Part shown: piece by piece, positions 1 to 32,000 of the stretch
Layout: every line of letters begins with the position of its first letter
Position numbering within the stretch: the stretch's first letter is position 1
Origin: Providencia sp. R33
Lineage (GTDB): Bacteria; Pseudomonadota; Gammaproteobacteria; Enterobacterales; Enterobacteriaceae
DNA: 32,000 nucleotides
Reading direction: 5' to 3'
NCBI RefSeq assembly: GCF_019343475.1
Contig: NZ_CP072453.1
Coordinates: 1,411,223 to 1,443,222, forward strand
Program-made: the position numbers and the translations under genes
Notes under the pieces: model-generated
What the model saw: the letters and a program-made list of their open reading frames with translations, nothing else
Database searches by the model: none
Told to the model about the DNA's origin: nothing

Positions 1-410
1 GCTCTAGCAATCAAAATGCCTTGCCAGCTTTGCATCACTGAACTTAATAATGTAAATAACGCCGCACAGGTTAAGGCGATTACCATCACGTTTTTACGTC
101 CAATCGCATCAGATATTGGTCCTGTGATTAATAAGCCTAAAGCCATTAAACCAGTACTTAATGATAGCGCCAGACTGGCTGTTGCGGGGGAGATATTAAA
201 ATCAGCGGATAACAACGGTAAAATGGGTTGGACAAAATAGAGCAATGCGAATGTTGCAAATCCAACGGTAAAAAAGGAAAGAGTCACACGCAAATATAAT
301 GCATCATCTCTTTGAATATAATGTTTTTTAGGGGAGGTATGTACGGTAGGCGCTGTTCTTTCCTTGTCATTCGCTTGCTCAGTAGCCAGGCTATTTGATG
401 AGTGTTCCAT
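1..410 (-). CDS. ynfM: MFS transporter, 5' part only (gene continues past window start), YnfM-like
   Basis: My own translation of the minus strand from the ATG at 410-408 gives MEHSSNSLATEQANDKERTAPTVHTSPKKHYIQRDDALYLRVTLSFFTVGFATFALLYFVQPILPLLSADFNISPATASLALSLSTGLMALGLLITGPISDAIGRKNVMVIAL..., open to base 1. It has hydrophobic helices plus the MFS loop motif GPxSDxxGRK. It is divergent from a LysR gene, as ynfM/ynfL are in E. coli. It is absent from the ORF track because there is no stop in the window. Confidence 0.7.
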   Translation of the reverse strand, partial: MEHSSNSLATEQANDKERTAPTVHTSPKKHYIQRDDALYLRVTLSFFTVGFATFALLYFVQPILPLLSADFNISPATASLALSLSTGLMALGLLITGPISDAIGRKNVMVIALTCAALFTLLSSVMQSWQGILIAR

Positions 411-524
411 GTGTATTCCTTTTCATACCAACTTGTTTGATTTCGATCAAAGCATAGAAATTTCTAAGTTTTTTGTCTAATATATTAATTATGTAAAATG
501 ATACTTTAAAGATATCAATTAGCG

Positions 525-1430
525 ATGAGTATAGAACTTAGACATTTACGTTATTTTATTGCGGTTGCGGAAGAACTACACTTTGGCCGTGCCGCTGAAC
601 GATTGCATATTTCACAGCCCCCTTTAAGCCAACAAATACAAGCACTTGAAGAGCATATTCATGCGAAATTATTAGAGCGAAATAACCGAAATGTAGCTTT
701 AACACCCGCAGGTACTATGTTTTTGAAAGAAGCCTATCAAATACTTTCTCAAGTGGATGCGGCATCAACTAAAGCCGCAAGAATGGAGAAAGGGGAATTA
801 GGGGAGCTTTCTATTGGTTTTACCTCAACCACTCCGTTTATGCATAAAGTCACAATGAGCTTACGTCAATACCGTGAAACTTATCCCGAAGTCTCGATTC
901 ACATGCACCAAATGAACACAAAACAGCAAATTGCCCCGTTGGTTACAGGGCGGATCGATATGGGGATTATGAGAAATACAGTTTTACCGGAACAACTTGA
1001 CTACCAACTGCTATTTAAAGAGTCATTTATGGTCGCTGTTTATGAAGGTCATCCATTGCTCGAATATGAGAAACAGGGCATTGATATTCAACAGCTTGCA
1101 AATTATCCGTTAATCTTTTTTGAACGAGAAGTGGGTACTGCGCTTTATGATGAAATTAACCGCTTATTGGCTTCCGCAGGTATCGTGCCAAAAATTTCCC
1201 AAGAAGCAGGTGAAGCGATGACAATACTTGGGCTCGTTTCCGCAGGGATGGGAATATCCATTATTACAGAATCATTTACTCGTATGAAAGTTGATGGTGT
1301 AAGGTATGTAAAACTCACGAATATTGAGGCATCATCTGAAGTATGGTTGGTTTATAATACTCGTAGAACGTTGCCAGCAGTGGCCAAAAAACTTACCCAC
1401 CTTTTGATTTCTAATATTGTGGGTAAATAA
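525..1430 (+). CDS. ynfL: LysR-family transcriptional regulator
   Basis: 301 aa. The N-terminal wHTH LRHLRYFIAVAEELHFGRAAERLHISQPPLSQQIQALE is typical of LysR, followed by a LysR substrate-binding domain. It is divergent from the MFS gene and next to mlc/ynfK. The symbol is assigned by synteny only. Confidence 0.85.
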   Translation: MSIELRHLRYFIAVAEELHFGRAAERLHISQPPLSQQIQALEEHIHAKLLERNNRNVALTPAGTMFLKEAYQILSQVDAASTKAARMEKGELGELSIGFTSTTPFMHKVTMSLRQYRETYPEVSIHMHQMNTKQQIAPLVTGRIDMGIMRNTVLPEQLDYQLLFKESFMVAVYEGHPLLEYEKQGIDIQQLANYPLIFFEREVGTALYDEINRLLASAGIVPKISQEAGEAMTILGLVSAGMGISIITESFTRMKVDGVRYVKLTNIEASSEVWLVYNTRRTLPAVAKKLTHLLISNIVGK

Positions 1431-1526
1431 CCGTGATAAGCATCACAATTAATATGTATACAAAGTTATTGTCATACATAATAAGGCATAATAACTAATT
1501 GCTTTATAAAGGATTTAACAATAATC

Positions 1527-2738
1527 ATGCTGAATCAAACGGGTCATATTGACCAAATCAAACAATTAAACACAGGTATCGTGTATCGAATTATTGATCA
1601 GCATGGTCCAATTTCGCGTATTGCTTTATCTAAGCAAGCCTCATTAGCCCCTGCAAGTATTACAAAAATCACGCGCGAACTCATGGATGCACACTTAATC
1701 AAAGAGTTAGAGTTCCCGGTGTTAGGTTTACGGGGGCGTCCTGCTATTGGGTTAGTGATTGAAAGTGAAGGGTGGCAGTTTCTTTCAATGGTTATTGAGC
1801 CGCGTAAAATTACAGTTTCATTGAAGGAAATCAACGGAACGACGTTAACTCAAAATGAATACCCATTCAATGTAAAGGGTAACGCGGCTTTTATTCAAGA
1901 ATTACTAGAGCTAATCAGCCAGTTTTTTGCCGATCACCAACCTTTAATTGAACGACTTACCGCTATCAGTATTTTAGCGGAAGGGATTTTAGACCCATAT
2001 CAAGGTACCATCCACCAACTGGCAGGTTTTGATATCAAAGCAGTCCCCATCTCTCAACACCTGACGAAGCAAACAGGATTACCCGTTTACTTGCACCCAA
2101 CAGTAGATGCATTAGCGCTGATGGATCATTTCGCGTTCTCCGCCAAGCGTCAGGTAAAAAACATTATTTACCTGCAACTTCATGATGTTGTTAATGGCAC
2201 AGTGCTTAACCAAGGTTCAACCTTAGATGCAAACACACATAAGCCGATTCTTTTTGGGCATAGCCAATCCAAGGAGTCTCATCAAGTTACTTGTTACTGT
2301 GGTGGTAAAGGTTGCTTAGAAAGGGAAGTTTCTATTTCTGCTATCGTACAAAAAGCCAATACTTTACTTGATAGCTACTCGAATACTGTCTTACACCAAA
2401 GTGAAATATCAATTGATAAAATTTGCGCTGGCGCAATATTGGGCGATGGCCTTTGTGTTTATCTAATAGAAGATGTCGCAAAACAACTCGCAAAACCATT
2501 GGCACTTATGATGAATTTGCTTGGCACAGAATTAATCCTTATTAATTCACCTTTAAATACCGCATCAACGGTATTATTTGAACGATTAAATCATTACATA
2601 CAACAATATGCATCTCCGCTATATAGTTCTAATTTATTGATAGAAAAATCTAATTTTTCAATAAAAGAGAGTGAATCTACATTAATTCAGCGCGCTTTGT
2701 ATGATGGTTCACTATTGCTACAATTGCTACAAGGATAA
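1527..2738 (+). CDS. mlc: ROK-family global regulator Mlc (DgsA)
   Basis: 403 aa. From memory of E. coli Mlc, the N-terminus GHIDQIKQLNTGIVYRIIDQHGPISRIALSKQASLAPASITKITRELMDAHLIKE and the C-terminus YDGSLLLQLLQG match closely, and the CxCGxxGCLE zinc motif is present. Confidence 0.85.
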   Translation: MLNQTGHIDQIKQLNTGIVYRIIDQHGPISRIALSKQASLAPASITKITRELMDAHLIKELEFPVLGLRGRPAIGLVIESEGWQFLSMVIEPRKITVSLKEINGTTLTQNEYPFNVKGNAAFIQELLELISQFFADHQPLIERLTAISILAEGILDPYQGTIHQLAGFDIKAVPISQHLTKQTGLPVYLHPTVDALALMDHFAFSAKRQVKNIIYLQLHDVVNGTVLNQGSTLDANTHKPILFGHSQSKESHQVTCYCGGKGCLEREVSISAIVQKANTLLDSYSNTVLHQSEISIDKICAGAILGDGLCVYLIEDVAKQLAKPLALMMNLLGTELILINSPLNTASTVLFERLNHYIQQYASPLYSSNLLIEKSNFSIKESESTLIQRALYDGSLLLQLLQG

Positions 2739-2880
2739 AACAATTCCATAAACTTTTGACTATCCACCACAAAATTGAGCTAACGCAAACTTATCACTTT
2801 CCCATTCCCATAAACTGAATCCATATCATTTTTGCAGCTTATTGCTGTGCGAGTCTGTCACTTCAGGATAGAAAAAGACC

Positions 2881-3555
2881 ATGATCAATCTATTTATTAC
2901 CGGGACAGATACAGATGTCGGGAAGACAGTATCGACGCTTGCAATCTTGCAAGCACTCAATGGGCAAGGAATTAAGGCGGTAGGTTATAAACCTATTGCA
3001 GATCAATGTATTGATACCCCTGAAGGAGTCAGGAATAAAGATGCATTACTGATCCATAGCGTATCTAAAGACCTCGTTTCTTATGATGAAGTAAATCCTA
3101 TTCGTATTACGGATAACTACAGTCATGAAAACAGCATTGATTTTAGTAAGATAAAACAAGGTTTAGAACATTTAAATGACCAATGCGACATGGTAGTCAT
3201 CGAGGGAAATGGCGGTTGGCGTTATTTACTGGATGATAATACCTTTTACGCAGATTGGCTGAAAGGGCAATCCGTTGGTGTCATTTTGGTCGTGGGAATT
3301 CAACACGGTTGTGTTAATCATGCGCTTTTAACGGCTGATGCGATTAGGGCGGATGGTTTACCATTGATCGGTTGGATGGCTAATCGAATTAATCCTGGGC
3401 TTGCGCATTATGCACAAATTATTGACCGCTTACAGCACCACATCAAGGCTCCATTGATTGGCGAAATTCCGTATTTATTGCGACCGGAAGAGCGTGATTT
3501 AGGGCATTACTTGCATATCGAAAAATTACAGGAATTTATTACTGTACCTGCATAA
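2881..3555 (+). CDS. ynfK: Dethiobiotin synthetase paralogue (BioD2/YnfK)
   Basis: 224 aa. It has the P-loop FITGTDTDVGKT and the motifs GYKP, RNKDAL, EGNGGW and LPLIGWMANRINPGLAHYAQII, which are typical of BioD/YnfK. It is adjacent to mlc as in E. coli. Confidence 0.85.
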   Translation: MINLFITGTDTDVGKTVSTLAILQALNGQGIKAVGYKPIADQCIDTPEGVRNKDALLIHSVSKDLVSYDEVNPIRITDNYSHENSIDFSKIKQGLEHLNDQCDMVVIEGNGGWRYLLDDNTFYADWLKGQSVGVILVVGIQHGCVNHALLTADAIRADGLPLIGWMANRINPGLAHYAQIIDRLQHHIKAPLIGEIPYLLRPEERDLGHYLHIEKLQEFITVPA

Positions 3556-3576
3556 TCGATTGGAAAATAAGAAGTG

Positions 3577-3606
3577 AAAGGGCGACTGAGTCGCCCTTTA
3601 TTTTGT
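3577..3606. terminator. Bidirectional rho-independent terminator between ynfK and ynfD
   Basis: Stem aaagggcgac (3577-3586) pairs with gtcgcccttt (3590-3599) around a 3-nt loop. It is flanked by A-rich sequence on the left and T-rich sequence on the right, and lies between convergent genes. Confidence 0.6.
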
Positions 3607-3619
3607 TACTTATTAAACT

Positions 3620-3853
3620 CTAGTGACGAGTATAAATAATTTTGTATGAATCATTTTGGCAGTGACCGACAACTTGCCCTTTGGCAGGGTCAACTTCATC
3701 ATTAGGAACAGCAACTAAACTAAAATTATCGGCAGGCACGCCATTATTGATAATTTTCTGTTTAATTTCCTCTATCACGCTTTCACATGACGCTTGAGCA
3801 AAGGCTGGTACTAACATCGCTAAGAATAATGGAATTAATAATTTCTTTTGCAT
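3620..3853 (-). CDS. ynfD: Small periplasmic DUF1161-family protein (YnfD-like)
   Basis: I moved the start to the internal ATG at 3853, which is preceded by GGAGAA. The signal peptide is MQKKLLIPLFLAMLVPAFAQA, and the mature part is a small Cys-containing domain. Its position beside ynfB matches E. coli. Confidence 0.65.
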   Translation of the reverse strand: MQKKLLIPLFLAMLVPAFAQASCESVIEEIKQKIINNGVPADNFSLVAVPNDEVDPAKGQVVGHCQNDSYKIIYTRH

Positions 3854-3897
3854 CGTTTCTCCTTGAGTAAATGATTCCATAAAGTACAAATCAAAAC

Positions 3898-4272
3898 TTA
3901 TGGGTTAATTGGGCGGCCAGTACCCACATCTAAACAACGCTTTGTACTCGGTTCCCAATAAGCATTAAGATTTAAGCTTTTTTCACATTTGTCTTTTGCA
4001 TCAAATGCGGCATCAATCTTATCGAACTCTCTTTCTGTACGTGTATTGACCTTATTACGCAGCATACGGGTGTTATCCCATTGTTCTTTCTCTTGTCGGG
4101 CTTGCTCTTTATTTAAAGAGTCGTCACCTTTACCAACAGAAACACAAGTGCTGCCTGCGGTACATGAGGTTGTGGTATTCCCTTGAGCCGCAGGTGCAGC
4201 GGTTGCCCAAAGTAATGGCAGACAAACACAAACTGCTGCAACGCCTTTCTTCAAAATATTCTGTGTGCTCAT
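3898..4272 (-). CDS. ynfB: UPF0482/DUF1283 secreted protein YnfB
   Basis: 124 aa with a signal peptide. The segment [55 protein letters not shown] matches my recollection of E. coli YnfB ([31 protein letters not shown]...NAYWEP). Confidence 0.8.
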
Positions 4273-4353
4273 GTAAATTCCTTACTAAACAGGGTCTATA
4301 GACTGAGTATAGCCAAAAATAAACTGTTTCGTCTGTAGAGAATAGTACGAAAA

Positions 4354-5103
4354 TTAAAGTTGTTTATGAATGGTTAAGCCAGCGAATGTTTGGCAAACTG
4401 GCATTAACTCAAGCGTATTAACGTTCATATGGGCTGGAAGTGTTGCAACCCAAAAGACGGTTTCTGCGATATCTTCAGGGGTCAGAGCTTCCGCACCTTT
4501 ATAGGTATTTGAAGCTTTATCGCCATCACCTTTAAAACGCACATTAGAGAATTCTGTTCCGCCAACTAAACCAGGTTCAATATCAGTAACTCTGATTTTT
4601 TTACCTTGTAAATCAGCACGTAAACCTAAAGAAAATTGTTTAACAAAGGCTTTAGTCGCACCGTACACATTTCCACCTTTGTATGGCCAGCTTGCCGCTG
4701 TCGAGCCAATGTTAATGATATGACCATGGTCTTTTGCCACCATACCTTGTAGCACTTCATAAGTCATATTGACCAATCCTTTGGTGTTGGTATCAATCAT
4801 AACTTCCCAATCATCAGGATTTGCATCAAAAGCGGGCTCCAAGCCTAATGCCAGCCCCGCATTATTAACGAGAACATCAATATTTTTCAAAGAAGAAGGT
4901 AAATTAGCAACAGCGGCTTGAATCGCTTTTCTATCTTGAACATCTAATGTCAGTGGGTGAAAGTTATCACCTAATTCTTGTTGCAGTGCGACTAAGCGCG
5001 CTGTTCTGCGCCCAGTGCCAATAACGGTGTGACCTTGCTGAATAAATTTACGCGCGATAGACTCACCAAAGCCTGATGATGCACCTGTCACTAATATAAT
5101 CAT
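4354..5103 (-). CDS. ydfG: NADP-dependent 3-hydroxy acid dehydrogenase (short-chain dehydrogenase)
   Basis: 249 aa. It has the Rossmann motif VTGASSGFG, the NNAG motif and a YGATK catalytic Tyr/Lys. Length and synteny agree with YdfG. Confidence 0.85.
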   Translation of the reverse strand: MIILVTGASSGFGESIARKFIQQGHTVIGTGRRTARLVALQQELGDNFHPLTLDVQDRKAIQAAVANLPSSLKNIDVLVNNAGLALGLEPAFDANPDDWEVMIDTNTKGLVNMTYEVLQGMVAKDHGHIINIGSTAASWPYKGGNVYGATKAFVKQFSLGLRADLQGKKIRVTDIEPGLVGGTEFSNVRFKGDGDKASNTYKGAEALTPEDIAETVFWVATLPAHMNVNTLELMPVCQTFAGLTIHKQL

Positions 5104-5177
5104 GGGGACCTCTAAGTTGTTATAGTTGTATTGCGTAAATTTATTCTAACGCCTTCGAAAGGGAACTACAAAAGTTA

Positions 5178-6806
5178 CTATTCAAGGCCTAAAATATGCT
5201 TATCTTTTGGGTAGCTCAACGTATAATTAAACGGAATTTCAATCTGTTGATTGGGCTCTAATGCCACTTCCCAGGTTAATTCTCCTGTTGTTTTATTCAC
5301 TACCGCCTGTTTATTATCTATTTCAGATACCTTGATTTCACTGTCTTGGCTAACTGGTAATTGGTCAATAATCGTCAGATTAATTGGCTTCGCATGCATA
5401 TTTTTGGCTTTAATTAAATAGCCTTCTTTTTGCTCGATAGTCGAACCAATAAAACTTGGTTTTTTCTTCATTTTTTCATTACTTTCACGAGAAATCTGAA
5501 TGTTTTTATCGATGCCAAAAGGAATGAATAGGGTATCGCTTAGTTGATTGGTATTAATTTGGAAATTACCAATATAGGTATTTCCATAATAAATATTGGC
5601 ATTACCATTGAGTAAATTCAGTGCCTGCCAATTATCGATATCCGCTTGTAAGAAGACGTCTTCAGCCAATTTTGGTGTCGCCGTGTATTGGTATTTCCCT
5701 GTAACATCTGTTTGTTTGATGGTTAACGAATTAGGTTTCGTACTGCTTTTTAGGCTATAAGGTAATGAAATATCATAGTTTAAATTGATACCATTGTTTG
5801 AAGCAGTGACAAAATCGGCAATGCCTGAGCTATCCCGCTGTTTTTTTTCACGCATACTGCTTTCTGCCATTGCAACGGGGGCAGGAGCCTGTCGCATTAA
5901 GGCTTGGGATTCATACTGCACGCTGTCATCGTAAACCGATAATCGCCACGGTTGCAGGTTAAACGGTGTAATATTTTTAGACGGATTAACCGAGGATAAG
6001 GTTAAATTGACGTCTTTCCAATCAATCCCTGTATTTTGCACAATATTAGCTTTGTAGGTCAGAACAATAGGGGATTCAGCATCTTGGCTACGAAAATCAT
6101 AACTTGGGGACCATGCAGCATCAGGCGTAAGGTAAGAAAGCTGTATGTGTGCTGTGGTCTCATTTTTAGCATCTATGACCATAACGACTTGGGTTTGCTG
6201 ACCGACGACAGCGGGTGTATTTTCGTCAATCTGCGCTTGTAATAAGGCATTTTTTTCTTCAAGTGCATCAATTGAGGTTTGGTTTTGCTGCTGTTCTTGC
6301 AGTATTTGCGTCATTTGTTGGCGGATAAAACTCAATTTCTGCGATGATTGCTCAATAGTTTGGCTGTTACTTTCACCAAAAAAACGCTGATCTTTCAATA
6401 ACGATAATTGTTCTTCACCCACTTTAATTGCAATATTCAAGTTTTCAATTTGTTGGTTATTCTGTTTCTGTTGTTCTTGAAGGGCAGTTATTTCAGGGGA
6501 ATAAATAGGGGGAATAGCAACTTTTTGGACATTGATTGAGCGAATAATAACATCATCGTTTTTCAGGCTAACTGACAATGTGCGCGGGTCAATATTTGCT
6601 GCAATATTGGTTAATACGATGTCATTTTGGCCTTGTTTAAGTGACAGCGTCACATTATTATCTAACTCCGCCCCGCGTAAAAATATCGTCGCATGGTTTA
6701 GTTTAACACTTTGATTTAAATTACTTTCTGTTTGAGCAAGCGCATGGTTAGCTGCAAGAAGTGATGTCAAAAGTAAGCCACTTGCAATACGAATGGAAAC
6801 CGTCAT
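5178..6806 (-). CDS. Secreted DUF4139/DUF4140-type protein (MuiA-like family), function unknown
   Basis: A long clean ORF of 542 aa. It has a signal peptide (MTVSIRIASGLLLTSLLAANHALA) and a central Q-rich coiled coil. The family assignment is from memory of this architecture only. Confidence 0.7.
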   Translation of the reverse strand: MTVSIRIASGLLLTSLLAANHALAQTESNLNQSVKLNHATIFLRGAELDNNVTLSLKQGQNDIVLTNIAANIDPRTLSVSLKNDDVIIRSINVQKVAIPPIYSPEITALQEQQKQNNQQIENLNIAIKVGEEQLSLLKDQRFFGESNSQTIEQSSQKLSFIRQQMTQILQEQQQNQTSIDALEEKNALLQAQIDENTPAVVGQQTQVVMVIDAKNETTAHIQLSYLTPDAAWSPSYDFRSQDAESPIVLTYKANIVQNTGIDWKDVNLTLSSVNPSKNITPFNLQPWRLSVYDDSVQYESQALMRQAPAPVAMAESSMREKKQRDSSGIADFVTASNNGINLNYDISLPYSLKSSTKPNSLTIKQTDVTGKYQYTATPKLAEDVFLQADIDNWQALNLLNGNANIYYGNTYIGNFQINTNQLSDTLFIPFGIDKNIQISRESNEKMKKKPSFIGSTIEQKEGYLIKAKNMHAKPINLTIIDQLPVSQDSEIKVSEIDNKQAVVNKTTGELTWEVALEPNQQIEIPFNYTLSYPKDKHILGLE

Positions 6807-7035
6807 AGTAAAACTCCAAATATAAAGGTCAAAATTAGATAAATGGGCGATTTACTCATCATATTTTATCCGCTTGCCACTTGATAACAGATAAAGCCTA
6901 AAATATAGATACCCCTATTTGTCAAAAAATGTAATTCAGTGATAAAACCGAGAGAAAGTAAGAGGGGAAATACTTCAATTTCGCAGATAAAAGGCCATGA
7001 AATATTATATGGCCATTGCCTATCTAATAAAAAAA

Positions 7036-7380
7036 CTAGTAGAAATGTCCGGTTATTGACCAACCTAAATTAGGGTTCCCTAATGCAATTAGCGTCATGC
7101 CTGCGGGAAGTATAAATTCACTCGATGATGTTTCTATAAGAGTATGCACTTTTGATGAGTCTGATGACTCATTAATAACATGAATAATGGAGCCACTAAT
7201 GGGATCAAGTGTGCTAGCATTCGGTAAATAAATGTTAGGGGAAAAATTATCTTTAGTTAATTCTATATAAATAAAGTAATTACCTTTTTCGTACTCAGAT
7301 TCAAATTGAGATATCGTAATATCCTTACCATTTTCAAACTGTAACTTTACGAACCACTTTTGCATATCAGACATAAACAT
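7036..7380 (-). CDS. Hypothetical protein
   Basis: 114-aa ORF. GAGGAG lies directly upstream, so the real start may be the third codon ATG at 7374. I recognise no family. Confidence 0.4.
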   Translation of the reverse strand: MFMSDMQKWFVKLQFENGKDITISQFESEYEKGNYFIYIELTKDNFSPNIYLPNASTLDPISGSIIHVINESSDSSKVHTLIETSSSEFILPAGMTLIALGNPNLGWSITGHFY

Positions 7381-7623
7381 CTCCTCTTTTTCGTATGGAC
7401 AAAATAAAAATCATTAAAATGATAATAGTTAAATTTTCTCCATACGTTTTAACAATTTATATCTAGTCTTAATGAATAATAATGTGCTATCAAAACTAGC
7501 CCATCATTTTTATGTTTTAAATTATTAAAATTAAAATGATATCGACTTTTCTTTGTTGTTTGCCTAATGTAAATAAGGTCTAATATGATGGAGCACTCTC
7601 CCTGCAACTATTAAAAGGTTAAA

Positions 7624-7935
7624 ATGAAAATATTTAACAGCGCTAGTTTTACAGCTTCAAAAGCGTGGGAAGCTCAAGATATTGCTAATTTTGATGGCAC
7701 AACTGTCCGTTTACATTGGACTGATAAACCTTATAAATGGCACATCAATGATGGACAAGAAGTTTTCGCTGTCATGGATGGTTCAGTAGAAATGTACTAC
7801 AAAGAGAATAATGAAGTTAAAAAAGTCATCCTAAATACAGGTGATATTTTTTATGCTGGCATTGGCTGTGAGCATGTTGCACACCCGATTGGTACCGCAC
7901 GAATTTTAGTTGTCGAAAAAGAAGGTTCAGTGTGA
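7624..7935 (+). CDS. Cupin-domain protein
   Basis: 103 aa. It shows a small beta-barrel pattern with H..D.E...(V)..G and G..H.. motifs (HWTDKPYKWHINDGQEVFAVMDG ... GCEHVAHP). An AAAGG RBS lies upstream. Confidence 0.65.
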   Translation: MKIFNSASFTASKAWEAQDIANFDGTTVRLHWTDKPYKWHINDGQEVFAVMDGSVEMYYKENNEVKKVILNTGDIFYAGIGCEHVAHPIGTARILVVEKEGSV

Positions 7936-8107
7936 CAATCATTCCATTATCTAACGCTTTTTAAATAAAATGGCATAAACAACTGAATTGCCTGTATGAG
8001 GCTAATATCAGCATATCTGCGGCATCGTGTTTAGTTTGTGCCACTCCTCATGTAAGATATGGCTAACAATAAGATACGGACGTACAGGTTAACTTCAGAG
8101 GTTTTTA

Positions 8108-8353
8108 ATGGCTCACTATATACCATTTAAATATTATGACATGGTGGAAGAATATTCACTGGAATCAGCGTTTCCAGTCACTGAAGAGGAATTCGACCCT
8201 CTGGCTCACTATTTTCAGTTATTGCTTACCCGTTTGGCCGATAACGAAGAAATTAGTGAAGAGATGCAAAAAGAAATGGCAAAAGAGGCCGGTATCAATA
8301 AGAAATATATTGATGATATAGCTGAATTTTTGAATAGCTGGGGTAATGACTAA
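8108..8353 (+). CDS. Small acidic hypothetical protein (possibly DUF2543/YmjA-like; not certain)
   Basis: 81-aa ORF with a GAGG RBS 8 nt upstream. It is followed by a hairpin terminator. The family guess is from memory only. Confidence 0.55.
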
Positions 8354-8425
8354 AAAGACGGAGCAGGGAAGTATCATACCATTTAATCGGAGTTCTTTGA
8401 CGCTATTCAAAGAGGGAAACGTTGA

Positions 8426-8455
8426 GATAAAACACCCGCCAGTAGGTGTTTTATC
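8426..8455. terminator. Hairpin terminator between convergent genes
   Basis: Stem gataaaacacc (8426-8436) pairs with ggtgttttatc (8445-8455), 11 bp perfect, with an 8-nt loop. Confidence 0.55.
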
Positions 8456-8473
8456 TTGTCAGGCGGATGTGAC

Positions 8474-9595
8474 TTATTCTTCGAAATACCAATATCCCTG
8501 ATTGATAAACTCGGTTAATTCCACAATAAAATCATGGTTTTTCAGTGCTTCACCGAGTTCATTCTTTCCAACTTCTGTAAACTGGCATAATGTATCTGCG
8601 CCTTTCACTTCTGTAGTAATCCAGCTTTCTGTATTAACGAAGAAATAATCTCCGGTACGCATGACTCGTAATCCGTTCAGCCGTATTAGTTTTTCACCTG
8701 CATTCAGCGCGCCCAATACTTCTTCAGGCTGATACGGTGGTTCTGGAGGAGCAATATCCAGTTCATGGCGTGGGGTGGTTGCAAAACGACCTAACCACTG
8801 CTCAAAATCCCCGGGTTTATTGATCATTTCAATCATCATGGCGCGCAGACGTTCAACCTCATAAGTCTCCATAGTTCCTGCATTTTCGCGCACTTTCAGA
8901 TCGGGGTCGCCATAATTTACTCCCCCCAAATCCTGTTCAAGTGCGTAGTCTGCAAAACTACTCAGCAGGTCACGTCCAGTTGGTCCGCGAAAGCCAACAG
9001 AATAATTCATGGTATCTTCGAAAGTGAAACCATCATGAGGAAATCCGGGCGGAATATACAGAATATCTCCGGGAGCCATTTCCACGTCAATAATCGGTTC
9101 AAACGGGTCGACATGTAATAATGCTGGATGTGAGCAGAATTGACGCATCGGGAGGGCATCACCCACACGCCAGCGCCGACGTCCCATTCCTTGGATGATG
9201 AAAACATCATAGTTATCAATATGAGGCCCGACGCCACCTCCAGGTACCGAATAGGAGATCATCAAGTCATCAAGACGCCACTCAGGCAGCACACGGAATG
9301 GTTTCACCAGTTCAGCGGCAGGAACATGCCAATGGTTGACGGCCTGTACCAGCAATGACCATCCTTTTTCACCTAATTCGCTGTAATCCTCGAACGGGCC
9401 ATGACTCGCTTCCCATTTATTATCAATGAAGCTAACTAAGCGGCTGTCAACTTCCGACTCCATCGCCAAGCCGGCCAGTTCATCTGGCGTAATAGGGTCA
9501 GCAAAATCAGGAAATGCATTTTTCAATACAACGGGTTTTTTCTGCCAGTATTTTTCTAAAAATTCAGGCCAGTTAAGATTTAGTTTGTTAACCAT
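8474..9595 (-). CDS. roxA: Ribosomal protein uL16 arginine hydroxylase (JmjC/cupin oxygenase RoxA/YcfD)
   Basis: From the internal ATG at 9595, the sequence MVNKLNLNWPEFLEKYWQKKPVVLKNAF...DELAGLAMESEVDSRLVS...WSLLVQAVNHWH...DDLMISYSVPGGGVGPHIDNYDVFIIQGMGRRRWRVGD follows E. coli YcfD almost motif for motif. The ORF-track start at 9670 is a TTG extension. Confidence 0.85.
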   Translation of the reverse strand: MVNKLNLNWPEFLEKYWQKKPVVLKNAFPDFADPITPDELAGLAMESEVDSRLVSFIDNKWEASHGPFEDYSELGEKGWSLLVQAVNHWHVPAAELVKPFRVLPEWRLDDLMISYSVPGGGVGPHIDNYDVFIIQGMGRRRWRVGDALPMRQFCSHPALLHVDPFEPIIDVEMAPGDILYIPPGFPHDGFTFEDTMNYSVGFRGPTGRDLLSSFADYALEQDLGGVNYGDPDLKVRENAGTMETYEVERLRAMMIEMINKPGDFEQWLGRFATTPRHELDIAPPEPPYQPEEVLGALNAGEKLIRLNGLRVMRTGDYFFVNTESWITTEVKGADTLCQFTEVGKNELGEALKNHDFIVELTEFINQGYWYFEE

Positions 9596-9755
9596 GTGAC
9601 CACATCTATATGAGTAAATAAGCTGATAATTATAGAGGTAATGCACCGTCATATTTTTGTTTGGCGTCAAGTGCCAGTCAATAACTTTAGGGGAAGATAA
9701 ATGCGCATATCGAAGGTAATGAAATATTTATTAGATAAAACTAAGTCTAGAACCG

Positions 9756-9825
9756 AAAAAGAACCAACACAATTAACCAGCCAGAACGCTGGATTTCTTC
9801 ATTTTATACCTAGGTTCGCATAATG
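9756..9825 (+). repeat. 70-bp direct repeat, copy 1 of 3 (phage right-end sequence plus XerC arm)
   Basis: The sequence aaaaagaaccaacacaattaaccagccagaacgctggatttcttcattttatacctaggttcgcataatg is identical at 9756-9825, 19816-19885 and 29876-29945. Confidence 0.9.
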
Positions 9826-9840
9826 TATAACGCTATGTTA
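9813..9840 (+). other. attL: hybrid dif/attP site (XerC arm GGTTCGCATAA, centre TGTATA, degenerate XerD-side ACGCTATGTTA)
   Basis: The XerC arm and the first 2 central nt are identical to the intact dif at 29933. The sequence diverges from the third central nucleotide onward. Confidence 0.8.
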
Positions 9841-9904
9841 CAAAAGGGTTCTGAGTGATTGCGGTAGAATGGTTTTGGGGTTTACCGCAATCGGGAAGGT
9901 TCGT

Positions 9905-9933
9905 CTTTACACATAGCGTGCATTGTGCGAATC
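9905..9933 (-). other. Inverted second dif-like site (attP2-like)
   Basis: The minus strand reads GATTCGCACAA TGCACG CTATGTGTAAAG, versus dif GGTTCGCATAA TGCATA TTATGTTAAAT. The XerC arm matches 9/11, the centre 4/6 and the XerD arm 7/11. It base-pairs with 9811-9838. Confidence 0.65.
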
Positions 9934-9976
9934 TACTAGGCTAAAATCTGAGAAATCATTAAAGGGTTTTATTAAT

Positions 9977-10243
9977 TCATCTTTTGCCATCATTTAACTC
10001 TTTTTTATTAGATAATTCTATTACTGTATTAAAAAGATAATCATCTGCTACATCTAAAATAATGCCGATACCTTGATACTCGTCTTCATCACTACCTTTT
10101 AAGATTTCTCCTTCAGCCCCCTCAGTTTTCACAAACTCATAAATATCTTCAATTAAAAATGTAATTAATTCTGCTCTTGATTTTCTATTATTGTTTTTAT
10201 CATTAATTAACCATTTATTAATTTCTAATTTAATTTTATTCAT
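9977..10243 (-). CDS. Hypothetical small acidic cytoplasmic protein (cargo module gene 4)
   Basis: 88 aa. An AAGAGG RBS lies 5 nt upstream of the ATG. It is rich in E/D (GAEGEILKGSDEDEYQG, LDVADDY) and has no hydrophobic segment. I recognise no family. Confidence 0.65.
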   Translation of the reverse strand: MNKIKLEINKWLINDKNNNRKSRAELITFLIEDIYEFVKTEGAEGEILKGSDEDEYQGIGIILDVADDYLFNTVIELSNKKELNDGKR

Positions 10244-10273
10244 GTGACCTCTTATCTTTTCATCTTGTGTTAA

Positions 10274-11026
10274 TCAATCGCCTGCTACTATTTTAATTTC
10301 CCGCATTGGAATATTATTTAACTCAGTAATGTTAAATATATACGTATCATCTTCAAGCTCTTTGTCTTTATTGATTTTTTTAGCAATAAAATAATCATTA
10401 TACTTATTGACTATTACATATGTCATATTATTCTTTTCAATTGAATAAAATACTGATTTAGTTCTTGCACCATATTTACCCAGTGAAGTAATTATTAATG
10501 AAAATATAATTAAAATAAAAAGAATTGCTAACATATCGGTTGACAACCTTGTTTCTCTAACGCTGGATTTTCTATCTACCAACTCTTTTTCAATATTATT
10601 ATTGATGCTCTCAAAAATATTTTTCGATTTCTCTTTGAATGGGAAAGATACAATAACAACTAGCAATGCAAATATCCCTATAGAAATAGCTAAGTATTTA
10701 AAATTCACATTACCATTCAAAAATAAAATCATTAACATGATGATAAATAGGAAAAAATAAGAGAATAGGTTTTTTGCTATTTTACCTATAATACCCAATG
10801 GGTTTATTAAGCTTACAAGCATATCCATTATCCCTGTGATTATGAATATAAACATAAACAACCCAAAGCCCATCTGTAATAAGTTCATTATACTTATGGA
10901 AATAAGGTCTTTTGAATAATTAAAATGGTTTGCATAACCTAATTCAAAAAAATAAGCAGAGCAATAAGAAGCACTTGTTATTATAGCAAGAAGTAGTGTT
11001 TCTTTTTTTAAAATACATTTAATCAT
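10274..11026 (-). CDS. Hypothetical polytopic membrane protein (cargo module gene 3)
   Basis: 250 aa with about 5 long hydrophobic helices (LLLAIITSASYCSAYFF, FGLFMFIFIITGIMDMLVSL, LFSYFFLFIIMLMILFL, LAISIGIFALLVVIVSF, LAILFILIIFSLIITSL). A soluble C-terminus of about 60 aa follows. It is tightly packed with its neighbours. Confidence 0.7.
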   Translation of the reverse strand: MIKCILKKETLLLAIITSASYCSAYFFELGYANHFNYSKDLISISIMNLLQMGFGLFMFIFIITGIMDMLVSLINPLGIIGKIAKNLFSYFFLFIIMLMILFLNGNVNFKYLAISIGIFALLVVIVSFPFKEKSKNIFESINNNIEKELVDRKSSVRETRLSTDMLAILFILIIFSLIITSLGKYGARTKSVFYSIEKNNMTYVIVNKYNDYFIAKKINKDKELEDDTYIFNITELNNIPMREIKIVAGD

Positions 11027-11042
11027 AACATACTCATTTAGC

Positions 11043-11231
11043 TTACAATTTCCATCTTACTAGCGCACAGAAAGCAGTTGCAGCTCCTAAATATAACGTA
11101 TATTTCCATTCAATGGCGTTAACTTTAGATGTGAGTAAAAACATGGCGAACGTTAATACTCCTAAAATTATGGCGGCTTTACCTGCATAATAAGAAATCA
11201 TTGCATTCATATCATCATTAAAATTTGACAT
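11043..11231 (-). CDS. Hypothetical 62-aa two-helix membrane peptide (cargo module gene 2)
   Basis: A GAGG RBS lies 5 nt upstream of the ATG. There are two hydrophobic segments (AAIILGVLTFAMFLL and LYLGAATAFCALV). The stop is 16 nt before the next gene. Confidence 0.6.
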   Translation of the reverse strand: MSNFNDDMNAMISYYAGKAAIILGVLTFAMFLLTSKVNAIEWKYTLYLGAATAFCALVRWKL

Positions 11232-11244
11232 TATAACCTCAAAT

Positions 11245-11278
11245 GTTCGTCTTTACACATAGAGTGAATTTTGTGAAT
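11245..11278 (+). repeat. Degenerate second copy of the attP2-like arm
   Basis: gttcgtctttacacatagagtgaattttgtgaat matches 9899-9932 (gttcgtctttacacatagcgtgcattgtgcgaat) at 30/34 positions, in direct orientation. The first 18 nt are perfect. Confidence 0.8.
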
Positions 11279-11964
11279 TAATTATCTTCATTTTTAAGTG
11301 TCTTAACTTTAAAAATTACAGAGTCACTAGATACGATGTCAGGACTGCCATCCCACGTAATAGAGCCTTTATTTCTATATGTAAATAAGAGTTCTGTTGG
11401 AAATTCATTATCTGATTTAGCAGCCCATAATTCACGAAGATATTTAAGTTTAATCGGTGCATTAGCACTTATTAACGCCATTAAAACCAGTCTATCTTTT
11501 AACGTTGGAAGATTGTTACTATTAATTTTCGAATCAATAACATTGTTAATCGACAGCTCTAATTCTTTGATTTTTTCTTCATTACCATCAATTGCTTTTA
11601 TTTTATTGTCAACCAGTGAAATTATTTCATTTTTCAATGTTTCTTTGACTTTTTCTAATGTATTTTCATCATCATTTTCGTTAATTTCATTAGGTTTTTT
11701 CCAAATATGCTCTCTCATATCTGTCACTGTATCTTTCATCATAGAGAATGTATCCGAATATAACTTATCAAATAGCTTTTCTAATCTTTCAACGTTTGAT
11801 TGAATTTCACTTGCTGCCTTTGTTGTTTCTTTAGCAGCCTCGTTAGACATTTTAAAAAATACGATTGATAGCCAAATCGCACCAACAGCAAGCAGTAAGG
11901 AGGCTATGGATGCAATAAAACTAATAATTTCAAATATACTTTGCATAGTGTTTGTGGTTTCCAT
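11278..11964 (-). CDS. Hypothetical membrane-anchored coiled-coil protein (cargo module gene 1)
   Basis: An N-terminal TM helix (IFEIISFIASIASLLLAVGAIWLSIVFF) is followed by a long charged helical region and a C-terminal globular domain of about 80 aa. I placed the start at the ATG at 11964, whereas the ORF-track start at 11970 is GTG. No convincing RBS is present, so the start is uncertain. Confidence 0.6.
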   Translation of the reverse strand: METTNTMQSIFEIISFIASIASLLLAVGAIWLSIVFFKMSNEAAKETTKAASEIQSNVERLEKLFDKLYSDTFSMMKDTVTDMREHIWKKPNEINENDDENTLEKVKETLKNEIISLVDNKIKAIDGNEEKIKELELSINNVIDSKINSNNLPTLKDRLVLMALISANAPIKLKYLRELWAAKSDNEFPTELLFTYRNKGSITWDGSPDIVSSDSVIFKVKTLKNEDN

Positions 11965-11993
11965 TTTCACAAATGTTACAAGGAATATGAAAA

Positions 11994-12015
11994 CCCCCGT
12001 GCTGTACTACGGGGG
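11994..12015 (-). terminator. Rho-independent terminator after the 77-aa gene
   Basis: The minus strand reads cccccgt-agtacagc-acggggg followed by ttttc. It is a 7-bp GC-rich stem. Confidence 0.55.
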
Positions 12016-12087
12016 TAGTCTCAGGATAACTACAATATTTCAGGCAACTATCTAAAAACAAAACATATTATCATTTCTGTAATTATT

Positions 12088-12321
12088 TTATTTTTTTATG
12101 TCACTTTTGAAAAATAGCTCTCCATTTTCATTTACATCTACATCATGAATTTTGTTCTCTAAGACAAAGTGAACAATATCAGATTCTCTATACACCGCTT
12201 TAAGCCCATTCATAATATTTTTTCTTGTTAAATTATAAGAAATTTCTTTTAAATCAGCGGATTCTGTGTCTTTTAGCCTAACTGTTTTAATCAGTGGTTC
12301 TGTCATATTTTTTTCTCTCAT
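12088..12321 (-). CDS. Small protein divergent from rep; candidate phage repressor (positional analogue of CTXphi RstR), possible ribbon-helix-helix fold
   Basis: 77 aa, transcribed divergently from the replication operon across an operator-like repeat region. The pattern KTVRLKD + TESADLKEISYNL + TRKNIMNGLKAVY fits beta-alpha-alpha. The function is an inference only. Confidence 0.5.
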   Translation of the reverse strand: MREKNMTEPLIKTVRLKDTESADLKEISYNLTRKNIMNGLKAVYRESDIVHFVLENKIHDVDVNENGELFFKSDIKK

Positions 12322-12343
12322 TAGTTGCCTACTCAGATCCTAT

Positions 12344-12433
12344 AACATGTATACATATTTTCAATTACTAGTTGACATGTAATATGTAACAGGTATATCT
12401 TCAAATGAAATATAATTTGTAATATGTATACAT
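12344..12433. promoter_or_regulatory. Divergent control region with repeated operator-like motifs
   Basis: The 10-bp palindrome ATGTATACAT occurs at 12347-12356 and 12424-12433. TGTAATATGTA occurs at 12378-12388 and 12418-12428. TTGACA (12372-12377) is followed 16 bp later by TATATC (12394-12399), and a TATAAT lies at 12411-12416. Confidence 0.5.
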
Positions 12434-12633
12434 GGTATTTTATGAACATTGTCTATTTCGATTTTATAGAAGGGTATGGCATTAACGCTCAAGTCGGTAT
12501 TGAGTGGGATTTTTACCGTTCCTTTGAGGAATTGATTAAAGAGTGTTCAAACTGCTTTCACGATAATTTTATCTTAGCGCCAACCACGGCTATTTCAGGG
12601 AATTTCTTAGGTTACAGGGAGAGCTTGCTATGA
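12424..12633 (+). CDS. Hypothetical 69-aa ORF upstream of rep (coding status uncertain)
   Basis: Its stop overlaps the rep start (ATGA at 12630-12633), suggesting translational coupling. There is no clear RBS, and the start codon sits inside the operator-like palindrome. Confidence 0.3.
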   Translation: MYTWYFMNIVYFDFIEGYGINAQVGIEWDFYRSFEELIKECSNCFHDNFILAPTTAISGNFLGYRESLL

Positions 12634-13769
12634 GTAATCAATCAACTCGCTCTGTTTTTATTGACTATTTAGCTTTTTCCGCACCCATTTCAGTCATGAA
12701 AGATGTTCATACTTTTCAAGAAAAGGGTTTTGAATGGCGTAAATTTCAATATTTACCTTCTTATCGTCATTATCAAACTGAACCACGTTATGCATGTTTG
12801 CCTGAGTTTCAAGGGATCCCCGAGATCCCATCAAACACTATGACCGATGAGCAGTTAAATCAATATGATACTGACTTAATAGAATGCTATTTTTCTCGTT
12901 TAAAAACATGGATAGCTTCTGTTTTTGGCTTAGTTATGGGGCTGCCAAGGGGTAAGGGCGGTTTTGCATATAGTGATTCCGCACTGTTGTATAGTGACCA
13001 AGGTGGCTCAGATCATTGCGGTGTGATTTTTTGGGGAGGTAATAACGATACATTTTATGTTCAAATTTCAGGTTTAGGTTGTGCTCATGTATTTAGTGGA
13101 ACAACACCACAAAAAATTCATAAGTGGTTAAAACACCTTGATATTTTTACATTAAAACGTCTCGACTTAGCAACCGATGATTATGATGGGATTTTTACCT
13201 GTCAAGCGGCATTACGGGATTATCGTTTTGATGCGTTCTATGGTGGAGCAGGTCCCAAACCTAAACTCGATACATCAAATGGCATTGATGCCAATGGATG
13301 TGTGACAAAAGAAATCGTCAATATTGGTTCTCGTCAATCTCGTATTTACTGGCGTATTTACAATAAAGCATTGGAACAAAAGGTTTCGGGTATTTGGTAT
13401 CGTTCAGAGGTCGAGTTAAAAGGGCTTTCAATTGATACATTGCTAAATATCGCAGGAATTTATACTGGGCTATGTGATTATTCTGCTCAAATTAATCCGA
13501 CTGTACCAACTTCTATTCCACCGCTTTTTGTTCGTAAAGCCATTGATTCCATTGAAGCAAAAGTTCGATGGTTACGCAAACAGGCATCAGCAACGCTTGC
13601 TAAAGTTTTTCATTATCATGAAGGTGATATGTTAAAAGTTTTTTCTATGGTTCTTAGGGAAGAACACCTTGAAGATCTAAATGTACGTTTTGATATACCG
13701 CCTATATATCACACTTTATACCAAACTTTAATGAGCGAAAAATTAAAGCTTTCTCAAACACCTTTTTAA
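12630..13769 (+). CDS. Rolling-circle replication initiator, Rep_trans family (RstA-like; functional analogue of Ff gpII)
   Basis: 379 aa with a GGGAGAG RBS. It has Rep_trans-type motifs: FIDYLAFS, HCGVIFWGG..FYVQISGLGC, RLDLATDDYDG and RIYWRIYNK...YRSEVELKG. It is first in the plus-strand operon and shows no resemblance to M13 gpII. Confidence 0.8.
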   Translation: MSNQSTRSVFIDYLAFSAPISVMKDVHTFQEKGFEWRKFQYLPSYRHYQTEPRYACLPEFQGIPEIPSNTMTDEQLNQYDTDLIECYFSRLKTWIASVFGLVMGLPRGKGGFAYSDSALLYSDQGGSDHCGVIFWGGNNDTFYVQISGLGCAHVFSGTTPQKIHKWLKHLDIFTLKRLDLATDDYDGIFTCQAALRDYRFDAFYGGAGPKPKLDTSNGIDANGCVTKEIVNIGSRQSRIYWRIYNKALEQKVSGIWYRSEVELKGLSIDTLLNIAGIYTGLCDYSAQINPTVPTSIPPLFVRKAIDSIEAKVRWLRKQASATLAKVFHYHEGDMLKVFSMVLREEHLEDLNVRFDIPPIYHTLYQTLMSEKLKLSQTPF

Positions 13770-13791
13770 AAATAATTAGGATGAATTTATT

Positions 13792-14067
13792 ATGATTAAA
13801 ATTGAATTAAACGCTGAAGATTGTGCAGTTAAAACAAAAGAAGTCACTTCAACTCGTACAGGTGAAATTTTACATTTCCGTGAGCAAAAAGCCTATATTT
13901 ATAATGGCGGTATTTATCCCAAGCAATTCATGATTGGTCTGGAAAAAGATCAGGCTGCATATCCTGCGGGCTTTTATACATTATCTATAGATTCATATGA
14001 TGTGGGGGATTTTGGTGCATTAAAATTCTCTCGAAATATTAAATTAATCCCCATTGATAAAAAATAA
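13792..14067 (+). CDS. ssDNA-binding protein, homologue of Ff gene V protein
   Basis: 91 aa. MIKIEL... and QAAYPAGFYTLSIDSYDVGDFGALKF...IKLIP align with M13 g5p MIKVEI... and QPAYAPGLYTVHLSSFKVGQFGSLMI...LRLVP. Confidence 0.9.
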   Translation: MIKIELNAEDCAVKTKEVTSTRTGEILHFREQKAYIYNGGIYPKQFMIGLEKDQAAYPAGFYTLSIDSYDVGDFGALKFSRNIKLIPIDKK

Positions 14068-14094
14068 ATTTAATTAATTTTAATAGGAAAGGGC

Positions 14095-14211
14095 ATGTTT
14101 AATTTCGAACCGTCATTACTTTTTGAGTTAAGAGATTTTATTTATGTCGTTTCTGGTTTCATTGTTTTTTTATTGTCATTTATTGCTGGTCGCTTAACCG
14201 CTCCGAGGTAA
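14095..14211 (+). CDS. Minor coat protein, gVII-like (38 aa)
   Basis: Not in the ORF track because it is under 60 aa. An AGGAAAGGG RBS precedes MFNFEPSLLFELRDFIYVVSGFIVFLLSFIAGRLTAPR, a single hydrophobic helix. Position and size match Ff pVII. Confidence 0.6.
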   Translation: MFNFEPSLLFELRDFIYVVSGFIVFLLSFIAGRLTAPR

Positions 14212-14213
14212 TT

Positions 14214-14315
14214 ATGCTTGGATTAATTGCGTTATTTTCATCAATTGTTGCTTCAGGTTTTGCGGCTGGTTATCTCGTCGGTTTTTTTGACCGATTAACT
14301 CGTGAACTATCCTAG
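14214..14315 (+). CDS. Minor coat protein, gIX-like (33 aa)
   Basis: Not in the ORF track. It starts 2 nt after the previous stop and encodes MLGLIALFSSIVASGFAAGYLVGFFDRLTRELS. Position and size match Ff pIX (32 aa). Confidence 0.6.
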   Translation: MLGLIALFSSIVASGFAAGYLVGFFDRLTRELS

Positions 14316-14326
14316 AAAGGTGATTT

Positions 14327-14560
14327 ATGTTTAAAAAAACATTAGCAACAATCATTGTTGCTACCGCGTCCATCGCTTCTCCTGCTGTTTTTGCAGCTGA
14401 AACACCAACGTCAACAGTTCCGCAAGCTGCGCAAGATGCAATTACAGGAGTTGGCAGTACCGCAACGGGCATGATTGATTTGGCGTGGCCTGTTATCGCG
14501 CTTGTTGTCGGTGGTTTCTTAGCCATTAAGATGTTTAAAAAAGTGGCATCAAAAGTCTAA
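14327..14560 (+). CDS. Major coat protein (gVIII homologue)
   Basis: 77 aa. It has a signal peptide ending AVFA|AE, an acidic/neutral N-terminus, a hydrophobic core and a basic C-terminus (IKMFKKVASKV), compared with IKLFKKFTSKAS in M13. An AAAGGTGA RBS is present. Confidence 0.9.
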   Translation: MFKKTLATIIVATASIASPAVFAAETPTSTVPQAAQDAITGVGSTATGMIDLAWPVIALVVGGFLAIKMFKKVASKV

Positions 14561-14589
14561 CGCTATTGACTCAGCGTTATATCCTCTTT

Positions 14590-14612
14590 GGGGCTTCGTG
14601 CCCCATTTTTTT
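14590..14612 (+). terminator. Rho-independent terminator after gVIII
   Basis: ggggc-ttcgt-gcccc followed by attttttt. This is the same location as the strong terminator after gene VIII in Ff phages. Confidence 0.7.
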
Positions 14613-14632
14613 AAATAACAAGGTTTTCAATT

Positions 14633-16369
14633 ATGCGTTTTATTTTCTTTTTATTACTCGGTTTTAGTTTCTATTCTAATGCGGTAATTAAAACGTATAA
14701 TGTGACATTATCTGATACCAATTATAAAGTCTCTCAATATGACCCTAATACGGGTTTTTGGTCTTCATCATTTACTCTTGAATATCCGCTTCAAACTTAT
14801 CAAGCGAGTGATTGTTTTCTTGAACGTAGTTTTTCTATTGCTCCGAGAACGATTGCCGAAAAATATATTAAACTACCGAATAGAAACCCAAATGCATCTC
14901 CGCCATCATTATCGGTTAAATTTAATCCAAAGGTAAAATGTACAGTTGATTGGGTTGAGGATAAACCAAAATATTCATTAACCGATAAAGCCAATTCAGC
15001 GATATTAACGATAACTTATCGCGCTTTTTATTGCCCTAATGAATCTGCTTATTCTTACAATAATTTAGATAAAAAAGAAGGATGTCCCTCTATTGAGCAT
15101 GGTAGCTTGGAAGAATATTGTTTAAAACAACCCACGTTATATAACACTACAGTTAAAAACCCAACGCATGATGGTAAAGATTATATATTTAATAATGCAG
15201 AAAATGGCTGTAAATACTTTTCAGTTGGTTCCGTTATATTAAAACAAGAAAATCCACTTCGTATTACAAGTGATTGGGCAACAATTGGAGTCGCTGATTT
15301 AGATACTGGTGATAGCGAAATTATCGAAAATGATAATGGTAATGATGGTGGTAACGGCAGTGAAGGTGGTAACGGCAGTGAAGGTGGTAACGGCAGCGAA
15401 GGTGGTAACGGCAGCGAAGGTGGTAACGGCAGTGAAGGTGGTAACGGCAGTGAAGGTGGTAACGGCAGCGAAGGTGGTAACGGCAGCGAAGGTGGTAACG
15501 GCAGCGAAGGTGGTAACGGCAGCGAAGGTGGTAACGGCAGCGAAGGTGGTAACGGCAGCGAAGGTGGTAACGGCAGCGAAGGTGGTAACGGCAACGAAGG
15601 CGGTAATGGAGGCGGGAGTGCGTCAGGTGAATATGCCGGTATTTTAAACTCAATTCGTACAGATACACAAAGTATCAGTAAAACCACATCATCCATGGAT
15701 AAAAACCTGAATTCCATCAAAGATAAAGCATCATCGATAGACGATAGGCTCGCTAATATTGATGGAAACGTTGCAAAGATTGAGCGTTATTTACGCCCAG
15801 AAGAACACTCTTTTTCCGAATGGCTGAATTCTTTTGATACCACTTACAGCACCTATTTTAGCCCCTCGATTAAAGAGCCTAATTCAATATTTAATGCCGA
15901 ATTTGGGTATCGCAATGACAATGAGTTTTCACTGTATGGGGATATCGCCTCCAATATGCAAGGAGATGCGTTTGTCAGGTCATTTTCAAATATCTATCGA
16001 GAACAATTGTCAGGTTTAACTTCCCACTTACCAAGCAATTTACAACTGTCTTCGATTGCCAATCAATTAGACGGTTCGATTCGTTCTGATACGATTGATT
16101 TTAGAGACGATTTTAAAGCTTATGGGACATTTACCTCAATTTTTGGAGTGGGTGATTTAGTCAAATCCATTTATCAAGTTTTGCCCAAGTATAAAGAATG
16201 CACTCCGATTATCTTATTTGGTGGGTATCCTTATGAGTTTTCTATTTCTTGCGAATACATAAATAAAATCAAAGACTTTCTTTATTACGTCTTTTTCTTT
16301 TTTACATTGTGGTTCACGTTCACGAAATTAATGCATTCAATTTCAGCAACGCCCGCAAAAGAAAGTTAA
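14633..16369 (+). CDS. Adsorption/minor coat protein (gIII homologue)
   Basis: 578 aa. It has the signal peptide MRFIFFLLLGFSFYSNA, a Cys-containing N-terminal region and a long (GGNGSE)n linker. The C-terminus GYPYEFSISCEYINKIKDFLYYVFFFFTLWFTFTKLMH...KES resembles M13 g3p GKPYEFSIDCDKINLFRGVFAFLLYVATFMYVFSTFANILRNKES. Confidence 0.9.
   Translation: MRFIFFLLLGFSFYSNAVIKTYNVTLSDTNYKVSQYDPNTGFWSSSFTLEYPLQTYQASDCFLERSFSIAPRTIAEKYIKLPNRNPNASPPSLSVKFNPKVKCTVDWVEDKPKYSLTDKANSAILTITYRAFYCPNESAYSYNNLDKKEGCPSIEHGSLEEYCLKQPTLYNTTVKNPTHDGKDYIFNNAENGCKYFSVGSVILKQENPLRITSDWATIGVADLDTGDSEIIENDNGNDGGNGSEGGNGSEGGNGSEGGNGSEGGNGSEGGNGSEGGNGSEGGNGSEGGNGSEGGNGSEGGNGSEGGNGSEGGNGSEGGNGNEGGNGGGSASGEYAGILNSIRTDTQSISKTTSSMDKNLNSIKDKASSIDDRLANIDGNVAKIERYLRPEEHSFSEWLNSFDTTYSTYFSPSIKEPNSIFNAEFGYRNDNEFSLYGDIASNMQGDAFVRSFSNIYREQLSGLTSHLPSNLQLSSIANQLDGSIRSDTIDFRDDFKAYGTFTSIFGVGDLVKSIYQVLPKYKECTPIILFGGYPYEFSISCEYINKIKDFLYYVFFFFTLWFTFTKLMHSISATPAKES
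15347..15598 (+). repeat. 14 x 18-bp in-frame tandem repeat (ggtggtaacggcagYgaa) encoding the GGNGSE linker of pIII
   Basis: I counted units from 15347. There are thirteen GGNGSE units and then one GGNGNE unit. Units differ only at the synonymous agt/agc position. Confidence 0.9.
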
Positions 16370-16387
16370 TACCAAAAGGAGCGCATT

Positions 16388-16726
16388 ATGCCGTTATTAC
16401 TGGCTTGGTTACCTGCACTGATTACATGGTTGTTTAATGCATGGCGTATTTACGTTGCAGCTTCTTTTTTATGGAAAATCATTAAATATATTGCAGGTGT
16501 CATTATTACCTATGCTGTAGTGAACTATGTTTTTGGTGGATTTATCTCGGCACTCATTAATTGGGTCTCAACTTCATTAACGTATATTTCCCCGTTTATT
16601 GATGCCTTTTCGTTATTTTTACCCTCAAATTTTGAAACCTGCGTTTATATCATCATTTCAGATTACGTTCTTGCCATGGTTTTGTCATGGAAACATCGTA
16701 TTGCAACGGCATTAGGAGCGATTTAA
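16388..16726 (+). CDS. Minor coat protein (gVI homologue)
   Basis: 112 aa, the same length as M13 pVI, and hydrophobic. LFLPSNFETCVYIIIS aligns with M13 LILPSNALPCFYVILS. An AAGGAG RBS is present. Confidence 0.85.
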   Translation: MPLLLAWLPALITWLFNAWRIYVAASFLWKIIKYIAGVIITYAVVNYVFGGFISALINWVSTSLTYISPFIDAFSLFLPSNFETCVYIIISDYVLAMVLSWKHRIATALGAI

Positions 16727-16888
16727 GTGGATTTTACTGTGTGGGACGTTATGGCATTTGCGTTCTCAATGTTTCTTTTATCTTATATAAGGTGATGTTA
16801 TGTCTATCATCCCGTTTATACCGACACGCCTTGAATATTACTATGGTCATTTAACGCATTCATATGCTTATTCACTTTAGGAGGGGAA

Positions 16889-17920
16889 ATGGCGGTCTAT
16901 TTTGTCACGGGTAAACTCGGTTCAGGAAAAACACTCTCAGCCGTGTATAAAATCCGCGATTACTTAATGAATGGGCGTAAGGTGGCGACAAACTTAAATA
17001 TCTCGTTAACAGGGATGTTTGGTTATCACGCCAAAAATATTAATCTGGTACGTATTCCTGATAAACCCAATATCATTGATTTAGAGTCAATTGGGCGCGG
17101 TAATTCTACTTACGATGAGTCACTCAATGGCTTACTGGTCTTGGACGAATGCGGAACATGGTTTAACTCGCGTTCTTGGGCAGATAAGAGCCGACAGGAG
17201 TTAATCAATTGGTTTGCACATGCGCGAAAGCTCGGCTGGGATATTCTTTTCCTTGTGCAAAGTCTTCATGTTGTCGATAAACAGAGTCGATTGATGTTTG
17301 CGGAACACGTGGTGTATTGCCGTCGTGCTGACCGTTTAAAAATCCCCTATATTCATTGGTTATTGCAATTAGTGACATTAGGGCATTTTCAACTCCCGAA
17401 AATCCACATGGCTATCGTGAAATACGGGGATTCACCGACTGCATTAGTCACTGACCGTTGGTTTTACCAAGGTGGGCCTTTGTATTCCGCTTATGACACC
17501 AAACAGCAATTTTCTGATTTCTATGCGCATGGGGCATTTTGTGTTTTGCCTCCGCATTACTACGTCTTAAAACGCACAAAAATTAATGTGAGCTTTTTTA
17601 TGCGCTTAACAAAAATCTATTTCAAACGCTCTAAACGACTCAGCTTAATTCTTTTGGGAATATTCCTGTGCCTTTCAGGGCAATTTTTTTATCACAAGTA
17701 TTGGCCATCAACGTCAGAAACACCCATCTTGCCACTTTCTGACGTTTTTATTGATTCTTACGTGAAGCACGGTAATCAGACTCAATACCGATTTTCAACA
17801 CCAAATGGCATTTTATCTGAAGACGATTTAACAAATGCAGGCATAAAAATTTCGCAGGTATCGCCCTGTAAAGTGTCATTAAATTTAAATGGGGTTTCAC
17901 ATGAAGTCACATGTAAATAG
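16889..17920 (+). CDS. Assembly ATPase (gI homologue, Zot family)
   Basis: The N-terminus MAVYFVTGKLGSGKTL is identical to M13 pI, and LLVLDECGTWFNSRSW, HARKLGWDI.FLVQ and EHVVYCRR are conserved. It has a Walker A motif and a TM segment, and a GGAGGGG RBS. Confidence 0.92.
   Translation: MAVYFVTGKLGSGKTLSAVYKIRDYLMNGRKVATNLNISLTGMFGYHAKNINLVRIPDKPNIIDLESIGRGNSTYDESLNGLLVLDECGTWFNSRSWADKSRQELINWFAHARKLGWDILFLVQSLHVVDKQSRLMFAEHVVYCRRADRLKIPYIHWLLQLVTLGHFQLPKIHMAIVKYGDSPTALVTDRWFYQGGPLYSAYDTKQQFSDFYAHGAFCVLPPHYYVLKRTKINVSFFMRLTKIYFKRSKRLSLILLGIFLCLSGQFFYHKYWPSTSETPILPLSDVFIDSYVKHGNQTQYRFSTPNGILSEDDLTNAGIKISQVSPCKVSLNLNGVSHEVTCK
17600..17920 (+). CDS. In-frame internal product of gI (pXI-like)
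   Basis: The internal Met238 (MRLTKIYFKRSKRLSLILLGIF) aligns with the M13 pXI start MKLTKIYLKKFSRVLCLAIGF. Use of this start here is an inference. Confidence 0.45.
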   Translation: MRLTKIYFKRSKRLSLILLGIFLCLSGQFFYHKYWPSTSETPILPLSDVFIDSYVKHGNQTQYRFSTPNGILSEDDLTNAGIKISQVSPCKVSLNLNGVSHEVTCK

Positions 17921-19229
17921 CTTGATAGGGGCGTTCTTATTGTGGTGCTCCTGCGCACACGCTCAATTACTAGAAATGAATAATGCGCCCATGACGGAGT
18001 TTGTGAATTGGTATTCGCAGCTATCAGGAAAGGGCGTTGTTTTACCCAGCAATTTTGATGGGCGAATTACCATTTATAATTCGGATGTGGACGCCTCTAA
18101 TATTGATGCTTTTTTTATTTCAGTCCTGGCTTCTCGTGGTTATGAAGTTGTGTCTGGGAGTCCACTGATTATTAAAGCGAACCCGACTATTGATGTGAAA
18201 CAAACGCGCCTTAATATGACACCGCTTGAAAGTAATGATGATTCCAACAGCTTAGATTATCAAGATAATGGCTCATCACTGGACAATTTATTAGATTATC
18301 CAGTTCAATCCGCACCTAAGTTTTTGGAGATGGAAACACGCACCTTTAAATTTCAGCGTATTACGGCTAAATCTGCCTTACCCGTTGTCGATATCTATTT
18401 AAAATCATTACCCACATCAGGTTCACACGTCGTGCTCGATGCGGCTTCCAATTCACTGATTGTGACGACCGTTAAAGGCAACTTTGATAATATTGGCTCC
18501 TTTATTCGTGATATTGACGTGAAAACAGAACAAGTTCTGATTGAAGCGATTATGTTCGAGGTTGGCAAAGGTTCATCGTTTGATTTTTCATTTGCAGCAG
18601 GTAAGCGTTCAGATTCAAACATTGTTGGGGGTATCAATACCACCTCATTATCCGACTCTCTGACCTCCAAGGGAGCGGCATTTGGCATATTCTCAGGCAA
18701 CATATTATCGTTGGCATTAACAGCTGTAGAAGGCGCTCAGGACTCAAAAATTTTGTCTGTACCCCGTATTTTAACCTTATCAGGCTCTGAGGGCTTTATC
18801 TCTTCAGGCCAAAACGTGCCGATTGTGACAGGAAAACTGGTTGGAGAGGGCGTTGACGCCAAAAATCCGTTCCAAACCATCACGCGCCGTGATGTAGGAA
18901 TTAACTTACGGGTTACGCCTATCGTACTGGGTGACGGTTCGATTATGTTAGATTTATCGTCTAATTCCGGCTCAATTTCTAATGTTACCGCAGCTTCCGA
19001 TATCATTTTAAACGAACGCACCATTAAGACGACCGTTCAGCTTAAAGATGGTGATACATTGCTTATTGGTGGGTTAATTCAACATAACGCGATTAATCAA
19101 AAAGACTCAACACCTATTGCGTCTTCTATCCCGTTAATTGGTTGGATGTTTGATTCCACCTCAGAATCTGAAACTGAAAACACCATGTATATTTTGATTA
19201 GAGCTCGGATTGTTTCGCCTTTATCCTAA
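17901..19229 (+). CDS. Outer-membrane secretin (gIV homologue)
   Basis: I chose the start at the ATG at 17901, giving the signal peptide MKSHVNSLIGAFLLWCSCAHA|Q. It overlaps the end of gI, as in Ff. LLEMNNAPM..FV.WYS, ILSVPRILTLSG, GQNVP, NPFQTI.RRDVGI and LL.GGL follow M13 pIV. Confidence 0.92.
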   Translation: MKSHVNSLIGAFLLWCSCAHAQLLEMNNAPMTEFVNWYSQLSGKGVVLPSNFDGRITIYNSDVDASNIDAFFISVLASRGYEVVSGSPLIIKANPTIDVKQTRLNMTPLESNDDSNSLDYQDNGSSLDNLLDYPVQSAPKFLEMETRTFKFQRITAKSALPVVDIYLKSLPTSGSHVVLDAASNSLIVTTVKGNFDNIGSFIRDIDVKTEQVLIEAIMFEVGKGSSFDFSFAAGKRSDSNIVGGINTTSLSDSLTSKGAAFGIFSGNILSLALTAVEGAQDSKILSVPRILTLSGSEGFISSGQNVPIVTGKLVGEGVDAKNPFQTITRRDVGINLRVTPIVLGDGSIMLDLSSNSGSISNVTAASDIILNERTIKTTVQLKDGDTLLIGGLIQHNAINQKDSTPIASSIPLIGWMFDSTSESETENTMYILIRARIVSPLS

Positions 19230-19278
19230 TTTTTTATTACGTTACATTCTAATTATTTATCAATCTCTCTTTTAATCA

Positions 19279-19340
19279 GAACCCTGTTAGCGATGTTCGC
19301 TCACTGCGAGAGCGGGGGGCGGATATCGCTAATGGGGTTT
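19279..19340 (+). other. GC-rich imperfect hairpin in the post-gIV intergenic region (candidate packaging signal or minus-strand origin)
   Basis: ttagcgat (19287-19294) pairs with atcgctaa (19325-19332). An outer accc/ggggt extension and an inner cgctc/gagcg stem are also present. The location corresponds to the Ff intergenic region. Confidence 0.4.
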
Positions 19341-19455
19341 CTATTAACAGTCATTTTATTTATGAATATAGCTTTTGTGATTATATCAGAATAAAGTTTC
19401 TTTATATGCCGTTAGGCATGTAAGGCGACACGCTAAAATTTCAGAAATACCCAAA

Positions 19456-19488
19456 GCTCGCTCGCCGATAAAACGGGCGGGCTTTTTT
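19456..19488 (+). terminator. Terminator-like hairpin with T6 tract in the intergenic region
   Basis: gctcgctcgccg-ataaaa-cgggcgggc (imperfect stem) is followed by tttttt. Confidence 0.4.
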
Positions 19489-19519
19489 GAAAAACACGAA
19501 ACCGCGCTTGCGCCACTGG

Positions 19520-19548
19520 TTGACAGGATTTTAATTGTTCGATCTAAT
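19520..19548 (+). promoter_or_regulatory. Candidate sigma70 promoter for the 72-aa ORF
   Basis: TTGACA at 19520-19525, a 17-bp spacer, then TCTAAT at 19543-19548, about 70 nt upstream of the ATG at 19618. Confidence 0.35.
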
Positions 19549-19617
19549 AGCAACTCAACAGTTTTATGGTCGAAGACGAAAGAATCTTTCAGCGATAATT
19601 TATAGGGAATGAATTAA

Positions 19618-19836
19618 ATGAAGACTGTTTGGATTGATGAAGAATCTTTTTTGCAAATGGCTAAAATTGGCTGGATTGACTATAGCAATGCACGTTTAGA
19701 TAACAATAAGTTGCTTGGTATCGAATTACCGCCAAGACGCAAAAATGGCAATAATACGCATTTCAAAATGACGTTAACCGATGTAACAAGGTTCATTAAT
19801 GACTATAACGAAGCCAAAAAGAACCAACACAATTAA
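19618..19836 (+). CDS. Hypothetical 72-aa protein adjacent to attP
   Basis: ORF with an AGGGA RBS. Its last codons and stop lie inside the 70-bp repeat, 37 nt before the XerC arm. I recognise no family. Confidence 0.55.
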   Translation: MKTVWIDEESFLQMAKIGWIDYSNARLDNNKLLGIELPPRRKNGNNTHFKMTLTDVTRFINDYNEAKKNQHN

Positions 19837-19885
19837 CCAGCCAGAACGCTGGATTTCTTCATTTTATACCTAGGTTCGCATAATG
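19816..19885 (+). repeat. 70-bp direct repeat, copy 2 of 3
   Basis: Identical to 9756-9825 and 29876-29945. Confidence 0.9.
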
Positions 19886-19900
19886 TATAACGCTATGTTA
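19873..19900 (+). other. Phage-phage junction dif-like site (equals attP1 as in the circular phage genome)
   Basis: GGTTCGCATAATGTATAACGCTATGTTA, identical to attL. Phage sequence lies on both sides. Confidence 0.8.
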
Positions 19901-19964
19901 CAAAAGGGTTCTGAGTGATTGCGGTAGAATGGTTTTGGGGTTTACCGCAATCGGGAAGGTTCGT

Positions 19965-19993
19965 CTTTACACATAGCGTGCATTGTGCGAATC
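19965..19993 (-). other. Inverted dif-like site (attP2-like), copy 2
   Basis: Identical to 9905-9933 (+10,060). Confidence 0.65.
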
Positions 19994-20036
19994 TACTAGG
20001 CTAAAATCTGAGAAATCATTAAAGGGTTTTATTAAT

Positions 20037-20303
20037 TCATCTTTTGCCATCATTTAACTCTTTTTTATTAGATAATTCTATTACTGTATTAAAAAGATAA
20101 TCATCTGCTACATCTAAAATAATGCCGATACCTTGATACTCGTCTTCATCACTACCTTTTAAGATTTCTCCTTCAGCCCCCTCAGTTTTCACAAACTCAT
20201 AAATATCTTCAATTAAAAATGTAATTAATTCTGCTCTTGATTTTCTATTATTGTTTTTATCATTAATTAACCATTTATTAATTTCTAATTTAATTTTATT
20301 CAT
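20037..20303 (-). CDS. Hypothetical small acidic protein (cargo gene 4), copy 2
   Basis: Identical to 9977-10243. Confidence 0.65.
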   Translation of the reverse strand: MNKIKLEINKWLINDKNNNRKSRAELITFLIEDIYEFVKTEGAEGEILKGSDEDEYQGIGIILDVADDYLFNTVIELSNKKELNDGKR

Positions 20304-20333
20304 GTGACCTCTTATCTTTTCATCTTGTGTTAA

Positions 20334-21086
20334 TCAATCGCCTGCTACTATTTTAATTTCCCGCATTGGAATATTATTTAACTCAGTAATGTTAAATATA
20401 TACGTATCATCTTCAAGCTCTTTGTCTTTATTGATTTTTTTAGCAATAAAATAATCATTATACTTATTGACTATTACATATGTCATATTATTCTTTTCAA
20501 TTGAATAAAATACTGATTTAGTTCTTGCACCATATTTACCCAGTGAAGTAATTATTAATGAAAATATAATTAAAATAAAAAGAATTGCTAACATATCGGT
20601 TGACAACCTTGTTTCTCTAACGCTGGATTTTCTATCTACCAACTCTTTTTCAATATTATTATTGATGCTCTCAAAAATATTTTTCGATTTCTCTTTGAAT
20701 GGGAAAGATACAATAACAACTAGCAATGCAAATATCCCTATAGAAATAGCTAAGTATTTAAAATTCACATTACCATTCAAAAATAAAATCATTAACATGA
20801 TGATAAATAGGAAAAAATAAGAGAATAGGTTTTTTGCTATTTTACCTATAATACCCAATGGGTTTATTAAGCTTACAAGCATATCCATTATCCCTGTGAT
20901 TATGAATATAAACATAAACAACCCAAAGCCCATCTGTAATAAGTTCATTATACTTATGGAAATAAGGTCTTTTGAATAATTAAAATGGTTTGCATAACCT
21001 AATTCAAAAAAATAAGCAGAGCAATAAGAAGCACTTGTTATTATAGCAAGAAGTAGTGTTTCTTTTTTTAAAATACATTTAATCAT
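20334..21086 (-). CDS. Hypothetical polytopic membrane protein (cargo gene 3), copy 2
   Basis: Identical to 10274-11026. Confidence 0.7.
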   Translation of the reverse strand: MIKCILKKETLLLAIITSASYCSAYFFELGYANHFNYSKDLISISIMNLLQMGFGLFMFIFIITGIMDMLVSLINPLGIIGKIAKNLFSYFFLFIIMLMILFLNGNVNFKYLAISIGIFALLVVIVSFPFKEKSKNIFESINNNIEKELVDRKSSVRETRLSTDMLAILFILIIFSLIITSLGKYGARTKSVFYSIEKNNMTYVIVNKYNDYFIAKKINKDKELEDDTYIFNITELNNIPMREIKIVAGD

Positions 21087-21102
21087 AACATACTCATTTA
21101 GC

Positions 21103-21291
21103 TTACAATTTCCATCTTACTAGCGCACAGAAAGCAGTTGCAGCTCCTAAATATAACGTATATTTCCATTCAATGGCGTTAACTTTAGATGTGAGTAAAA
21201 ACATGGCGAACGTTAATACTCCTAAAATTATGGCGGCTTTACCTGCATAATAAGAAATCATTGCATTCATATCATCATTAAAATTTGACAT
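21103..21291 (-). CDS. Hypothetical 62-aa two-helix membrane peptide (cargo gene 2), copy 2
   Basis: Identical to 11043-11231. Confidence 0.6.
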   Translation of the reverse strand: MSNFNDDMNAMISYYAGKAAIILGVLTFAMFLLTSKVNAIEWKYTLYLGAATAFCALVRWKL

Positions 21292-21304
21292 TATAACCTC
21301 AAAT

Positions 21305-21338
21305 GTTCGTCTTTACACATAGAGTGAATTTTGTGAAT
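21305..21338 (+). repeat. Degenerate attP2-like arm, copy 2
   Basis: Identical to 11245-11278, and 30/34 identical to 19959-19992. Confidence 0.8.
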
Positions 21339-22024
21339 TAATTATCTTCATTTTTAAGTGTCTTAACTTTAAAAATTACAGAGTCACTAGATACGATGTC
21401 AGGACTGCCATCCCACGTAATAGAGCCTTTATTTCTATATGTAAATAAGAGTTCTGTTGGAAATTCATTATCTGATTTAGCAGCCCATAATTCACGAAGA
21501 TATTTAAGTTTAATCGGTGCATTAGCACTTATTAACGCCATTAAAACCAGTCTATCTTTTAACGTTGGAAGATTGTTACTATTAATTTTCGAATCAATAA
21601 CATTGTTAATCGACAGCTCTAATTCTTTGATTTTTTCTTCATTACCATCAATTGCTTTTATTTTATTGTCAACCAGTGAAATTATTTCATTTTTCAATGT
21701 TTCTTTGACTTTTTCTAATGTATTTTCATCATCATTTTCGTTAATTTCATTAGGTTTTTTCCAAATATGCTCTCTCATATCTGTCACTGTATCTTTCATC
21801 ATAGAGAATGTATCCGAATATAACTTATCAAATAGCTTTTCTAATCTTTCAACGTTTGATTGAATTTCACTTGCTGCCTTTGTTGTTTCTTTAGCAGCCT
21901 CGTTAGACATTTTAAAAAATACGATTGATAGCCAAATCGCACCAACAGCAAGCAGTAAGGAGGCTATGGATGCAATAAAACTAATAATTTCAAATATACT
22001 TTGCATAGTGTTTGTGGTTTCCAT
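21338..22024 (-). CDS. Hypothetical membrane-anchored coiled-coil protein (cargo gene 1), copy 2
   Basis: Identical to 11278-11964. Confidence 0.6.
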   Translation of the reverse strand: METTNTMQSIFEIISFIASIASLLLAVGAIWLSIVFFKMSNEAAKETTKAASEIQSNVERLEKLFDKLYSDTFSMMKDTVTDMREHIWKKPNEINENDDENTLEKVKETLKNEIISLVDNKIKAIDGNEEKIKELELSINNVIDSKINSNNLPTLKDRLVLMALISANAPIKLKYLRELWAAKSDNEFPTELLFTYRNKGSITWDGSPDIVSSDSVIFKVKTLKNEDN

Positions 22025-22053
22025 TTTCACAAATGTTACAAGGAATATGAAAA

Positions 22054-22075
22054 CCCCCGTGCTGTACTACGGGGG
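22054..22075 (-). terminator. Terminator after the 77-aa gene, copy 2
   Basis: Identical to 11994-12015. Confidence 0.55.
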
Positions 22076-22147
22076 TAGTCTCAGGATAACTACAATATTT
22101 CAGGCAACTATCTAAAAACAAAACATATTATCATTTCTGTAATTATT

Positions 22148-22381
22148 TTATTTTTTTATGTCACTTTTGAAAAATAGCTCTCCATTTTCATTTACATCTA
22201 CATCATGAATTTTGTTCTCTAAGACAAAGTGAACAATATCAGATTCTCTATACACCGCTTTAAGCCCATTCATAATATTTTTTCTTGTTAAATTATAAGA
22301 AATTTCTTTTAAATCAGCGGATTCTGTGTCTTTTAGCCTAACTGTTTTAATCAGTGGTTCTGTCATATTTTTTTCTCTCAT
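22148..22381 (-). CDS. Candidate phage repressor (77 aa), copy 2
   Basis: Identical to 12088-12321. Confidence 0.5.
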   Translation of the reverse strand: MREKNMTEPLIKTVRLKDTESADLKEISYNLTRKNIMNGLKAVYRESDIVHFVLENKIHDVDVNENGELFFKSDIKK

Positions 22382-22403
22382 TAGTTGCCTACTCAGATCC
22401 TAT

Positions 22404-22493
22404 AACATGTATACATATTTTCAATTACTAGTTGACATGTAATATGTAACAGGTATATCTTCAAATGAAATATAATTTGTAATATGTATACAT
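22404..22493. promoter_or_regulatory. Divergent control region with operator-like repeats, copy 2
   Basis: Identical to 12344-12433. Confidence 0.5.
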
Positions 22494-22693
22494 GGTATTT
22501 TATGAACATTGTCTATTTCGATTTTATAGAAGGGTATGGCATTAACGCTCAAGTCGGTATTGAGTGGGATTTTTACCGTTCCTTTGAGGAATTGATTAAA
22601 GAGTGTTCAAACTGCTTTCACGATAATTTTATCTTAGCGCCAACCACGGCTATTTCAGGGAATTTCTTAGGTTACAGGGAGAGCTTGCTATGA
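22484..22693 (+). CDS. Hypothetical 69-aa ORF upstream of rep, copy 2 (uncertain)
   Basis: Identical to 12424-12633. Confidence 0.3.
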   Translation: MYTWYFMNIVYFDFIEGYGINAQVGIEWDFYRSFEELIKECSNCFHDNFILAPTTAISGNFLGYRESLL

Positions 22694-23829
22694 GTAATCA
22701 ATCAACTCGCTCTGTTTTTATTGACTATTTAGCTTTTTCCGCACCCATTTCAGTCATGAAAGATGTTCATACTTTTCAAGAAAAGGGTTTTGAATGGCGT
22801 AAATTTCAATATTTACCTTCTTATCGTCATTATCAAACTGAACCACGTTATGCATGTTTGCCTGAGTTTCAAGGGATCCCCGAGATCCCATCAAACACTA
22901 TGACCGATGAGCAGTTAAATCAATATGATACTGACTTAATAGAATGCTATTTTTCTCGTTTAAAAACATGGATAGCTTCTGTTTTTGGCTTAGTTATGGG
23001 GCTGCCAAGGGGTAAGGGCGGTTTTGCATATAGTGATTCCGCACTGTTGTATAGTGACCAAGGTGGCTCAGATCATTGCGGTGTGATTTTTTGGGGAGGT
23101 AATAACGATACATTTTATGTTCAAATTTCAGGTTTAGGTTGTGCTCATGTATTTAGTGGAACAACACCACAAAAAATTCATAAGTGGTTAAAACACCTTG
23201 ATATTTTTACATTAAAACGTCTCGACTTAGCAACCGATGATTATGATGGGATTTTTACCTGTCAAGCGGCATTACGGGATTATCGTTTTGATGCGTTCTA
23301 TGGTGGAGCAGGTCCCAAACCTAAACTCGATACATCAAATGGCATTGATGCCAATGGATGTGTGACAAAAGAAATCGTCAATATTGGTTCTCGTCAATCT
23401 CGTATTTACTGGCGTATTTACAATAAAGCATTGGAACAAAAGGTTTCGGGTATTTGGTATCGTTCAGAGGTCGAGTTAAAAGGGCTTTCAATTGATACAT
23501 TGCTAAATATCGCAGGAATTTATACTGGGCTATGTGATTATTCTGCTCAAATTAATCCGACTGTACCAACTTCTATTCCACCGCTTTTTGTTCGTAAAGC
23601 CATTGATTCCATTGAAGCAAAAGTTCGATGGTTACGCAAACAGGCATCAGCAACGCTTGCTAAAGTTTTTCATTATCATGAAGGTGATATGTTAAAAGTT
23701 TTTTCTATGGTTCTTAGGGAAGAACACCTTGAAGATCTAAATGTACGTTTTGATATACCGCCTATATATCACACTTTATACCAAACTTTAATGAGCGAAA
23801 AATTAAAGCTTTCTCAAACACCTTTTTAA
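22690..23829 (+). CDS. Rep_trans-family replication initiator, copy 2
   Basis: Identical to 12630-13769. Confidence 0.8.
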   Translation: MSNQSTRSVFIDYLAFSAPISVMKDVHTFQEKGFEWRKFQYLPSYRHYQTEPRYACLPEFQGIPEIPSNTMTDEQLNQYDTDLIECYFSRLKTWIASVFGLVMGLPRGKGGFAYSDSALLYSDQGGSDHCGVIFWGGNNDTFYVQISGLGCAHVFSGTTPQKIHKWLKHLDIFTLKRLDLATDDYDGIFTCQAALRDYRFDAFYGGAGPKPKLDTSNGIDANGCVTKEIVNIGSRQSRIYWRIYNKALEQKVSGIWYRSEVELKGLSIDTLLNIAGIYTGLCDYSAQINPTVPTSIPPLFVRKAIDSIEAKVRWLRKQASATLAKVFHYHEGDMLKVFSMVLREEHLEDLNVRFDIPPIYHTLYQTLMSEKLKLSQTPF

Positions 23830-23851
23830 AAATAATTAGGATGAATTTATT

Positions 23852-24127
23852 ATGATTAAAATTGAATTAAACGCTGAAGATTGTGCAGTTAAAACAAAAG
23901 AAGTCACTTCAACTCGTACAGGTGAAATTTTACATTTCCGTGAGCAAAAAGCCTATATTTATAATGGCGGTATTTATCCCAAGCAATTCATGATTGGTCT
24001 GGAAAAAGATCAGGCTGCATATCCTGCGGGCTTTTATACATTATCTATAGATTCATATGATGTGGGGGATTTTGGTGCATTAAAATTCTCTCGAAATATT
24101 AAATTAATCCCCATTGATAAAAAATAA
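23852..24127 (+). CDS. ssDNA-binding protein (gV homologue), copy 2
   Basis: Identical to 13792-14067. Confidence 0.9.
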   Translation: MIKIELNAEDCAVKTKEVTSTRTGEILHFREQKAYIYNGGIYPKQFMIGLEKDQAAYPAGFYTLSIDSYDVGDFGALKFSRNIKLIPIDKK

Positions 24128-24154
24128 ATTTAATTAATTTTAATAGGAAAGGGC

Positions 24155-24271
24155 ATGTTTAATTTCGAACCGTCATTACTTTTTGAGTTAAGAGATTTTA
24201 TTTATGTCGTTTCTGGTTTCATTGTTTTTTTATTGTCATTTATTGCTGGTCGCTTAACCGCTCCGAGGTAA
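24155..24271 (+). CDS. gVII-like minor coat protein, copy 2
   Basis: Identical to 14095-14211. I checked the ATG at 24155 and the TAA at 24269-24271 in the sequence. Confidence 0.6.
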   Translation: MFNFEPSLLFELRDFIYVVSGFIVFLLSFIAGRLTAPR

Positions 24272-24273
24272 TT

Positions 24274-24375
24274 ATGCTTGGATTAATTGCGTTATTTTCA
24301 TCAATTGTTGCTTCAGGTTTTGCGGCTGGTTATCTCGTCGGTTTTTTTGACCGATTAACTCGTGAACTATCCTAG
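24274..24375 (+). CDS. gIX-like minor coat protein, copy 2
   Basis: Identical to 14214-14315. Confidence 0.6.
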   Translation: MLGLIALFSSIVASGFAAGYLVGFFDRLTRELS

Positions 24376-24386
24376 AAAGGTGATTT

Positions 24387-24620
24387 ATGTTTAAAAAAAC
24401 ATTAGCAACAATCATTGTTGCTACCGCGTCCATCGCTTCTCCTGCTGTTTTTGCAGCTGAAACACCAACGTCAACAGTTCCGCAAGCTGCGCAAGATGCA
24501 ATTACAGGAGTTGGCAGTACCGCAACGGGCATGATTGATTTGGCGTGGCCTGTTATCGCGCTTGTTGTCGGTGGTTTCTTAGCCATTAAGATGTTTAAAA
24601 AAGTGGCATCAAAAGTCTAA
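24387..24620 (+). CDS. Major coat protein (gVIII homologue), copy 2
   Basis: Identical to 14327-14560. Confidence 0.9.
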   Translation: MFKKTLATIIVATASIASPAVFAAETPTSTVPQAAQDAITGVGSTATGMIDLAWPVIALVVGGFLAIKMFKKVASKV

Positions 24621-24649
24621 CGCTATTGACTCAGCGTTATATCCTCTTT

Positions 24650-24672
24650 GGGGCTTCGTGCCCCATTTTTTT
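24650..24672 (+). terminator. Terminator after gVIII, copy 2
   Basis: Identical to 14590-14612. Confidence 0.7.
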
Positions 24673-24692
24673 AAATAACAAGGTTTTCAATT

Positions 24693-26429
24693 ATGCGTTT
24701 TATTTTCTTTTTATTACTCGGTTTTAGTTTCTATTCTAATGCGGTAATTAAAACGTATAATGTGACATTATCTGATACCAATTATAAAGTCTCTCAATAT
24801 GACCCTAATACGGGTTTTTGGTCTTCATCATTTACTCTTGAATATCCGCTTCAAACTTATCAAGCGAGTGATTGTTTTCTTGAACGTAGTTTTTCTATTG
24901 CTCCGAGAACGATTGCCGAAAAATATATTAAACTACCGAATAGAAACCCAAATGCATCTCCGCCATCATTATCGGTTAAATTTAATCCAAAGGTAAAATG
25001 TACAGTTGATTGGGTTGAGGATAAACCAAAATATTCATTAACCGATAAAGCCAATTCAGCGATATTAACGATAACTTATCGCGCTTTTTATTGCCCTAAT
25101 GAATCTGCTTATTCTTACAATAATTTAGATAAAAAAGAAGGATGTCCCTCTATTGAGCATGGTAGCTTGGAAGAATATTGTTTAAAACAACCCACGTTAT
25201 ATAACACTACAGTTAAAAACCCAACGCATGATGGTAAAGATTATATATTTAATAATGCAGAAAATGGCTGTAAATACTTTTCAGTTGGTTCCGTTATATT
25301 AAAACAAGAAAATCCACTTCGTATTACAAGTGATTGGGCAACAATTGGAGTCGCTGATTTAGATACTGGTGATAGCGAAATTATCGAAAATGATAATGGT
25401 AATGATGGTGGTAACGGCAGTGAAGGTGGTAACGGCAGTGAAGGTGGTAACGGCAGCGAAGGTGGTAACGGCAGCGAAGGTGGTAACGGCAGTGAAGGTG
25501 GTAACGGCAGTGAAGGTGGTAACGGCAGCGAAGGTGGTAACGGCAGCGAAGGTGGTAACGGCAGCGAAGGTGGTAACGGCAGCGAAGGTGGTAACGGCAG
25601 CGAAGGTGGTAACGGCAGCGAAGGTGGTAACGGCAGCGAAGGTGGTAACGGCAACGAAGGCGGTAATGGAGGCGGGAGTGCGTCAGGTGAATATGCCGGT
25701 ATTTTAAACTCAATTCGTACAGATACACAAAGTATCAGTAAAACCACATCATCCATGGATAAAAACCTGAATTCCATCAAAGATAAAGCATCATCGATAG
25801 ACGATAGGCTCGCTAATATTGATGGAAACGTTGCAAAGATTGAGCGTTATTTACGCCCAGAAGAACACTCTTTTTCCGAATGGCTGAATTCTTTTGATAC
25901 CACTTACAGCACCTATTTTAGCCCCTCGATTAAAGAGCCTAATTCAATATTTAATGCCGAATTTGGGTATCGCAATGACAATGAGTTTTCACTGTATGGG
26001 GATATCGCCTCCAATATGCAAGGAGATGCGTTTGTCAGGTCATTTTCAAATATCTATCGAGAACAATTGTCAGGTTTAACTTCCCACTTACCAAGCAATT
26101 TACAACTGTCTTCGATTGCCAATCAATTAGACGGTTCGATTCGTTCTGATACGATTGATTTTAGAGACGATTTTAAAGCTTATGGGACATTTACCTCAAT
26201 TTTTGGAGTGGGTGATTTAGTCAAATCCATTTATCAAGTTTTGCCCAAGTATAAAGAATGCACTCCGATTATCTTATTTGGTGGGTATCCTTATGAGTTT
26301 TCTATTTCTTGCGAATACATAAATAAAATCAAAGACTTTCTTTATTACGTCTTTTTCTTTTTTACATTGTGGTTCACGTTCACGAAATTAATGCATTCAA
26401 TTTCAGCAACGCCCGCAAAAGAAAGTTAA
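24693..26429 (+). CDS. Adsorption protein (gIII homologue), copy 2
   Basis: Identical to 14633-16369, including the repeat number. Confidence 0.9.
   Translation: MRFIFFLLLGFSFYSNAVIKTYNVTLSDTNYKVSQYDPNTGFWSSSFTLEYPLQTYQASDCFLERSFSIAPRTIAEKYIKLPNRNPNASPPSLSVKFNPKVKCTVDWVEDKPKYSLTDKANSAILTITYRAFYCPNESAYSYNNLDKKEGCPSIEHGSLEEYCLKQPTLYNTTVKNPTHDGKDYIFNNAENGCKYFSVGSVILKQENPLRITSDWATIGVADLDTGDSEIIENDNGNDGGNGSEGGNGSEGGNGSEGGNGSEGGNGSEGGNGSEGGNGSEGGNGSEGGNGSEGGNGSEGGNGSEGGNGSEGGNGSEGGNGNEGGNGGGSASGEYAGILNSIRTDTQSISKTTSSMDKNLNSIKDKASSIDDRLANIDGNVAKIERYLRPEEHSFSEWLNSFDTTYSTYFSPSIKEPNSIFNAEFGYRNDNEFSLYGDIASNMQGDAFVRSFSNIYREQLSGLTSHLPSNLQLSSIANQLDGSIRSDTIDFRDDFKAYGTFTSIFGVGDLVKSIYQVLPKYKECTPIILFGGYPYEFSISCEYINKIKDFLYYVFFFFTLWFTFTKLMHSISATPAKES
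25407..25658 (+). repeat. 14 x 18-bp in-frame tandem repeat in gIII, copy 2
   Basis: Identical to 15347-15598. Confidence 0.9.
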
Positions 26430-26447
26430 TACCAAAAGGAGCGCATT

Positions 26448-26786
26448 ATGCCGTTATTACTGGCTTGGTTACCTGCACTGATTACATGGTTGTTTAATGC
26501 ATGGCGTATTTACGTTGCAGCTTCTTTTTTATGGAAAATCATTAAATATATTGCAGGTGTCATTATTACCTATGCTGTAGTGAACTATGTTTTTGGTGGA
26601 TTTATCTCGGCACTCATTAATTGGGTCTCAACTTCATTAACGTATATTTCCCCGTTTATTGATGCCTTTTCGTTATTTTTACCCTCAAATTTTGAAACCT
26701 GCGTTTATATCATCATTTCAGATTACGTTCTTGCCATGGTTTTGTCATGGAAACATCGTATTGCAACGGCATTAGGAGCGATTTAA
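26448..26786 (+). CDS. gVI homologue, copy 2
   Basis: Identical to 16388-16726. Confidence 0.85.
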   Translation: MPLLLAWLPALITWLFNAWRIYVAASFLWKIIKYIAGVIITYAVVNYVFGGFISALINWVSTSLTYISPFIDAFSLFLPSNFETCVYIIISDYVLAMVLSWKHRIATALGAI

Positions 26787-26948
26787 GTGGATTTTACTGT
26801 GTGGGACGTTATGGCATTTGCGTTCTCAATGTTTCTTTTATCTTATATAAGGTGATGTTATGTCTATCATCCCGTTTATACCGACACGCCTTGAATATTA
26901 CTATGGTCATTTAACGCATTCATATGCTTATTCACTTTAGGAGGGGAA

Positions 26949-27980
26949 ATGGCGGTCTATTTTGTCACGGGTAAACTCGGTTCAGGAAAAACACTCTCAG
27001 CCGTGTATAAAATCCGCGATTACTTAATGAATGGGCGTAAGGTGGCGACAAACTTAAATATCTCGTTAACAGGGATGTTTGGTTATCACGCCAAAAATAT
27101 TAATCTGGTACGTATTCCTGATAAACCCAATATCATTGATTTAGAGTCAATTGGGCGCGGTAATTCTACTTACGATGAGTCACTCAATGGCTTACTGGTC
27201 TTGGACGAATGCGGAACATGGTTTAACTCGCGTTCTTGGGCAGATAAGAGCCGACAGGAGTTAATCAATTGGTTTGCACATGCGCGAAAGCTCGGCTGGG
27301 ATATTCTTTTCCTTGTGCAAAGTCTTCATGTTGTCGATAAACAGAGTCGATTGATGTTTGCGGAACACGTGGTGTATTGCCGTCGTGCTGACCGTTTAAA
27401 AATCCCCTATATTCATTGGTTATTGCAATTAGTGACATTAGGGCATTTTCAACTCCCGAAAATCCACATGGCTATCGTGAAATACGGGGATTCACCGACT
27501 GCATTAGTCACTGACCGTTGGTTTTACCAAGGTGGGCCTTTGTATTCCGCTTATGACACCAAACAGCAATTTTCTGATTTCTATGCGCATGGGGCATTTT
27601 GTGTTTTGCCTCCGCATTACTACGTCTTAAAACGCACAAAAATTAATGTGAGCTTTTTTATGCGCTTAACAAAAATCTATTTCAAACGCTCTAAACGACT
27701 CAGCTTAATTCTTTTGGGAATATTCCTGTGCCTTTCAGGGCAATTTTTTTATCACAAGTATTGGCCATCAACGTCAGAAACACCCATCTTGCCACTTTCT
27801 GACGTTTTTATTGATTCTTACGTGAAGCACGGTAATCAGACTCAATACCGATTTTCAACACCAAATGGCATTTTATCTGAAGACGATTTAACAAATGCAG
27901 GCATAAAAATTTCGCAGGTATCGCCCTGTAAAGTGTCATTAAATTTAAATGGGGTTTCACATGAAGTCACATGTAAATAG
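26949..27980 (+). CDS. Assembly ATPase (gI/Zot homologue), copy 2
   Basis: Identical to 16889-17920. Confidence 0.92.
   Translation: MAVYFVTGKLGSGKTLSAVYKIRDYLMNGRKVATNLNISLTGMFGYHAKNINLVRIPDKPNIIDLESIGRGNSTYDESLNGLLVLDECGTWFNSRSWADKSRQELINWFAHARKLGWDILFLVQSLHVVDKQSRLMFAEHVVYCRRADRLKIPYIHWLLQLVTLGHFQLPKIHMAIVKYGDSPTALVTDRWFYQGGPLYSAYDTKQQFSDFYAHGAFCVLPPHYYVLKRTKINVSFFMRLTKIYFKRSKRLSLILLGIFLCLSGQFFYHKYWPSTSETPILPLSDVFIDSYVKHGNQTQYRFSTPNGILSEDDLTNAGIKISQVSPCKVSLNLNGVSHEVTCK
27660..27980 (+). CDS. pXI-like internal product of gI, copy 2
   Basis: Identical to 17600-17920. Confidence 0.45.
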   Translation: MRLTKIYFKRSKRLSLILLGIFLCLSGQFFYHKYWPSTSETPILPLSDVFIDSYVKHGNQTQYRFSTPNGILSEDDLTNAGIKISQVSPCKVSLNLNGVSHEVTCK

Positions 27981-29289
27981 CTTGATAGGGGCGTTCTTAT
28001 TGTGGTGCTCCTGCGCACACGCTCAATTACTAGAAATGAATAATGCGCCCATGACGGAGTTTGTGAATTGGTATTCGCAGCTATCAGGAAAGGGCGTTGT
28101 TTTACCCAGCAATTTTGATGGGCGAATTACCATTTATAATTCGGATGTGGACGCCTCTAATATTGATGCTTTTTTTATTTCAGTCCTGGCTTCTCGTGGT
28201 TATGAAGTTGTGTCTGGGAGTCCACTGATTATTAAAGCGAACCCGACTATTGATGTGAAACAAACGCGCCTTAATATGACACCGCTTGAAAGTAATGATG
28301 ATTCCAACAGCTTAGATTATCAAGATAATGGCTCATCACTGGACAATTTATTAGATTATCCAGTTCAATCCGCACCTAAGTTTTTGGAGATGGAAACACG
28401 CACCTTTAAATTTCAGCGTATTACGGCTAAATCTGCCTTACCCGTTGTCGATATCTATTTAAAATCATTACCCACATCAGGTTCACACGTCGTGCTCGAT
28501 GCGGCTTCCAATTCACTGATTGTGACGACCGTTAAAGGCAACTTTGATAATATTGGCTCCTTTATTCGTGATATTGACGTGAAAACAGAACAAGTTCTGA
28601 TTGAAGCGATTATGTTCGAGGTTGGCAAAGGTTCATCGTTTGATTTTTCATTTGCAGCAGGTAAGCGTTCAGATTCAAACATTGTTGGGGGTATCAATAC
28701 CACCTCATTATCCGACTCTCTGACCTCCAAGGGAGCGGCATTTGGCATATTCTCAGGCAACATATTATCGTTGGCATTAACAGCTGTAGAAGGCGCTCAG
28801 GACTCAAAAATTTTGTCTGTACCCCGTATTTTAACCTTATCAGGCTCTGAGGGCTTTATCTCTTCAGGCCAAAACGTGCCGATTGTGACAGGAAAACTGG
28901 TTGGAGAGGGCGTTGACGCCAAAAATCCGTTCCAAACCATCACGCGCCGTGATGTAGGAATTAACTTACGGGTTACGCCTATCGTACTGGGTGACGGTTC
29001 GATTATGTTAGATTTATCGTCTAATTCCGGCTCAATTTCTAATGTTACCGCAGCTTCCGATATCATTTTAAACGAACGCACCATTAAGACGACCGTTCAG
29101 CTTAAAGATGGTGATACATTGCTTATTGGTGGGTTAATTCAACATAACGCGATTAATCAAAAAGACTCAACACCTATTGCGTCTTCTATCCCGTTAATTG
29201 GTTGGATGTTTGATTCCACCTCAGAATCTGAAACTGAAAACACCATGTATATTTTGATTAGAGCTCGGATTGTTTCGCCTTTATCCTAA
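27961..29289 (+). CDS. Secretin (gIV homologue), copy 2
   Basis: Identical to 17901-19229. Confidence 0.92.
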   Translation: MKSHVNSLIGAFLLWCSCAHAQLLEMNNAPMTEFVNWYSQLSGKGVVLPSNFDGRITIYNSDVDASNIDAFFISVLASRGYEVVSGSPLIIKANPTIDVKQTRLNMTPLESNDDSNSLDYQDNGSSLDNLLDYPVQSAPKFLEMETRTFKFQRITAKSALPVVDIYLKSLPTSGSHVVLDAASNSLIVTTVKGNFDNIGSFIRDIDVKTEQVLIEAIMFEVGKGSSFDFSFAAGKRSDSNIVGGINTTSLSDSLTSKGAAFGIFSGNILSLALTAVEGAQDSKILSVPRILTLSGSEGFISSGQNVPIVTGKLVGEGVDAKNPFQTITRRDVGINLRVTPIVLGDGSIMLDLSSNSGSISNVTAASDIILNERTIKTTVQLKDGDTLLIGGLIQHNAINQKDSTPIASSIPLIGWMFDSTSESETENTMYILIRARIVSPLS

Positions 29290-29338
29290 TTTTTTATTAC
29301 GTTACATTCTAATTATTTATCAATCTCTCTTTTAATCA

Positions 29339-29400
29339 GAACCCTGTTAGCGATGTTCGCTCACTGCGAGAGCGGGGGGCGGATATCGCTAATGGGGTTT
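29339..29400 (+). other. Intergenic GC-rich hairpin (candidate packaging signal or origin), copy 2
   Basis: Identical to 19279-19340. Confidence 0.4.
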
Positions 29401-29579
29401 CTATTAACAGTCATTTTATTTATGAATATAGCTTTTGTGATTATATCAGAATAAAGTTTCTTTATATGCCGTTAGGCATGTAAGGCGACACGCTAAAATT
29501 TCAGAAATACCCAAAGCTCGCTCGCCGATAAAACGGGCGGGCTTTTTTGAAAAACACGAAACCGCGCTTGCGCCACTGG

Positions 29580-29608
29580 TTGACAGGATTTTAATTGTTC
29601 GATCTAAT
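29580..29608 (+). promoter_or_regulatory. Candidate promoter for the 72-aa ORF, copy 2
   Basis: Identical to 19520-19548. Confidence 0.35.
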
Positions 29609-29677
29609 AGCAACTCAACAGTTTTATGGTCGAAGACGAAAGAATCTTTCAGCGATAATTTATAGGGAATGAATTAA

Positions 29678-29896
29678 ATGAAGACTGTTTGGATTGATGA
29701 AGAATCTTTTTTGCAAATGGCTAAAATTGGCTGGATTGACTATAGCAATGCACGTTTAGATAACAATAAGTTGCTTGGTATCGAATTACCGCCAAGACGC
29801 AAAAATGGCAATAATACGCATTTCAAAATGACGTTAACCGATGTAACAAGGTTCATTAATGACTATAACGAAGCCAAAAAGAACCAACACAATTAA
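29678..29896 (+). CDS. Hypothetical 72-aa att-adjacent protein, copy 2
   Basis: Identical to 19618-19836. Confidence 0.55.
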   Translation: MKTVWIDEESFLQMAKIGWIDYSNARLDNNKLLGIELPPRRKNGNNTHFKMTLTDVTRFINDYNEAKKNQHN

Positions 29897-29945
29897 CCAG
29901 CCAGAACGCTGGATTTCTTCATTTTATACCTAGGTTCGCATAATG
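29876..29945 (+). repeat. 70-bp direct repeat, copy 3 of 3
   Basis: Identical to 9756-9825. Identity stops after ...cataatg. Confidence 0.9.
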
Positions 29946-29960
29946 CATATTATGTTAAAT
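29933..29960 (+). other. dif: Chromosomal dif site (XerC arm, 6-bp centre, XerD arm), regenerated at the right prophage junction
   Basis: GGTTCGCATAA TGCATA TTATGTTAAAT matches E. coli dif GGTGCGCATAA TGTATA TTATGTTAAAT at 26/28 positions. Confidence 0.85.
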
Positions 29961-30086
29961 AAGATATTGCATTAATAATAGGACATAGTGGCTCAGGTAT
30001 TGTGAGCTCCCTATTGACTTAGCATCGTGTTCAGCTTATTTATATGCGCTAAATGATAACCTAGCCTATGCTTCGGAAATACCGTA

Positions 30087-30350
30087 ATGAATGAATATAA
30101 ATCGAAAGACCCTTTACATGGCGTTACACTTGAAATGCAAGTGAATGCATTGGTTGATAGATACGGTTGGAGCCAACTTGGGCGCACCATTAAAATAAAT
30201 TGCTTTAATAAAGATCCAAGTATTAAATCGAGCTTAAAGTTTCTTCGTCGAACGCCTTGGGCAAGAGCTGAAGTTGAATTACTCTATCTGGATATGATAG
30301 AAAATACTGACTCAGATTCTGATGATCCATGGCATAATTCACGGCGTTAA
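30087..30350 (+). CDS. VF530/DUF2132-family small DNA-binding-like protein
   Basis: 87 aa. DPLHGVTLE..V..LV..YGW..L......CF...PSIKSSLKFLR.TPWAR..VE.LY is the pattern I associate with DUF2132 proteins. Confidence 0.7.
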   Translation: MNEYKSKDPLHGVTLEMQVNALVDRYGWSQLGRTIKINCFNKDPSIKSSLKFLRRTPWARAEVELLYLDMIENTDSDSDDPWHNSRR

Positions 30351-30615
30351 AAGATAAAATGGTATTGAGCTCAATAACCCAACCACATAATACCGTATCT
30401 AAGAATGTGCCAAATAGTGCATCTGCGATGAGAAAGAAATCAAATGCACATCCATTTGGATGTTTGGGCTAAAAGCTAAATTTGTCCATATTCACCTCAA
30501 AAGCAAACCCTTTCCTATCAAATGCCCTAACCTATTATTTTTAAAACTATATTAGGGCATTTATTTTTATCTTACTTTAAACCTAAAGCGACCAGAAAGA
30601 TTGACTTGCGCTAGA

Positions 30616-31371
30616 CTAGTGATTTTTAAGAAAACATTCGATAATCCTAACAAGCACTAGTGGAGTCTCATTCATCGGATAGTGGCCAGCATTTTCCATA
30701 ATCTCAACAGTTGCATGGGGATAACGTCGAAGATAAGTTCTAGCCATTAATTCTGTATTGAATGTTGAATCATGCTCGCCCACGAGTACCTTTACTGGGT
30801 GTGAACCAATAATCTCTTCGCTAAAGTCAGTATCAGCCCACGAATAAAAATACGCAGAAAATGCTTCCAAAGAGGAATTTGATATTGAATACGCCGCTTT
30901 CCATTCGACCCAAGATACGGGCAATCGCCCACCAGTACTACGGTCTATAATGGTTTTTCGATTGTCCAGTCGTTCTGCGGCATCTTCAAGTAAGCGGCGC
31001 GTTGGAATATCGTACGAAATACCACCGCAAGGAACGGGAGCAACAGCTACGAGTGCCCGCACTCGATTAGGCGCGAGTGTTGCAATCCGCTCGATCACCA
31101 TCCCTCCCATCGAGTGGCCAATCAAGCTAAAATCGTAAAAGCCGAGAGCATCAGCAAGTTTTAATGCGTCGGAGGCAATCTCATCGATGGTGTAGGCTCC
31201 GCGTATTTCTTTCATCCCCCCGTATCCGCGATAATCCATGAACACATAACTGAATGCATCTCCATTCAACCAAGGTTCAATTTGTTCGAACGAGTGTGCA
31301 TCACCGAACCAGCCGTGAAGTACGAGGATGGGATGCGGGCCGTTTCCTACGCGATGATATGTGTTAATCAT
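30616..31371 (-). CDS. Alpha/beta-fold hydrolase
   Basis: 251 aa. It has the HGW oxyanion region (ILVLHGWFG), the nucleophile elbow GHSMGG and a C-terminal GH (AGHYPM). Confidence 0.85.
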   Translation of the reverse strand: MINTYHRVGNGPHPILVLHGWFGDAHSFEQIEPWLNGDAFSYVFMDYRGYGGMKEIRGAYTIDEIASDALKLADALGFYDFSLIGHSMGGMVIERIATLAPNRVRALVAVAPVPCGGISYDIPTRRLLEDAAERLDNRKTIIDRSTGGRLPVSWVEWKAAYSISNSSLEAFSAYFYSWADTDFSEEIIGSHPVKVLVGEHDSTFNTELMARTYLRRYPHATVEIMENAGHYPMNETPLVLVRIIECFLKNH

Positions 31372-31409
31372 ATTAACTCCAATGTGAAAAAATATGGATG
31401 GCTTCAGCT

Positions 31410-32000
31410 TTATAGCTCAACGAGGATCACACCTTTAAGACGACCAGCACAGGCCTCCTGCAAGGCAAAAATCGAATTTTCTATTCCCTTGAAGGTGACG
31501 GATGGGAGATGAATGCGTCCTTCACGCTTCCATGTTTTCAGATCCTGCAACCAAAATTCAAATGCGTCAGGCGAATGATCCGCACTGAAGCCACGTAATG
31601 TCATGTCTTTGAAAATGATTTGAAAGCTATCTAAAGTAACTGGTGCTTGCAAAGATGCCTTTTTCACGTTCAGCTCAGCGGTCAGTGCCCCAAGTAGAAC
31701 ACAACGGGCACCATTGCTAGCCAGCTGGATGGCAGCTGATAGCTGTTCACCACCCACCATATCTACGATGACATCGATACCTTCAGGTGCAGCTTTCGCC
31801 AGTTGATCGATCATTGGACCGCCGTCGCGGGTGACGACGGCATCGTAACTCAATTTTTCTTGCATCCATCTGGCCTTGTTGGAACTACTCGTACTACCAA
31901 CCACTCGTGTCGCACCAAGGATCCTTGCTATCTGCCCTGCCATCGAACCTATGGCCCCTGCTCCACTGGAAACAAATACAGTATCACCTTTTTTCACCTG
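31410..32000 (-). CDS. NADP-dependent oxidoreductase, medium-chain dehydrogenase/reductase family, C-terminal part only (N-terminus beyond window end)
   Basis: A Rossmann motif (VSSGAGAIGSMAGQIARILGA) sits where MDR enzymes carry it, mid-protein. The reading frame stays open to base 32000, so the ORF-track 'M' at 31997 is a GTG inside the gene. Confidence 0.8.
   Translation of the reverse strand, partial: QVKKGDTVFVSSGAGAIGSMAGQIARILGATRVVGSTSSSNKARWMQEKLSYDAVVTRDGGPMIDQLAKAAPEGIDVIVDMVGGEQLSAAIQLASNGARCVLLGALTAELNVKKASLQAPVTLDSFQIIFKDMTLRGFSADHSPDAFEFWLQDLKTWKREGRIHLPSVTFKGIENSIFALQEACAGRLKGVILVEL

What the first reader, a model, noticed from the sequence alone, without database searches (positions are those of the whole stretch)
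9756..29960. Two identical 10,060-bp filamentous prophage copies in head-to-tail tandem at the chromosomal dif site
Every ORF between 9977 and 19836 recurs with an identical translation exactly 10,060 bp downstream. The intergenic lines I spot-checked (9841 vs 19901, 19261 vs 29321) are also identical. The array is bounded on the left by a hybrid dif-like site (9813-9840) and on the right by an intact dif (29933-29960). An identical hybrid site sits at the internal junction (19873-19900). No integrase, transposase or recombinase ORF exists in the unit, so host XerCD is the implied recombinase. For CTXphi-type elements, integration is irreversible and regenerates dif. Tandem copies are then the template from which the Rep protein spools out unit-length ssDNA, so a tandem array here has functional meaning and is not just a curiosity.
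Basis: partly seen in the sequence, partly recalled or inferred. Interest (0 to 1): 0.75.

Follow-up and report, generated by a model that had tools for sequence, protein, structure and literature searches.

The report
Tandem filamentous prophage at chromosomal dif
Two identical 10-kb copies of a filamentous (M13/CTX-like) phage sit head-to-tail at the chromosome's dimer-resolution site of a Providencia strain. This arrangement is real but already well known from cholera, plague and E. coli phages.

Summary
Window 9756-19885 equals 19816-29945 with no mismatch, which makes two 10,060-bp units plus 70 bp. The unit is a complete inovirus: an RstA-like Rep, pV, g8, g3, g6, pI/Zot and its own pIV secretin. 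It has no recombinase. The array ends in a perfect dif site (29933-29960), identical to the dif of a prophage-free relative.

I add five points.
- The host is Providencia sp. R33.
- A second, inverted dif-like site lies about 95 nt from the junction site. The two fold into a strong (+)-strand hairpin that is conserved, with compensatory changes, in Providencia relatives and has the same architecture in Photorhabdus and E. coli CUS-1-like phages. This is the defining feature of CTX-type single-stranded integration.
- The 57 bp left of the array are a phage-tail scar, and the empty site carries it too. The array is therefore flanked by 70-bp direct repeats.
- Other genomes carry arrays of non-identical copies of this phage family, so such arrays are real.
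- The AT-rich four-gene cargo sits in a position that varies between relatives.

I could not test whether the exact two-copy number is an assembly artefact.

The parts
9756..9812 (+). 57-bp scar. This chromosomal flank is identical to the last 57 bp of the phage: the tail of orf72 (last 6 codons plus the stop) and the spacer before the XerC arm.
   Evidence: It is identical to 19816-19872 and 29876-29932. It is present unchanged in the prophage-free site L015 and in L010. In phage relatives the homology continues upstream into orf72, but in the chromosome it stops at 9756.
9813..9843 (+). attL: XerC arm GGTTCGCATAA + 9-nt centre TGTATAACG + XerD-like arm CTATGTTACAA
   Evidence: It matches dif through the XerC arm plus TG and is phage-specific after that.
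9906..9933 (-). Inverted second dif-like site (attP2-like) of copy 1: GATTCGCACAA TGCACG CTATGTGTAAA
   Evidence: equivalent position in the junction copy.
9824..19883 (+). Prophage copy 1 (10,060 bp), delimited at the predicted XerC cleavage position
9977..10243 (-). Cargo c88, an acidic 88-aa protein (phrog_37184, unknown function). Copy 2: 20037-20303.
   Evidence: It is shared with L003/L004 at 92%.
10274..11026 (-). Cargo c250, a multi-pass membrane protein with GC 26%. Copy 2: 20334-21086.
   Evidence: No phage-database homologue.
11043..11231 (-). Cargo c62, a small membrane protein. Copy 2: 21103-21291.
11278..11970 (-). Cargo c230: an N-terminal TM helix, a long coiled coil and a C-terminal winged helix (phrog_36054). 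Copy 2: 21338-22030.
12088..12321 (-). orf77 (phrog_5642), divergent from the rep operon in the position of rstR. It is a putative repressor by position only. Copy 2: 22148-22381.
   Evidence: No Pfam or PDB match.
12424..12633 (+). orf69 (phrog_3104), which overlaps the rep start. Copy 2: 22484-22693.
12630..13769 (+). Rolling-circle replication initiator (Rep_trans), RstA-like. Copy 2: 22690-23829.
   Evidence: PF02486 at 1.8e-19 and phrog_453 at 1.7e-92. It is 34-36% identical to Vibrio phage Rep/RstA.
13792..14067 (+). pV ssDNA-binding protein. Copy 2: 23852-24127.
   Evidence: PF02303 at 5.6e-20.
14095..14315 (+). Two small hydrophobic ORFs (38 and 33 aa) in the g7/g9 position
   Evidence: A G7P gene sits at the same position in the CUS-1-like prophage.
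14327..14560 (+). g8 major coat protein. Copy 2: 24387-24620.
   Evidence: PF19199 at 1.8e-18.
14633..16369 (+). g3-like attachment protein with a (GGNGSE)n linker, encoded by an 18-bp x 14.4 repeat at 15347-15606. Copy 2: 24693-26429.
16388..16726 (+). g6-like minor coat protein. Copy 2: 26448-26786.
   Evidence: phrog_1944.
16889..17920 (+). pI/Zot assembly ATPase. Copy 2: 26949-27980.
   Evidence: PF05707 at 3e-34 and phrog_1675 at 7.6e-133. It is 46% identical to the CUS-1-like Zot.
17889..19229 (+). pIV secretin. Copy 2: 27949-29289.
   Evidence: PF00263 at 1.8e-38 and phrog_1012 at 2.7e-110. It is 40% identical to the CUS-1-like secretin.
19618..19836 (+). orf72, a conserved small gene restricted to Providencia that ends 36 bp before the XerC arm. 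Function unknown. Copy 2: 29678-29896.
19873..19995 (+). Internal junction, equal to the intact phage attP region. It holds site 1 (19873-19903), a distal stem-loop and inverted site 2 (19966-19993), which together form the predicted attP(+) hairpin.
   Evidence: DNA fold of -25 to -30 kcal/mol, z = -6.5 to -6.9. Conservation and 2 compensatory pairs. The chromosomal dif control does not fold, z = -0.7 and -0.2.
19884..29943 (+). Prophage copy 2 (10,060 bp), identical to copy 1
29933..29960 (+). attR, the regenerated functional dif: GGTTCGCATAA TGCATA TTATGTTAAAT
   Evidence: It is identical to the empty-site dif.

Best explanation
The region is a two-copy, head-to-tail array of a 10,060-nt temperate inovirus in the chromosome of Providencia sp. 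R33. The phage has no recombinase of its own and is integrated at dif, between roxA and a VF530-family gene.

Inferred mechanism:
- The packaged (+) strand folds its two inverted dif-like sites into a forked hairpin that mimics dif.
- Host XerCD binds the hairpin. XerC exchanges one strand pair next to the shared GGTTCGCATAA-TG, and replication completes integration.
- This leaves a non-canonical site (9-nt spacer) on the left and an exact dif on the right.
- A second integration into the regenerated dif produced the tandem. Unequal exchange between the 70-bp flanking repeats would give the same product.
- Progeny (+) strands are then made either by the RstA-like Rep nicking the origin in the upstream copy and terminating at the downstream copy, or after RecA-mediated pop-out of a monomer circle.
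- pV coats the DNA, and pI with the phage's own pIV secretin extrudes virions built of g8, g3, g6 and the g7/g9-like proteins.
- An AT-rich four-gene cargo next to attL occupies a hypervariable slot and is probably a lysogenic-conversion or exclusion module.

Shown here: the sequence structure, the gene content, the empty site, the predicted hairpin and its conservation, and the absence of a recombinase. Inferred: Xer dependence, single-stranded DNA as the substrate, Rep-driven production from the array, and the cargo's function.
For: - Exact 10,130-bp self-identity at offset 10,060.
- A complete inovirus gene set with strong family matches, and no recombinase anywhere in the unit.
- The host is identified by exact protein matches, and both copies are annotated in the deposited complete 4.75-Mb chromosome.
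- The empty site L015 shows roxA, 57 bp, the identical dif and VF530. Identity between attL or the junction and dif breaks exactly after the XerC arm plus TG.
- The inverted site and hairpin have z = -6.9. The chromosomal dif control has z = -0.7 and -0.2. The hairpin is kept in four Providencia phages with two GC-to-CG compensatory pairs.
- The same XerC-stem, bulge, XerD-stem and distal-stem architecture appears with different sequence in Photorhabdus (z = -6.7) and in the E. coli CUS-1-like prophage (z = -7.5).
- The phage core genes lie on the same strand as the dif top strand (XerC arm to XerD arm), as I expect (+)-strand integration to require.
- Rep is 34% identical to CTXphi RstA.
- Arrays of two non-identical copies occur in Providencia L001 (88-93% identity between copies) and in Photorhabdus temperata L020. 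These cannot be assembly artefacts.
- Literature: the CTX class is defined by an attP(+) of about 150 nt, XerC-only exchange, irreversibility and production by rolling-circle replication, and Ypfphi and CUS-1phi are listed as members (PMC4246890 Table 2; PMC3089051). Ypfphi forms arrays of 2-4 copies, most often 2 (PMC4266046).
Against: - The two copies are 100% identical, so the sequence alone cannot prove a copy number of exactly two. Reads were not available.
- Site 1 is also a fully paired duplex site with a perfect XerC arm and an 8/11 XerD-like arm, so double-stranded (VGJ-like) recombination is not excluded.
- The 70-bp identity with the chromosome would allow RecA-mediated Campbell integration to give the same product.
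- Covariation in the hairpin rests on only four close relatives (two compensatory pairs), plus separately folded distant ones.
- No origin or nick site was identified.
- No evidence of virion production exists.
Confidence: 0.72

Rival explanations
1. The exact tandem is an assembly artefact or a miscount. The strain carries one integrated copy plus circular replicative form, or three or more copies, and the assembler rendered this as two perfect copies.
For: The two copies are identical at all 10,060 positions, so nothing in the sequence anchors the copy number. In short-read assemblies of relatives, contigs break at the phage ends. L002 starts with 77 nt of the phage tail, and L003 is a unit-length contig with the XerC arm at both ends. 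The literature notes that copy number is often unresolved (PMC7307601).
Against: The source is a deposited complete 4.75-Mb chromosome in which both copies are annotated. Related genomes hold arrays of non-identical copies that cannot be artefacts. Two-copy arrays are the commonest state for Ypfphi and for Vibrio IMEX arrays (PMC4266046, PMC12715192).
Confidence: 0.15
2. The array is real, but integration and array formation use double-stranded DNA. Either XerC recombines the duplex site 1 with dif (VGJ-type, reversible), or RecA recombines the 70-bp segment shared by phage and chromosome. The duplication then arose by unequal sister-chromatid exchange between the 70-bp flanking repeats.
For: Site 1 has a perfect XerC arm and an 8/11 XerD-like arm in duplex form. 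The 70 bp are identical in phage and empty site, so a Campbell crossover or unequal exchange would give exactly the observed structure, [70]-unit-[70]-unit-[70]. For Ypfphi, homologous recombination has been proposed as a source of copy-number change (PMC4266046).
Against: Selection clearly maintains the inverted second site and the whole hairpin across Providencia, Photorhabdus and E. coli phages while the sequence diverges. A duplex-only attP does not explain this. The 9-nt spacer of duplex site 1 is longer than the 6-nt dif spacer. No XafV- or XafT-like activator was detected.
Confidence: 0.2
3. The array is a domesticated or cryptic prophage that no longer makes virions and is retained for its AT-rich cargo.
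For: Nothing here shows production. The cargo occupies a hypervariable slot of the kind linked to host-beneficial genes in Vibrio inoviruses (PMC12715192), and degraded arrays exist in a relative (L032).
Against: All phage ORFs are intact in both copies. An identical Rep occurs with different cargo in many strains and metagenomes, which indicates an actively spreading phage. The attP hairpin is intact at the junction.
Confidence: 0.12

Closest known systems
CTXphi of Vibrio cholerae (CTX-type IMEX)
   Same: It has no recombinase and integrates at dif, regenerating dif on the right. Two inverted dif-like sites about 90 nt apart fold into a roughly 150-nt (+)-strand hairpin, and the crossover lies at the XerC side with 2-3 nt of homology. 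Rep is RstA-family (34% identity). It forms tandem arrays (PMC3089051, PMC4246890).
   Different: The Providencia phage encodes its own pIV secretin; as far as I know, CTXphi has none. It has a classical pV in the position of RstB. It has no ctxAB, and its cargo lies next to attL on the opposite strand. The host is an Enterobacterales member. No nucleotide similarity was found.
Ypfphi (Yersinia pestis) and CUS-1phi (E. coli O18:K1:H7)
   Same: The overall architecture matches the CUS-1-like prophage of E. coli UM146: attL, reverse-strand accessory ORFs, Rep, ssDNA-binding protein, g7, g8, g3, g6, Zot, secretin, small ORFs, then dif. pI is 46% and pIV 40% identical. The attL design is homologous and the hairpin comparable. 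Both have variable ORFs next to attL and unknown small ORFs next to attR, and Ypfphi forms tandem arrays of 2-4 copies (PMC4266046).
   Different: The replication protein is unrelated (annotated as 'II/X family' there, Rep_trans/RstA-like here; no BLASTP match). The cargo, orf72, orf77 and orf69 have no counterpart. The morphogenesis module is therefore shared and the replication module is of the Vibrio type, making the phage a mosaic.
UPphi phages of Enterobacterales
   Same: They are dif-integrated inoviruses found as tandem doubles or triples, some with identical copies, and they carry accessory ORFs of unknown function and a variable Gly-rich g3 repeat (PMC7307601).
   Different: UPphi phages are relatives of IKe/I2-2 (Lineavirus). 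Providencia is not mentioned anywhere in that paper.
Vibrio 'CTX-I' inoviruses with hypervariable regions
   Same: They have a variable cargo slot enriched in anti-phage genes and frequently form IMEX arrays, most often of two units (PMC12715192).
   Different: In those phages the variable region lies between zot and xafT. Here the occupied slot lies between attP and the repressor-like gene. A second slot between gIV and orf72 is filled only in relatives. No XafT homologue was detected.

Membership tests
Inovirus (filamentous ssDNA phage) | Rolling-circle Rep, pV-type ssDNA-binding protein, g8 major coat protein and pI/Zot assembly ATPase in one small co-oriented module | tested here: met
   PF02486, PF02303, PF19199 and PF05707 all score far above their curated cut-offs, and the PHROG matches agree. 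The unit is 10,060 nt.
IMEX (integrative mobile element exploiting Xer) | Inserted at the chromosomal dif, with a functional dif regenerated at one border | tested here: met
   The empty site L015 has one dif identical to 29933-29960. The window carries the insertion immediately to its left.
IMEX (integrative mobile element exploiting Xer) | No self-encoded recombinase | tested here: met
   No integrase, resolvase or DDE family matched any sense or antisense ORF. The largest gap without an assigned gene is 388 bp.
IMEX (integrative mobile element exploiting Xer) | Integration depends on host XerC/XerD | not testable with these tools
   This needs xerC/xerD mutants or an in vitro recombination assay.
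CTX-type IMEX | Two dif-like sites in inverted orientation about 90 nt apart that fold into a forked hairpin, attP(+), of about 150 nt (PMC3089051) | tested here: met
   Site 1 is at 19873-19903 and site 2 at 19966-19993 on the minus strand. The fold gives -29.7 kcal/mol and z = -6.9, is conserved with 2 compensatory pairs, and the dif control does not fold.
CTX-type IMEX | Crossover at the XerC cleavage side, stabilised by a few shared central-region bases | tested here: met
   attL, the junction and dif are identical through GGTTCGCATAA+TG and diverge at the third central base.
CTX-type IMEX | Single-stranded (+) DNA is the recombination substrate and the integration cannot be reversed by Xer | not testable with these tools
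   Indirect support only: the prophage polarity matches the dif top strand, and duplex site 1 has a 9-nt spacer.
CTX-type IMEX | Progeny made by Rep-driven rolling-circle replication across tandem prophages | not testable with these tools
   A tandem and an RstA-like Rep are present. No origin was mapped and there are no expression or ssDNA data.
VGJ-type / TLC-type IMEX | A short duplex attP suffices, and a Xer activation factor (XafV or XafT) is encoded next to attP (bioRxiv 10.64898/2026.06.12.731946) | tested here: inconclusive
   orf72 occupies the attP-adjacent position. It has no Pfam match, and its AlphaFold2 model (pLDDT 83) has no significant PDB neighbour (best E = 1.6; weak MerR/excisionase-like hits). 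No XafT or XafV sequence was available for a direct comparison.
Ypfphi/CUS-1phi lineage | Homologous replication, structural and assembly genes throughout | tested here: not met
   g8, g3 (C-terminus), g6, pI and pIV are homologous at 25-46% identity. Rep, the ssDNA-binding protein, the regulators and the accessory ORFs give no BLASTP match.

The most novel reading that the evidence does not exclude
orf72 is a conserved 72-aa gene restricted to Providencia. It ends 36 bp before the XerC arm, the position that XafT and XafV hold in Vibrio IMEXs. It could be a new, unrelated Xer-activation or recombination-directionality factor acting on a CTX-type hairpin attP. Together with the 70-bp scar repeats, it would make a supposedly irreversible CTX-type integration efficient or reversible.
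Probability: 0.12. Interest if true: 0.5.

Novelty: new member of a known kind. Interest (0 to 1): 0.2.

Why it matters
This adds a curated example of a CTX-type, Xer-exploiting inovirus in Providencia, a genus for which my literature searches found no described filamentous phage. It shows a mosaic: a Vibrio-type RstA replication module joined to a Ypf/CUS-1-type morphogenesis and secretin module. It documents that the dif flank of this Providencia lineage is itself a phage scar, which makes every new lysogen flanked by 70-bp repeats. It also points to an AT-rich cargo slot whose genes, for example a membrane-anchored winged-helix protein also found alone in P2-like phages, are candidates for exclusion or defence functions. 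None of this changes the current understanding of IMEX biology.

Tried and rejected
- A megablast of the whole unit against 50,697 phage records found nothing.
- The exact-protein look-up for the 398-aa roxA ORF failed, apparently because the annotated start differs.
- KOPS (GGGNAGGG) polarity as an independent terminus marker gave 0 sites in the window and is uninformative.
- GC skew over 32 kb is not informative for the terminus.
- PADLOC gave only weak coiled-coil-type hits for the cargo (PD-T4-6 at 1.3e-4, 19 bits), which I rejected as spurious.
- Pfam, PDB sequence and Foldseek searches did not assign orf72, orf77 or c230 to any known family.
- I considered that the 57-bp identity meant the phage had captured host DNA. 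I rejected this because relatives in other hosts carry the same tail, with homology continuing into orf72, while the chromosome holds only the truncated end.
- I considered a tRNA- or integrase-type att site for the 70-bp repeat. I rejected this because there is no integrase and the repeat ends inside dif.
- Two papers on P2 and P4 defence hotspots did not document the locus between the tail-fibre and sheath genes. The link of c230 to the P2 Z/fun position therefore rests on my own knowledge.

Full report
**1. The observation**

Comparing the window with itself at an offset of 10,060 gives one unbroken run of identity. Positions 9756-19885 equal 19816-29945, a run of 10,130 bp with no mismatch. 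The repeated block therefore spans 9756-29945 and consists of two complete 10,060-bp units plus a third copy of the first 70 bp. All ORFs between 9977 and 19836 recur at +10,060.

The right end carries GGTTCGCATAATGCATATTATGTTAAAT at 29933-29960. This is the only match to a dif consensus in the window, with none expected by chance. The left border (9813 onward) and the internal junction (19873 onward) both read GGTTCGCATAATG|TATAACGCTATGTTACAA. They share the XerC arm plus the first two central bases with dif and then become phage-specific.

**2. What the unit is**

The plus-strand block 12424-19229 encodes a complete inovirus gene set:
- a Rep_trans rolling-circle initiator (PF02486, 1.8e-19; phrog_453, 1.7e-92);
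- a pV helix-destabilising protein (PF02303);
- two small hydrophobic ORFs in the g7/g9 position;
- a g8 major coat protein (PF19199);
- a g3-like protein, whose linker is an 18-bp x 14.4 repeat encoding (GGNGSE)n;
- a g6-like protein;
- pI/Zot (PF05707; phrog_1675, 7.6e-133);
- a pIV secretin (PF00263; phrog_1012, 2.7e-110).

A 77-aa gene (phrog_5642) lies divergent from the rep operon, where rstR lies in CTXphi. A 72-aa gene (orf72) ends 36 bp before the XerC arm.

Four minus-strand ORFs of 88, 250, 62 and 230 aa at 9977-11970 have 28% G+C, against 39% for both the phage core and the left flank. They have no Pfam or PADLOC assignment.

No sense or antisense ORF matches an integrase, resolvase or transposase, and the largest gap without an assigned gene is 388 bp.

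**3. Host and site**

Exact-sequence look-ups place the window in the complete 4,748,309-bp chromosome of Providencia sp. R33. Both copies are annotated there, for example as J6836_06615 and J6836_06685.

A contig that carries the identical VF530 protein but no phage (L015) shows roxA, a 382-bp spacer and then VF530. The identical dif sequence lies in that spacer. This is the empty site, and it shows that the phage lies immediately to the left of dif and regenerates it exactly. The neighbouring genes (ydfG, a DUF1283 gene, mlc, a bioD paralogue) are, from my knowledge of E. coli, terminus-region genes. KOPS and GC skew gave no usable signal over 32 kb.

**4. The 57-bp scar**

The empty site, and a third genome (L010), carry the same 57 bp to the left of dif that end the phage: AAAAAGAACC...TATACCTA.

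In related phages from other Providencia genomes this segment is present with a few substitutions. There, homology continues upstream into the orf72 homologue. In the chromosome, homology stops abruptly at 9756. The chromosome therefore holds a truncated phage tail, and not the reverse.

Three consequences follow:
- attL cannot be distinguished from the phage attP.
- The XerC arm of this lineage's dif (GGTTCGCATAA, with T where E. coli and the Photorhabdus dif have G) is probably phage-derived. I expect this because, in the CTX-type model, each integration replaces that arm.
- Any lysogen is flanked by 70-bp direct repeats. These would allow RecA-dependent clean loss, giving exactly the L015 structure, or unequal exchange that generates a duplication.

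**5. Integration class**

The defining feature of that class is a pair of inverted dif-like sites about 90 nt apart. They fold into a roughly 150-nt hairpin on the (+) strand, and XerC alone exchanges strands with it. The reaction is irreversible, and progeny come from rolling-circle replication (PMC3089051; PMC4246890, Table 2, which lists Ypfphi and CUS-1phi as members).

The inverted site exists here. Site 1 is GGTTCGCATAA TGTATAACG CTATGTTACAA (19873-19903). Site 2, on the minus strand at 19966-19993, is GATTCGCACAA TGCACG CTATGTGTAAA.

The (+) strand 19861-20010 folds into a long hairpin: a XerC-arm stem, a 3-nt bulge, a XerD-arm stem and a distal stem-loop. Its energy is -29.7 kcal/mol and z = -6.9, and none of 200 shuffles folds as well. 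The same length of sequence starting at the chromosomal dif does not fold (z = -0.7 and -0.2).

The hairpin is conserved in four Providencia phages, with two GC-to-CG compensatory pairs in the distal stem. The same architecture with different sequence is found next to attL of a Photorhabdus temperata relative (z = -6.7). It is also found in the CUS-1-like prophage of E. coli UM146 (z = -7.5).

Two further observations fit. The crossover interval is the XerC side, since identity ends after TG. The phage coding strand is the strand on which dif reads from XerC arm to XerD arm. Both are what I expect (+)-strand integration to require. Rep is 34-36% identical to CTXphi RstA and other Vibrio inovirus Reps.

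I conclude that the CTX-type assignment is well supported by sequence. Xer dependence, single-stranded DNA as the substrate and irreversibility remain untested.

**6. Is the tandem real?**

The sequence cannot decide this, because the copies are identical. The support is indirect:
- L001, a Providencia genome with the identical Rep, has two copies that are only 88-93% identical to each other and are joined by the same junction.
- L020, Photorhabdus temperata, has two different inoviruses in tandem.
- Ypfphi forms arrays of 2-4 copies, with two predominant (PMC4266046).
- UPphi phages form identical doubles and triples (PMC7307601).
- Two-unit arrays are the commonest in Vibrio (PMC12715192).

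I put the chance of an artefact or a wrong copy number at about 15%.

**7. Relatives and mosaicism**

There is no nucleotide match in the phage collection. The closest representative genomes by Rep are two Photorhabdus species, at 71%.

Against the CUS-1-like prophage the gene order is the same, and pI, pIV, g8, g6 and the g3 C-terminus are 25-46% identical. Rep, the DNA-binding protein, the regulators and the accessory genes are unrelated. The phage therefore combines a Vibrio-type replication module with a Ypf/CUS-1-type morphogenesis module that includes a secretin.

**8. Cargo**

Genomes with the identical Rep carry different genes at the attL side (TfpB-like, P63C, TIR_2). They also carry extra genes (a 305-aa ORF and Hcp) between gIV and the orf72 homologue. 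The four ORFs here therefore occupy a hypervariable slot, as described for Vibrio inoviruses (PMC12715192).

c230 belongs to a widespread uncharacterised family with 464 hits. Its AlphaFold2 model (pLDDT 76) shows a TM helix, a long coiled coil and a C-terminal winged helix. Foldseek gives only marginal hits, best E = 0.04.

c230 is 51.5% identical to a lone reverse-strand gene between the tail-fibre assembly and sheath genes of P2-like coliphages. From my own knowledge, that is the position of P2's AT-rich conversion gene Z/fun. Homologues also sit at prophage edges in other genomes. A conversion or exclusion role is plausible but unproven.

**9. orf72**

orf72 is conserved, and the search found homologues only in Providencia. 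It abuts attP, as XafT and XafV do in Vibrio IMEXs (bioRxiv 10.64898/2026.06.12.731946). Its model (pLDDT 83) has no significant structural neighbour. The best hits (E = 1.6 and weaker) include several MerR- or excisionase-like winged helices, and there is no Pfam match. A Xer-accessory role is a lead and not a finding.

**10. Verdict**

The phenomenon is a textbook one for dif-integrating inoviruses, so this is a new member of a known kind and of low interest. The scar, the module mosaic and the cargo are modest additions.

Noticed in passing
L010:4656-9841 (GCA_028617055.1; same roxA-dif-VF530 locus): A 5.19-kb transposon-like element is inserted exactly between the 57-bp phage scar and the XerC arm of dif. 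It has imperfect terminal inverted repeats (TGTCAAGGCTCG... / ...CGAGCCTCTACA), a repeated subterminal motif and a 5-bp ACCTA duplication. It carries a 753-aa nSTAND3 NTPase, a 367-aa unknown protein and a 466-aa HTH plus weak rve_3 transposase. A similar HTH protein sits directly upstream of VF530 in L013 and L014, so the insertion may be recurrent or site-specific next to dif.
   Followed up: partly
window 11278-11970 (and 21338-22030), minus strand: Cargo protein c230 belongs to a widespread orphan family (464 database hits) built from a TM helix, a coiled coil and a C-terminal winged helix. A 51.5%-identical gene sits alone, on the reverse strand, between the tail-fibre assembly and sheath genes of P2-like coliphages, and homologues sit at prophage edges in other genomes.
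   Followed up: partly
window 15347-15606 (and 25407-25666): An 18-bp tandem repeat of 14.4 copies (97% matches) encodes the (GGNGSE)n linker of the g3-like protein. The g3-like protein differs in length in relatives (536, 554 and 578 aa).
   Followed up: partly
window 9699-9726: AATGCGCATAT CGAAGG TAATGAAATAT lies about 100 bp left of attL and loosely resembles a decayed dif (XerC arm 8/11, XerD arm about 7/11). It could be the ancestral attL of an older integration. It is not significant on its own.
   Followed up: no
L001:1-14111; L020:9020-20322; L032:7600-11215: Other genomes hold arrays of this phage family at dif. L001 has two Providencia copies 88-93% identical to each other. L020 (Photorhabdus temperata) has two different inoviruses. 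L032 (Providencia sp. Me31A) has a degraded array with only the hairpin, orf69, the first 56 codons of rep and the phage tail left next to dif.
   Followed up: partly
L001-L006 (loci with the identical Rep): Relatives with a 100%-identical Rep carry different accessory genes in two slots. On the attL side these are a TfpB-like protein plus a 114-aa ORF, P63C or a TIR_2 protein. Between gIV and the orf72 homologue they are a 305-aa ORF plus a T6SS Hcp.
   Followed up: no
L033:3582-3740 and 11956-11995 (E. coli UM146 CUS-1-like prophage): As far as the N-masked bases allow, the bases left of attL read like those left of the regenerated dif (..TT.CCATT before GGTGCGCATAATG). This suggests a flank identity similar to the Providencia scar.
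   Followed up: no
window 6500-8000: The left flank has a low-GC stretch (32-33% against about 39%) that contains small ORFs (114 aa on the minus strand, a 103-aa cupin-like ORF and an 81-aa DUF2543 ORF). It is unrelated to the prophage.
   Followed up: no

Follow-up and report, generated by a model that had tools for sequence, protein, structure and literature searches.

A probable CTX-type attachment site folded from inverted dif-like sequences in a tandem filamentous prophage of Providencia

Filamentous phages that integrate at dif

VGJphi-type and TLCphi-type phages, like the Providencia phage described here, integrate at dif using the host XerCD recombinases and do not require a phage integrase. 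Both types have a single duplex attP and integrate reversibly; the VGJphi site has a centre of 6-7 nt, and TLCphi needs the activation factor XafT and a XerD-first exchange (PMC4246890). The Providencia phage differs from both: its sites are two and inverted, the one at the junction has an over-long centre, and a search of its predicted proteins of at least 62 aa gave no XafT.

The class criteria for CTX-type elements were taken from PMC4246890 and from a re-analysis of the CTXphi/RS1 array JN545745. In this array, attP1 lies on the rstA strand and has a 12-nt centre. AttP2 lies inverted ~85 nt downstream, has a 7-nt centre and is followed by rstR (minus strand) and rstA (plus strand). The fold of the plus strand has an energy of -42.0 kcal/mol, versus -36.4 kcal/mol for the minus strand.

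The original prediction, made from the sequence alone, hinted that such a mechanism had not been described in the Enterobacterales. This does not hold, as YpfPhi of Yersinia pestis and CUS-1Phi of E. coli O18:K1:H7 are already regarded as CTX-type, with inverted XerC/XerD sites (PMC4266046, PMC4246890), and are listed as related members of the CTXphi class (Das 2014, Table 2, PMC4246890). The hairpin substrate of YpfPhi is itself only "proposed" (PMC4266046). YpfPhi, CUS-1Phi and the Providencia phage are all enterobacterial inoviruses that lie in tandem at dif and have a rebuilt dif at their 3' end. The gene content and cargo of YpfPhi are unlike those of the Providencia phage and the host genus differs, the comparison with YpfPhi and CUS-1Phi being by description only. 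A further group of tandem dif-integrated inoviruses of Enterobacterales, as the Providencia phage is, has been named UPphi and has hosts in E. coli, Salmonella, Klebsiella, Citrobacter and Y. enterocolitica (PMC7307601). The UPphi description mentions "a copy of the dif site"; an inverted second site, a hairpin and attP are absent from its text (PMC7307601).

The tandem prophage of Providencia sp. R33

The window is the whole stretch of 32,000 nucleotides that was analysed (NZ_CP072453.1, positions 1,411,223 to 1,443,222 of the forward strand). A 10,060-bp periodicity is visible in its list of ORFs, and positions 9756-19885 equal 19816-29945 without a mismatch. The array has the following parts:

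9750-9812, plus strand: relic of a phage right end forming the host dif-left flank (last ~8 codons and stop of o72, plus spacer)
9813-19872, plus strand: prophage copy 1, 10,060 bp (repeat map, Pfam, PHROGs)
19873-29932, plus strand: prophage copy 2, with 0 mismatches to copy 1
19871-19995, plus strand: phage-phage junction (attP proper), with site 1 at 19873-19903, the inner hairpin at 19916-19953 and site 2 at 19965-19993
29933-29960, plus strand: rebuilt complete host dif, GGTTCGCATAA TGCATA TTATGTTAAAT

The dif at 29933-29960 has 2 mismatches from E. coli dif, and 0 of 100 shuffles match. It is identical to the dif of two contigs of the same species (L006 and L001), in both of which dif sits between the same flanking genes as here. 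In L006, dif stands alone between these genes (RoxA-dif-VF530) and is an empty site. Insertion of the phage at the Providencia dif site is confirmed by this same-species empty site. The flanking chromosomal genes of the window encode a LysR regulator, a ROK-family protein, an SDR protein, a RoxA-like oxygenase, VF530 and a hydrolase; exact protein look-ups of RoxA (398-aa ORF version) and of the phage protein o72 returned no record. Other exact protein matches are to Providencia (sp. R33, and also P. rettgeri and P. hangzhouensis).

The three junctions (9813, 19873 and 29933) have GGTTCGCATAATG in common and then diverge. Those at 9813 and 19873 both read GGTTCGCATAATG-TATAACGC; only the rightmost, at 29933, continues as dif. 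The 125 nt of 9811-9935 recur identically at 19871-19995. The structure of the junctions and the empty site together identify 9811-9935, which had been proposed as attP, as the attL copy at the left junction, and the identical phage-phage junction at 19871-19995 as the attP proper; the proposed structure stands and its label is changed. The latter copy would be the one carried by a rolling-circle replicon spanning both prophages. It folds with an energy of -26.2 kcal/mol on the plus strand versus -20.3 kcal/mol on the minus strand.

The genes of copy 1 are as follows:

9977-10243, 10274-11026, 11043-11231 and 11278-11970, minus strand: cargo ORFs
12088-12321, minus strand: putative regulator
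12424-12633, plus strand: o69
12630-13769, plus strand: RstA-type Rep (Pfam Rep_trans)
13792-14067, plus strand: g5p, Ff-type ssDNA-binding protein (PF02303)
14327-14560, plus strand: g8p, coat protein (PF19199)
14633-16369, plus strand: g3p (PHROGs)
16388-16726, plus strand: g6p (PHROGs)
16889-17920, plus strand: pI/Zot
17889-19229, plus strand: pIV secretin
19618-19836, plus strand: o72

The virion and assembly genes (g5p, g8p, g3p, g6p, pI/Zot and pIV) are all on the plus strand, as had been noted from the sequence, and gene orientation by itself suggests that this strand would be the packaged one. The earlier description of the phage as Ff-like is correct for g5p, g8p, pI and pIV, but not for the replication protein. 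The latter is of the CTXphi RstA/Rep_trans type rather than gpII (34-36% identity to CTXphi and Vibrio RstA), which separates the phage from the Ff/M13-like class. The genome is a mosaic in which a CTX-type Rep is combined with Ff-type g5p and pIV. Pfam and PHROGs gave no match to an integrase or to DUF3653/XafT among the phage ORFs of at least 62 aa, four of which have no function assignment. Megablast of the prophage against deposited phages gave no match. The cargo ORFs and the small putative regulator, all on the minus strand, adjoin the hairpin; the cargo slot is variable, and relatives carry TIR, Hcp, TfpB-like and P63C genes there.

The relic of the phage right end is identical at 19816-19872 and 29876-29932, and is also found in the empty site of L006 and in L001. 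Relatives whose hosts differ in dif neighbourhood also have this segment, as their conserved phage right end. The 57 bp to the left of site 1 were also considered as host DNA captured by the phage, a reading that was rejected because the o72 C-terminus and spacer are conserved in relatives. As the segment is kept by relatives at different dif neighbourhoods, the Providencia dif-left flank is a fossil of an earlier integration by a phage of the same kind.

The right end typical of these phages is faintly echoed in the native dif-left flank of E. coli (z = 4.35; controls -1.9 to +1.4), a likeness that is at most suggestive.

The folded site in Providencia and in related phages

The flagged region contains two dif-like sites in opposite orientation and a hairpin between them:

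9813-9843, plus strand: site 1 (attL copy), with XerC arm GGTTCGCATAA (9813-9823), 9-nt centre TGTATAACG (9824-9832) and XerD-like half-site CTATGTTACAA (9833-9843)
9856-9893, plus strand: inner hairpin, with an 11-bp stem (TGATTGCGGTA / TACCGCAATCG) and a 16-nt loop
9905-9933, minus strand: site 2, inverted, with XerC-like arm GATTCGCACAA, 6-nt centre TGCACG and XerD-like arm CTATGTGTAAA(G)

Read base by base, 9811-9825 pairs with 9921-9935 over 15 positions, 13 of them Watson-Crick and two G.T (9814.9932 and 9821.9925). The single G9920 faces the bulged TATA of the plus strand (9826-9829), and 9830-9838 (ACGCTATGT) forms a perfect XerD-side duplex with 9911-9919 (ACATAGCGT). The inner stem pairs GATTGCGGTA (9857-9866) perfectly with TACCGCAATC (9883-9892) and is extended by a T.G pair at 9856/9893. 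Apart from this added pair, the pairings are to the base those of the original prediction. Site 2, which supplies the bottom strand of the folded site, had been read as GATTCGCACAA TGCACG CTATGTGTAAAG at 9905-9933 on the minus strand. This reading is confirmed: the site is inverted, lies 64 nt from site 1 (9840 to 9905) and is identical to dif at 9 of 11 positions in one arm and 7 of 11 in the other. Site 1 had been read as GGTTCGCATAA TGTATA ACGCTATGTTA at 9813-9840. Its location is right, but the offset XerD-like half-site CTATGTTACAA gives a centre of 9 nt instead of 6 nt, which makes the element more CTX-like, not less.

When 9800-9945 was folded as ssDNA, as had been suggested as a check, the proposed structure was obtained with an energy of -27.9 kcal/mol (shuffles: mean -12.1, sd 2.6; z = -6.0; 0 of 200 as good). 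The ssDNA fold of 9805-9941 has a z of -6.7. The minus strand folds well too (z = -5.1).

Folded with the same tool, attP1/attP2 of CTXphi and the Providencia site have the same architecture in the same order. Both phages have an inverted dif-like pair upstream of a minus-strand regulator and a plus-strand rstA-type rep gene. In both, the plus strand is favoured over the minus strand by ~6 kcal/mol, and its fold runs from the arm duplex through a bulge of the 5' strand to the XerD-side duplex and a fork. The centre of the plus-strand site is over-long (12 nt in CTXphi, 9 nt in the Providencia phage) and that of the inverted site shorter (7 nt versus 6 nt). Both phages also have the host arm at attL, form tandem arrays and leave dif rebuilt at the rep-distal end. 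The Providencia phage differs in its spacer (64 nt versus ~85-90 nt), its smaller bulge, a site 1 centre that is identical to the host dif at 5 of 6 positions and a distinct, covarying inner hairpin, unlike CTXphi. Its Rep is 34% identical to that of CTXphi and its morphogenesis module is Ff-like, with g5p and its own pIV secretin, whereas CTXphi relies on a host secretin.

The position of the crossover can be read from prophages in which the host and phage arms differ. In the UPphi-type prophage of E. coli 3-72, attL has the host arm GGTGCGC (GGTGCGCATAA) and attR has the phage arm GGTTCGC (GGTTCGCATAA); this swap places the exchange in the interval from arm position 4 to the centre, where XerC cleavage would put it. 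The CTXphi array likewise has AGTGCGCATTA at attL and AGTGCGTATTA at the junctions. In the UPphi-type tandem prophage of E. coli KE48, the host left flank is unrelated to the phage right end, and attL, junction and dif have their textbook form. The three junctions in the window and the arm swaps in 3-72 and CTXphi put the crossover where the XerC arm meets the centre, and the XerC cleavage point of site 1 would lie between 9823 and 9824.

The UPphi-type prophages of KE48 and 3-72 have the same hairpin module as the Providencia phage, 86.8% identical over exactly site 1 to site 2, and the UPphi copy of this cassette retains the Providencia-type arm in site 2. The backbone of UPphi resembles IKe/I2-2 and encodes a gpII/X replication protein, whereas the Rep of the Providencia phage belongs to a different family (RstA-type); relatedness between the two was detected for Zot (57% aa) and pIV (40% aa) only. 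As judged by these identities, the hairpin cassette is common to unrelated phage backbones.

Searches with exact proteins and with sequence patterns yielded twelve distinct attP sequences of the family. Among viral contigs, the 14-mer AAAAGGGTTCTGAG was found at 120 loci, mostly random, with 4 genuine; as this pattern was too unspecific, it was replaced by a 17-base gapped pattern. Loss of the inverted site from dif-integrating relatives, which had been named at the outset as evidence against a folded substrate, was not seen. Site 1 and the inverted site 2 are present in every examined relative with an identical or similar Rep, 12 of 12 close relatives having both. The inverted pair is also kept in three distant lineages (E. 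coli UPphi-type, E. coli E24377A and Photorhabdus).

Across the 12 aligned sequences, pairing holds in 95.1% of stem cells (versus 21-47% with partners slid by 1-3 columns) and the non-Watson-Crick stem positions on the plus strand comprise 20 G.T versus 2 A.C, counts that are not independent events since the sequences are closely related. The inner helix is 100% paired and has two G-C<->C-G compensatory columns, most of the covariation coming from few, closely related sequences. In one relative (L102), both arms have switched together to the E. coli-type GGTGCGCATAA. A G/A mismatch interrupts the XerD-side stem in half of the family. The plus strand folds better than the minus strand in all 12 sequences, by 2.1-5.9 kcal/mol. 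The excess of G.T over A.C likewise favours the plus strand and, with gene orientation, suggests that this is the packaged one.

E. coli E24377A has an RstA-type prophage at dif whose site folds with a z of -9.6 and has the bulge TGTTAC. Its XerD-side stem covaries (ACGTTATGT/ACATAACGT versus ACGCTATGT/ACATAGCGT in the Providencia phage). A Photorhabdus temperata prophage has the same architecture (z = -7.1), with plus and minus strands that fold equally. The inner-hairpin sequences of E24377A and Photorhabdus are unrelated to that of the Providencia phage and the architecture is kept; on this comparison, such distant lineages provide stronger evidence than the counts within the 12-sequence family.

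Mechanism of integration and its implications

The locus has the characters of a CTX-type element. The phage is integrated at dif, with a complete dif at one end, and its inverted dif-like sites lie less than ~100 nt apart, between the end of the cargo and the regulator/rep module. Neither of the sites is well suited as a duplex substrate, since the centre of site 1 is extended and site 2, with its 6-nt centre, has imperfect arms. In the plus-strand hairpin, the XerC arm and the XerD side are duplex and the centre is partly unpaired. Neither a recombinase nor a Xer activation factor was detected with Pfam and PHROGs among the phage ORFs of at least 62 aa. The prophage forms a tandem array and encodes an RstA-type rolling-circle initiator, and phage production from the array without excision is predicted. 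In the CTX class, the centre resembles dif beside the XerC cut and not on the XerD side; this character is not clear-cut in the present phage-host pair, since the site 1 centre (TGTATA) agrees with that of dif on the XerD side too, although TG(T) is all that relatives conserve. The folded region is thus probably the attachment site of a CTX-type IMEX, of which the plus strand would fold and be bound by XerCD, XerC would exchange strands with dif and replication would resolve the product. The CTXphi-type reading of the original prediction is supported, by comparison, through the fold, the junctions, the empty site, conservation, covariation and the CTXphi parallel; the same comparison suggests that integration would be single-stranded and require XerC only.

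The steps of integration are proposed to be these. By pairing site 1 with the inverted site 2, the packaged plus strand would form a dif-mimicking hairpin made up of a duplex XerC arm with TG, a 5'-strand bulge (TATA versus G), a 9-bp XerD-side duplex, a fork and the inner hairpin. Host XerCD would bind this hairpin, and XerC would cut both the site 1 strand and dif after GGTTCGCATAA, so that one pair of strands is exchanged. Bases beside the XerC cut must pair after exchange (PMC4246890). In the folded site, pairing beside the arm is limited to TG, and the centre of site 2 starts with TGCA, as does dif. The swapped ends could thus pair beside the cut, the host TGCA with the TGCA centre of site 2 and the phage TG with dif, and G9920 would be complementary to the C brought in by the host strand. 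The mismatched centre would prevent a XerD exchange, so that the junction would be resolved by replication. The expected product has the host arm and phage centre at the left, a complete dif at the right and an intact site 2 ~65 nt inside the left end, which is the structure seen in the window. As duplexes, site 1 (with its 9-nt centre) and site 2 (with its degenerate arms) are poor Xer substrates, and the prophage would therefore be locked in. Integration would presumably be irreversible, and the RstA-type Rep would produce new genomes by rolling-circle replication through the tandem junction (19871-19995).

A VGJ-type route, in which site 1 alone serves to recombine the duplex replicative form with dif, XerC acting first and replication resolving the junction, appears unlikely. 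Under this route the hairpin would be, for example, a minus-strand origin or a packaging signal, and filamentous-phage intergenic regions do generally hold functional hairpins. The prophage junctions look alike under either model and Rfam gives no known RNA family at the hairpin site. The XerC arm of site 1 is perfect, and the first six bases of its centre (TGTATA) are identical to those of the host dif (TGCATA) at 5 of 6 positions, the XerD side included. At the canonical 6-7-nt spacing, however, the XerD arm of duplex site 1 matches at 1 of 11 positions, with the XerD-like motif 9 nt out, and no single duplex attP with arms at this spacing is present. The pattern of conservation also argues against it. 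Site 2 is dif-like, with 6-nt spacing, and inverted in every relative, including those with unrelated inner hairpins, and a change of host dif type is accompanied by a change in both arms (L102). No such site would be needed in a hairpin for replication or packaging, and VGJ-type phages have a single dif-like site (PMC4246890).

Homologous recombination bears on how this particular array arose, and it would leave the conserved inverted dif-like pair unexplained. All three junctions have perfect identity over 57 bp to the left of the arm and 13 bp of arm and TG. In this host, these 70 bp (relic, arm and TG) could give the same array by RecA-dependent recombination and/or unequal crossing-over; the two copies are 100% identical, and homologous recombination has also been raised as a source of copy-number change in YpfPhi (PMC4266046). 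Such an origin is nevertheless distinctly improbable, as 70 bp is a short RecA substrate, and clean crossovers at the arm and centre are seen in E. coli where flank homology is lacking (KE48) or as a reciprocal arm swap (3-72).

TLC-type integration, with duplex site 1 recombined XerD-first under a phage-encoded Xer activation factor, is very improbable. Read with a 6-nt centre, site 1 does resemble the attP of TLCphi (PMC4246890), with 11 of 11 positions in the XerC arm, 5 of 6 in the centre and ~1 of 11 in the XerD arm, and several phage ORFs have no known function; no DUF3653/XafT-like protein was found among the phage ORFs tested. A XerD-first exchange needs homology on the XerD side of the centre, but relatives do not conserve it (TGTGTG, TGTGCC, TATATA, TGTGTT), and the conserved site 2 would again be left without explanation.

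A transcription terminator or other RNA-level element between the convergent o72 (plus strand) and 88-aa ORF (minus strand), with an incidental likeness to dif, was rejected as barely credible: convergent ORFs do flank the hairpin and its inner stem covaries, but no T-run follows the stem on either strand, and the outer stem is formed by the two dif-like sites, and one of these is itself the recombination junction. The only Rfam match, a weak one to a trypanosome snoRNA model at 14582-14606 (E = 0.057), was attributed to chance.

The CTX-type attachment site of the Providencia phage is thus best regarded as a well-supported new example of a mechanism already proposed for enterobacterial phages, and not as a new mechanism. 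The understanding of the mechanism is unchanged by it. Providencia, an opportunistic pathogen, is added to the hosts of CTX-type elements, and the covariation, strand bias and natural arm swaps are comparative evidence that was previously missing for enterobacterial phages. Modestly beyond the literature are the cassette in UPphi-type prophages, the Providencia-type arm in UPphi site 2 and the dif-left flank fossil. In the published description of the UPphi group only "a dif copy" is named, yet these phages have the inverted-pair cassette too. In practical terms, CTX-type prophages should be stable and non-excisable and should occur in arrays that short-read assemblies collapse or break at the repeated arm, and prophage boundaries can be called precisely from the pattern of arm, centre and inverted partner. 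As the cassette adjoins the variable cargo slot, it provides a route for accessory genes into the terminus region.

A broader possibility, somewhat less than an even prospect, is that site 1, the inner hairpin and site 2 form a portable cassette that moves between RstA-type (Providencia) and gpII, IKe-like UPphi (E. coli) backbones. Single-strand, XerC-only integration would then be the common lysogeny route of the inoviruses of Enterobacterales. Because integration would be irreversible, decay of such prophages would leave phage right ends fused to dif, and past integrations would survive as fossils in the dif-left flanks of their hosts (Providencia, and possibly also E. coli).

Relics of phage and array elements beside dif

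The sequence immediately left of dif in this Providencia species matches the right end of the resident inovirus, comprising the last codons of o72 (the last plus-strand phage ORF) and the spacer that follows. This right-end relic occurs at the following positions:

Window 9750-9812, dif-left flank
L006 1423-1485, dif-left flank of an empty site
L001 4593-4655, dif-left flank of a phage-free strain

The relic and the right end of the resident phage are 100% identical over 57 bp, and the relic is also found where dif is empty (L006) and in the strain that lacks the phage (L001). The dif-left flank of the species is a relic of the right end of this phage family. The native dif-left flank of E. 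coli (...AACCGCCAACGACTGGATT...; L209 2307-2391 in strain KE48, L208 10916-11000 in strain 3-72) bears a weak likeness to the same right end (...AACCAGCCAGAACGCTGGATT...; window 29848-29932), which falls at an equal offset from the XerC arm. Global alignment of the two gave z = 4.35 (3/1000 shuffles), compared with -1.9 to +1.4 for unrelated flanks. This likeness is only suggestive, and the E. coli flank may be another phage fossil.

Some arrays are heterologous. Two different inoviruses stand in tandem in L011 (1-3360 and 3361-14083), and the junction between them bears the arm of the first phage, AGTTCGCATAA. In Providencia sp. Me31A (L032 9447-11187), a remnant of ~1.7 kb left of dif retains both sites together with the opening 56 codons of Rep; in front of it lies a right end that belongs to a further type of phage and is shared with Photorhabdus. 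Locus L145 carries on its minus strand (~1225-1375, reverse-complement coordinates) a second, decayed module in which site 2 and the inner hairpin are kept and a recognisable site 1 is gone, probably a remnant of an older array element.

Several unit-length contigs (L013, L146, L154 and L157) have both of their ends within site 1 or within the XerC arm. The arm occurs three times over, and it is there that assemblies built from short reads break these arrays up or collapse them; copy number and junctions are therefore often lost in draft genomes.

A transposon-like island at dif

In L001 (GCA_028617055.1), an island of ~5.2 kb (4656-9838) lies flush with the XerC arm of dif; its right junction recurs in L002, L004 and L005. 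The island codes for an nSTAND3 NTPase (753 aa), an HTH transposase-like protein (466-495 aa) and a further protein of 367 aa. With ACCTA duplicated at both ends and subterminal inverted repeats (AATGTC/GGCTC), the L001 island looks like a transposon targeting the dif-adjacent position and not an IMEX.

Variable cargo and a shared integration module

Relatives with identical Rep proteins differ in their cargo on both sides of attP:

L011 13062-13538, L012 9660-10136, L013 10695-11171: T6SS Hcp-family protein, near the phage right end
L016 126-1034, L015 140-1084, L012 184-921: TIR-domain, P63C or TfpB-like proteins, minus-strand slot adjoining site 2

The cargo ORFs of the window phage encode 88, 250, 62 and 230 aa, none of known function. 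The region flanking attP is a hypervariable accessory region.

The hairpin module itself recurs in UPphi-type prophages (IKe-like, with a gpII Rep) of E. coli:

L209 10999-11123 and 2390-2514, E. coli KE48
L208 11001-11121, E. coli 3-72

L209 (NZ_CP141085.1 341214-363334) lies within a 385-kb KE48 record titled 'plasmid unnamed1'. On that record, tam-hipBA from the chromosomal terminus stand alongside dif and the UPphi tandem array; the replicon has probably been mis-labelled or mis-assembled.

The E. coli modules are 86.8% identical to that of the window, whereas the proteins of these prophages are at most 57% identical to those of the window phage. Their site 2 arm is of the Providencia type (GATTCGC) and not of the E. 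coli type. Because the module is so similar despite the divergence of the proteins, and carries a Providencia-type arm, these sequences suggest horizontal exchange of the integration cassette between phages.

What the first reader, a model, noticed from the sequence alone, without database searches (positions are those of the whole stretch)
9899..11278. Three-gene cargo block bracketed by direct repeats of the dif-like attP2 arm (dif-module-like architecture inside a phage)
The 34-nt attP2 arm at 9899-9932 recurs at 11245-11278 in the same orientation, with 30/34 identity and the first 18 nt perfect. The 1.3 kb between the two copies holds exactly three genes (88 aa, 250 aa, 62 aa). Relative to attP1 (9813-9840), the distal copy is inverted. 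The block therefore lies between oppositely oriented Xer-type sites, as in the pdif modules that shuffle cargo genes on Acinetobacter plasmids. This looks like the scar of a site-specific (Xer-mediated) or att-duplicating insertion of a cassette into the phage attachment region. If so, it would be a cargo-acquisition route for a filamentous phage.
Basis: partly seen in the sequence, partly recalled or inferred. Interest (0 to 1): 0.8.

Follow-up and report, generated by a model that had tools for sequence, protein, structure and literature searches.

The report
Stacked phage cargo with att scars
A filamentous prophage integrated at the chromosome's dif site in Providencia built its accessory-gene region by stacking small gene modules that each arrived with their own attachment site; the repeated 34-mer is the decayed leftover of one such site, not the border of a Xer-mobilised three-gene cassette.

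Summary
The repeat is real. 9899-9932 and 11245-11278 share 30/34 nt, with 18 perfect (0.03 expected by chance).

The window holds two exact tandem copies (10,060 bp) of a CTXphi-like inovirus at dif of Providencia sp. R33. attP1, spacer and arm 1 fold into a forked hairpin supported by covariation.

The cassette is not the three genes:
- Relatives L008 and L010 have attP-arm-(p88)-p250-p62 and then run straight into a conserved ori-like hairpin. They lack arm 2 and the 230-aa gene.
- Relatives L012, L013-17 and L018-20 carry the 230-aa gene alone, with its stop codon abutting a complete attP.

So arm 2 belongs to the 230-aa gene and is the orphan attP2 of a second module. A third, truncated arm relic lies between p88 and p250. 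A sister phage with identical Rep (L120) has an independent stack that keeps a nearly whole, decayed attP. Arm 2 can no longer pair with attP1 (-13 vs -28 kcal/mol). Phages with identical Rep carry six different cargos here.

Best reading (inferred): mixed element arrays at dif are turned into one genome by rolling-circle read-through or deletion, which stacks cargo, and the surplus attPs decay. This is not a dif module. It is a new variant of known CTXphi-type hybrid formation. Interest is moderate.

The parts
9756..9812 (+). 57-bp conserved terminal sequence. It includes the small hairpin CCAGC..GCTGG. It is present on the host side of the left junction and at the right end of each prophage copy (19816-19872, 29876-29932).
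   Evidence: Three-way junction alignment. Also present in L001, L006 and L011.
9813..9840 (+). attL / attP1-derived site GGTTCGCATAA-TGTATA-ACGCTATGTTA: XerC arm, then phage central region and degenerate XerD arm. Repeated at 19873-19900.
   Evidence: Pairs with arm 1 in the + strand fold.
9841..9898 (+). attP spacer with distal stem-loop (TGATTGCGGTA ... TACCGCAATC).
   Evidence: Fold. Compensatory changes GC<->CG at two stem pairs across 12 relatives.
9899..9932 (+). Arm 1, the functional attP2 arm (bottom strand of the folded attP). Repeated at 19959-19992.
9977..10243 (-). p88, an 88-aa acidic protein and the cargo of module 1. 94% identical to the 85-aa gene of L120 and 72% to that of L008.
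   Evidence: (phrog_37184).
10264..10276 (+). Truncated relic of an older attP2 arm (CTTGTGTTAATCA). It overlaps the p250 stop codon.
   Evidence: The orthologous L008 sequence, CTTGTGCGAATCAAT, matches the arm end TTGTGCGAATCAAT at 14/14. In L009, L010, L011 and L119 the p250-family stop codon lies at or within a few nt of the end of a complete arm.
10274..11026 (-). p250, a multi-pass membrane protein and cargo of module 2. Homologues hit Pfam PF27470 (TfpB) weakly.
11043..11231 (-). p62, a small membrane protein and cargo of module 2.
   Evidence: 79% identical in L008; also present in L010 and L021.
11245..11278 (+). Arm 2, an orphan decayed attP2 arm with no attP1 or spacer. It belongs to module 3. 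Repeated at 21305-21338.
   Evidence: Absent in L008 and L010. Placed in the attP hairpin it gives dG -13.2 kcal/mol, z -1.7.
11278..11970 (-). p230, the cargo of module 3. The start is probably the ATG at 11964 (228 aa). Predicted N-terminal TM helix, long coiled coil and a small C-terminal winged-helix-like domain. The stop codon abuts arm 2.
   Evidence: (phrog_36054).
11990..12032 (+). Conserved hairpin AAAACCCCCGTGCTGTACTACGGGGGTAGTCTCAGGATAACTA. It is the sharp right boundary of cargo variation. Candidate RstA ori(+) nick hairpin; it also scores as a terminator of p77 on the minus strand. Repeated at 22050-22092.
   Evidence: The CTXphi nick lies in the apical loop of an ori(+) hairpin near rstR (PMC4439123).
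12088..12321 (-). p77, a divergently transcribed small protein at the RstR position (putative repressor).
   Evidence: (phrog_5642).
12630..13769 (+). RstA-type rolling-circle replication initiator.
   Evidence: PF02486 at 1.8e-19 and phrog_453 at 1.7e-92. 36% identical to Vibrio inovirus Rep proteins.
19816..29945 (+). Second, 100% identical tandem copy of the 10,060-bp prophage unit. Every feature above recurs at +10,060.
   Evidence: There are two protein accessions per gene in Providencia sp. R33.
29933..29960 (+). Intact chromosomal dif GGTTCGCATAA-TGCATA-TTATGTTAAAT, regenerated at the right end of the array.

Best explanation
**What is shown**

The region between the phage attachment site and the replication-origin-like hairpin (9899-11990) is a hypervariable cargo region of a CTXphi-type, dif-integrating inovirus. 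It is built from three stacked modules:
- M1: arm 1 + p88.
- M2: a truncated arm relic + p250 + p62.
- M3: arm 2 + p230.

Each module is found in relatives on its own, directly against a complete attP (attP1-spacer-arm). The second 34-mer is therefore the orphan attP2 arm that came in with p230. It is not the far border of a three-gene cassette. Arm 2 is decayed and can no longer form the Xer substrate with attP1.

**What is inferred: how the stack formed**
1. Different elements of this family, both full phages and mini-elements of 1.6-2.3 kb, integrate one after another at dif by XerCD. Every element in such an array starts with its own attP1'-spacer-arm-cargo.
2. New phage genomes are made by RstA rolling-circle synthesis running from the origin hairpin of one element to that of the next.
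3. If the intervening element lacks or loses its origin hairpin, or a deletion removes the stretch from hairpin through backbone to attP1 and spacer, two cargo regions end up in one genome.
4. The surplus attP then decays or is trimmed down to the arm. The arm survives because it abuts the stop codon of the adjacent gene.

The cargo genes themselves are morons of unknown function. p230 and p250 are predicted membrane proteins; neighbouring variants encode TIR or P63C proteins.
For: **The element is a CTX-type dif-integrating phage**
- Exact tandem prophage with an intact dif at the right end and attP1'-spacer-arm at each left junction.
- Forked hairpin in the + strand, dG -27.9 kcal/mol, z -6.
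- Three compensatory pairs across 12 relatives.
- RstA-type Rep.

**Modules M1 and M2 occur alone**
- L008 is colinear with 9814-11242 (85% identity) and then jumps to 11989-12032 (100% identity).
- L010 does the same but lacks p88.
- L009, L010, L011 and L119 have the p250-family stop at or within a few nt of the end of a complete arm.

**Module M3 occurs alone**
- In L012, L013-17 and L018-20 the p230 homologue (54-57% aa identity) has its stop abutting a complete attP and runs colinearly to the hairpin.

**Other relics and independent stacks**
- Third relic between p88 and p250: L008 matches the arm end at 14/14.
- Independent second stack in L120/L121 and L127-L131. The backbone is 98% identical and Rep is identical. 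The order is attP-arm-p85-90 nt-[decayed attP keeping the XerD-arm half of attP1, a spacer with its own compensated stem, and the arm]-p270-p114-hairpin.
- Another orphan arm lies next to dif in Pragia.

**Arm 2 is inactive**
- Placed in the attP hairpin it gives dG -13.2 vs -27.9 kcal/mol, z -1.7. In a 1.5-kb fold attP1 pairs with arm 1.

**The site is hypervariable**
- Phages with 100% identical Rep carry six different cargos between arm and hairpin: 0.85-1.04 kb when single, 1.67 and 2.06 kb when stacked. Their attP spacer variants differ too, so attP travels with cargo rather than with the backbone.

**Mechanistic precedent**
- Tandem insertion, a regenerated dif and RCR between adjacent prophages: PMC4439123.
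- Hybridisation between co-integrated inoviruses: PMC7307601.
Against: - No direct precursor array was found, for example ...p62-hairpin-tail-attP1-spacer-arm-p230....
- The step from array to stacked genome is therefore inferred, and read-through cannot be told apart from deletion.
- An 8-nt direct repeat CAAATGTT flanks [arm 2 + p230] at 11240-11247 and 11970-11977. A comparable shared 8-mer occurs at about 1% of random junction pairs. This fits a microhomology or template-switch insertion better than a simple deletion.
- The 18 nt on the XerD side of arm 2 are still perfect. This could hint at a retained function, although with only 3-4 substitutions the asymmetry is not significant.
- The origin function of the hairpin is inferred from position, conservation and analogy. 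It also scores as an intrinsic terminator.
- Many relatives come from short metagenomic contigs.
Confidence: 0.7

Rival explanations
1. First reader's model. The three genes (9933-11244) are a dif-module-like cassette that XerCD inserted into the attachment region, duplicating the attP2 arm so that the cassette lies between Xer sites.
For: - The direct repeat is real and att-derived.
- As double-stranded DNA, arm 1 read on the minus strand resembles a 28-bp dif-like site: GATTCGCACAA-TGCACG-CTATGTGTAAA, with 9/11 matches in the XerC arm and 7/11 in the XerD arm.
- attP1 and arm 2 are inverted relative to each other.
Against: - L008 and L010 have the block in place without the second arm.
- Arm 2 co-occurs with p230 in other relatives.
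- The two arms flanking the block are direct, not inverted, whereas single dif modules are bounded by inversely oriented complete pdif sites (PMC13141974).
- Integration of a + strand hairpin into the double-stranded arm would place the incoming element in the opposite orientation (inference from site polarity).
- The left edge of arm 2 lies 7 nt outside the XerD arm, not at a cleavage position.
- The three relic junctions end at different points: whole attP in L120, arm only in arm 2, and a truncated arm at p250.
Confidence: 0.06
2. The module picture is the same but the mechanism differs. A discrete [arm 2 + p230 + 5'UTR] segment (11245-11976) was copied into an L008-like phage between p62 and the hairpin. 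The route was microhomology-mediated template switching during single-strand replication, stalling at the two strong hairpins (the attP distal stem and the ori hairpin), with no array intermediate.
For: - An 8-nt repeat CAAATGTT lies exactly at both ends of the segment.
- The 16-19 nt between the right repeat and the hairpin (GTTAC..AGGAAT) resemble the L008/L010 intergenic sequence more than the L012/L013/L018 one.
- In donor-type phages the segment is bounded by two hairpins.
Against: - The repeat has roughly a 1% chance expectation, which is not negligible.
- The similarity of the 16-19 nt is weak.
- L120 keeps most of a second attP (the XerD-arm half of attP1, spacer and arm). Array-derived stacking predicts this; a hairpin-bounded template switch does not.
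Confidence: 0.15
3. Arm 2 is kept because it still works. It could be an alternative attP2 partner, a XerD-binding site, or a transcription signal (operator or terminator) for the cargo genes.
For: - The 18 nt on the XerD side are perfectly conserved in arm 2, while all changes fall in the XerC side.
- The arm sits between two co-oriented genes (p230 stop, p62 RBS).
Against: - The hairpin with attP1 is lost.
- No promoter- or terminator-like site was predicted at either arm.
- The other relics are truncated or carry 6/34 changes, as expected for neutral decay.
- The full arm is not found at unrelated loci.
- There is no Rfam match.
Confidence: 0.07

Closest known systems
CTXphi-type IMEX (Vibrio cholerae CTXphi: attP1/attP2 forked-hairpin attP in + ssDNA, XerC-catalysed integration at dif)
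   Same: - Two inverted dif-like sites fold in the + strand.
- Integration is at dif, with a functional dif regenerated on the right and attP1/attP2 left masked on the left.
- The prophage copies are in tandem.
- The Rep is RstA-type, with a divergent small regulator next to an ori hairpin.
- No recombinase gene is present.

Sources: PMC3089051, PMC4439123.
   Different: - The host is Providencia (Enterobacterales).
- The spacer is 58 nt rather than about 90.
- Rep is only 36% identical.
- About 2 kb of cargo lies between attP2 and the ori hairpin, whereas CTXphi carries ctxAB at the other end.
- Extra orphan attP2 arms lie inside the genome.
Hybrid CTXphi/RS1-type genomes made by rolling-circle synthesis across adjacent prophages (Davis & Waldor 2000, as cited in PMC7307601 and PMC4439123)
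   Same: - Arrays of different dif-integrated elements exist.
- A new genome runs from one origin to the next, so attP plus neighbouring DNA is inherited from the downstream element.
- This explains why attP variants travel with cargo on an identical backbone.
   Different: The known process swaps modules. Here modules accumulate in one genome and leave orphan or decayed attPs as scars. The read-through or deletion step is inferred, not shown.
dif (pdif) modules of Acinetobacter plasmids
   Same: Small gene modules are associated with XerC/XerD-type sites, and the modules are shuffled between replicons.
   Different: - dif modules are bounded by complete 28-bp sites in inverse orientation and alternate C and D configurations (PMC13141974).
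- Here the flanking arms are direct.
- The orphan arm is half of a folded single-strand site, and it is decayed.
- The unit is arm plus downstream gene.
Phage-encoded hypervariable regions (pHVRs) of dif-type Vibrio inoviruses (PMC12715192)
   Same: A hot spot of roughly 1-2 kb sits at a fixed position on a conserved inovirus backbone. It holds exchangeable accessory genes, often defence-like; for example a TIR_2 protein in L123.
   Different: - Position: here the region lies between attP2 and the ori hairpin / rstR-like gene, not between zot and xafT.
- That description does not report internal att relics as module borders.
Integron gene cassettes (attC folded single-strand sites)
   Same: This is an analogy only. 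One gene plus one folded single-strand recombination site forms a unit, and units stack next to the attachment site. PMC3089051 notes that integrons also use single-stranded substrates.
   Different: - There is no integron integrase.
- The orphan arms are not active sites.
- No evidence shows excision or insertion of single units.

Membership tests
CTXphi-type IMEX | Integrated at chromosomal dif, with a functional dif regenerated at one end | tested here: met
   An intact 28-bp dif lies at 29933-29960. The left junctions carry the XerC arm plus the phage central region and a degenerate XerD arm.
CTXphi-type IMEX | Two inverted dif-like sites that fold in the + strand into a forked hairpin attP | tested here: met
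   dG -27.9 kcal/mol, z -6.0. 43 consensus pairs, 3 of them with compensatory changes, in 12 relatives.
CTXphi-type IMEX | No phage-encoded recombinase; RstA-type HUH initiator; tandem prophages | tested here: met
   - ORFs of the unit: Rep_trans, ssDNA-binding protein, coat, Zot and secretin, plus small proteins. None hits a recombinase family.
- Exact tandem copies.
CTXphi-type IMEX | Integration by XerC-catalysed exchange of one strand pair with + ssDNA | not testable with these tools
   Needs in vivo or in vitro recombination assays.
dif (pdif) module | Module bounded by two complete XerC-spacer-XerD sites in inverse orientation | tested here: not met
   Arm 1 and arm 2 are direct repeats. 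Read as a double-stranded site, arm 2 matches the local dif at only 7/11 in the XerC arm and 7/11 in the XerD arm.
dif (pdif) module | The same module recurs in other contexts flanked by the same pair of sites | tested here: not met
   L008 and L010 have the block with one arm only. Only L021 repeats the window's own junction.
dif (pdif) module | Crossovers lie within the 6-bp spacer of the sites | tested here: not met
   Homology breakpoints lie outside the arm (5' of GTTCGTC and after GAAT), and they differ among the three relics.
Inovirus hypervariable cargo region (pHVR) | Different gene content at a fixed position on an otherwise conserved backbone | tested here: met
   Six different cargos lie between arm and hairpin in phages with 100% identical Rep.
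Inovirus hypervariable cargo region (pHVR) | Located between zot and xafT, co-occurring with xafT (as defined for Vibrio CTX-I) | tested here: not met
   Here the region lies between attP2 and the ori-like hairpin / rstR-like gene. xafT itself was not searched for.
Inovirus hypervariable cargo region (pHVR) | Cargo with anti-phage or virulence function | tested here: inconclusive
   - The window's four cargo proteins give no significant PADLOC, Pfam or NCBIfam hit.
- A TIR_2 protein occupies the site in L123.
- A p230 homologue sits between the tail-fibre and tail-sheath genes of a P2-like phage. This is the position of the P2 Z/fun moron (own knowledge).

The most novel reading that the evidence does not exclude
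The 'attP + one or two genes (+ ori hairpin)' units may be autonomous, Xer-dependent single-strand gene cassettes or satellites.

Candidate units:
- L013-17: a 1.6-kb element at dif, consisting of attP-p230-hairpin-tail, seen in five samples.
- L010: attP-p250-p62-hairpin-tail.
- L006: a 2.3-kb element.
- The roughly 0.5-kb attP-p88 unit.

A helper inovirus would replicate and package them through the shared, 100% conserved RstA hairpin. They would integrate at dif and become stacked next to the phage attP. This would amount to an integron-like cassette system for filamentous phages, in which orphan arms mark the cassette borders.
Probability: 0.2. Interest if true: 0.75.

Novelty: new variant of a known kind. 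Interest (0 to 1): 0.45.

Why it matters
Filamentous phages that hijack XerCD carry toxins and other host-changing genes, but how they pick up cargo is poorly documented outside Vibrio cholerae. Three points follow from this case.

- **A physical record of acquisition.** Each cargo module still carries the remains of the attachment site it arrived with. Accretion can therefore be read directly from sequence in Providencia, an opportunistic pathogen.
- **Arrays at dif as the assembly site.** The evidence points to dif arrays and rolling-circle hybrid formation, rather than Xer-mediated cassette insertion, as the place where new phage genomes are assembled.
- **A simple search key.** An attP2 arm on the left and a conserved hairpin on the right delimit a hot spot. 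On one and the same backbone that hot spot holds TIR, P63C, TfpB-like and other genes.

Tried and rejected
**Searches that found nothing useful**
- Megablast of the whole unit against GenBank phages gave no match.
- Exact-sequence look-ups of p250 and p230 as translated from the window were not on record, probably because of start-codon choice.
- tblastn of p250 against phages gave no match.
- A degenerate arm pattern in IMG/VR and the exact 18-mer in JGI metagenomes gave, with one exception (L027), only chance 18-mer hits without the rest of the arm. They added no multi-arm loci.
- The genome-contig scan gave only four loci. One is labelled Actinomadura, but its recovered arm and flanks (about 200 nt) and its BLAST profile are the same as the IMG/VR phage L002, so it is probably a contaminant.
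- Pfam, PHROGs, PADLOC and NCBIfam gave no informative function for p88, p250, p62 or p230.
- The AlphaFold model of p230 (pLDDT 73) gave only weak winged-helix matches, with no hit at E <= 0.001.
- Rfam gave no match in the window.
- The promoter/terminator scan found nothing at the arms.
- One script timed out while looking for DNA energy parameter files; the strand folding was used instead.

**Ideas considered and rejected**
- Arm 2 as a local duplication of arm 1. Its context instead matches the attP-p230 junction of other phages: the p230 stop codon directly abuts the arm, as in L012, L013 and L018, where p230 sits against a complete attP.
- Integration of a second phage into the double-stranded arm or into attP1. 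Either would give the wrong orientation or order.
Full report
**1. The observation**

9899-9932 and 11245-11278 are in the same orientation and share 30/34 nt, with the first 18 nt identical. The repeat finder extends the match to 37 nt at 86%. The 18-mer with up to 3 mismatches occurs four times in the window against 0.03 expected. Three minus-strand ORFs of 88, 250 and 62 aa lie between the copies.

**2.

The window contains two exact tandem copies of a 10,060-bp element: 9756-19885 is 100% identical to 19816-29945.

The three junctions align as follows:
- Both left junctions read GGTTCGCATAATG|TATAACGCTATGTTA, followed by spacer and arm.
- The right end reads GGTTCGCATAATG|CATATTATGTTAAAT, an intact 28-bp dif.

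The unit encodes:
- an RstA-type initiator (PF02486, phrog_453; 36% identical to Vibrio inovirus Rep proteins);
- an ssDNA-binding protein, major coat, pIII-like, pVI-like, Zot and secretin proteins on the + strand;
- a few small genes on the minus strand.

The flanks are chromosomal genes (LysR, ROK, DUF1283, SDR, RoxA), syntenic with Providencia. The p250 protein is 100% identical to two loci of Providencia sp. R33 (J6836_06615 and J6836_06685), so the tandem is present in the deposited genome.

The + strand of 9800-9945 folds into a forked hairpin (dG -27.9 kcal/mol, z -6.0):
- the XerC-arm stem is attP1 paired with the 3' half of arm 1;
- a central bulge follows;
- the XerD-arm stem is ACGCTATGT paired with ACATAGCGT;
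- an internal loop and a distal stem-loop complete it.

Across 12 distinct relatives the structure is kept, with compensatory changes at three pairs. This is the architecture described for CTXphi: two inverted dif-like sites, a forked hairpin in + ssDNA, a functional dif regenerated on one side, and tandem copies needed for phage production (PMC3089051; PMC4439123). So "the attP2 arm" is a correct label for 9899-9932.

**3. What the second copy belongs to**

*Relatives with the three-gene block but no arm 2.* Homologues of p250 led to short contigs from other samples.
- L008 is colinear with window 9814-11242 at 85% identity (attP1, spacer, arm, p88, p250, p62). After 16 nt of unaligned intergenic sequence it continues with window 11989-12032 at 100% identity.
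- L010 does the same but also lacks p88.
- Both therefore lack 11243-11988, which is arm 2 plus the 230-aa gene.

*Relatives with p230 alone against a complete attP.* Homologues of p230 (464 hits) led to three kinds of locus:
- L012, a complete 9-kb phage;
- L013-17, a 1.6-kb element integrated at dif, seen in five samples;
- L018-20, relic arrays in Providencia genomes.

In all of these the p230 homologue (54-57% aa identity) is the gene directly against a complete attP1-spacer-arm. Its stop codon abuts the arm exactly as in the window (TAA|TTCACAAAAT here, TGA|TTCGCACAAT in L013). The locus then runs colinearly to the same conserved hairpin.

Arm 2 is thus the attP2 arm of a p230 module that has lost its attP1 and spacer. 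L021, from a further sample, repeats the window's p230-arm 2-p62 junction at 99.5% identity.

**4. More relics, and an independent case**

*A third relic in the window.* In L009, L010, L011 and L119 the p250-family gene's stop lies at or within a few nt of the end of a complete arm. In the window and L008, p88 lies between the functional arm and p250. The 30 nt between the p88 start and the p250 stop still end with an arm fragment: CTTGTGCGAATCAAT in L008 (14/14 with the arm end) and CTTGTGTTAATCAAT in the window, at 10264-10278. The window's cargo region therefore holds three modules, each beginning with an arm or its remnant.

*A separate event.* Looking up the window's exact Rep protein gave phages with identical Rep. 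One of them, L120 (also L121 and L127-131, from several genomes and samples), has this structure:
- It is 92% identical to the window over attP-arm-p88, and 98% identical from the hairpin onward.
- Between them it carries a different inner module.
- After p85 and 90 nt comes a decayed but nearly complete attP: the XerD-arm half of attP1, a spacer whose distal stem has its own compensated sequence (GACTCCGG/CCGGAGCC), and an arm with 6/34 changes.
- That arm abuts the stop of a 270-aa TfpB-like gene (32% identical to p250).

This is a separate event that left more of the second attP behind. Pragia fontium also has an orphan arm with half a spacer and an abutting gene, 1 kb from its dif.

**5. 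The hot spot and its borders**

Phages with 100% identical Rep carry six different cargos between the arm and the hairpin:
- a 328-aa protein;
- a TfpB-like 245-aa protein;
- p85 + p270 + p114;
- a P63C protein;
- a TIR_2 protein;
- the window's four genes.

Single-module regions are 0.85-1.04 kb. The two stacked ones are 1.67 and 2.06 kb. The attP spacer variant (CGCAATCG-type or CCGGAATGG-type) differs among these identical backbones, so attP is inherited with the cargo and not with the backbone.

The right border is the hairpin AAAACCCCCGTGCTGTACTACGGGGGTAGTCTCAGGATAACTA (11990-12032).
- It is 100% conserved where flanking DNA is about 70% identical.
- It is recognisable even in Vibrio RstA phages.
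- It is sometimes followed by one or two extra TACTACGGGGG repeats.

In CTXphi, RstA nicks in the apical loop of an ori(+) hairpin next to rstR (PMC4439123). By position and conservation this hairpin is a candidate origin. That is an inference, and the hairpin also scores as a terminator for p77.

**6. State of arm 2**

- Replacing arm 1 with arm 2 in the attP sequence drops the fold from -27.9 to -13.2 kcal/mol (z -1.7), and the centroid keeps only the distal stem.
- In a 1.5-kb fold that includes both arms, attP1 pairs with arm 1.
- All four differences lie in the central and XerC-complement part.
- No promoter- or terminator-like site is predicted at either arm, and there is no Rfam match.

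I conclude that arm 2 is a non-functional scar. A residual XerD-side function is not excluded.

**7. Mechanism**

*Shown:* the modules exist separately next to complete attPs, they are stacked here, and the surplus attPs are decayed to different extents.

*Inferred:* elements of this family integrate successively at dif, so each element in an array begins with attP1'-spacer-arm-cargo. Phage genomes are produced by rolling-circle synthesis from one origin to the next, which is known to give hybrid genomes (PMC4439123; PMC7307601). If the intervening origin is missing or is deleted together with backbone, attP1 and spacer, two cargo regions end up in one genome. The arm tends to survive because it touches the stop codon of the next gene.

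*Why Xer recombination alone cannot give the observed structure:*
- Integration into the double-stranded arm would invert the incoming element.
- Integration at attP1 would give the wrong order.
- The relic boundaries are not at cleavage positions, and they differ between events.

*An alternative for the arm 2-p230 segment:* a microhomology-guided template switch. An 8-nt repeat CAAATGTT sits at both ends of the segment, with a chance expectation of about 1%. I cannot decide between these routes.

**8. Comparison with known systems**

- The element passes the testable criteria for a CTXphi-type IMEX.
- It fails those for a dif module: direct rather than inverse sites, one site incomplete and decayed, and the block found with a single site (PMC13141974).
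- The hot spot is of the kind recently described as pHVRs in Vibrio dif-type inoviruses (PMC12715192), but at a different position. Internal att relics marking the modules are not reported in the section of that paper that was read.

I rate it a new variant of a known kind.

**9. Cargo function**

Cargo function remains unknown.
- p230 is predicted as a TM helix, a long coiled coil and a small winged-helix-like domain (pLDDT 73; only weak PDB matches).
- A homologue occupies the slot between the tail-fibre and sheath genes of a P2-like phage.
- p250 and p62 are membrane proteins.

**10. Verdict**

- It is wrong about the unit and the mechanism: the three genes are not a cassette between Xer sites, and the region is not dif-module-like.
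- Interest is moderate.

Noticed in passing
window 9756-19885 and 19816-29945: Two 100% identical tandem copies of the 10,060-bp prophage, with a third copy of the 70-bp junction. The deposited Providencia sp. R33 genome lists two accessions for each phage protein.
   Followed up: yes
window 9701-9812 (host side of the left junction): The 57 bp left of the XerC arm are identical to the phage's own right end. In addition, 9718-9780 is 97% identical to the tail of the mini-element contig L010. Either the host's dif-left flank is the remnant of an older element, or these elements carry a copy of the host flank. L013, from another host, has the same roxA-flank-attL arrangement.
   Followed up: partly
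window 11990-12032; L010, L018, L019, L020, L035: The conserved ori-like hairpin is followed in some relatives by one or two extra copies of TACTACGGGGG, giving 2-3 copies in all. A related hairpin (AACCCCCGTATCTGTATTACGGGGGTAAATTCC) is present in Vibrio inoviruses whose Rep is only 36% identical.
   Followed up: partly
L013-L017 (about 1.6 kb), L006 2203-4540 (2.3 kb), L010: Mini-elements integrated at dif that consist only of attP, one or two cargo genes, the conserved hairpin and a short tail. They have no Rep or structural genes. L013 was seen in five samples. They could be satellites or prophage relics.
   Followed up: partly
L004 5468-5519 (Pragia fontium): An orphan attP2 arm with the 3' half of the spacer stem. 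A 189-aa gene abuts it, and it lies 1 kb from an intact dif.
   Followed up: partly
L118 11864-14047, L119 8511-10645, L120 9497-11684, L128 6459-8321: Relatives with identical Rep have a second accessory region between the secretin gene and the att end. It encodes T6SS Hcp and, in one case, a PAAR protein. The window has only two small ORFs there (19386-19836).
   Followed up: no
window 15309-15647 (inside the pIII-like gene 14633-16369): A long run of GNGSEG repeats in the glycine-rich linker. Homologues with the same backbone are 524-554 aa rather than 578, so the tract length varies.
   Followed up: no
L007 (NZ_JAXCEI010000036.1, labelled Actinomadura monticuli, 8.4-kb contig): The contig's arm and about 200 nt of flank, and its BLAST profile against the window, are the same as those of the IMG/VR inovirus L002, which has a Providencia-type attP. 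It is probably a contaminant contig in an actinomycete assembly.
   Followed up: no
window 11278-11970; L022 3902-4657 (Peduovirus P22H4): The p230 family is widespread in Enterobacterales (464 hits). In a P2-like phage it sits between the tail-fibre and tail-sheath genes, a known moron slot. This suggests a host-benefit or exclusion function.
   Followed up: partly
window 11274 and L120 607: Both orphan arms carry the same TGCG to TGTG change in the XerC-complement part. That position is invariant in all 12 complete arms.
   Followed up: no

Follow-up and report, generated by a model that had tools for sequence, protein, structure and literature searches.

The four minus-strand genes of the Providencia sp. 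R33 inovirus are best explained as two cargoes that were fused within one slot of the phage genome and that act as exclusion or defence genes, an explanation to which we assign a probability of roughly 0.55. Its structural component, in which the block consists of accessory genes that move separately and have been stacked in a slot prone to swapping, is highly likely. Its functional component, in which these are phage-exclusion or defence genes that the lysogen expresses and whose products work independently of one another, is argued by association and falls a little short of even odds. The slot runs from a hairpin downstream of a repressor-like gene to one arm of attP (site B), and relatives keep these edges and swap the interior. 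Unit A is a single gene for a winged-helix protein anchored in the inner membrane, predicted to have its N-terminus outside and the winged helix in the cytoplasm. Unit B comprises a 250-aa membrane protein, a membrane peptide of 62 aa, and an 88-aa protein under weak constraint.

The prophage, its cargo block, and its attachment sites

The window (the whole stretch of 32,000 nucleotides that was analyzed) contains two near-identical tandem prophage copies of a 10,060 bp inovirus, with mismatches at 2 of 10,060 bases, and all four minus-strand cargo genes are repeated at +10,060 in the second copy (Table 1). Three copies of a dif-like att repeat (at 9750, 19810, and 29870) flank and separate the two prophages. 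The initial annotation had placed a complete set of Ff-type genes on the plus strand, and this set was found: Rep_trans, gV, gVIII, gIII-like, gVI-like, Zot/gI, and the gIV secretin, with Pfam matches to Rep_trans, Phage_DNA_bind, Phage_coatGP8, Zot, and Secretin. By these core genes, all carried on one strand, the phage is an inovirus of the Ff/CTXphi type (IMEX). Megablast of the whole 10-kb phage against 50,697 phage records returned no match.

Table 1. Features of the cargo region in the two prophage copies
Feature	Position	Second copy	Strand	Remark
80-nt att repeat	9750..9829		+	repeat family D3, 96-100 % identity
dif-like site A (GGTTCGCATAA-TGTATA-...)	9813..9840	19873-19900	+	one arm of folded attP
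dif-like site B (GATTCGCACAA-TGCACG-CTATGTGTAAA-GACGAACC)	9898..9933	19958-19993	-	attP arm
88-aa gene	9977..10243	20037-20303	-	soluble product, matches phrog_37184
250-aa gene	10274..11026	20334-21086	-	core of cargo unit B
62-aa gene	11043..11231	21103-21291	-	small membrane peptide
Relic of site B (AATTCACAAAATTCACTCTATGTGTAAAGACGAAC)	11245..11279	21305-21339	-	junction alignment with L003, L009, and L010
228-aa gene	11278..11964	21338-22024	-	cargo unit A
Hairpin element (GTAGTTATCCTGAGACTACCCCCGTAGTACAGCACGGGGGTTTT)	11990..12035	22050-22095	-	8-bp GC stem and T-run
77-aa repressor-like gene	12088..12321	22148-22381	-	matches phrog_5642

The four intact minus-strand ORFs (88, 250, 62, and 228/230 aa) were recovered where they had originally been placed, on a single strand with intergenic gaps of 16–46 nt. 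As described earlier, the block lies between attP and the repressor-like gene, on the repressor strand, and represents extra, foreign-looking cargo of the prophage: its GC content is 0.283, whereas the remainder of the phage has 0.386 and the host flank 0.39. Two of the earlier figures needed adjustment. The block is AT-rich as stated, but the contrast is 28 versus 39 % GC rather than 30 versus 40–48 %, and the block, which had been taken to explain the excess in size over M13, covers only ~2 kb of ~3.65 kb. The 77-aa repressor-like gene opens the minus-strand transcription unit, and a PDB sequence/profile search with its product yielded nothing useful. Divergent promoter-like sites lie by this gene at 12337–12401, in a region where the count of such sites is no higher than the shuffled expectation.

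Site A pairs with site B in a single-stranded DNA fold with a dG of −27.9 kcal/mol (z −5.8), and 0 of 200 shuffles were equally stable. The phage has two inverted dif-like sites, a hairpin attP in its plus-strand ssDNA, and integration at the host dif. None of the ORFs in the 10-kb phage looked like an integrase gene, and integration at dif presumably depends on XerC/XerD. The edges of the cargo slot are kept in the related inovirus loci. On the left is a terminator-like hairpin, which is kept at the nucleotide level, lies upstream of every cargo unit, and is present twice in the two-cassette arrays L023 and L024. On the right is site B, which directly follows the last cargo gene in all of these loci. 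An Rfam search with the hairpin and att region showed no family match, and a search of metagenome contigs with the site-B pattern gave no match.

Slot content and the junction between the two units

The slot was compared with those of relatives whose Rep is 54–70 % identical. Between hairpin and site B, these relatives carry at least 12 other gene sets, and one slot is empty, so that a fixed position is combined with content that varies among close relatives, as in the cargo hotspots of P2 and P4. Recognised defence genes are present in some slot members as domain-level matches, not as complete validated systems. These include a CAP12/Pycsar-type TIR protein in L016 (Pfam 4e-21; PADLOC TIR effector 1e-13, PDC-S35), a SIR2_2 protein in L006 (PDC-S25, 8e-7) accompanied by DUF6953, and a PDC-S31-like protein in L010 (8e-8). 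A Fic/DOC-family gene occupies the slot of L045 (4.8e-15), and several other gene sets have no assigned function. Slot contents are swapped and stacked among the inoviruses of Providencia and Proteus, and in Proteus arrays of full and reduced elements are found at dif.

The initial annotation had treated the four genes as a single system. That they form one integrated system with interdependent parts, such as sensor, effector, and regulator, is very improbable. Their common strand, short gaps, and shared AT-richness would fit such a system, as would the conserved 62/250/88 order in L009, but the pieces occur apart in sister inoviruses and P2-like phages. The 230-aa gene is found without the other three in the sister inoviruses L003, L004, and L008 and also in P2-like phages, and L009 carries the 62/250/88 set without the 230-aa gene. 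The 250-aa gene is found without the 62-aa or 88-aa gene in L010, L018, L020–L022, and L023–L025. Relatives of the 88-aa gene, sometimes defective, occur without the 250-aa gene in L011–L014 and L043.

Moreover, a relic of site B, degenerate in its XerC-type arm, sits between the stop codon of the 230-aa gene and the start codon of the 62-aa gene. This relic attP arm splits the 230-aa gene from the rest of the block and shows that two cargoes were fused there. Both sites that flank unit B have the same, direct orientation, and the fusion junction is located 7 nt past the XerD-type arm, outside the central spacer; a clean Xer exchange therefore does not account for the fusion. The most likely history would be that two different inoviruses integrated in tandem at dif and that a deletion later removed one of the backbones. 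For the slot, an integron-like mechanism was considered and rejected, as was one based on pdif modules. The pdif modules of Acinetobacter (PMC7399989) are likewise discrete accessory units bounded by XerC/XerD-type sites, but they are plasmid-borne and have inverted functional sites, whereas at unit B the sites are direct, one is degenerate, and the junction lies outside the spacer.

The cargo proteins

None of the four cargo proteins had a significant match to a catalogued defence-system HMM in PADLOC-DB v2, and whatever Pfam, NCBIfam, and PADLOC returned for them was noise, either below threshold or of coiled-coil or hydrophobic origin. The earlier statement that they belong to no family holds for these three collections but not for PHROG, in which the 230-aa, 88-aa, and repressor-like proteins match uncharacterised families. 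Judging from purifying selection on the 250-aa and 62-aa genes and from more than 460 homologues of the 230-aa protein, the cargo genes are more than chance ORFs. The 230-aa and 250-aa families are both uncharacterised, are AT-rich relative to every carrier phage, and both recur as single-gene AT-rich cargo in the hotspots of P2-like phages.

The product of unit A is 230 aa long from a GTG codon at 11970 and 228 aa long from an ATG codon at 11964; homologues begin at the ATG equivalent to 11964. It has an N-terminal TM helix, a highly conserved juxtamembrane helix, a coiled region predicted with low confidence, and a C-terminal winged-helix domain, which bears out the original description of a single N-terminal TM helix, a long helix, and a C-terminal globular domain. 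The protein matches phrog_36054 at 8.5e-60, and the family has more than 460 full-length members. Foldseek aligned the C-terminal domain with the winged helices of Zur, F93, PadR, MarR, ScpB, and LOTUS, with probabilities up to 0.97 yet E values of ~0.1. The family profile matched the RPA32 winged helix (E 0.006), and homologues matched the HTH_24, DprA_WH, Crp-like, and DUF5805 models. By predicted structure and by profile, the C-terminus thus has a winged-helix fold, for which nucleic-acid binding is a prediction. PADLOC returned only coiled-coil-type matches to PD-T4-6 (1e-4) and Cas8b (8e-4).

The N-terminal module of the 230-aa family is almost identical across distant proteobacteria. Conservation of this degree is unusual for defence proteins, which evolve fast, and hints that the module has a conserved partner or role in the cell. 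A homologue is found in 10 of 5,426 complete E. coli genomes, and one stands alone at the G/FI (Z/fun) locus of P2, a locus that the literature describes as a defence hotspot of P2 (PMC13586616). A search of full texts gave no mention of WP_061811609.1, the homologue from E. coli. Elsewhere, a Limnohabitans relative occupies an ordinary chromosomal site between EF-P/EarP and UvrC, one relative adjoins a ParA-like gene in two contigs, and one lies inside a toxin-antitoxin-rich island. PADLOC analysis of the genes that neighbour distant homologues gave nothing convincing.

The AlphaFold model of the 250-aa protein (pLDDT 87, pTM 0.82) shows five helices followed by a C-terminal five-stranded beta-domain, in agreement with the earlier outline of about five TM helices and a soluble tail. 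On this model, it is a polytopic inner-membrane protein whose beta-domain is probably periplasmic. The family comprises 523 cluster representatives at E<=1e-3, and comparison of the gene with a relative gave a dN/dS of 0.12–0.15. In P2-like prophages, relatives occupy the interval from gpA to the portal gene gpQ, which Rousset et al. 2022 (PMC9122126) defined as a hotspot. Neither tblastn against the 50,697 phage records nor a scan of viral contigs revealed relatives, Foldseek found no match in PDB or BFVD at E<=0.001, and the family profile recovered only hydrophobic noise from PDB. The deep alignment of the family proved too divergent to serve as the seed of a further scan. An MscS-like channel was rejected as a candidate, since the matches to MscS and MSL10 had an rmsd of ~14–20 Å.

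Several relatives of the 250-aa protein carry weak precomputed PF27470 'TfpB' flags. TfpY/FimB-like proteins resemble the 250-aa protein in having 235–270 aa, an N-terminal helical membrane part, and a C-terminal beta-containing domain that is probably periplasmic. However, the TfpY-like architecture (PMC11841053) combines three TM helices with a mixed beta-sheet that includes a beta-alpha-beta motif, with a helix, and with a sheet of three strands, unlike the five helices and single five-stranded beta-domain of our model. This difference counts against a TfpY/FimB-like identity, as does the finding of no pilin gene near the relatives examined, whose contexts were all prophage slots or P2 hotspots. 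In the literature, 'TfpB' or 'TFPb' mostly means other things, namely a PilB-like motor or type IVb pili.

The 62-aa peptide, annotated initially as having two TM helices, has one strong hydrophobic segment and a second, weaker one. Its gene was seen only beside the closest 250-aa relatives and gave a dN/dS of 0.13 against a relative. The homologue in L009 has a TGA at codon 2, so translation may in fact begin at an internal Met. A holin role was rejected: the peptide has no Pfam or PHROG match, the phage carries no endolysin-like gene, and inoviruses do not lyse their hosts. PADLOC gave no matches for the 62-aa and 250-aa proteins. The 88-aa protein, first described as very acidic and soluble, is soluble, but its acidity is mild (pI 4.6, net charge about −6). 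Its gene is under the weakest constraint of the block (dN/dS 0.66), and its relatives are truncated or start-less in some loci. The best PADLOC match was PDC-M64C at 0.03, no match or relative was found by tblastn against the 50,697 phage records or by the viral-contig scan, and a PDB sequence/profile search yielded nothing useful.

Function and comparison with known systems

Exclusion or defence expressed from the lysogen had been listed among the possible roles of the block, and it is still the most plausible one, given the association of the cargo with P2 hotspots and with the TIR, SIR2, and Fic cargo of the slot. Since the proteins match nothing in PADLOC, Pfam, or NCBIfam, the argument is one of guilt by association. 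Transcription of the cargo in the lysogen would start at the repressor promoter and read through the hairpin, and the cargo proteins would act independently at the inner membrane to exclude competing phages or abort their infection. The 230-aa protein might sense nucleic acid with its winged helix and pass the signal to the conserved membrane module, and the 250-aa protein might interfere with phage entry at the envelope. As a counterpoint, relatives of the 230-aa protein also occur at ordinary chromosomal sites, and most other slot cargoes have no assigned function.

Lysogenic conversion unrelated to defence, such as envelope remodelling, stress tolerance, or host interaction for Providencia or Proteus, is an unlikely alternative but the strongest of those weighed here. 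Both main proteins are inner-membrane proteins, the 'TfpB' flags and the chromosomal, non-mobile relative of the 230-aa protein point the same way, and CTXphi is a precedent for non-defence cargo beside attP. However, the strongest signal from genomic context is the recurrence in P2 hotspots together with the alternation with TIR, SIR2, and Fic genes, and the architecture and pilin-free surroundings of the 250-aa relatives do not resemble those of TfpY-like pilin accessory proteins. Somewhat less probable is a toxin-antitoxin or addiction module in unit B, in which the 62-aa and/or the 250-aa protein would be the toxin and the 88-aa protein the antidote, so that the prophage is stabilised. Unit B would suit such a module in that two membrane proteins, one of them a small peptide, are followed by a small, acidic, soluble protein; a Fic/DOC-family gene uses the same slot in L045, and one 230-aa relative lies in the toxin-antitoxin-rich island. 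Obligate co-occurrence of toxin and antidote was not found: the 250-aa and 88-aa genes each occur apart, the former without its partner in L010, L023–L025, and P2-like phages, and the latter, at a dN/dS of 0.66, truncated or start-less beside intact neighbours. No toxin-antitoxin family was matched either. The earlier idea of a membrane toxin with an acidic immunity or antidote partner is weakened because the pieces are separable.

A role in the phage's own life cycle appears still more doubtful. The 230-aa protein could tether DNA or modulate Xer recombination in the manner of FtsK gamma or TLCphi XafT, and the 250-aa protein could aid assembly or egress; the genes adjoin attP and the lysogeny switch, the 230-aa protein unites a winged-helix domain with a membrane anchor, and one relative stands beside a ParA-like gene in two contigs. 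Yet one or both genes are missing from sister inoviruses whose core gene set is complete, and the same families occur in P2-like tailed phages, which have their own integrase and a different assembly pathway. FtsK gamma was absent from the top structural matches of the 230-aa protein, and an Xer activator of the FtsK-gamma or XafT kind was rejected as a candidate.

Much is known of where tailed temperate phages and their satellites carry hotspots for defence and accessory genes, and dif-integrating filamentous phages are known mostly for toxins (ctxAB). The slot resembles the P2/P4 hotspots (PMC9122126; PMC13586616) in its fixed position between conserved phage elements, in AT-rich content that varies among close relatives, in the mixture of recognisable defence domains (TIR, SIR2) with unknown genes, and in that relatives of both main window proteins sit in P2 loci. 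It differs in that the carrier is filamentous, non-lytic, and dif-integrating, that the edges are a terminator-like hairpin and an attP arm rather than cos-proximal core genes, and that several cargo units, whose anti-phage role is putative, can follow one another with relic att sites in the gaps.

With CTXphi and other IMEX of Vibrio cholerae (ctxAB; the RS1 and TLC arrays), the phage shares the Ff-type inovirus organisation with Rep_trans, an attP hairpin formed by two inverted dif-like sites, tandem prophage copies, arrays of full and reduced elements at dif (in Proteus), and accessory cargo near the attachment region. Unlike that of CTXphi, the Providencia cargo lies on the repressor side of attP, on the strand opposite to the core genes, and encodes uncharacterised membrane proteins rather than a secreted toxin. 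We know of no CTXphi counterpart of the conserved hairpin that leads each cassette.

Inner-membrane exclusion proteins of small or medium size that are prophage-encoded, made in the lysogen, and work on their own or almost so include SieA/SieB of P22, Imm of T4, gp15 of HK97, and RexB of lambda. The cargo proteins have no homology to these in a Pfam search, which included SieB and related families, and to our knowledge none of them has a cytoplasmic winged helix or a layout of five helices and a beta-domain. Among inoviruses, the Pf phages of Pseudomonas carry the superinfection exclusion protein PfsE (PMC8764522), the KKP defence module (PMC11341870), and PfiTA (PMC12328805). Like the Providencia cargo as interpreted here, these are inovirus prophage genes that are non-essential to the phage and serve phage–phage competition or prophage maintenance, and PfsE is a small inner-membrane protein. 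However, they have no sequence or family relationship to the Providencia cargo, Pf phages use their own integrase instead of Xer/dif, and a cassette-like slot has not been described there.

A broader interpretation, held tentatively and with less confidence than the exclusion/defence reading itself, is that the dif inoviruses of Morganellaceae possess a cassette platform (hairpin, cargo, attP arm) and that the 230-aa and 250-aa proteins represent two new single-gene families of inner-membrane exclusion or Abi proteins shared with P2-like hotspots. Such a platform would gather and stack accessory genes through Xer integration in tandem and subsequent deletion, which suggests a simple model for gene gain by very small phages. 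The slot is compact, sharp-edged, and easily searched by its conserved hairpin, cargo, and attP arm. The locus ties two large uncharacterised membrane-protein families to the cargo hotspots of two unrelated phage groups and offers two short candidates for exclusion or defence, with genes of 690 bp and 750 bp. If these genes are non-defensive, the near-identical N-terminal module of the 230-aa family would still indicate an unknown conserved membrane function.

Tandem prophage and attachment site

An inovirus prophage of 10,060 bp is present in two head-to-tail copies, which differ at only 2 bases, both inside the first 6 nt of the att repeat. This 80-nt repeat occurs in three copies that flank and separate the prophages, and the third, at 29870, departs from phage sequence after approximately 80 nt. 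Genes on the plus strand code for a Rep_trans replication protein, gV, gVIII, a gIII-like protein rich in repeats, a gVI-like protein, Zot/gI and the gIV secretin. The minus strand carries a 77-aa repressor-like gene followed by genes of 228/230 (ATG or GTG start), 62, 250 and 88 aa; the initial annotation of four minus-strand genes at 9977-11970 was therefore correct. The 250-aa product is 100% identical to a protein of the Providencia sp. R33 genome. The annotated AT-richness of this cargo block also held (GC 0.283 vs 0.386 for the rest of the phage), although the contrast is smaller than had been stated; such composition is typical of mobile accessory genes.

The block directly abuts site B, one of two dif-like sites spaced approximately 60 nt apart. 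When the plus strand was folded as single-stranded DNA, sites A and B paired into a long imperfect hairpin (-27.9 kcal/mol, z -5.8) that none of 200 shuffles matched in stability, giving a folded attP of the CTXphi type. The 10-kb phage genome showed no integrase gene, and we therefore infer that the phage uses host XerCD for integration.

Features of the prophage array (window coordinates)
Feature	Position	Strand	Remarks
Prophage copies	9750-19809; 19810-29869
72-aa ORF at phage end	9701-9823; 19618-19836	+
Site A	9813-9840	+	dif-like; GGTTCGCATAA-TGTATA-...
Site B	9898-9933	-	inverted, dif-like; GATTCGCACAA-TGCACG-CTATGTGTAAA...
88-aa gene	9977-10243	-
250-aa gene	10274-11026	-
62-aa gene	11043-11231	-
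Degenerate site B copy	11245-11279
228/230-aa gene	11278-11964/11970	-
Left-boundary hairpin	11990-12035	-	GTAGTTATCCTGAGACTACCCCCGTAGTACAGCACGGGGGTTTT; 8-bp GC stem, then T-run; scored terminator-like
77-aa repressor-like gene	12088-12321	-
Divergent promoter-like sites	12337-12401
69-aa gene	12424-12633	+
578-aa gIII-like gene	14633-16369	+
18-nt repeats	15187-15735; 25247-25795

A bounded slot with separable cargo

Related inoviruses (L-numbered loci), with Rep proteins 54-70% identical to that of the window, were found via protein matches and the two boundary motifs. Every combination of the block's pieces occurs among them. The 230-aa homologue stands alone (56% identity), with site B immediately after it, in L003, L004 and L008, and the 62-, 250- and 88-aa genes (79, 84 and 72% identity) occur without it in L009. 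A 250-aa family gene is found without the 62-aa or 88-aa genes in L010 and the Proteus mirabilis phages L023-L025. An 88-aa relative truncated at codon 82 is present without the other three in L011-L014, and in L043 an 88-aa relative without a start codon lies downstream of an unrelated 82-aa gene.

In the window, the degenerate site B copy lies between the 230-aa stop codon and the 62-aa ribosome-binding site. Homology to L003 stops and homology to L009 starts here, indicating that in the window phage a cargo of L003 type is fused to one of L009 type. In the simplest history, two different inoviruses would have integrated in tandem at dif, and one backbone would then have been deleted. The junction is 7 nt beyond the XerD-type arm and is thus not a clean Xer exchange. 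The Proteus loci contain tandem arrays of this sort, with full and reduced elements that each terminate in site B and site A. Three P. mirabilis strains (L023 5737-7279; L024 5737-7594; L025 5737-6160) have an inovirus in common, at an identical chromosomal site, and differ in a second mini-element, in which approximately 250 nt and the hairpin are followed by one or two genes and then by site B and site A. Such loci are Xer-type element arrays at dif, reduced to little beyond cargo and att site.

The slot is bounded on the left by a hairpin element whose nucleotide sequence is conserved; its stem is invariant, its loop varies, and it matched no Rfam family. In all relatives each cargo unit has this hairpin in front of it, and the two-cassette arrays L023 and L024 have it twice. 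The one slot from hairpin to site B was found to hold at least 12 distinct gene sets. These include a CAP12/Pycsar-type TIR protein (Pfam 4e-21; PADLOC TIR effector, PDC-S35) with a 104-aa protein in L016, a SIR2_2 protein with a DUF6953 protein in L006, a Fic/DOC protein (4.8e-15) in L045, a paralogue of the 250-aa family, and sets of 132+98+297, 140, 116, 88+70 and 175+132 aa; the slot of L015 is empty, with no genes.

About 30 nt separate the end of the hairpin from the first cargo start codon, so transcription of the cargo would most likely come from the repressor promoter by read-through. Divergent promoter-like sites lie upstream, in a region where the count of such sites is not above shuffled expectation. 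In some relatives (L003 5925-5972; L006 5925-5971), three tandem copies of an 11-nt unit, ACCCCCGTAGT, lie upstream of the hairpin. They are spaced about one helical turn apart, and the unit equals the 5' arm of the hairpin stem; the repeats could be an iteron-like binding site or a product of replication slippage.

Cargo proteins and their possible function

The 230-aa protein matches phrog_36054 (8.5e-60) and has more than 460 homologues, whose source names, where given, are all 'hypothetical' or spurious coiled-coil. Its AlphaFold model (mean pLDDT 76.5) shows a single continuous helix at residues 3-84 with a transmembrane segment at approximately residues 12-37, then a coiled region modelled with low confidence and, at residues 155-220, a C-terminal domain modelled with confidence. 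Foldseek returned consistent winged-helix matches for this domain, each with an E-value of only about 0.1, the family profile matches the RPA32 winged helix (E 0.006), and homologues match winged-helix Pfam models, some adding an OST-HTH/LOTUS domain (1e-10). These three lines of evidence identify the C-terminal domain as a winged helix. Judging by the distribution of charges, the N-terminus would lie outside and the C-terminus in the cytoplasm.

Conservation is highest in the transmembrane and juxtamembrane helix, residues 20-88, which are near-identical from Providencia to Limnohabitans and Acidithiobacillus. In P2-like phages, the homologue sits alone between the tail-fibre-assembly gene G and the sheath gene FI, which is the Z/fun locus, cited as a P2 defence locus (PMC13586616); 10 of 5,426 complete E. 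coli genomes carry it. The Limnohabitans relative (L036 7001-7681) lies among the housekeeping genes EF-P, EarP and UvrC, and that of Acidithiobacillus, on two contigs (L039 7001-8821; L040 186-2006), is directly upstream of a ParA-like ATPase gene in an island rich in toxin-antitoxin genes. These contexts hint at a role of the conserved N-terminal module beyond phage cargo.

Close relatives of the 250-aa protein are rare (6 clusters), and a profile search retrieved 523 cluster representatives with full-length matches at E<=1e-3; all members checked are 'hypothetical' and matched no Pfam family. The model is confident (pLDDT 87, pTM 0.82), with five helices and a C-terminal five-stranded beta-domain that is probably periplasmic by the positive-inside rule. 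The whole fold had no match in PDB or BFVD; the beta-domain is similar to small barrels of the SH3- or Sm-like type. Several family members carry weak precomputed 'PF27470 TfpB' flags; the published architecture of TfpY-like proteins differs from the model (PMC11841053), and no pilin gene was found beside the relatives examined. In P2-like prophages, distant relatives are located between gpA and the portal gene gpQ, an interval defined as a hotspot by Rousset et al. (2022; PMC9122126). dN/dS was 0.12-0.15 and 0.13 for the 250-aa and 62-aa genes, respectively, and 0.66 for the 88-aa gene, whose product, annotated as very acidic, is only mildly so (pI 4.6).

The structural account, a mosaic cargo slot with defined boundaries and two fused cargoes inside, is well supported. 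For function, we give a probability of about 0.45, somewhat short of even, to the view that the genes are expressed in the lysogen and act independently of one another in exclusion or defence at the inner membrane. This reading draws on three observations: the genes lie on the repressor strand, related phages carry TIR, SIR2 or Fic genes in that slot instead, and both families recur in P2 hotspots. The figure is held there because no catalogued defence model (PADLOC) matched the block's proteins, some members of the 230-aa family have non-mobile surroundings, and the family's extreme N-terminal conservation is not typical of defence proteins. Against the single, undescribed four-gene system initially proposed stand the separate carriage of its pieces by relatives and the relic site B within the block, and that proposal is not upheld. 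The competing accounts of the cargo are a toxin-antitoxin module, a function in the phage life cycle, and lysogenic conversion of a kind other than defence.

Temperate phages are already known to have accessory or defence hotspots, and inoviruses to carry cargo. New here are a filamentous phage integrating at dif as hotspot carrier, a slot bounded by a hairpin and an attP arm that allows stacking with relic att sites, and two uncharacterised cargo families, providing solid candidates for testing and an elegant mechanism of evolution.

In L009 (3501-3689), the second codon of the 62-aa homologue is TGA, and gene calling places its start at an internal Met, giving 52 aa. The protein may be able to do without its first 10 or so residues, or the window gene, too, may have an internal start, at Met8 or Met11.

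Observations on the phage backbone

The tandem array (9750-29949) looks recently formed; such an array is what CTXphi-type virion production requires. The gIII-like gene contains approximately 30 tandem 18-nt repeats, which presumably encode a repetitive linker, and its product matched no Pfam family. Among the backbone genes of this inovirus lineage, the 69-aa gene directly upstream of Rep is one of the best conserved (47-92% identity across all relatives). The repressor-like gene opposite it varies in length (51-100 aa), with no homologue of the window's copy detected in relatives except L041 (42% identity). The 72-aa ORF runs into the att repeat, so the sequence for its C-terminal part is found again where host and phage meet; an ORF in L015 (5196-5426) is 62% identical to it. 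In the IMG/VR inovirus genome L017, the Rep gene (5826-6934) aligns as two overlapping pieces in different frames, which suggests a frameshift; this could reflect either a defective phage or a sequencing error in the record.
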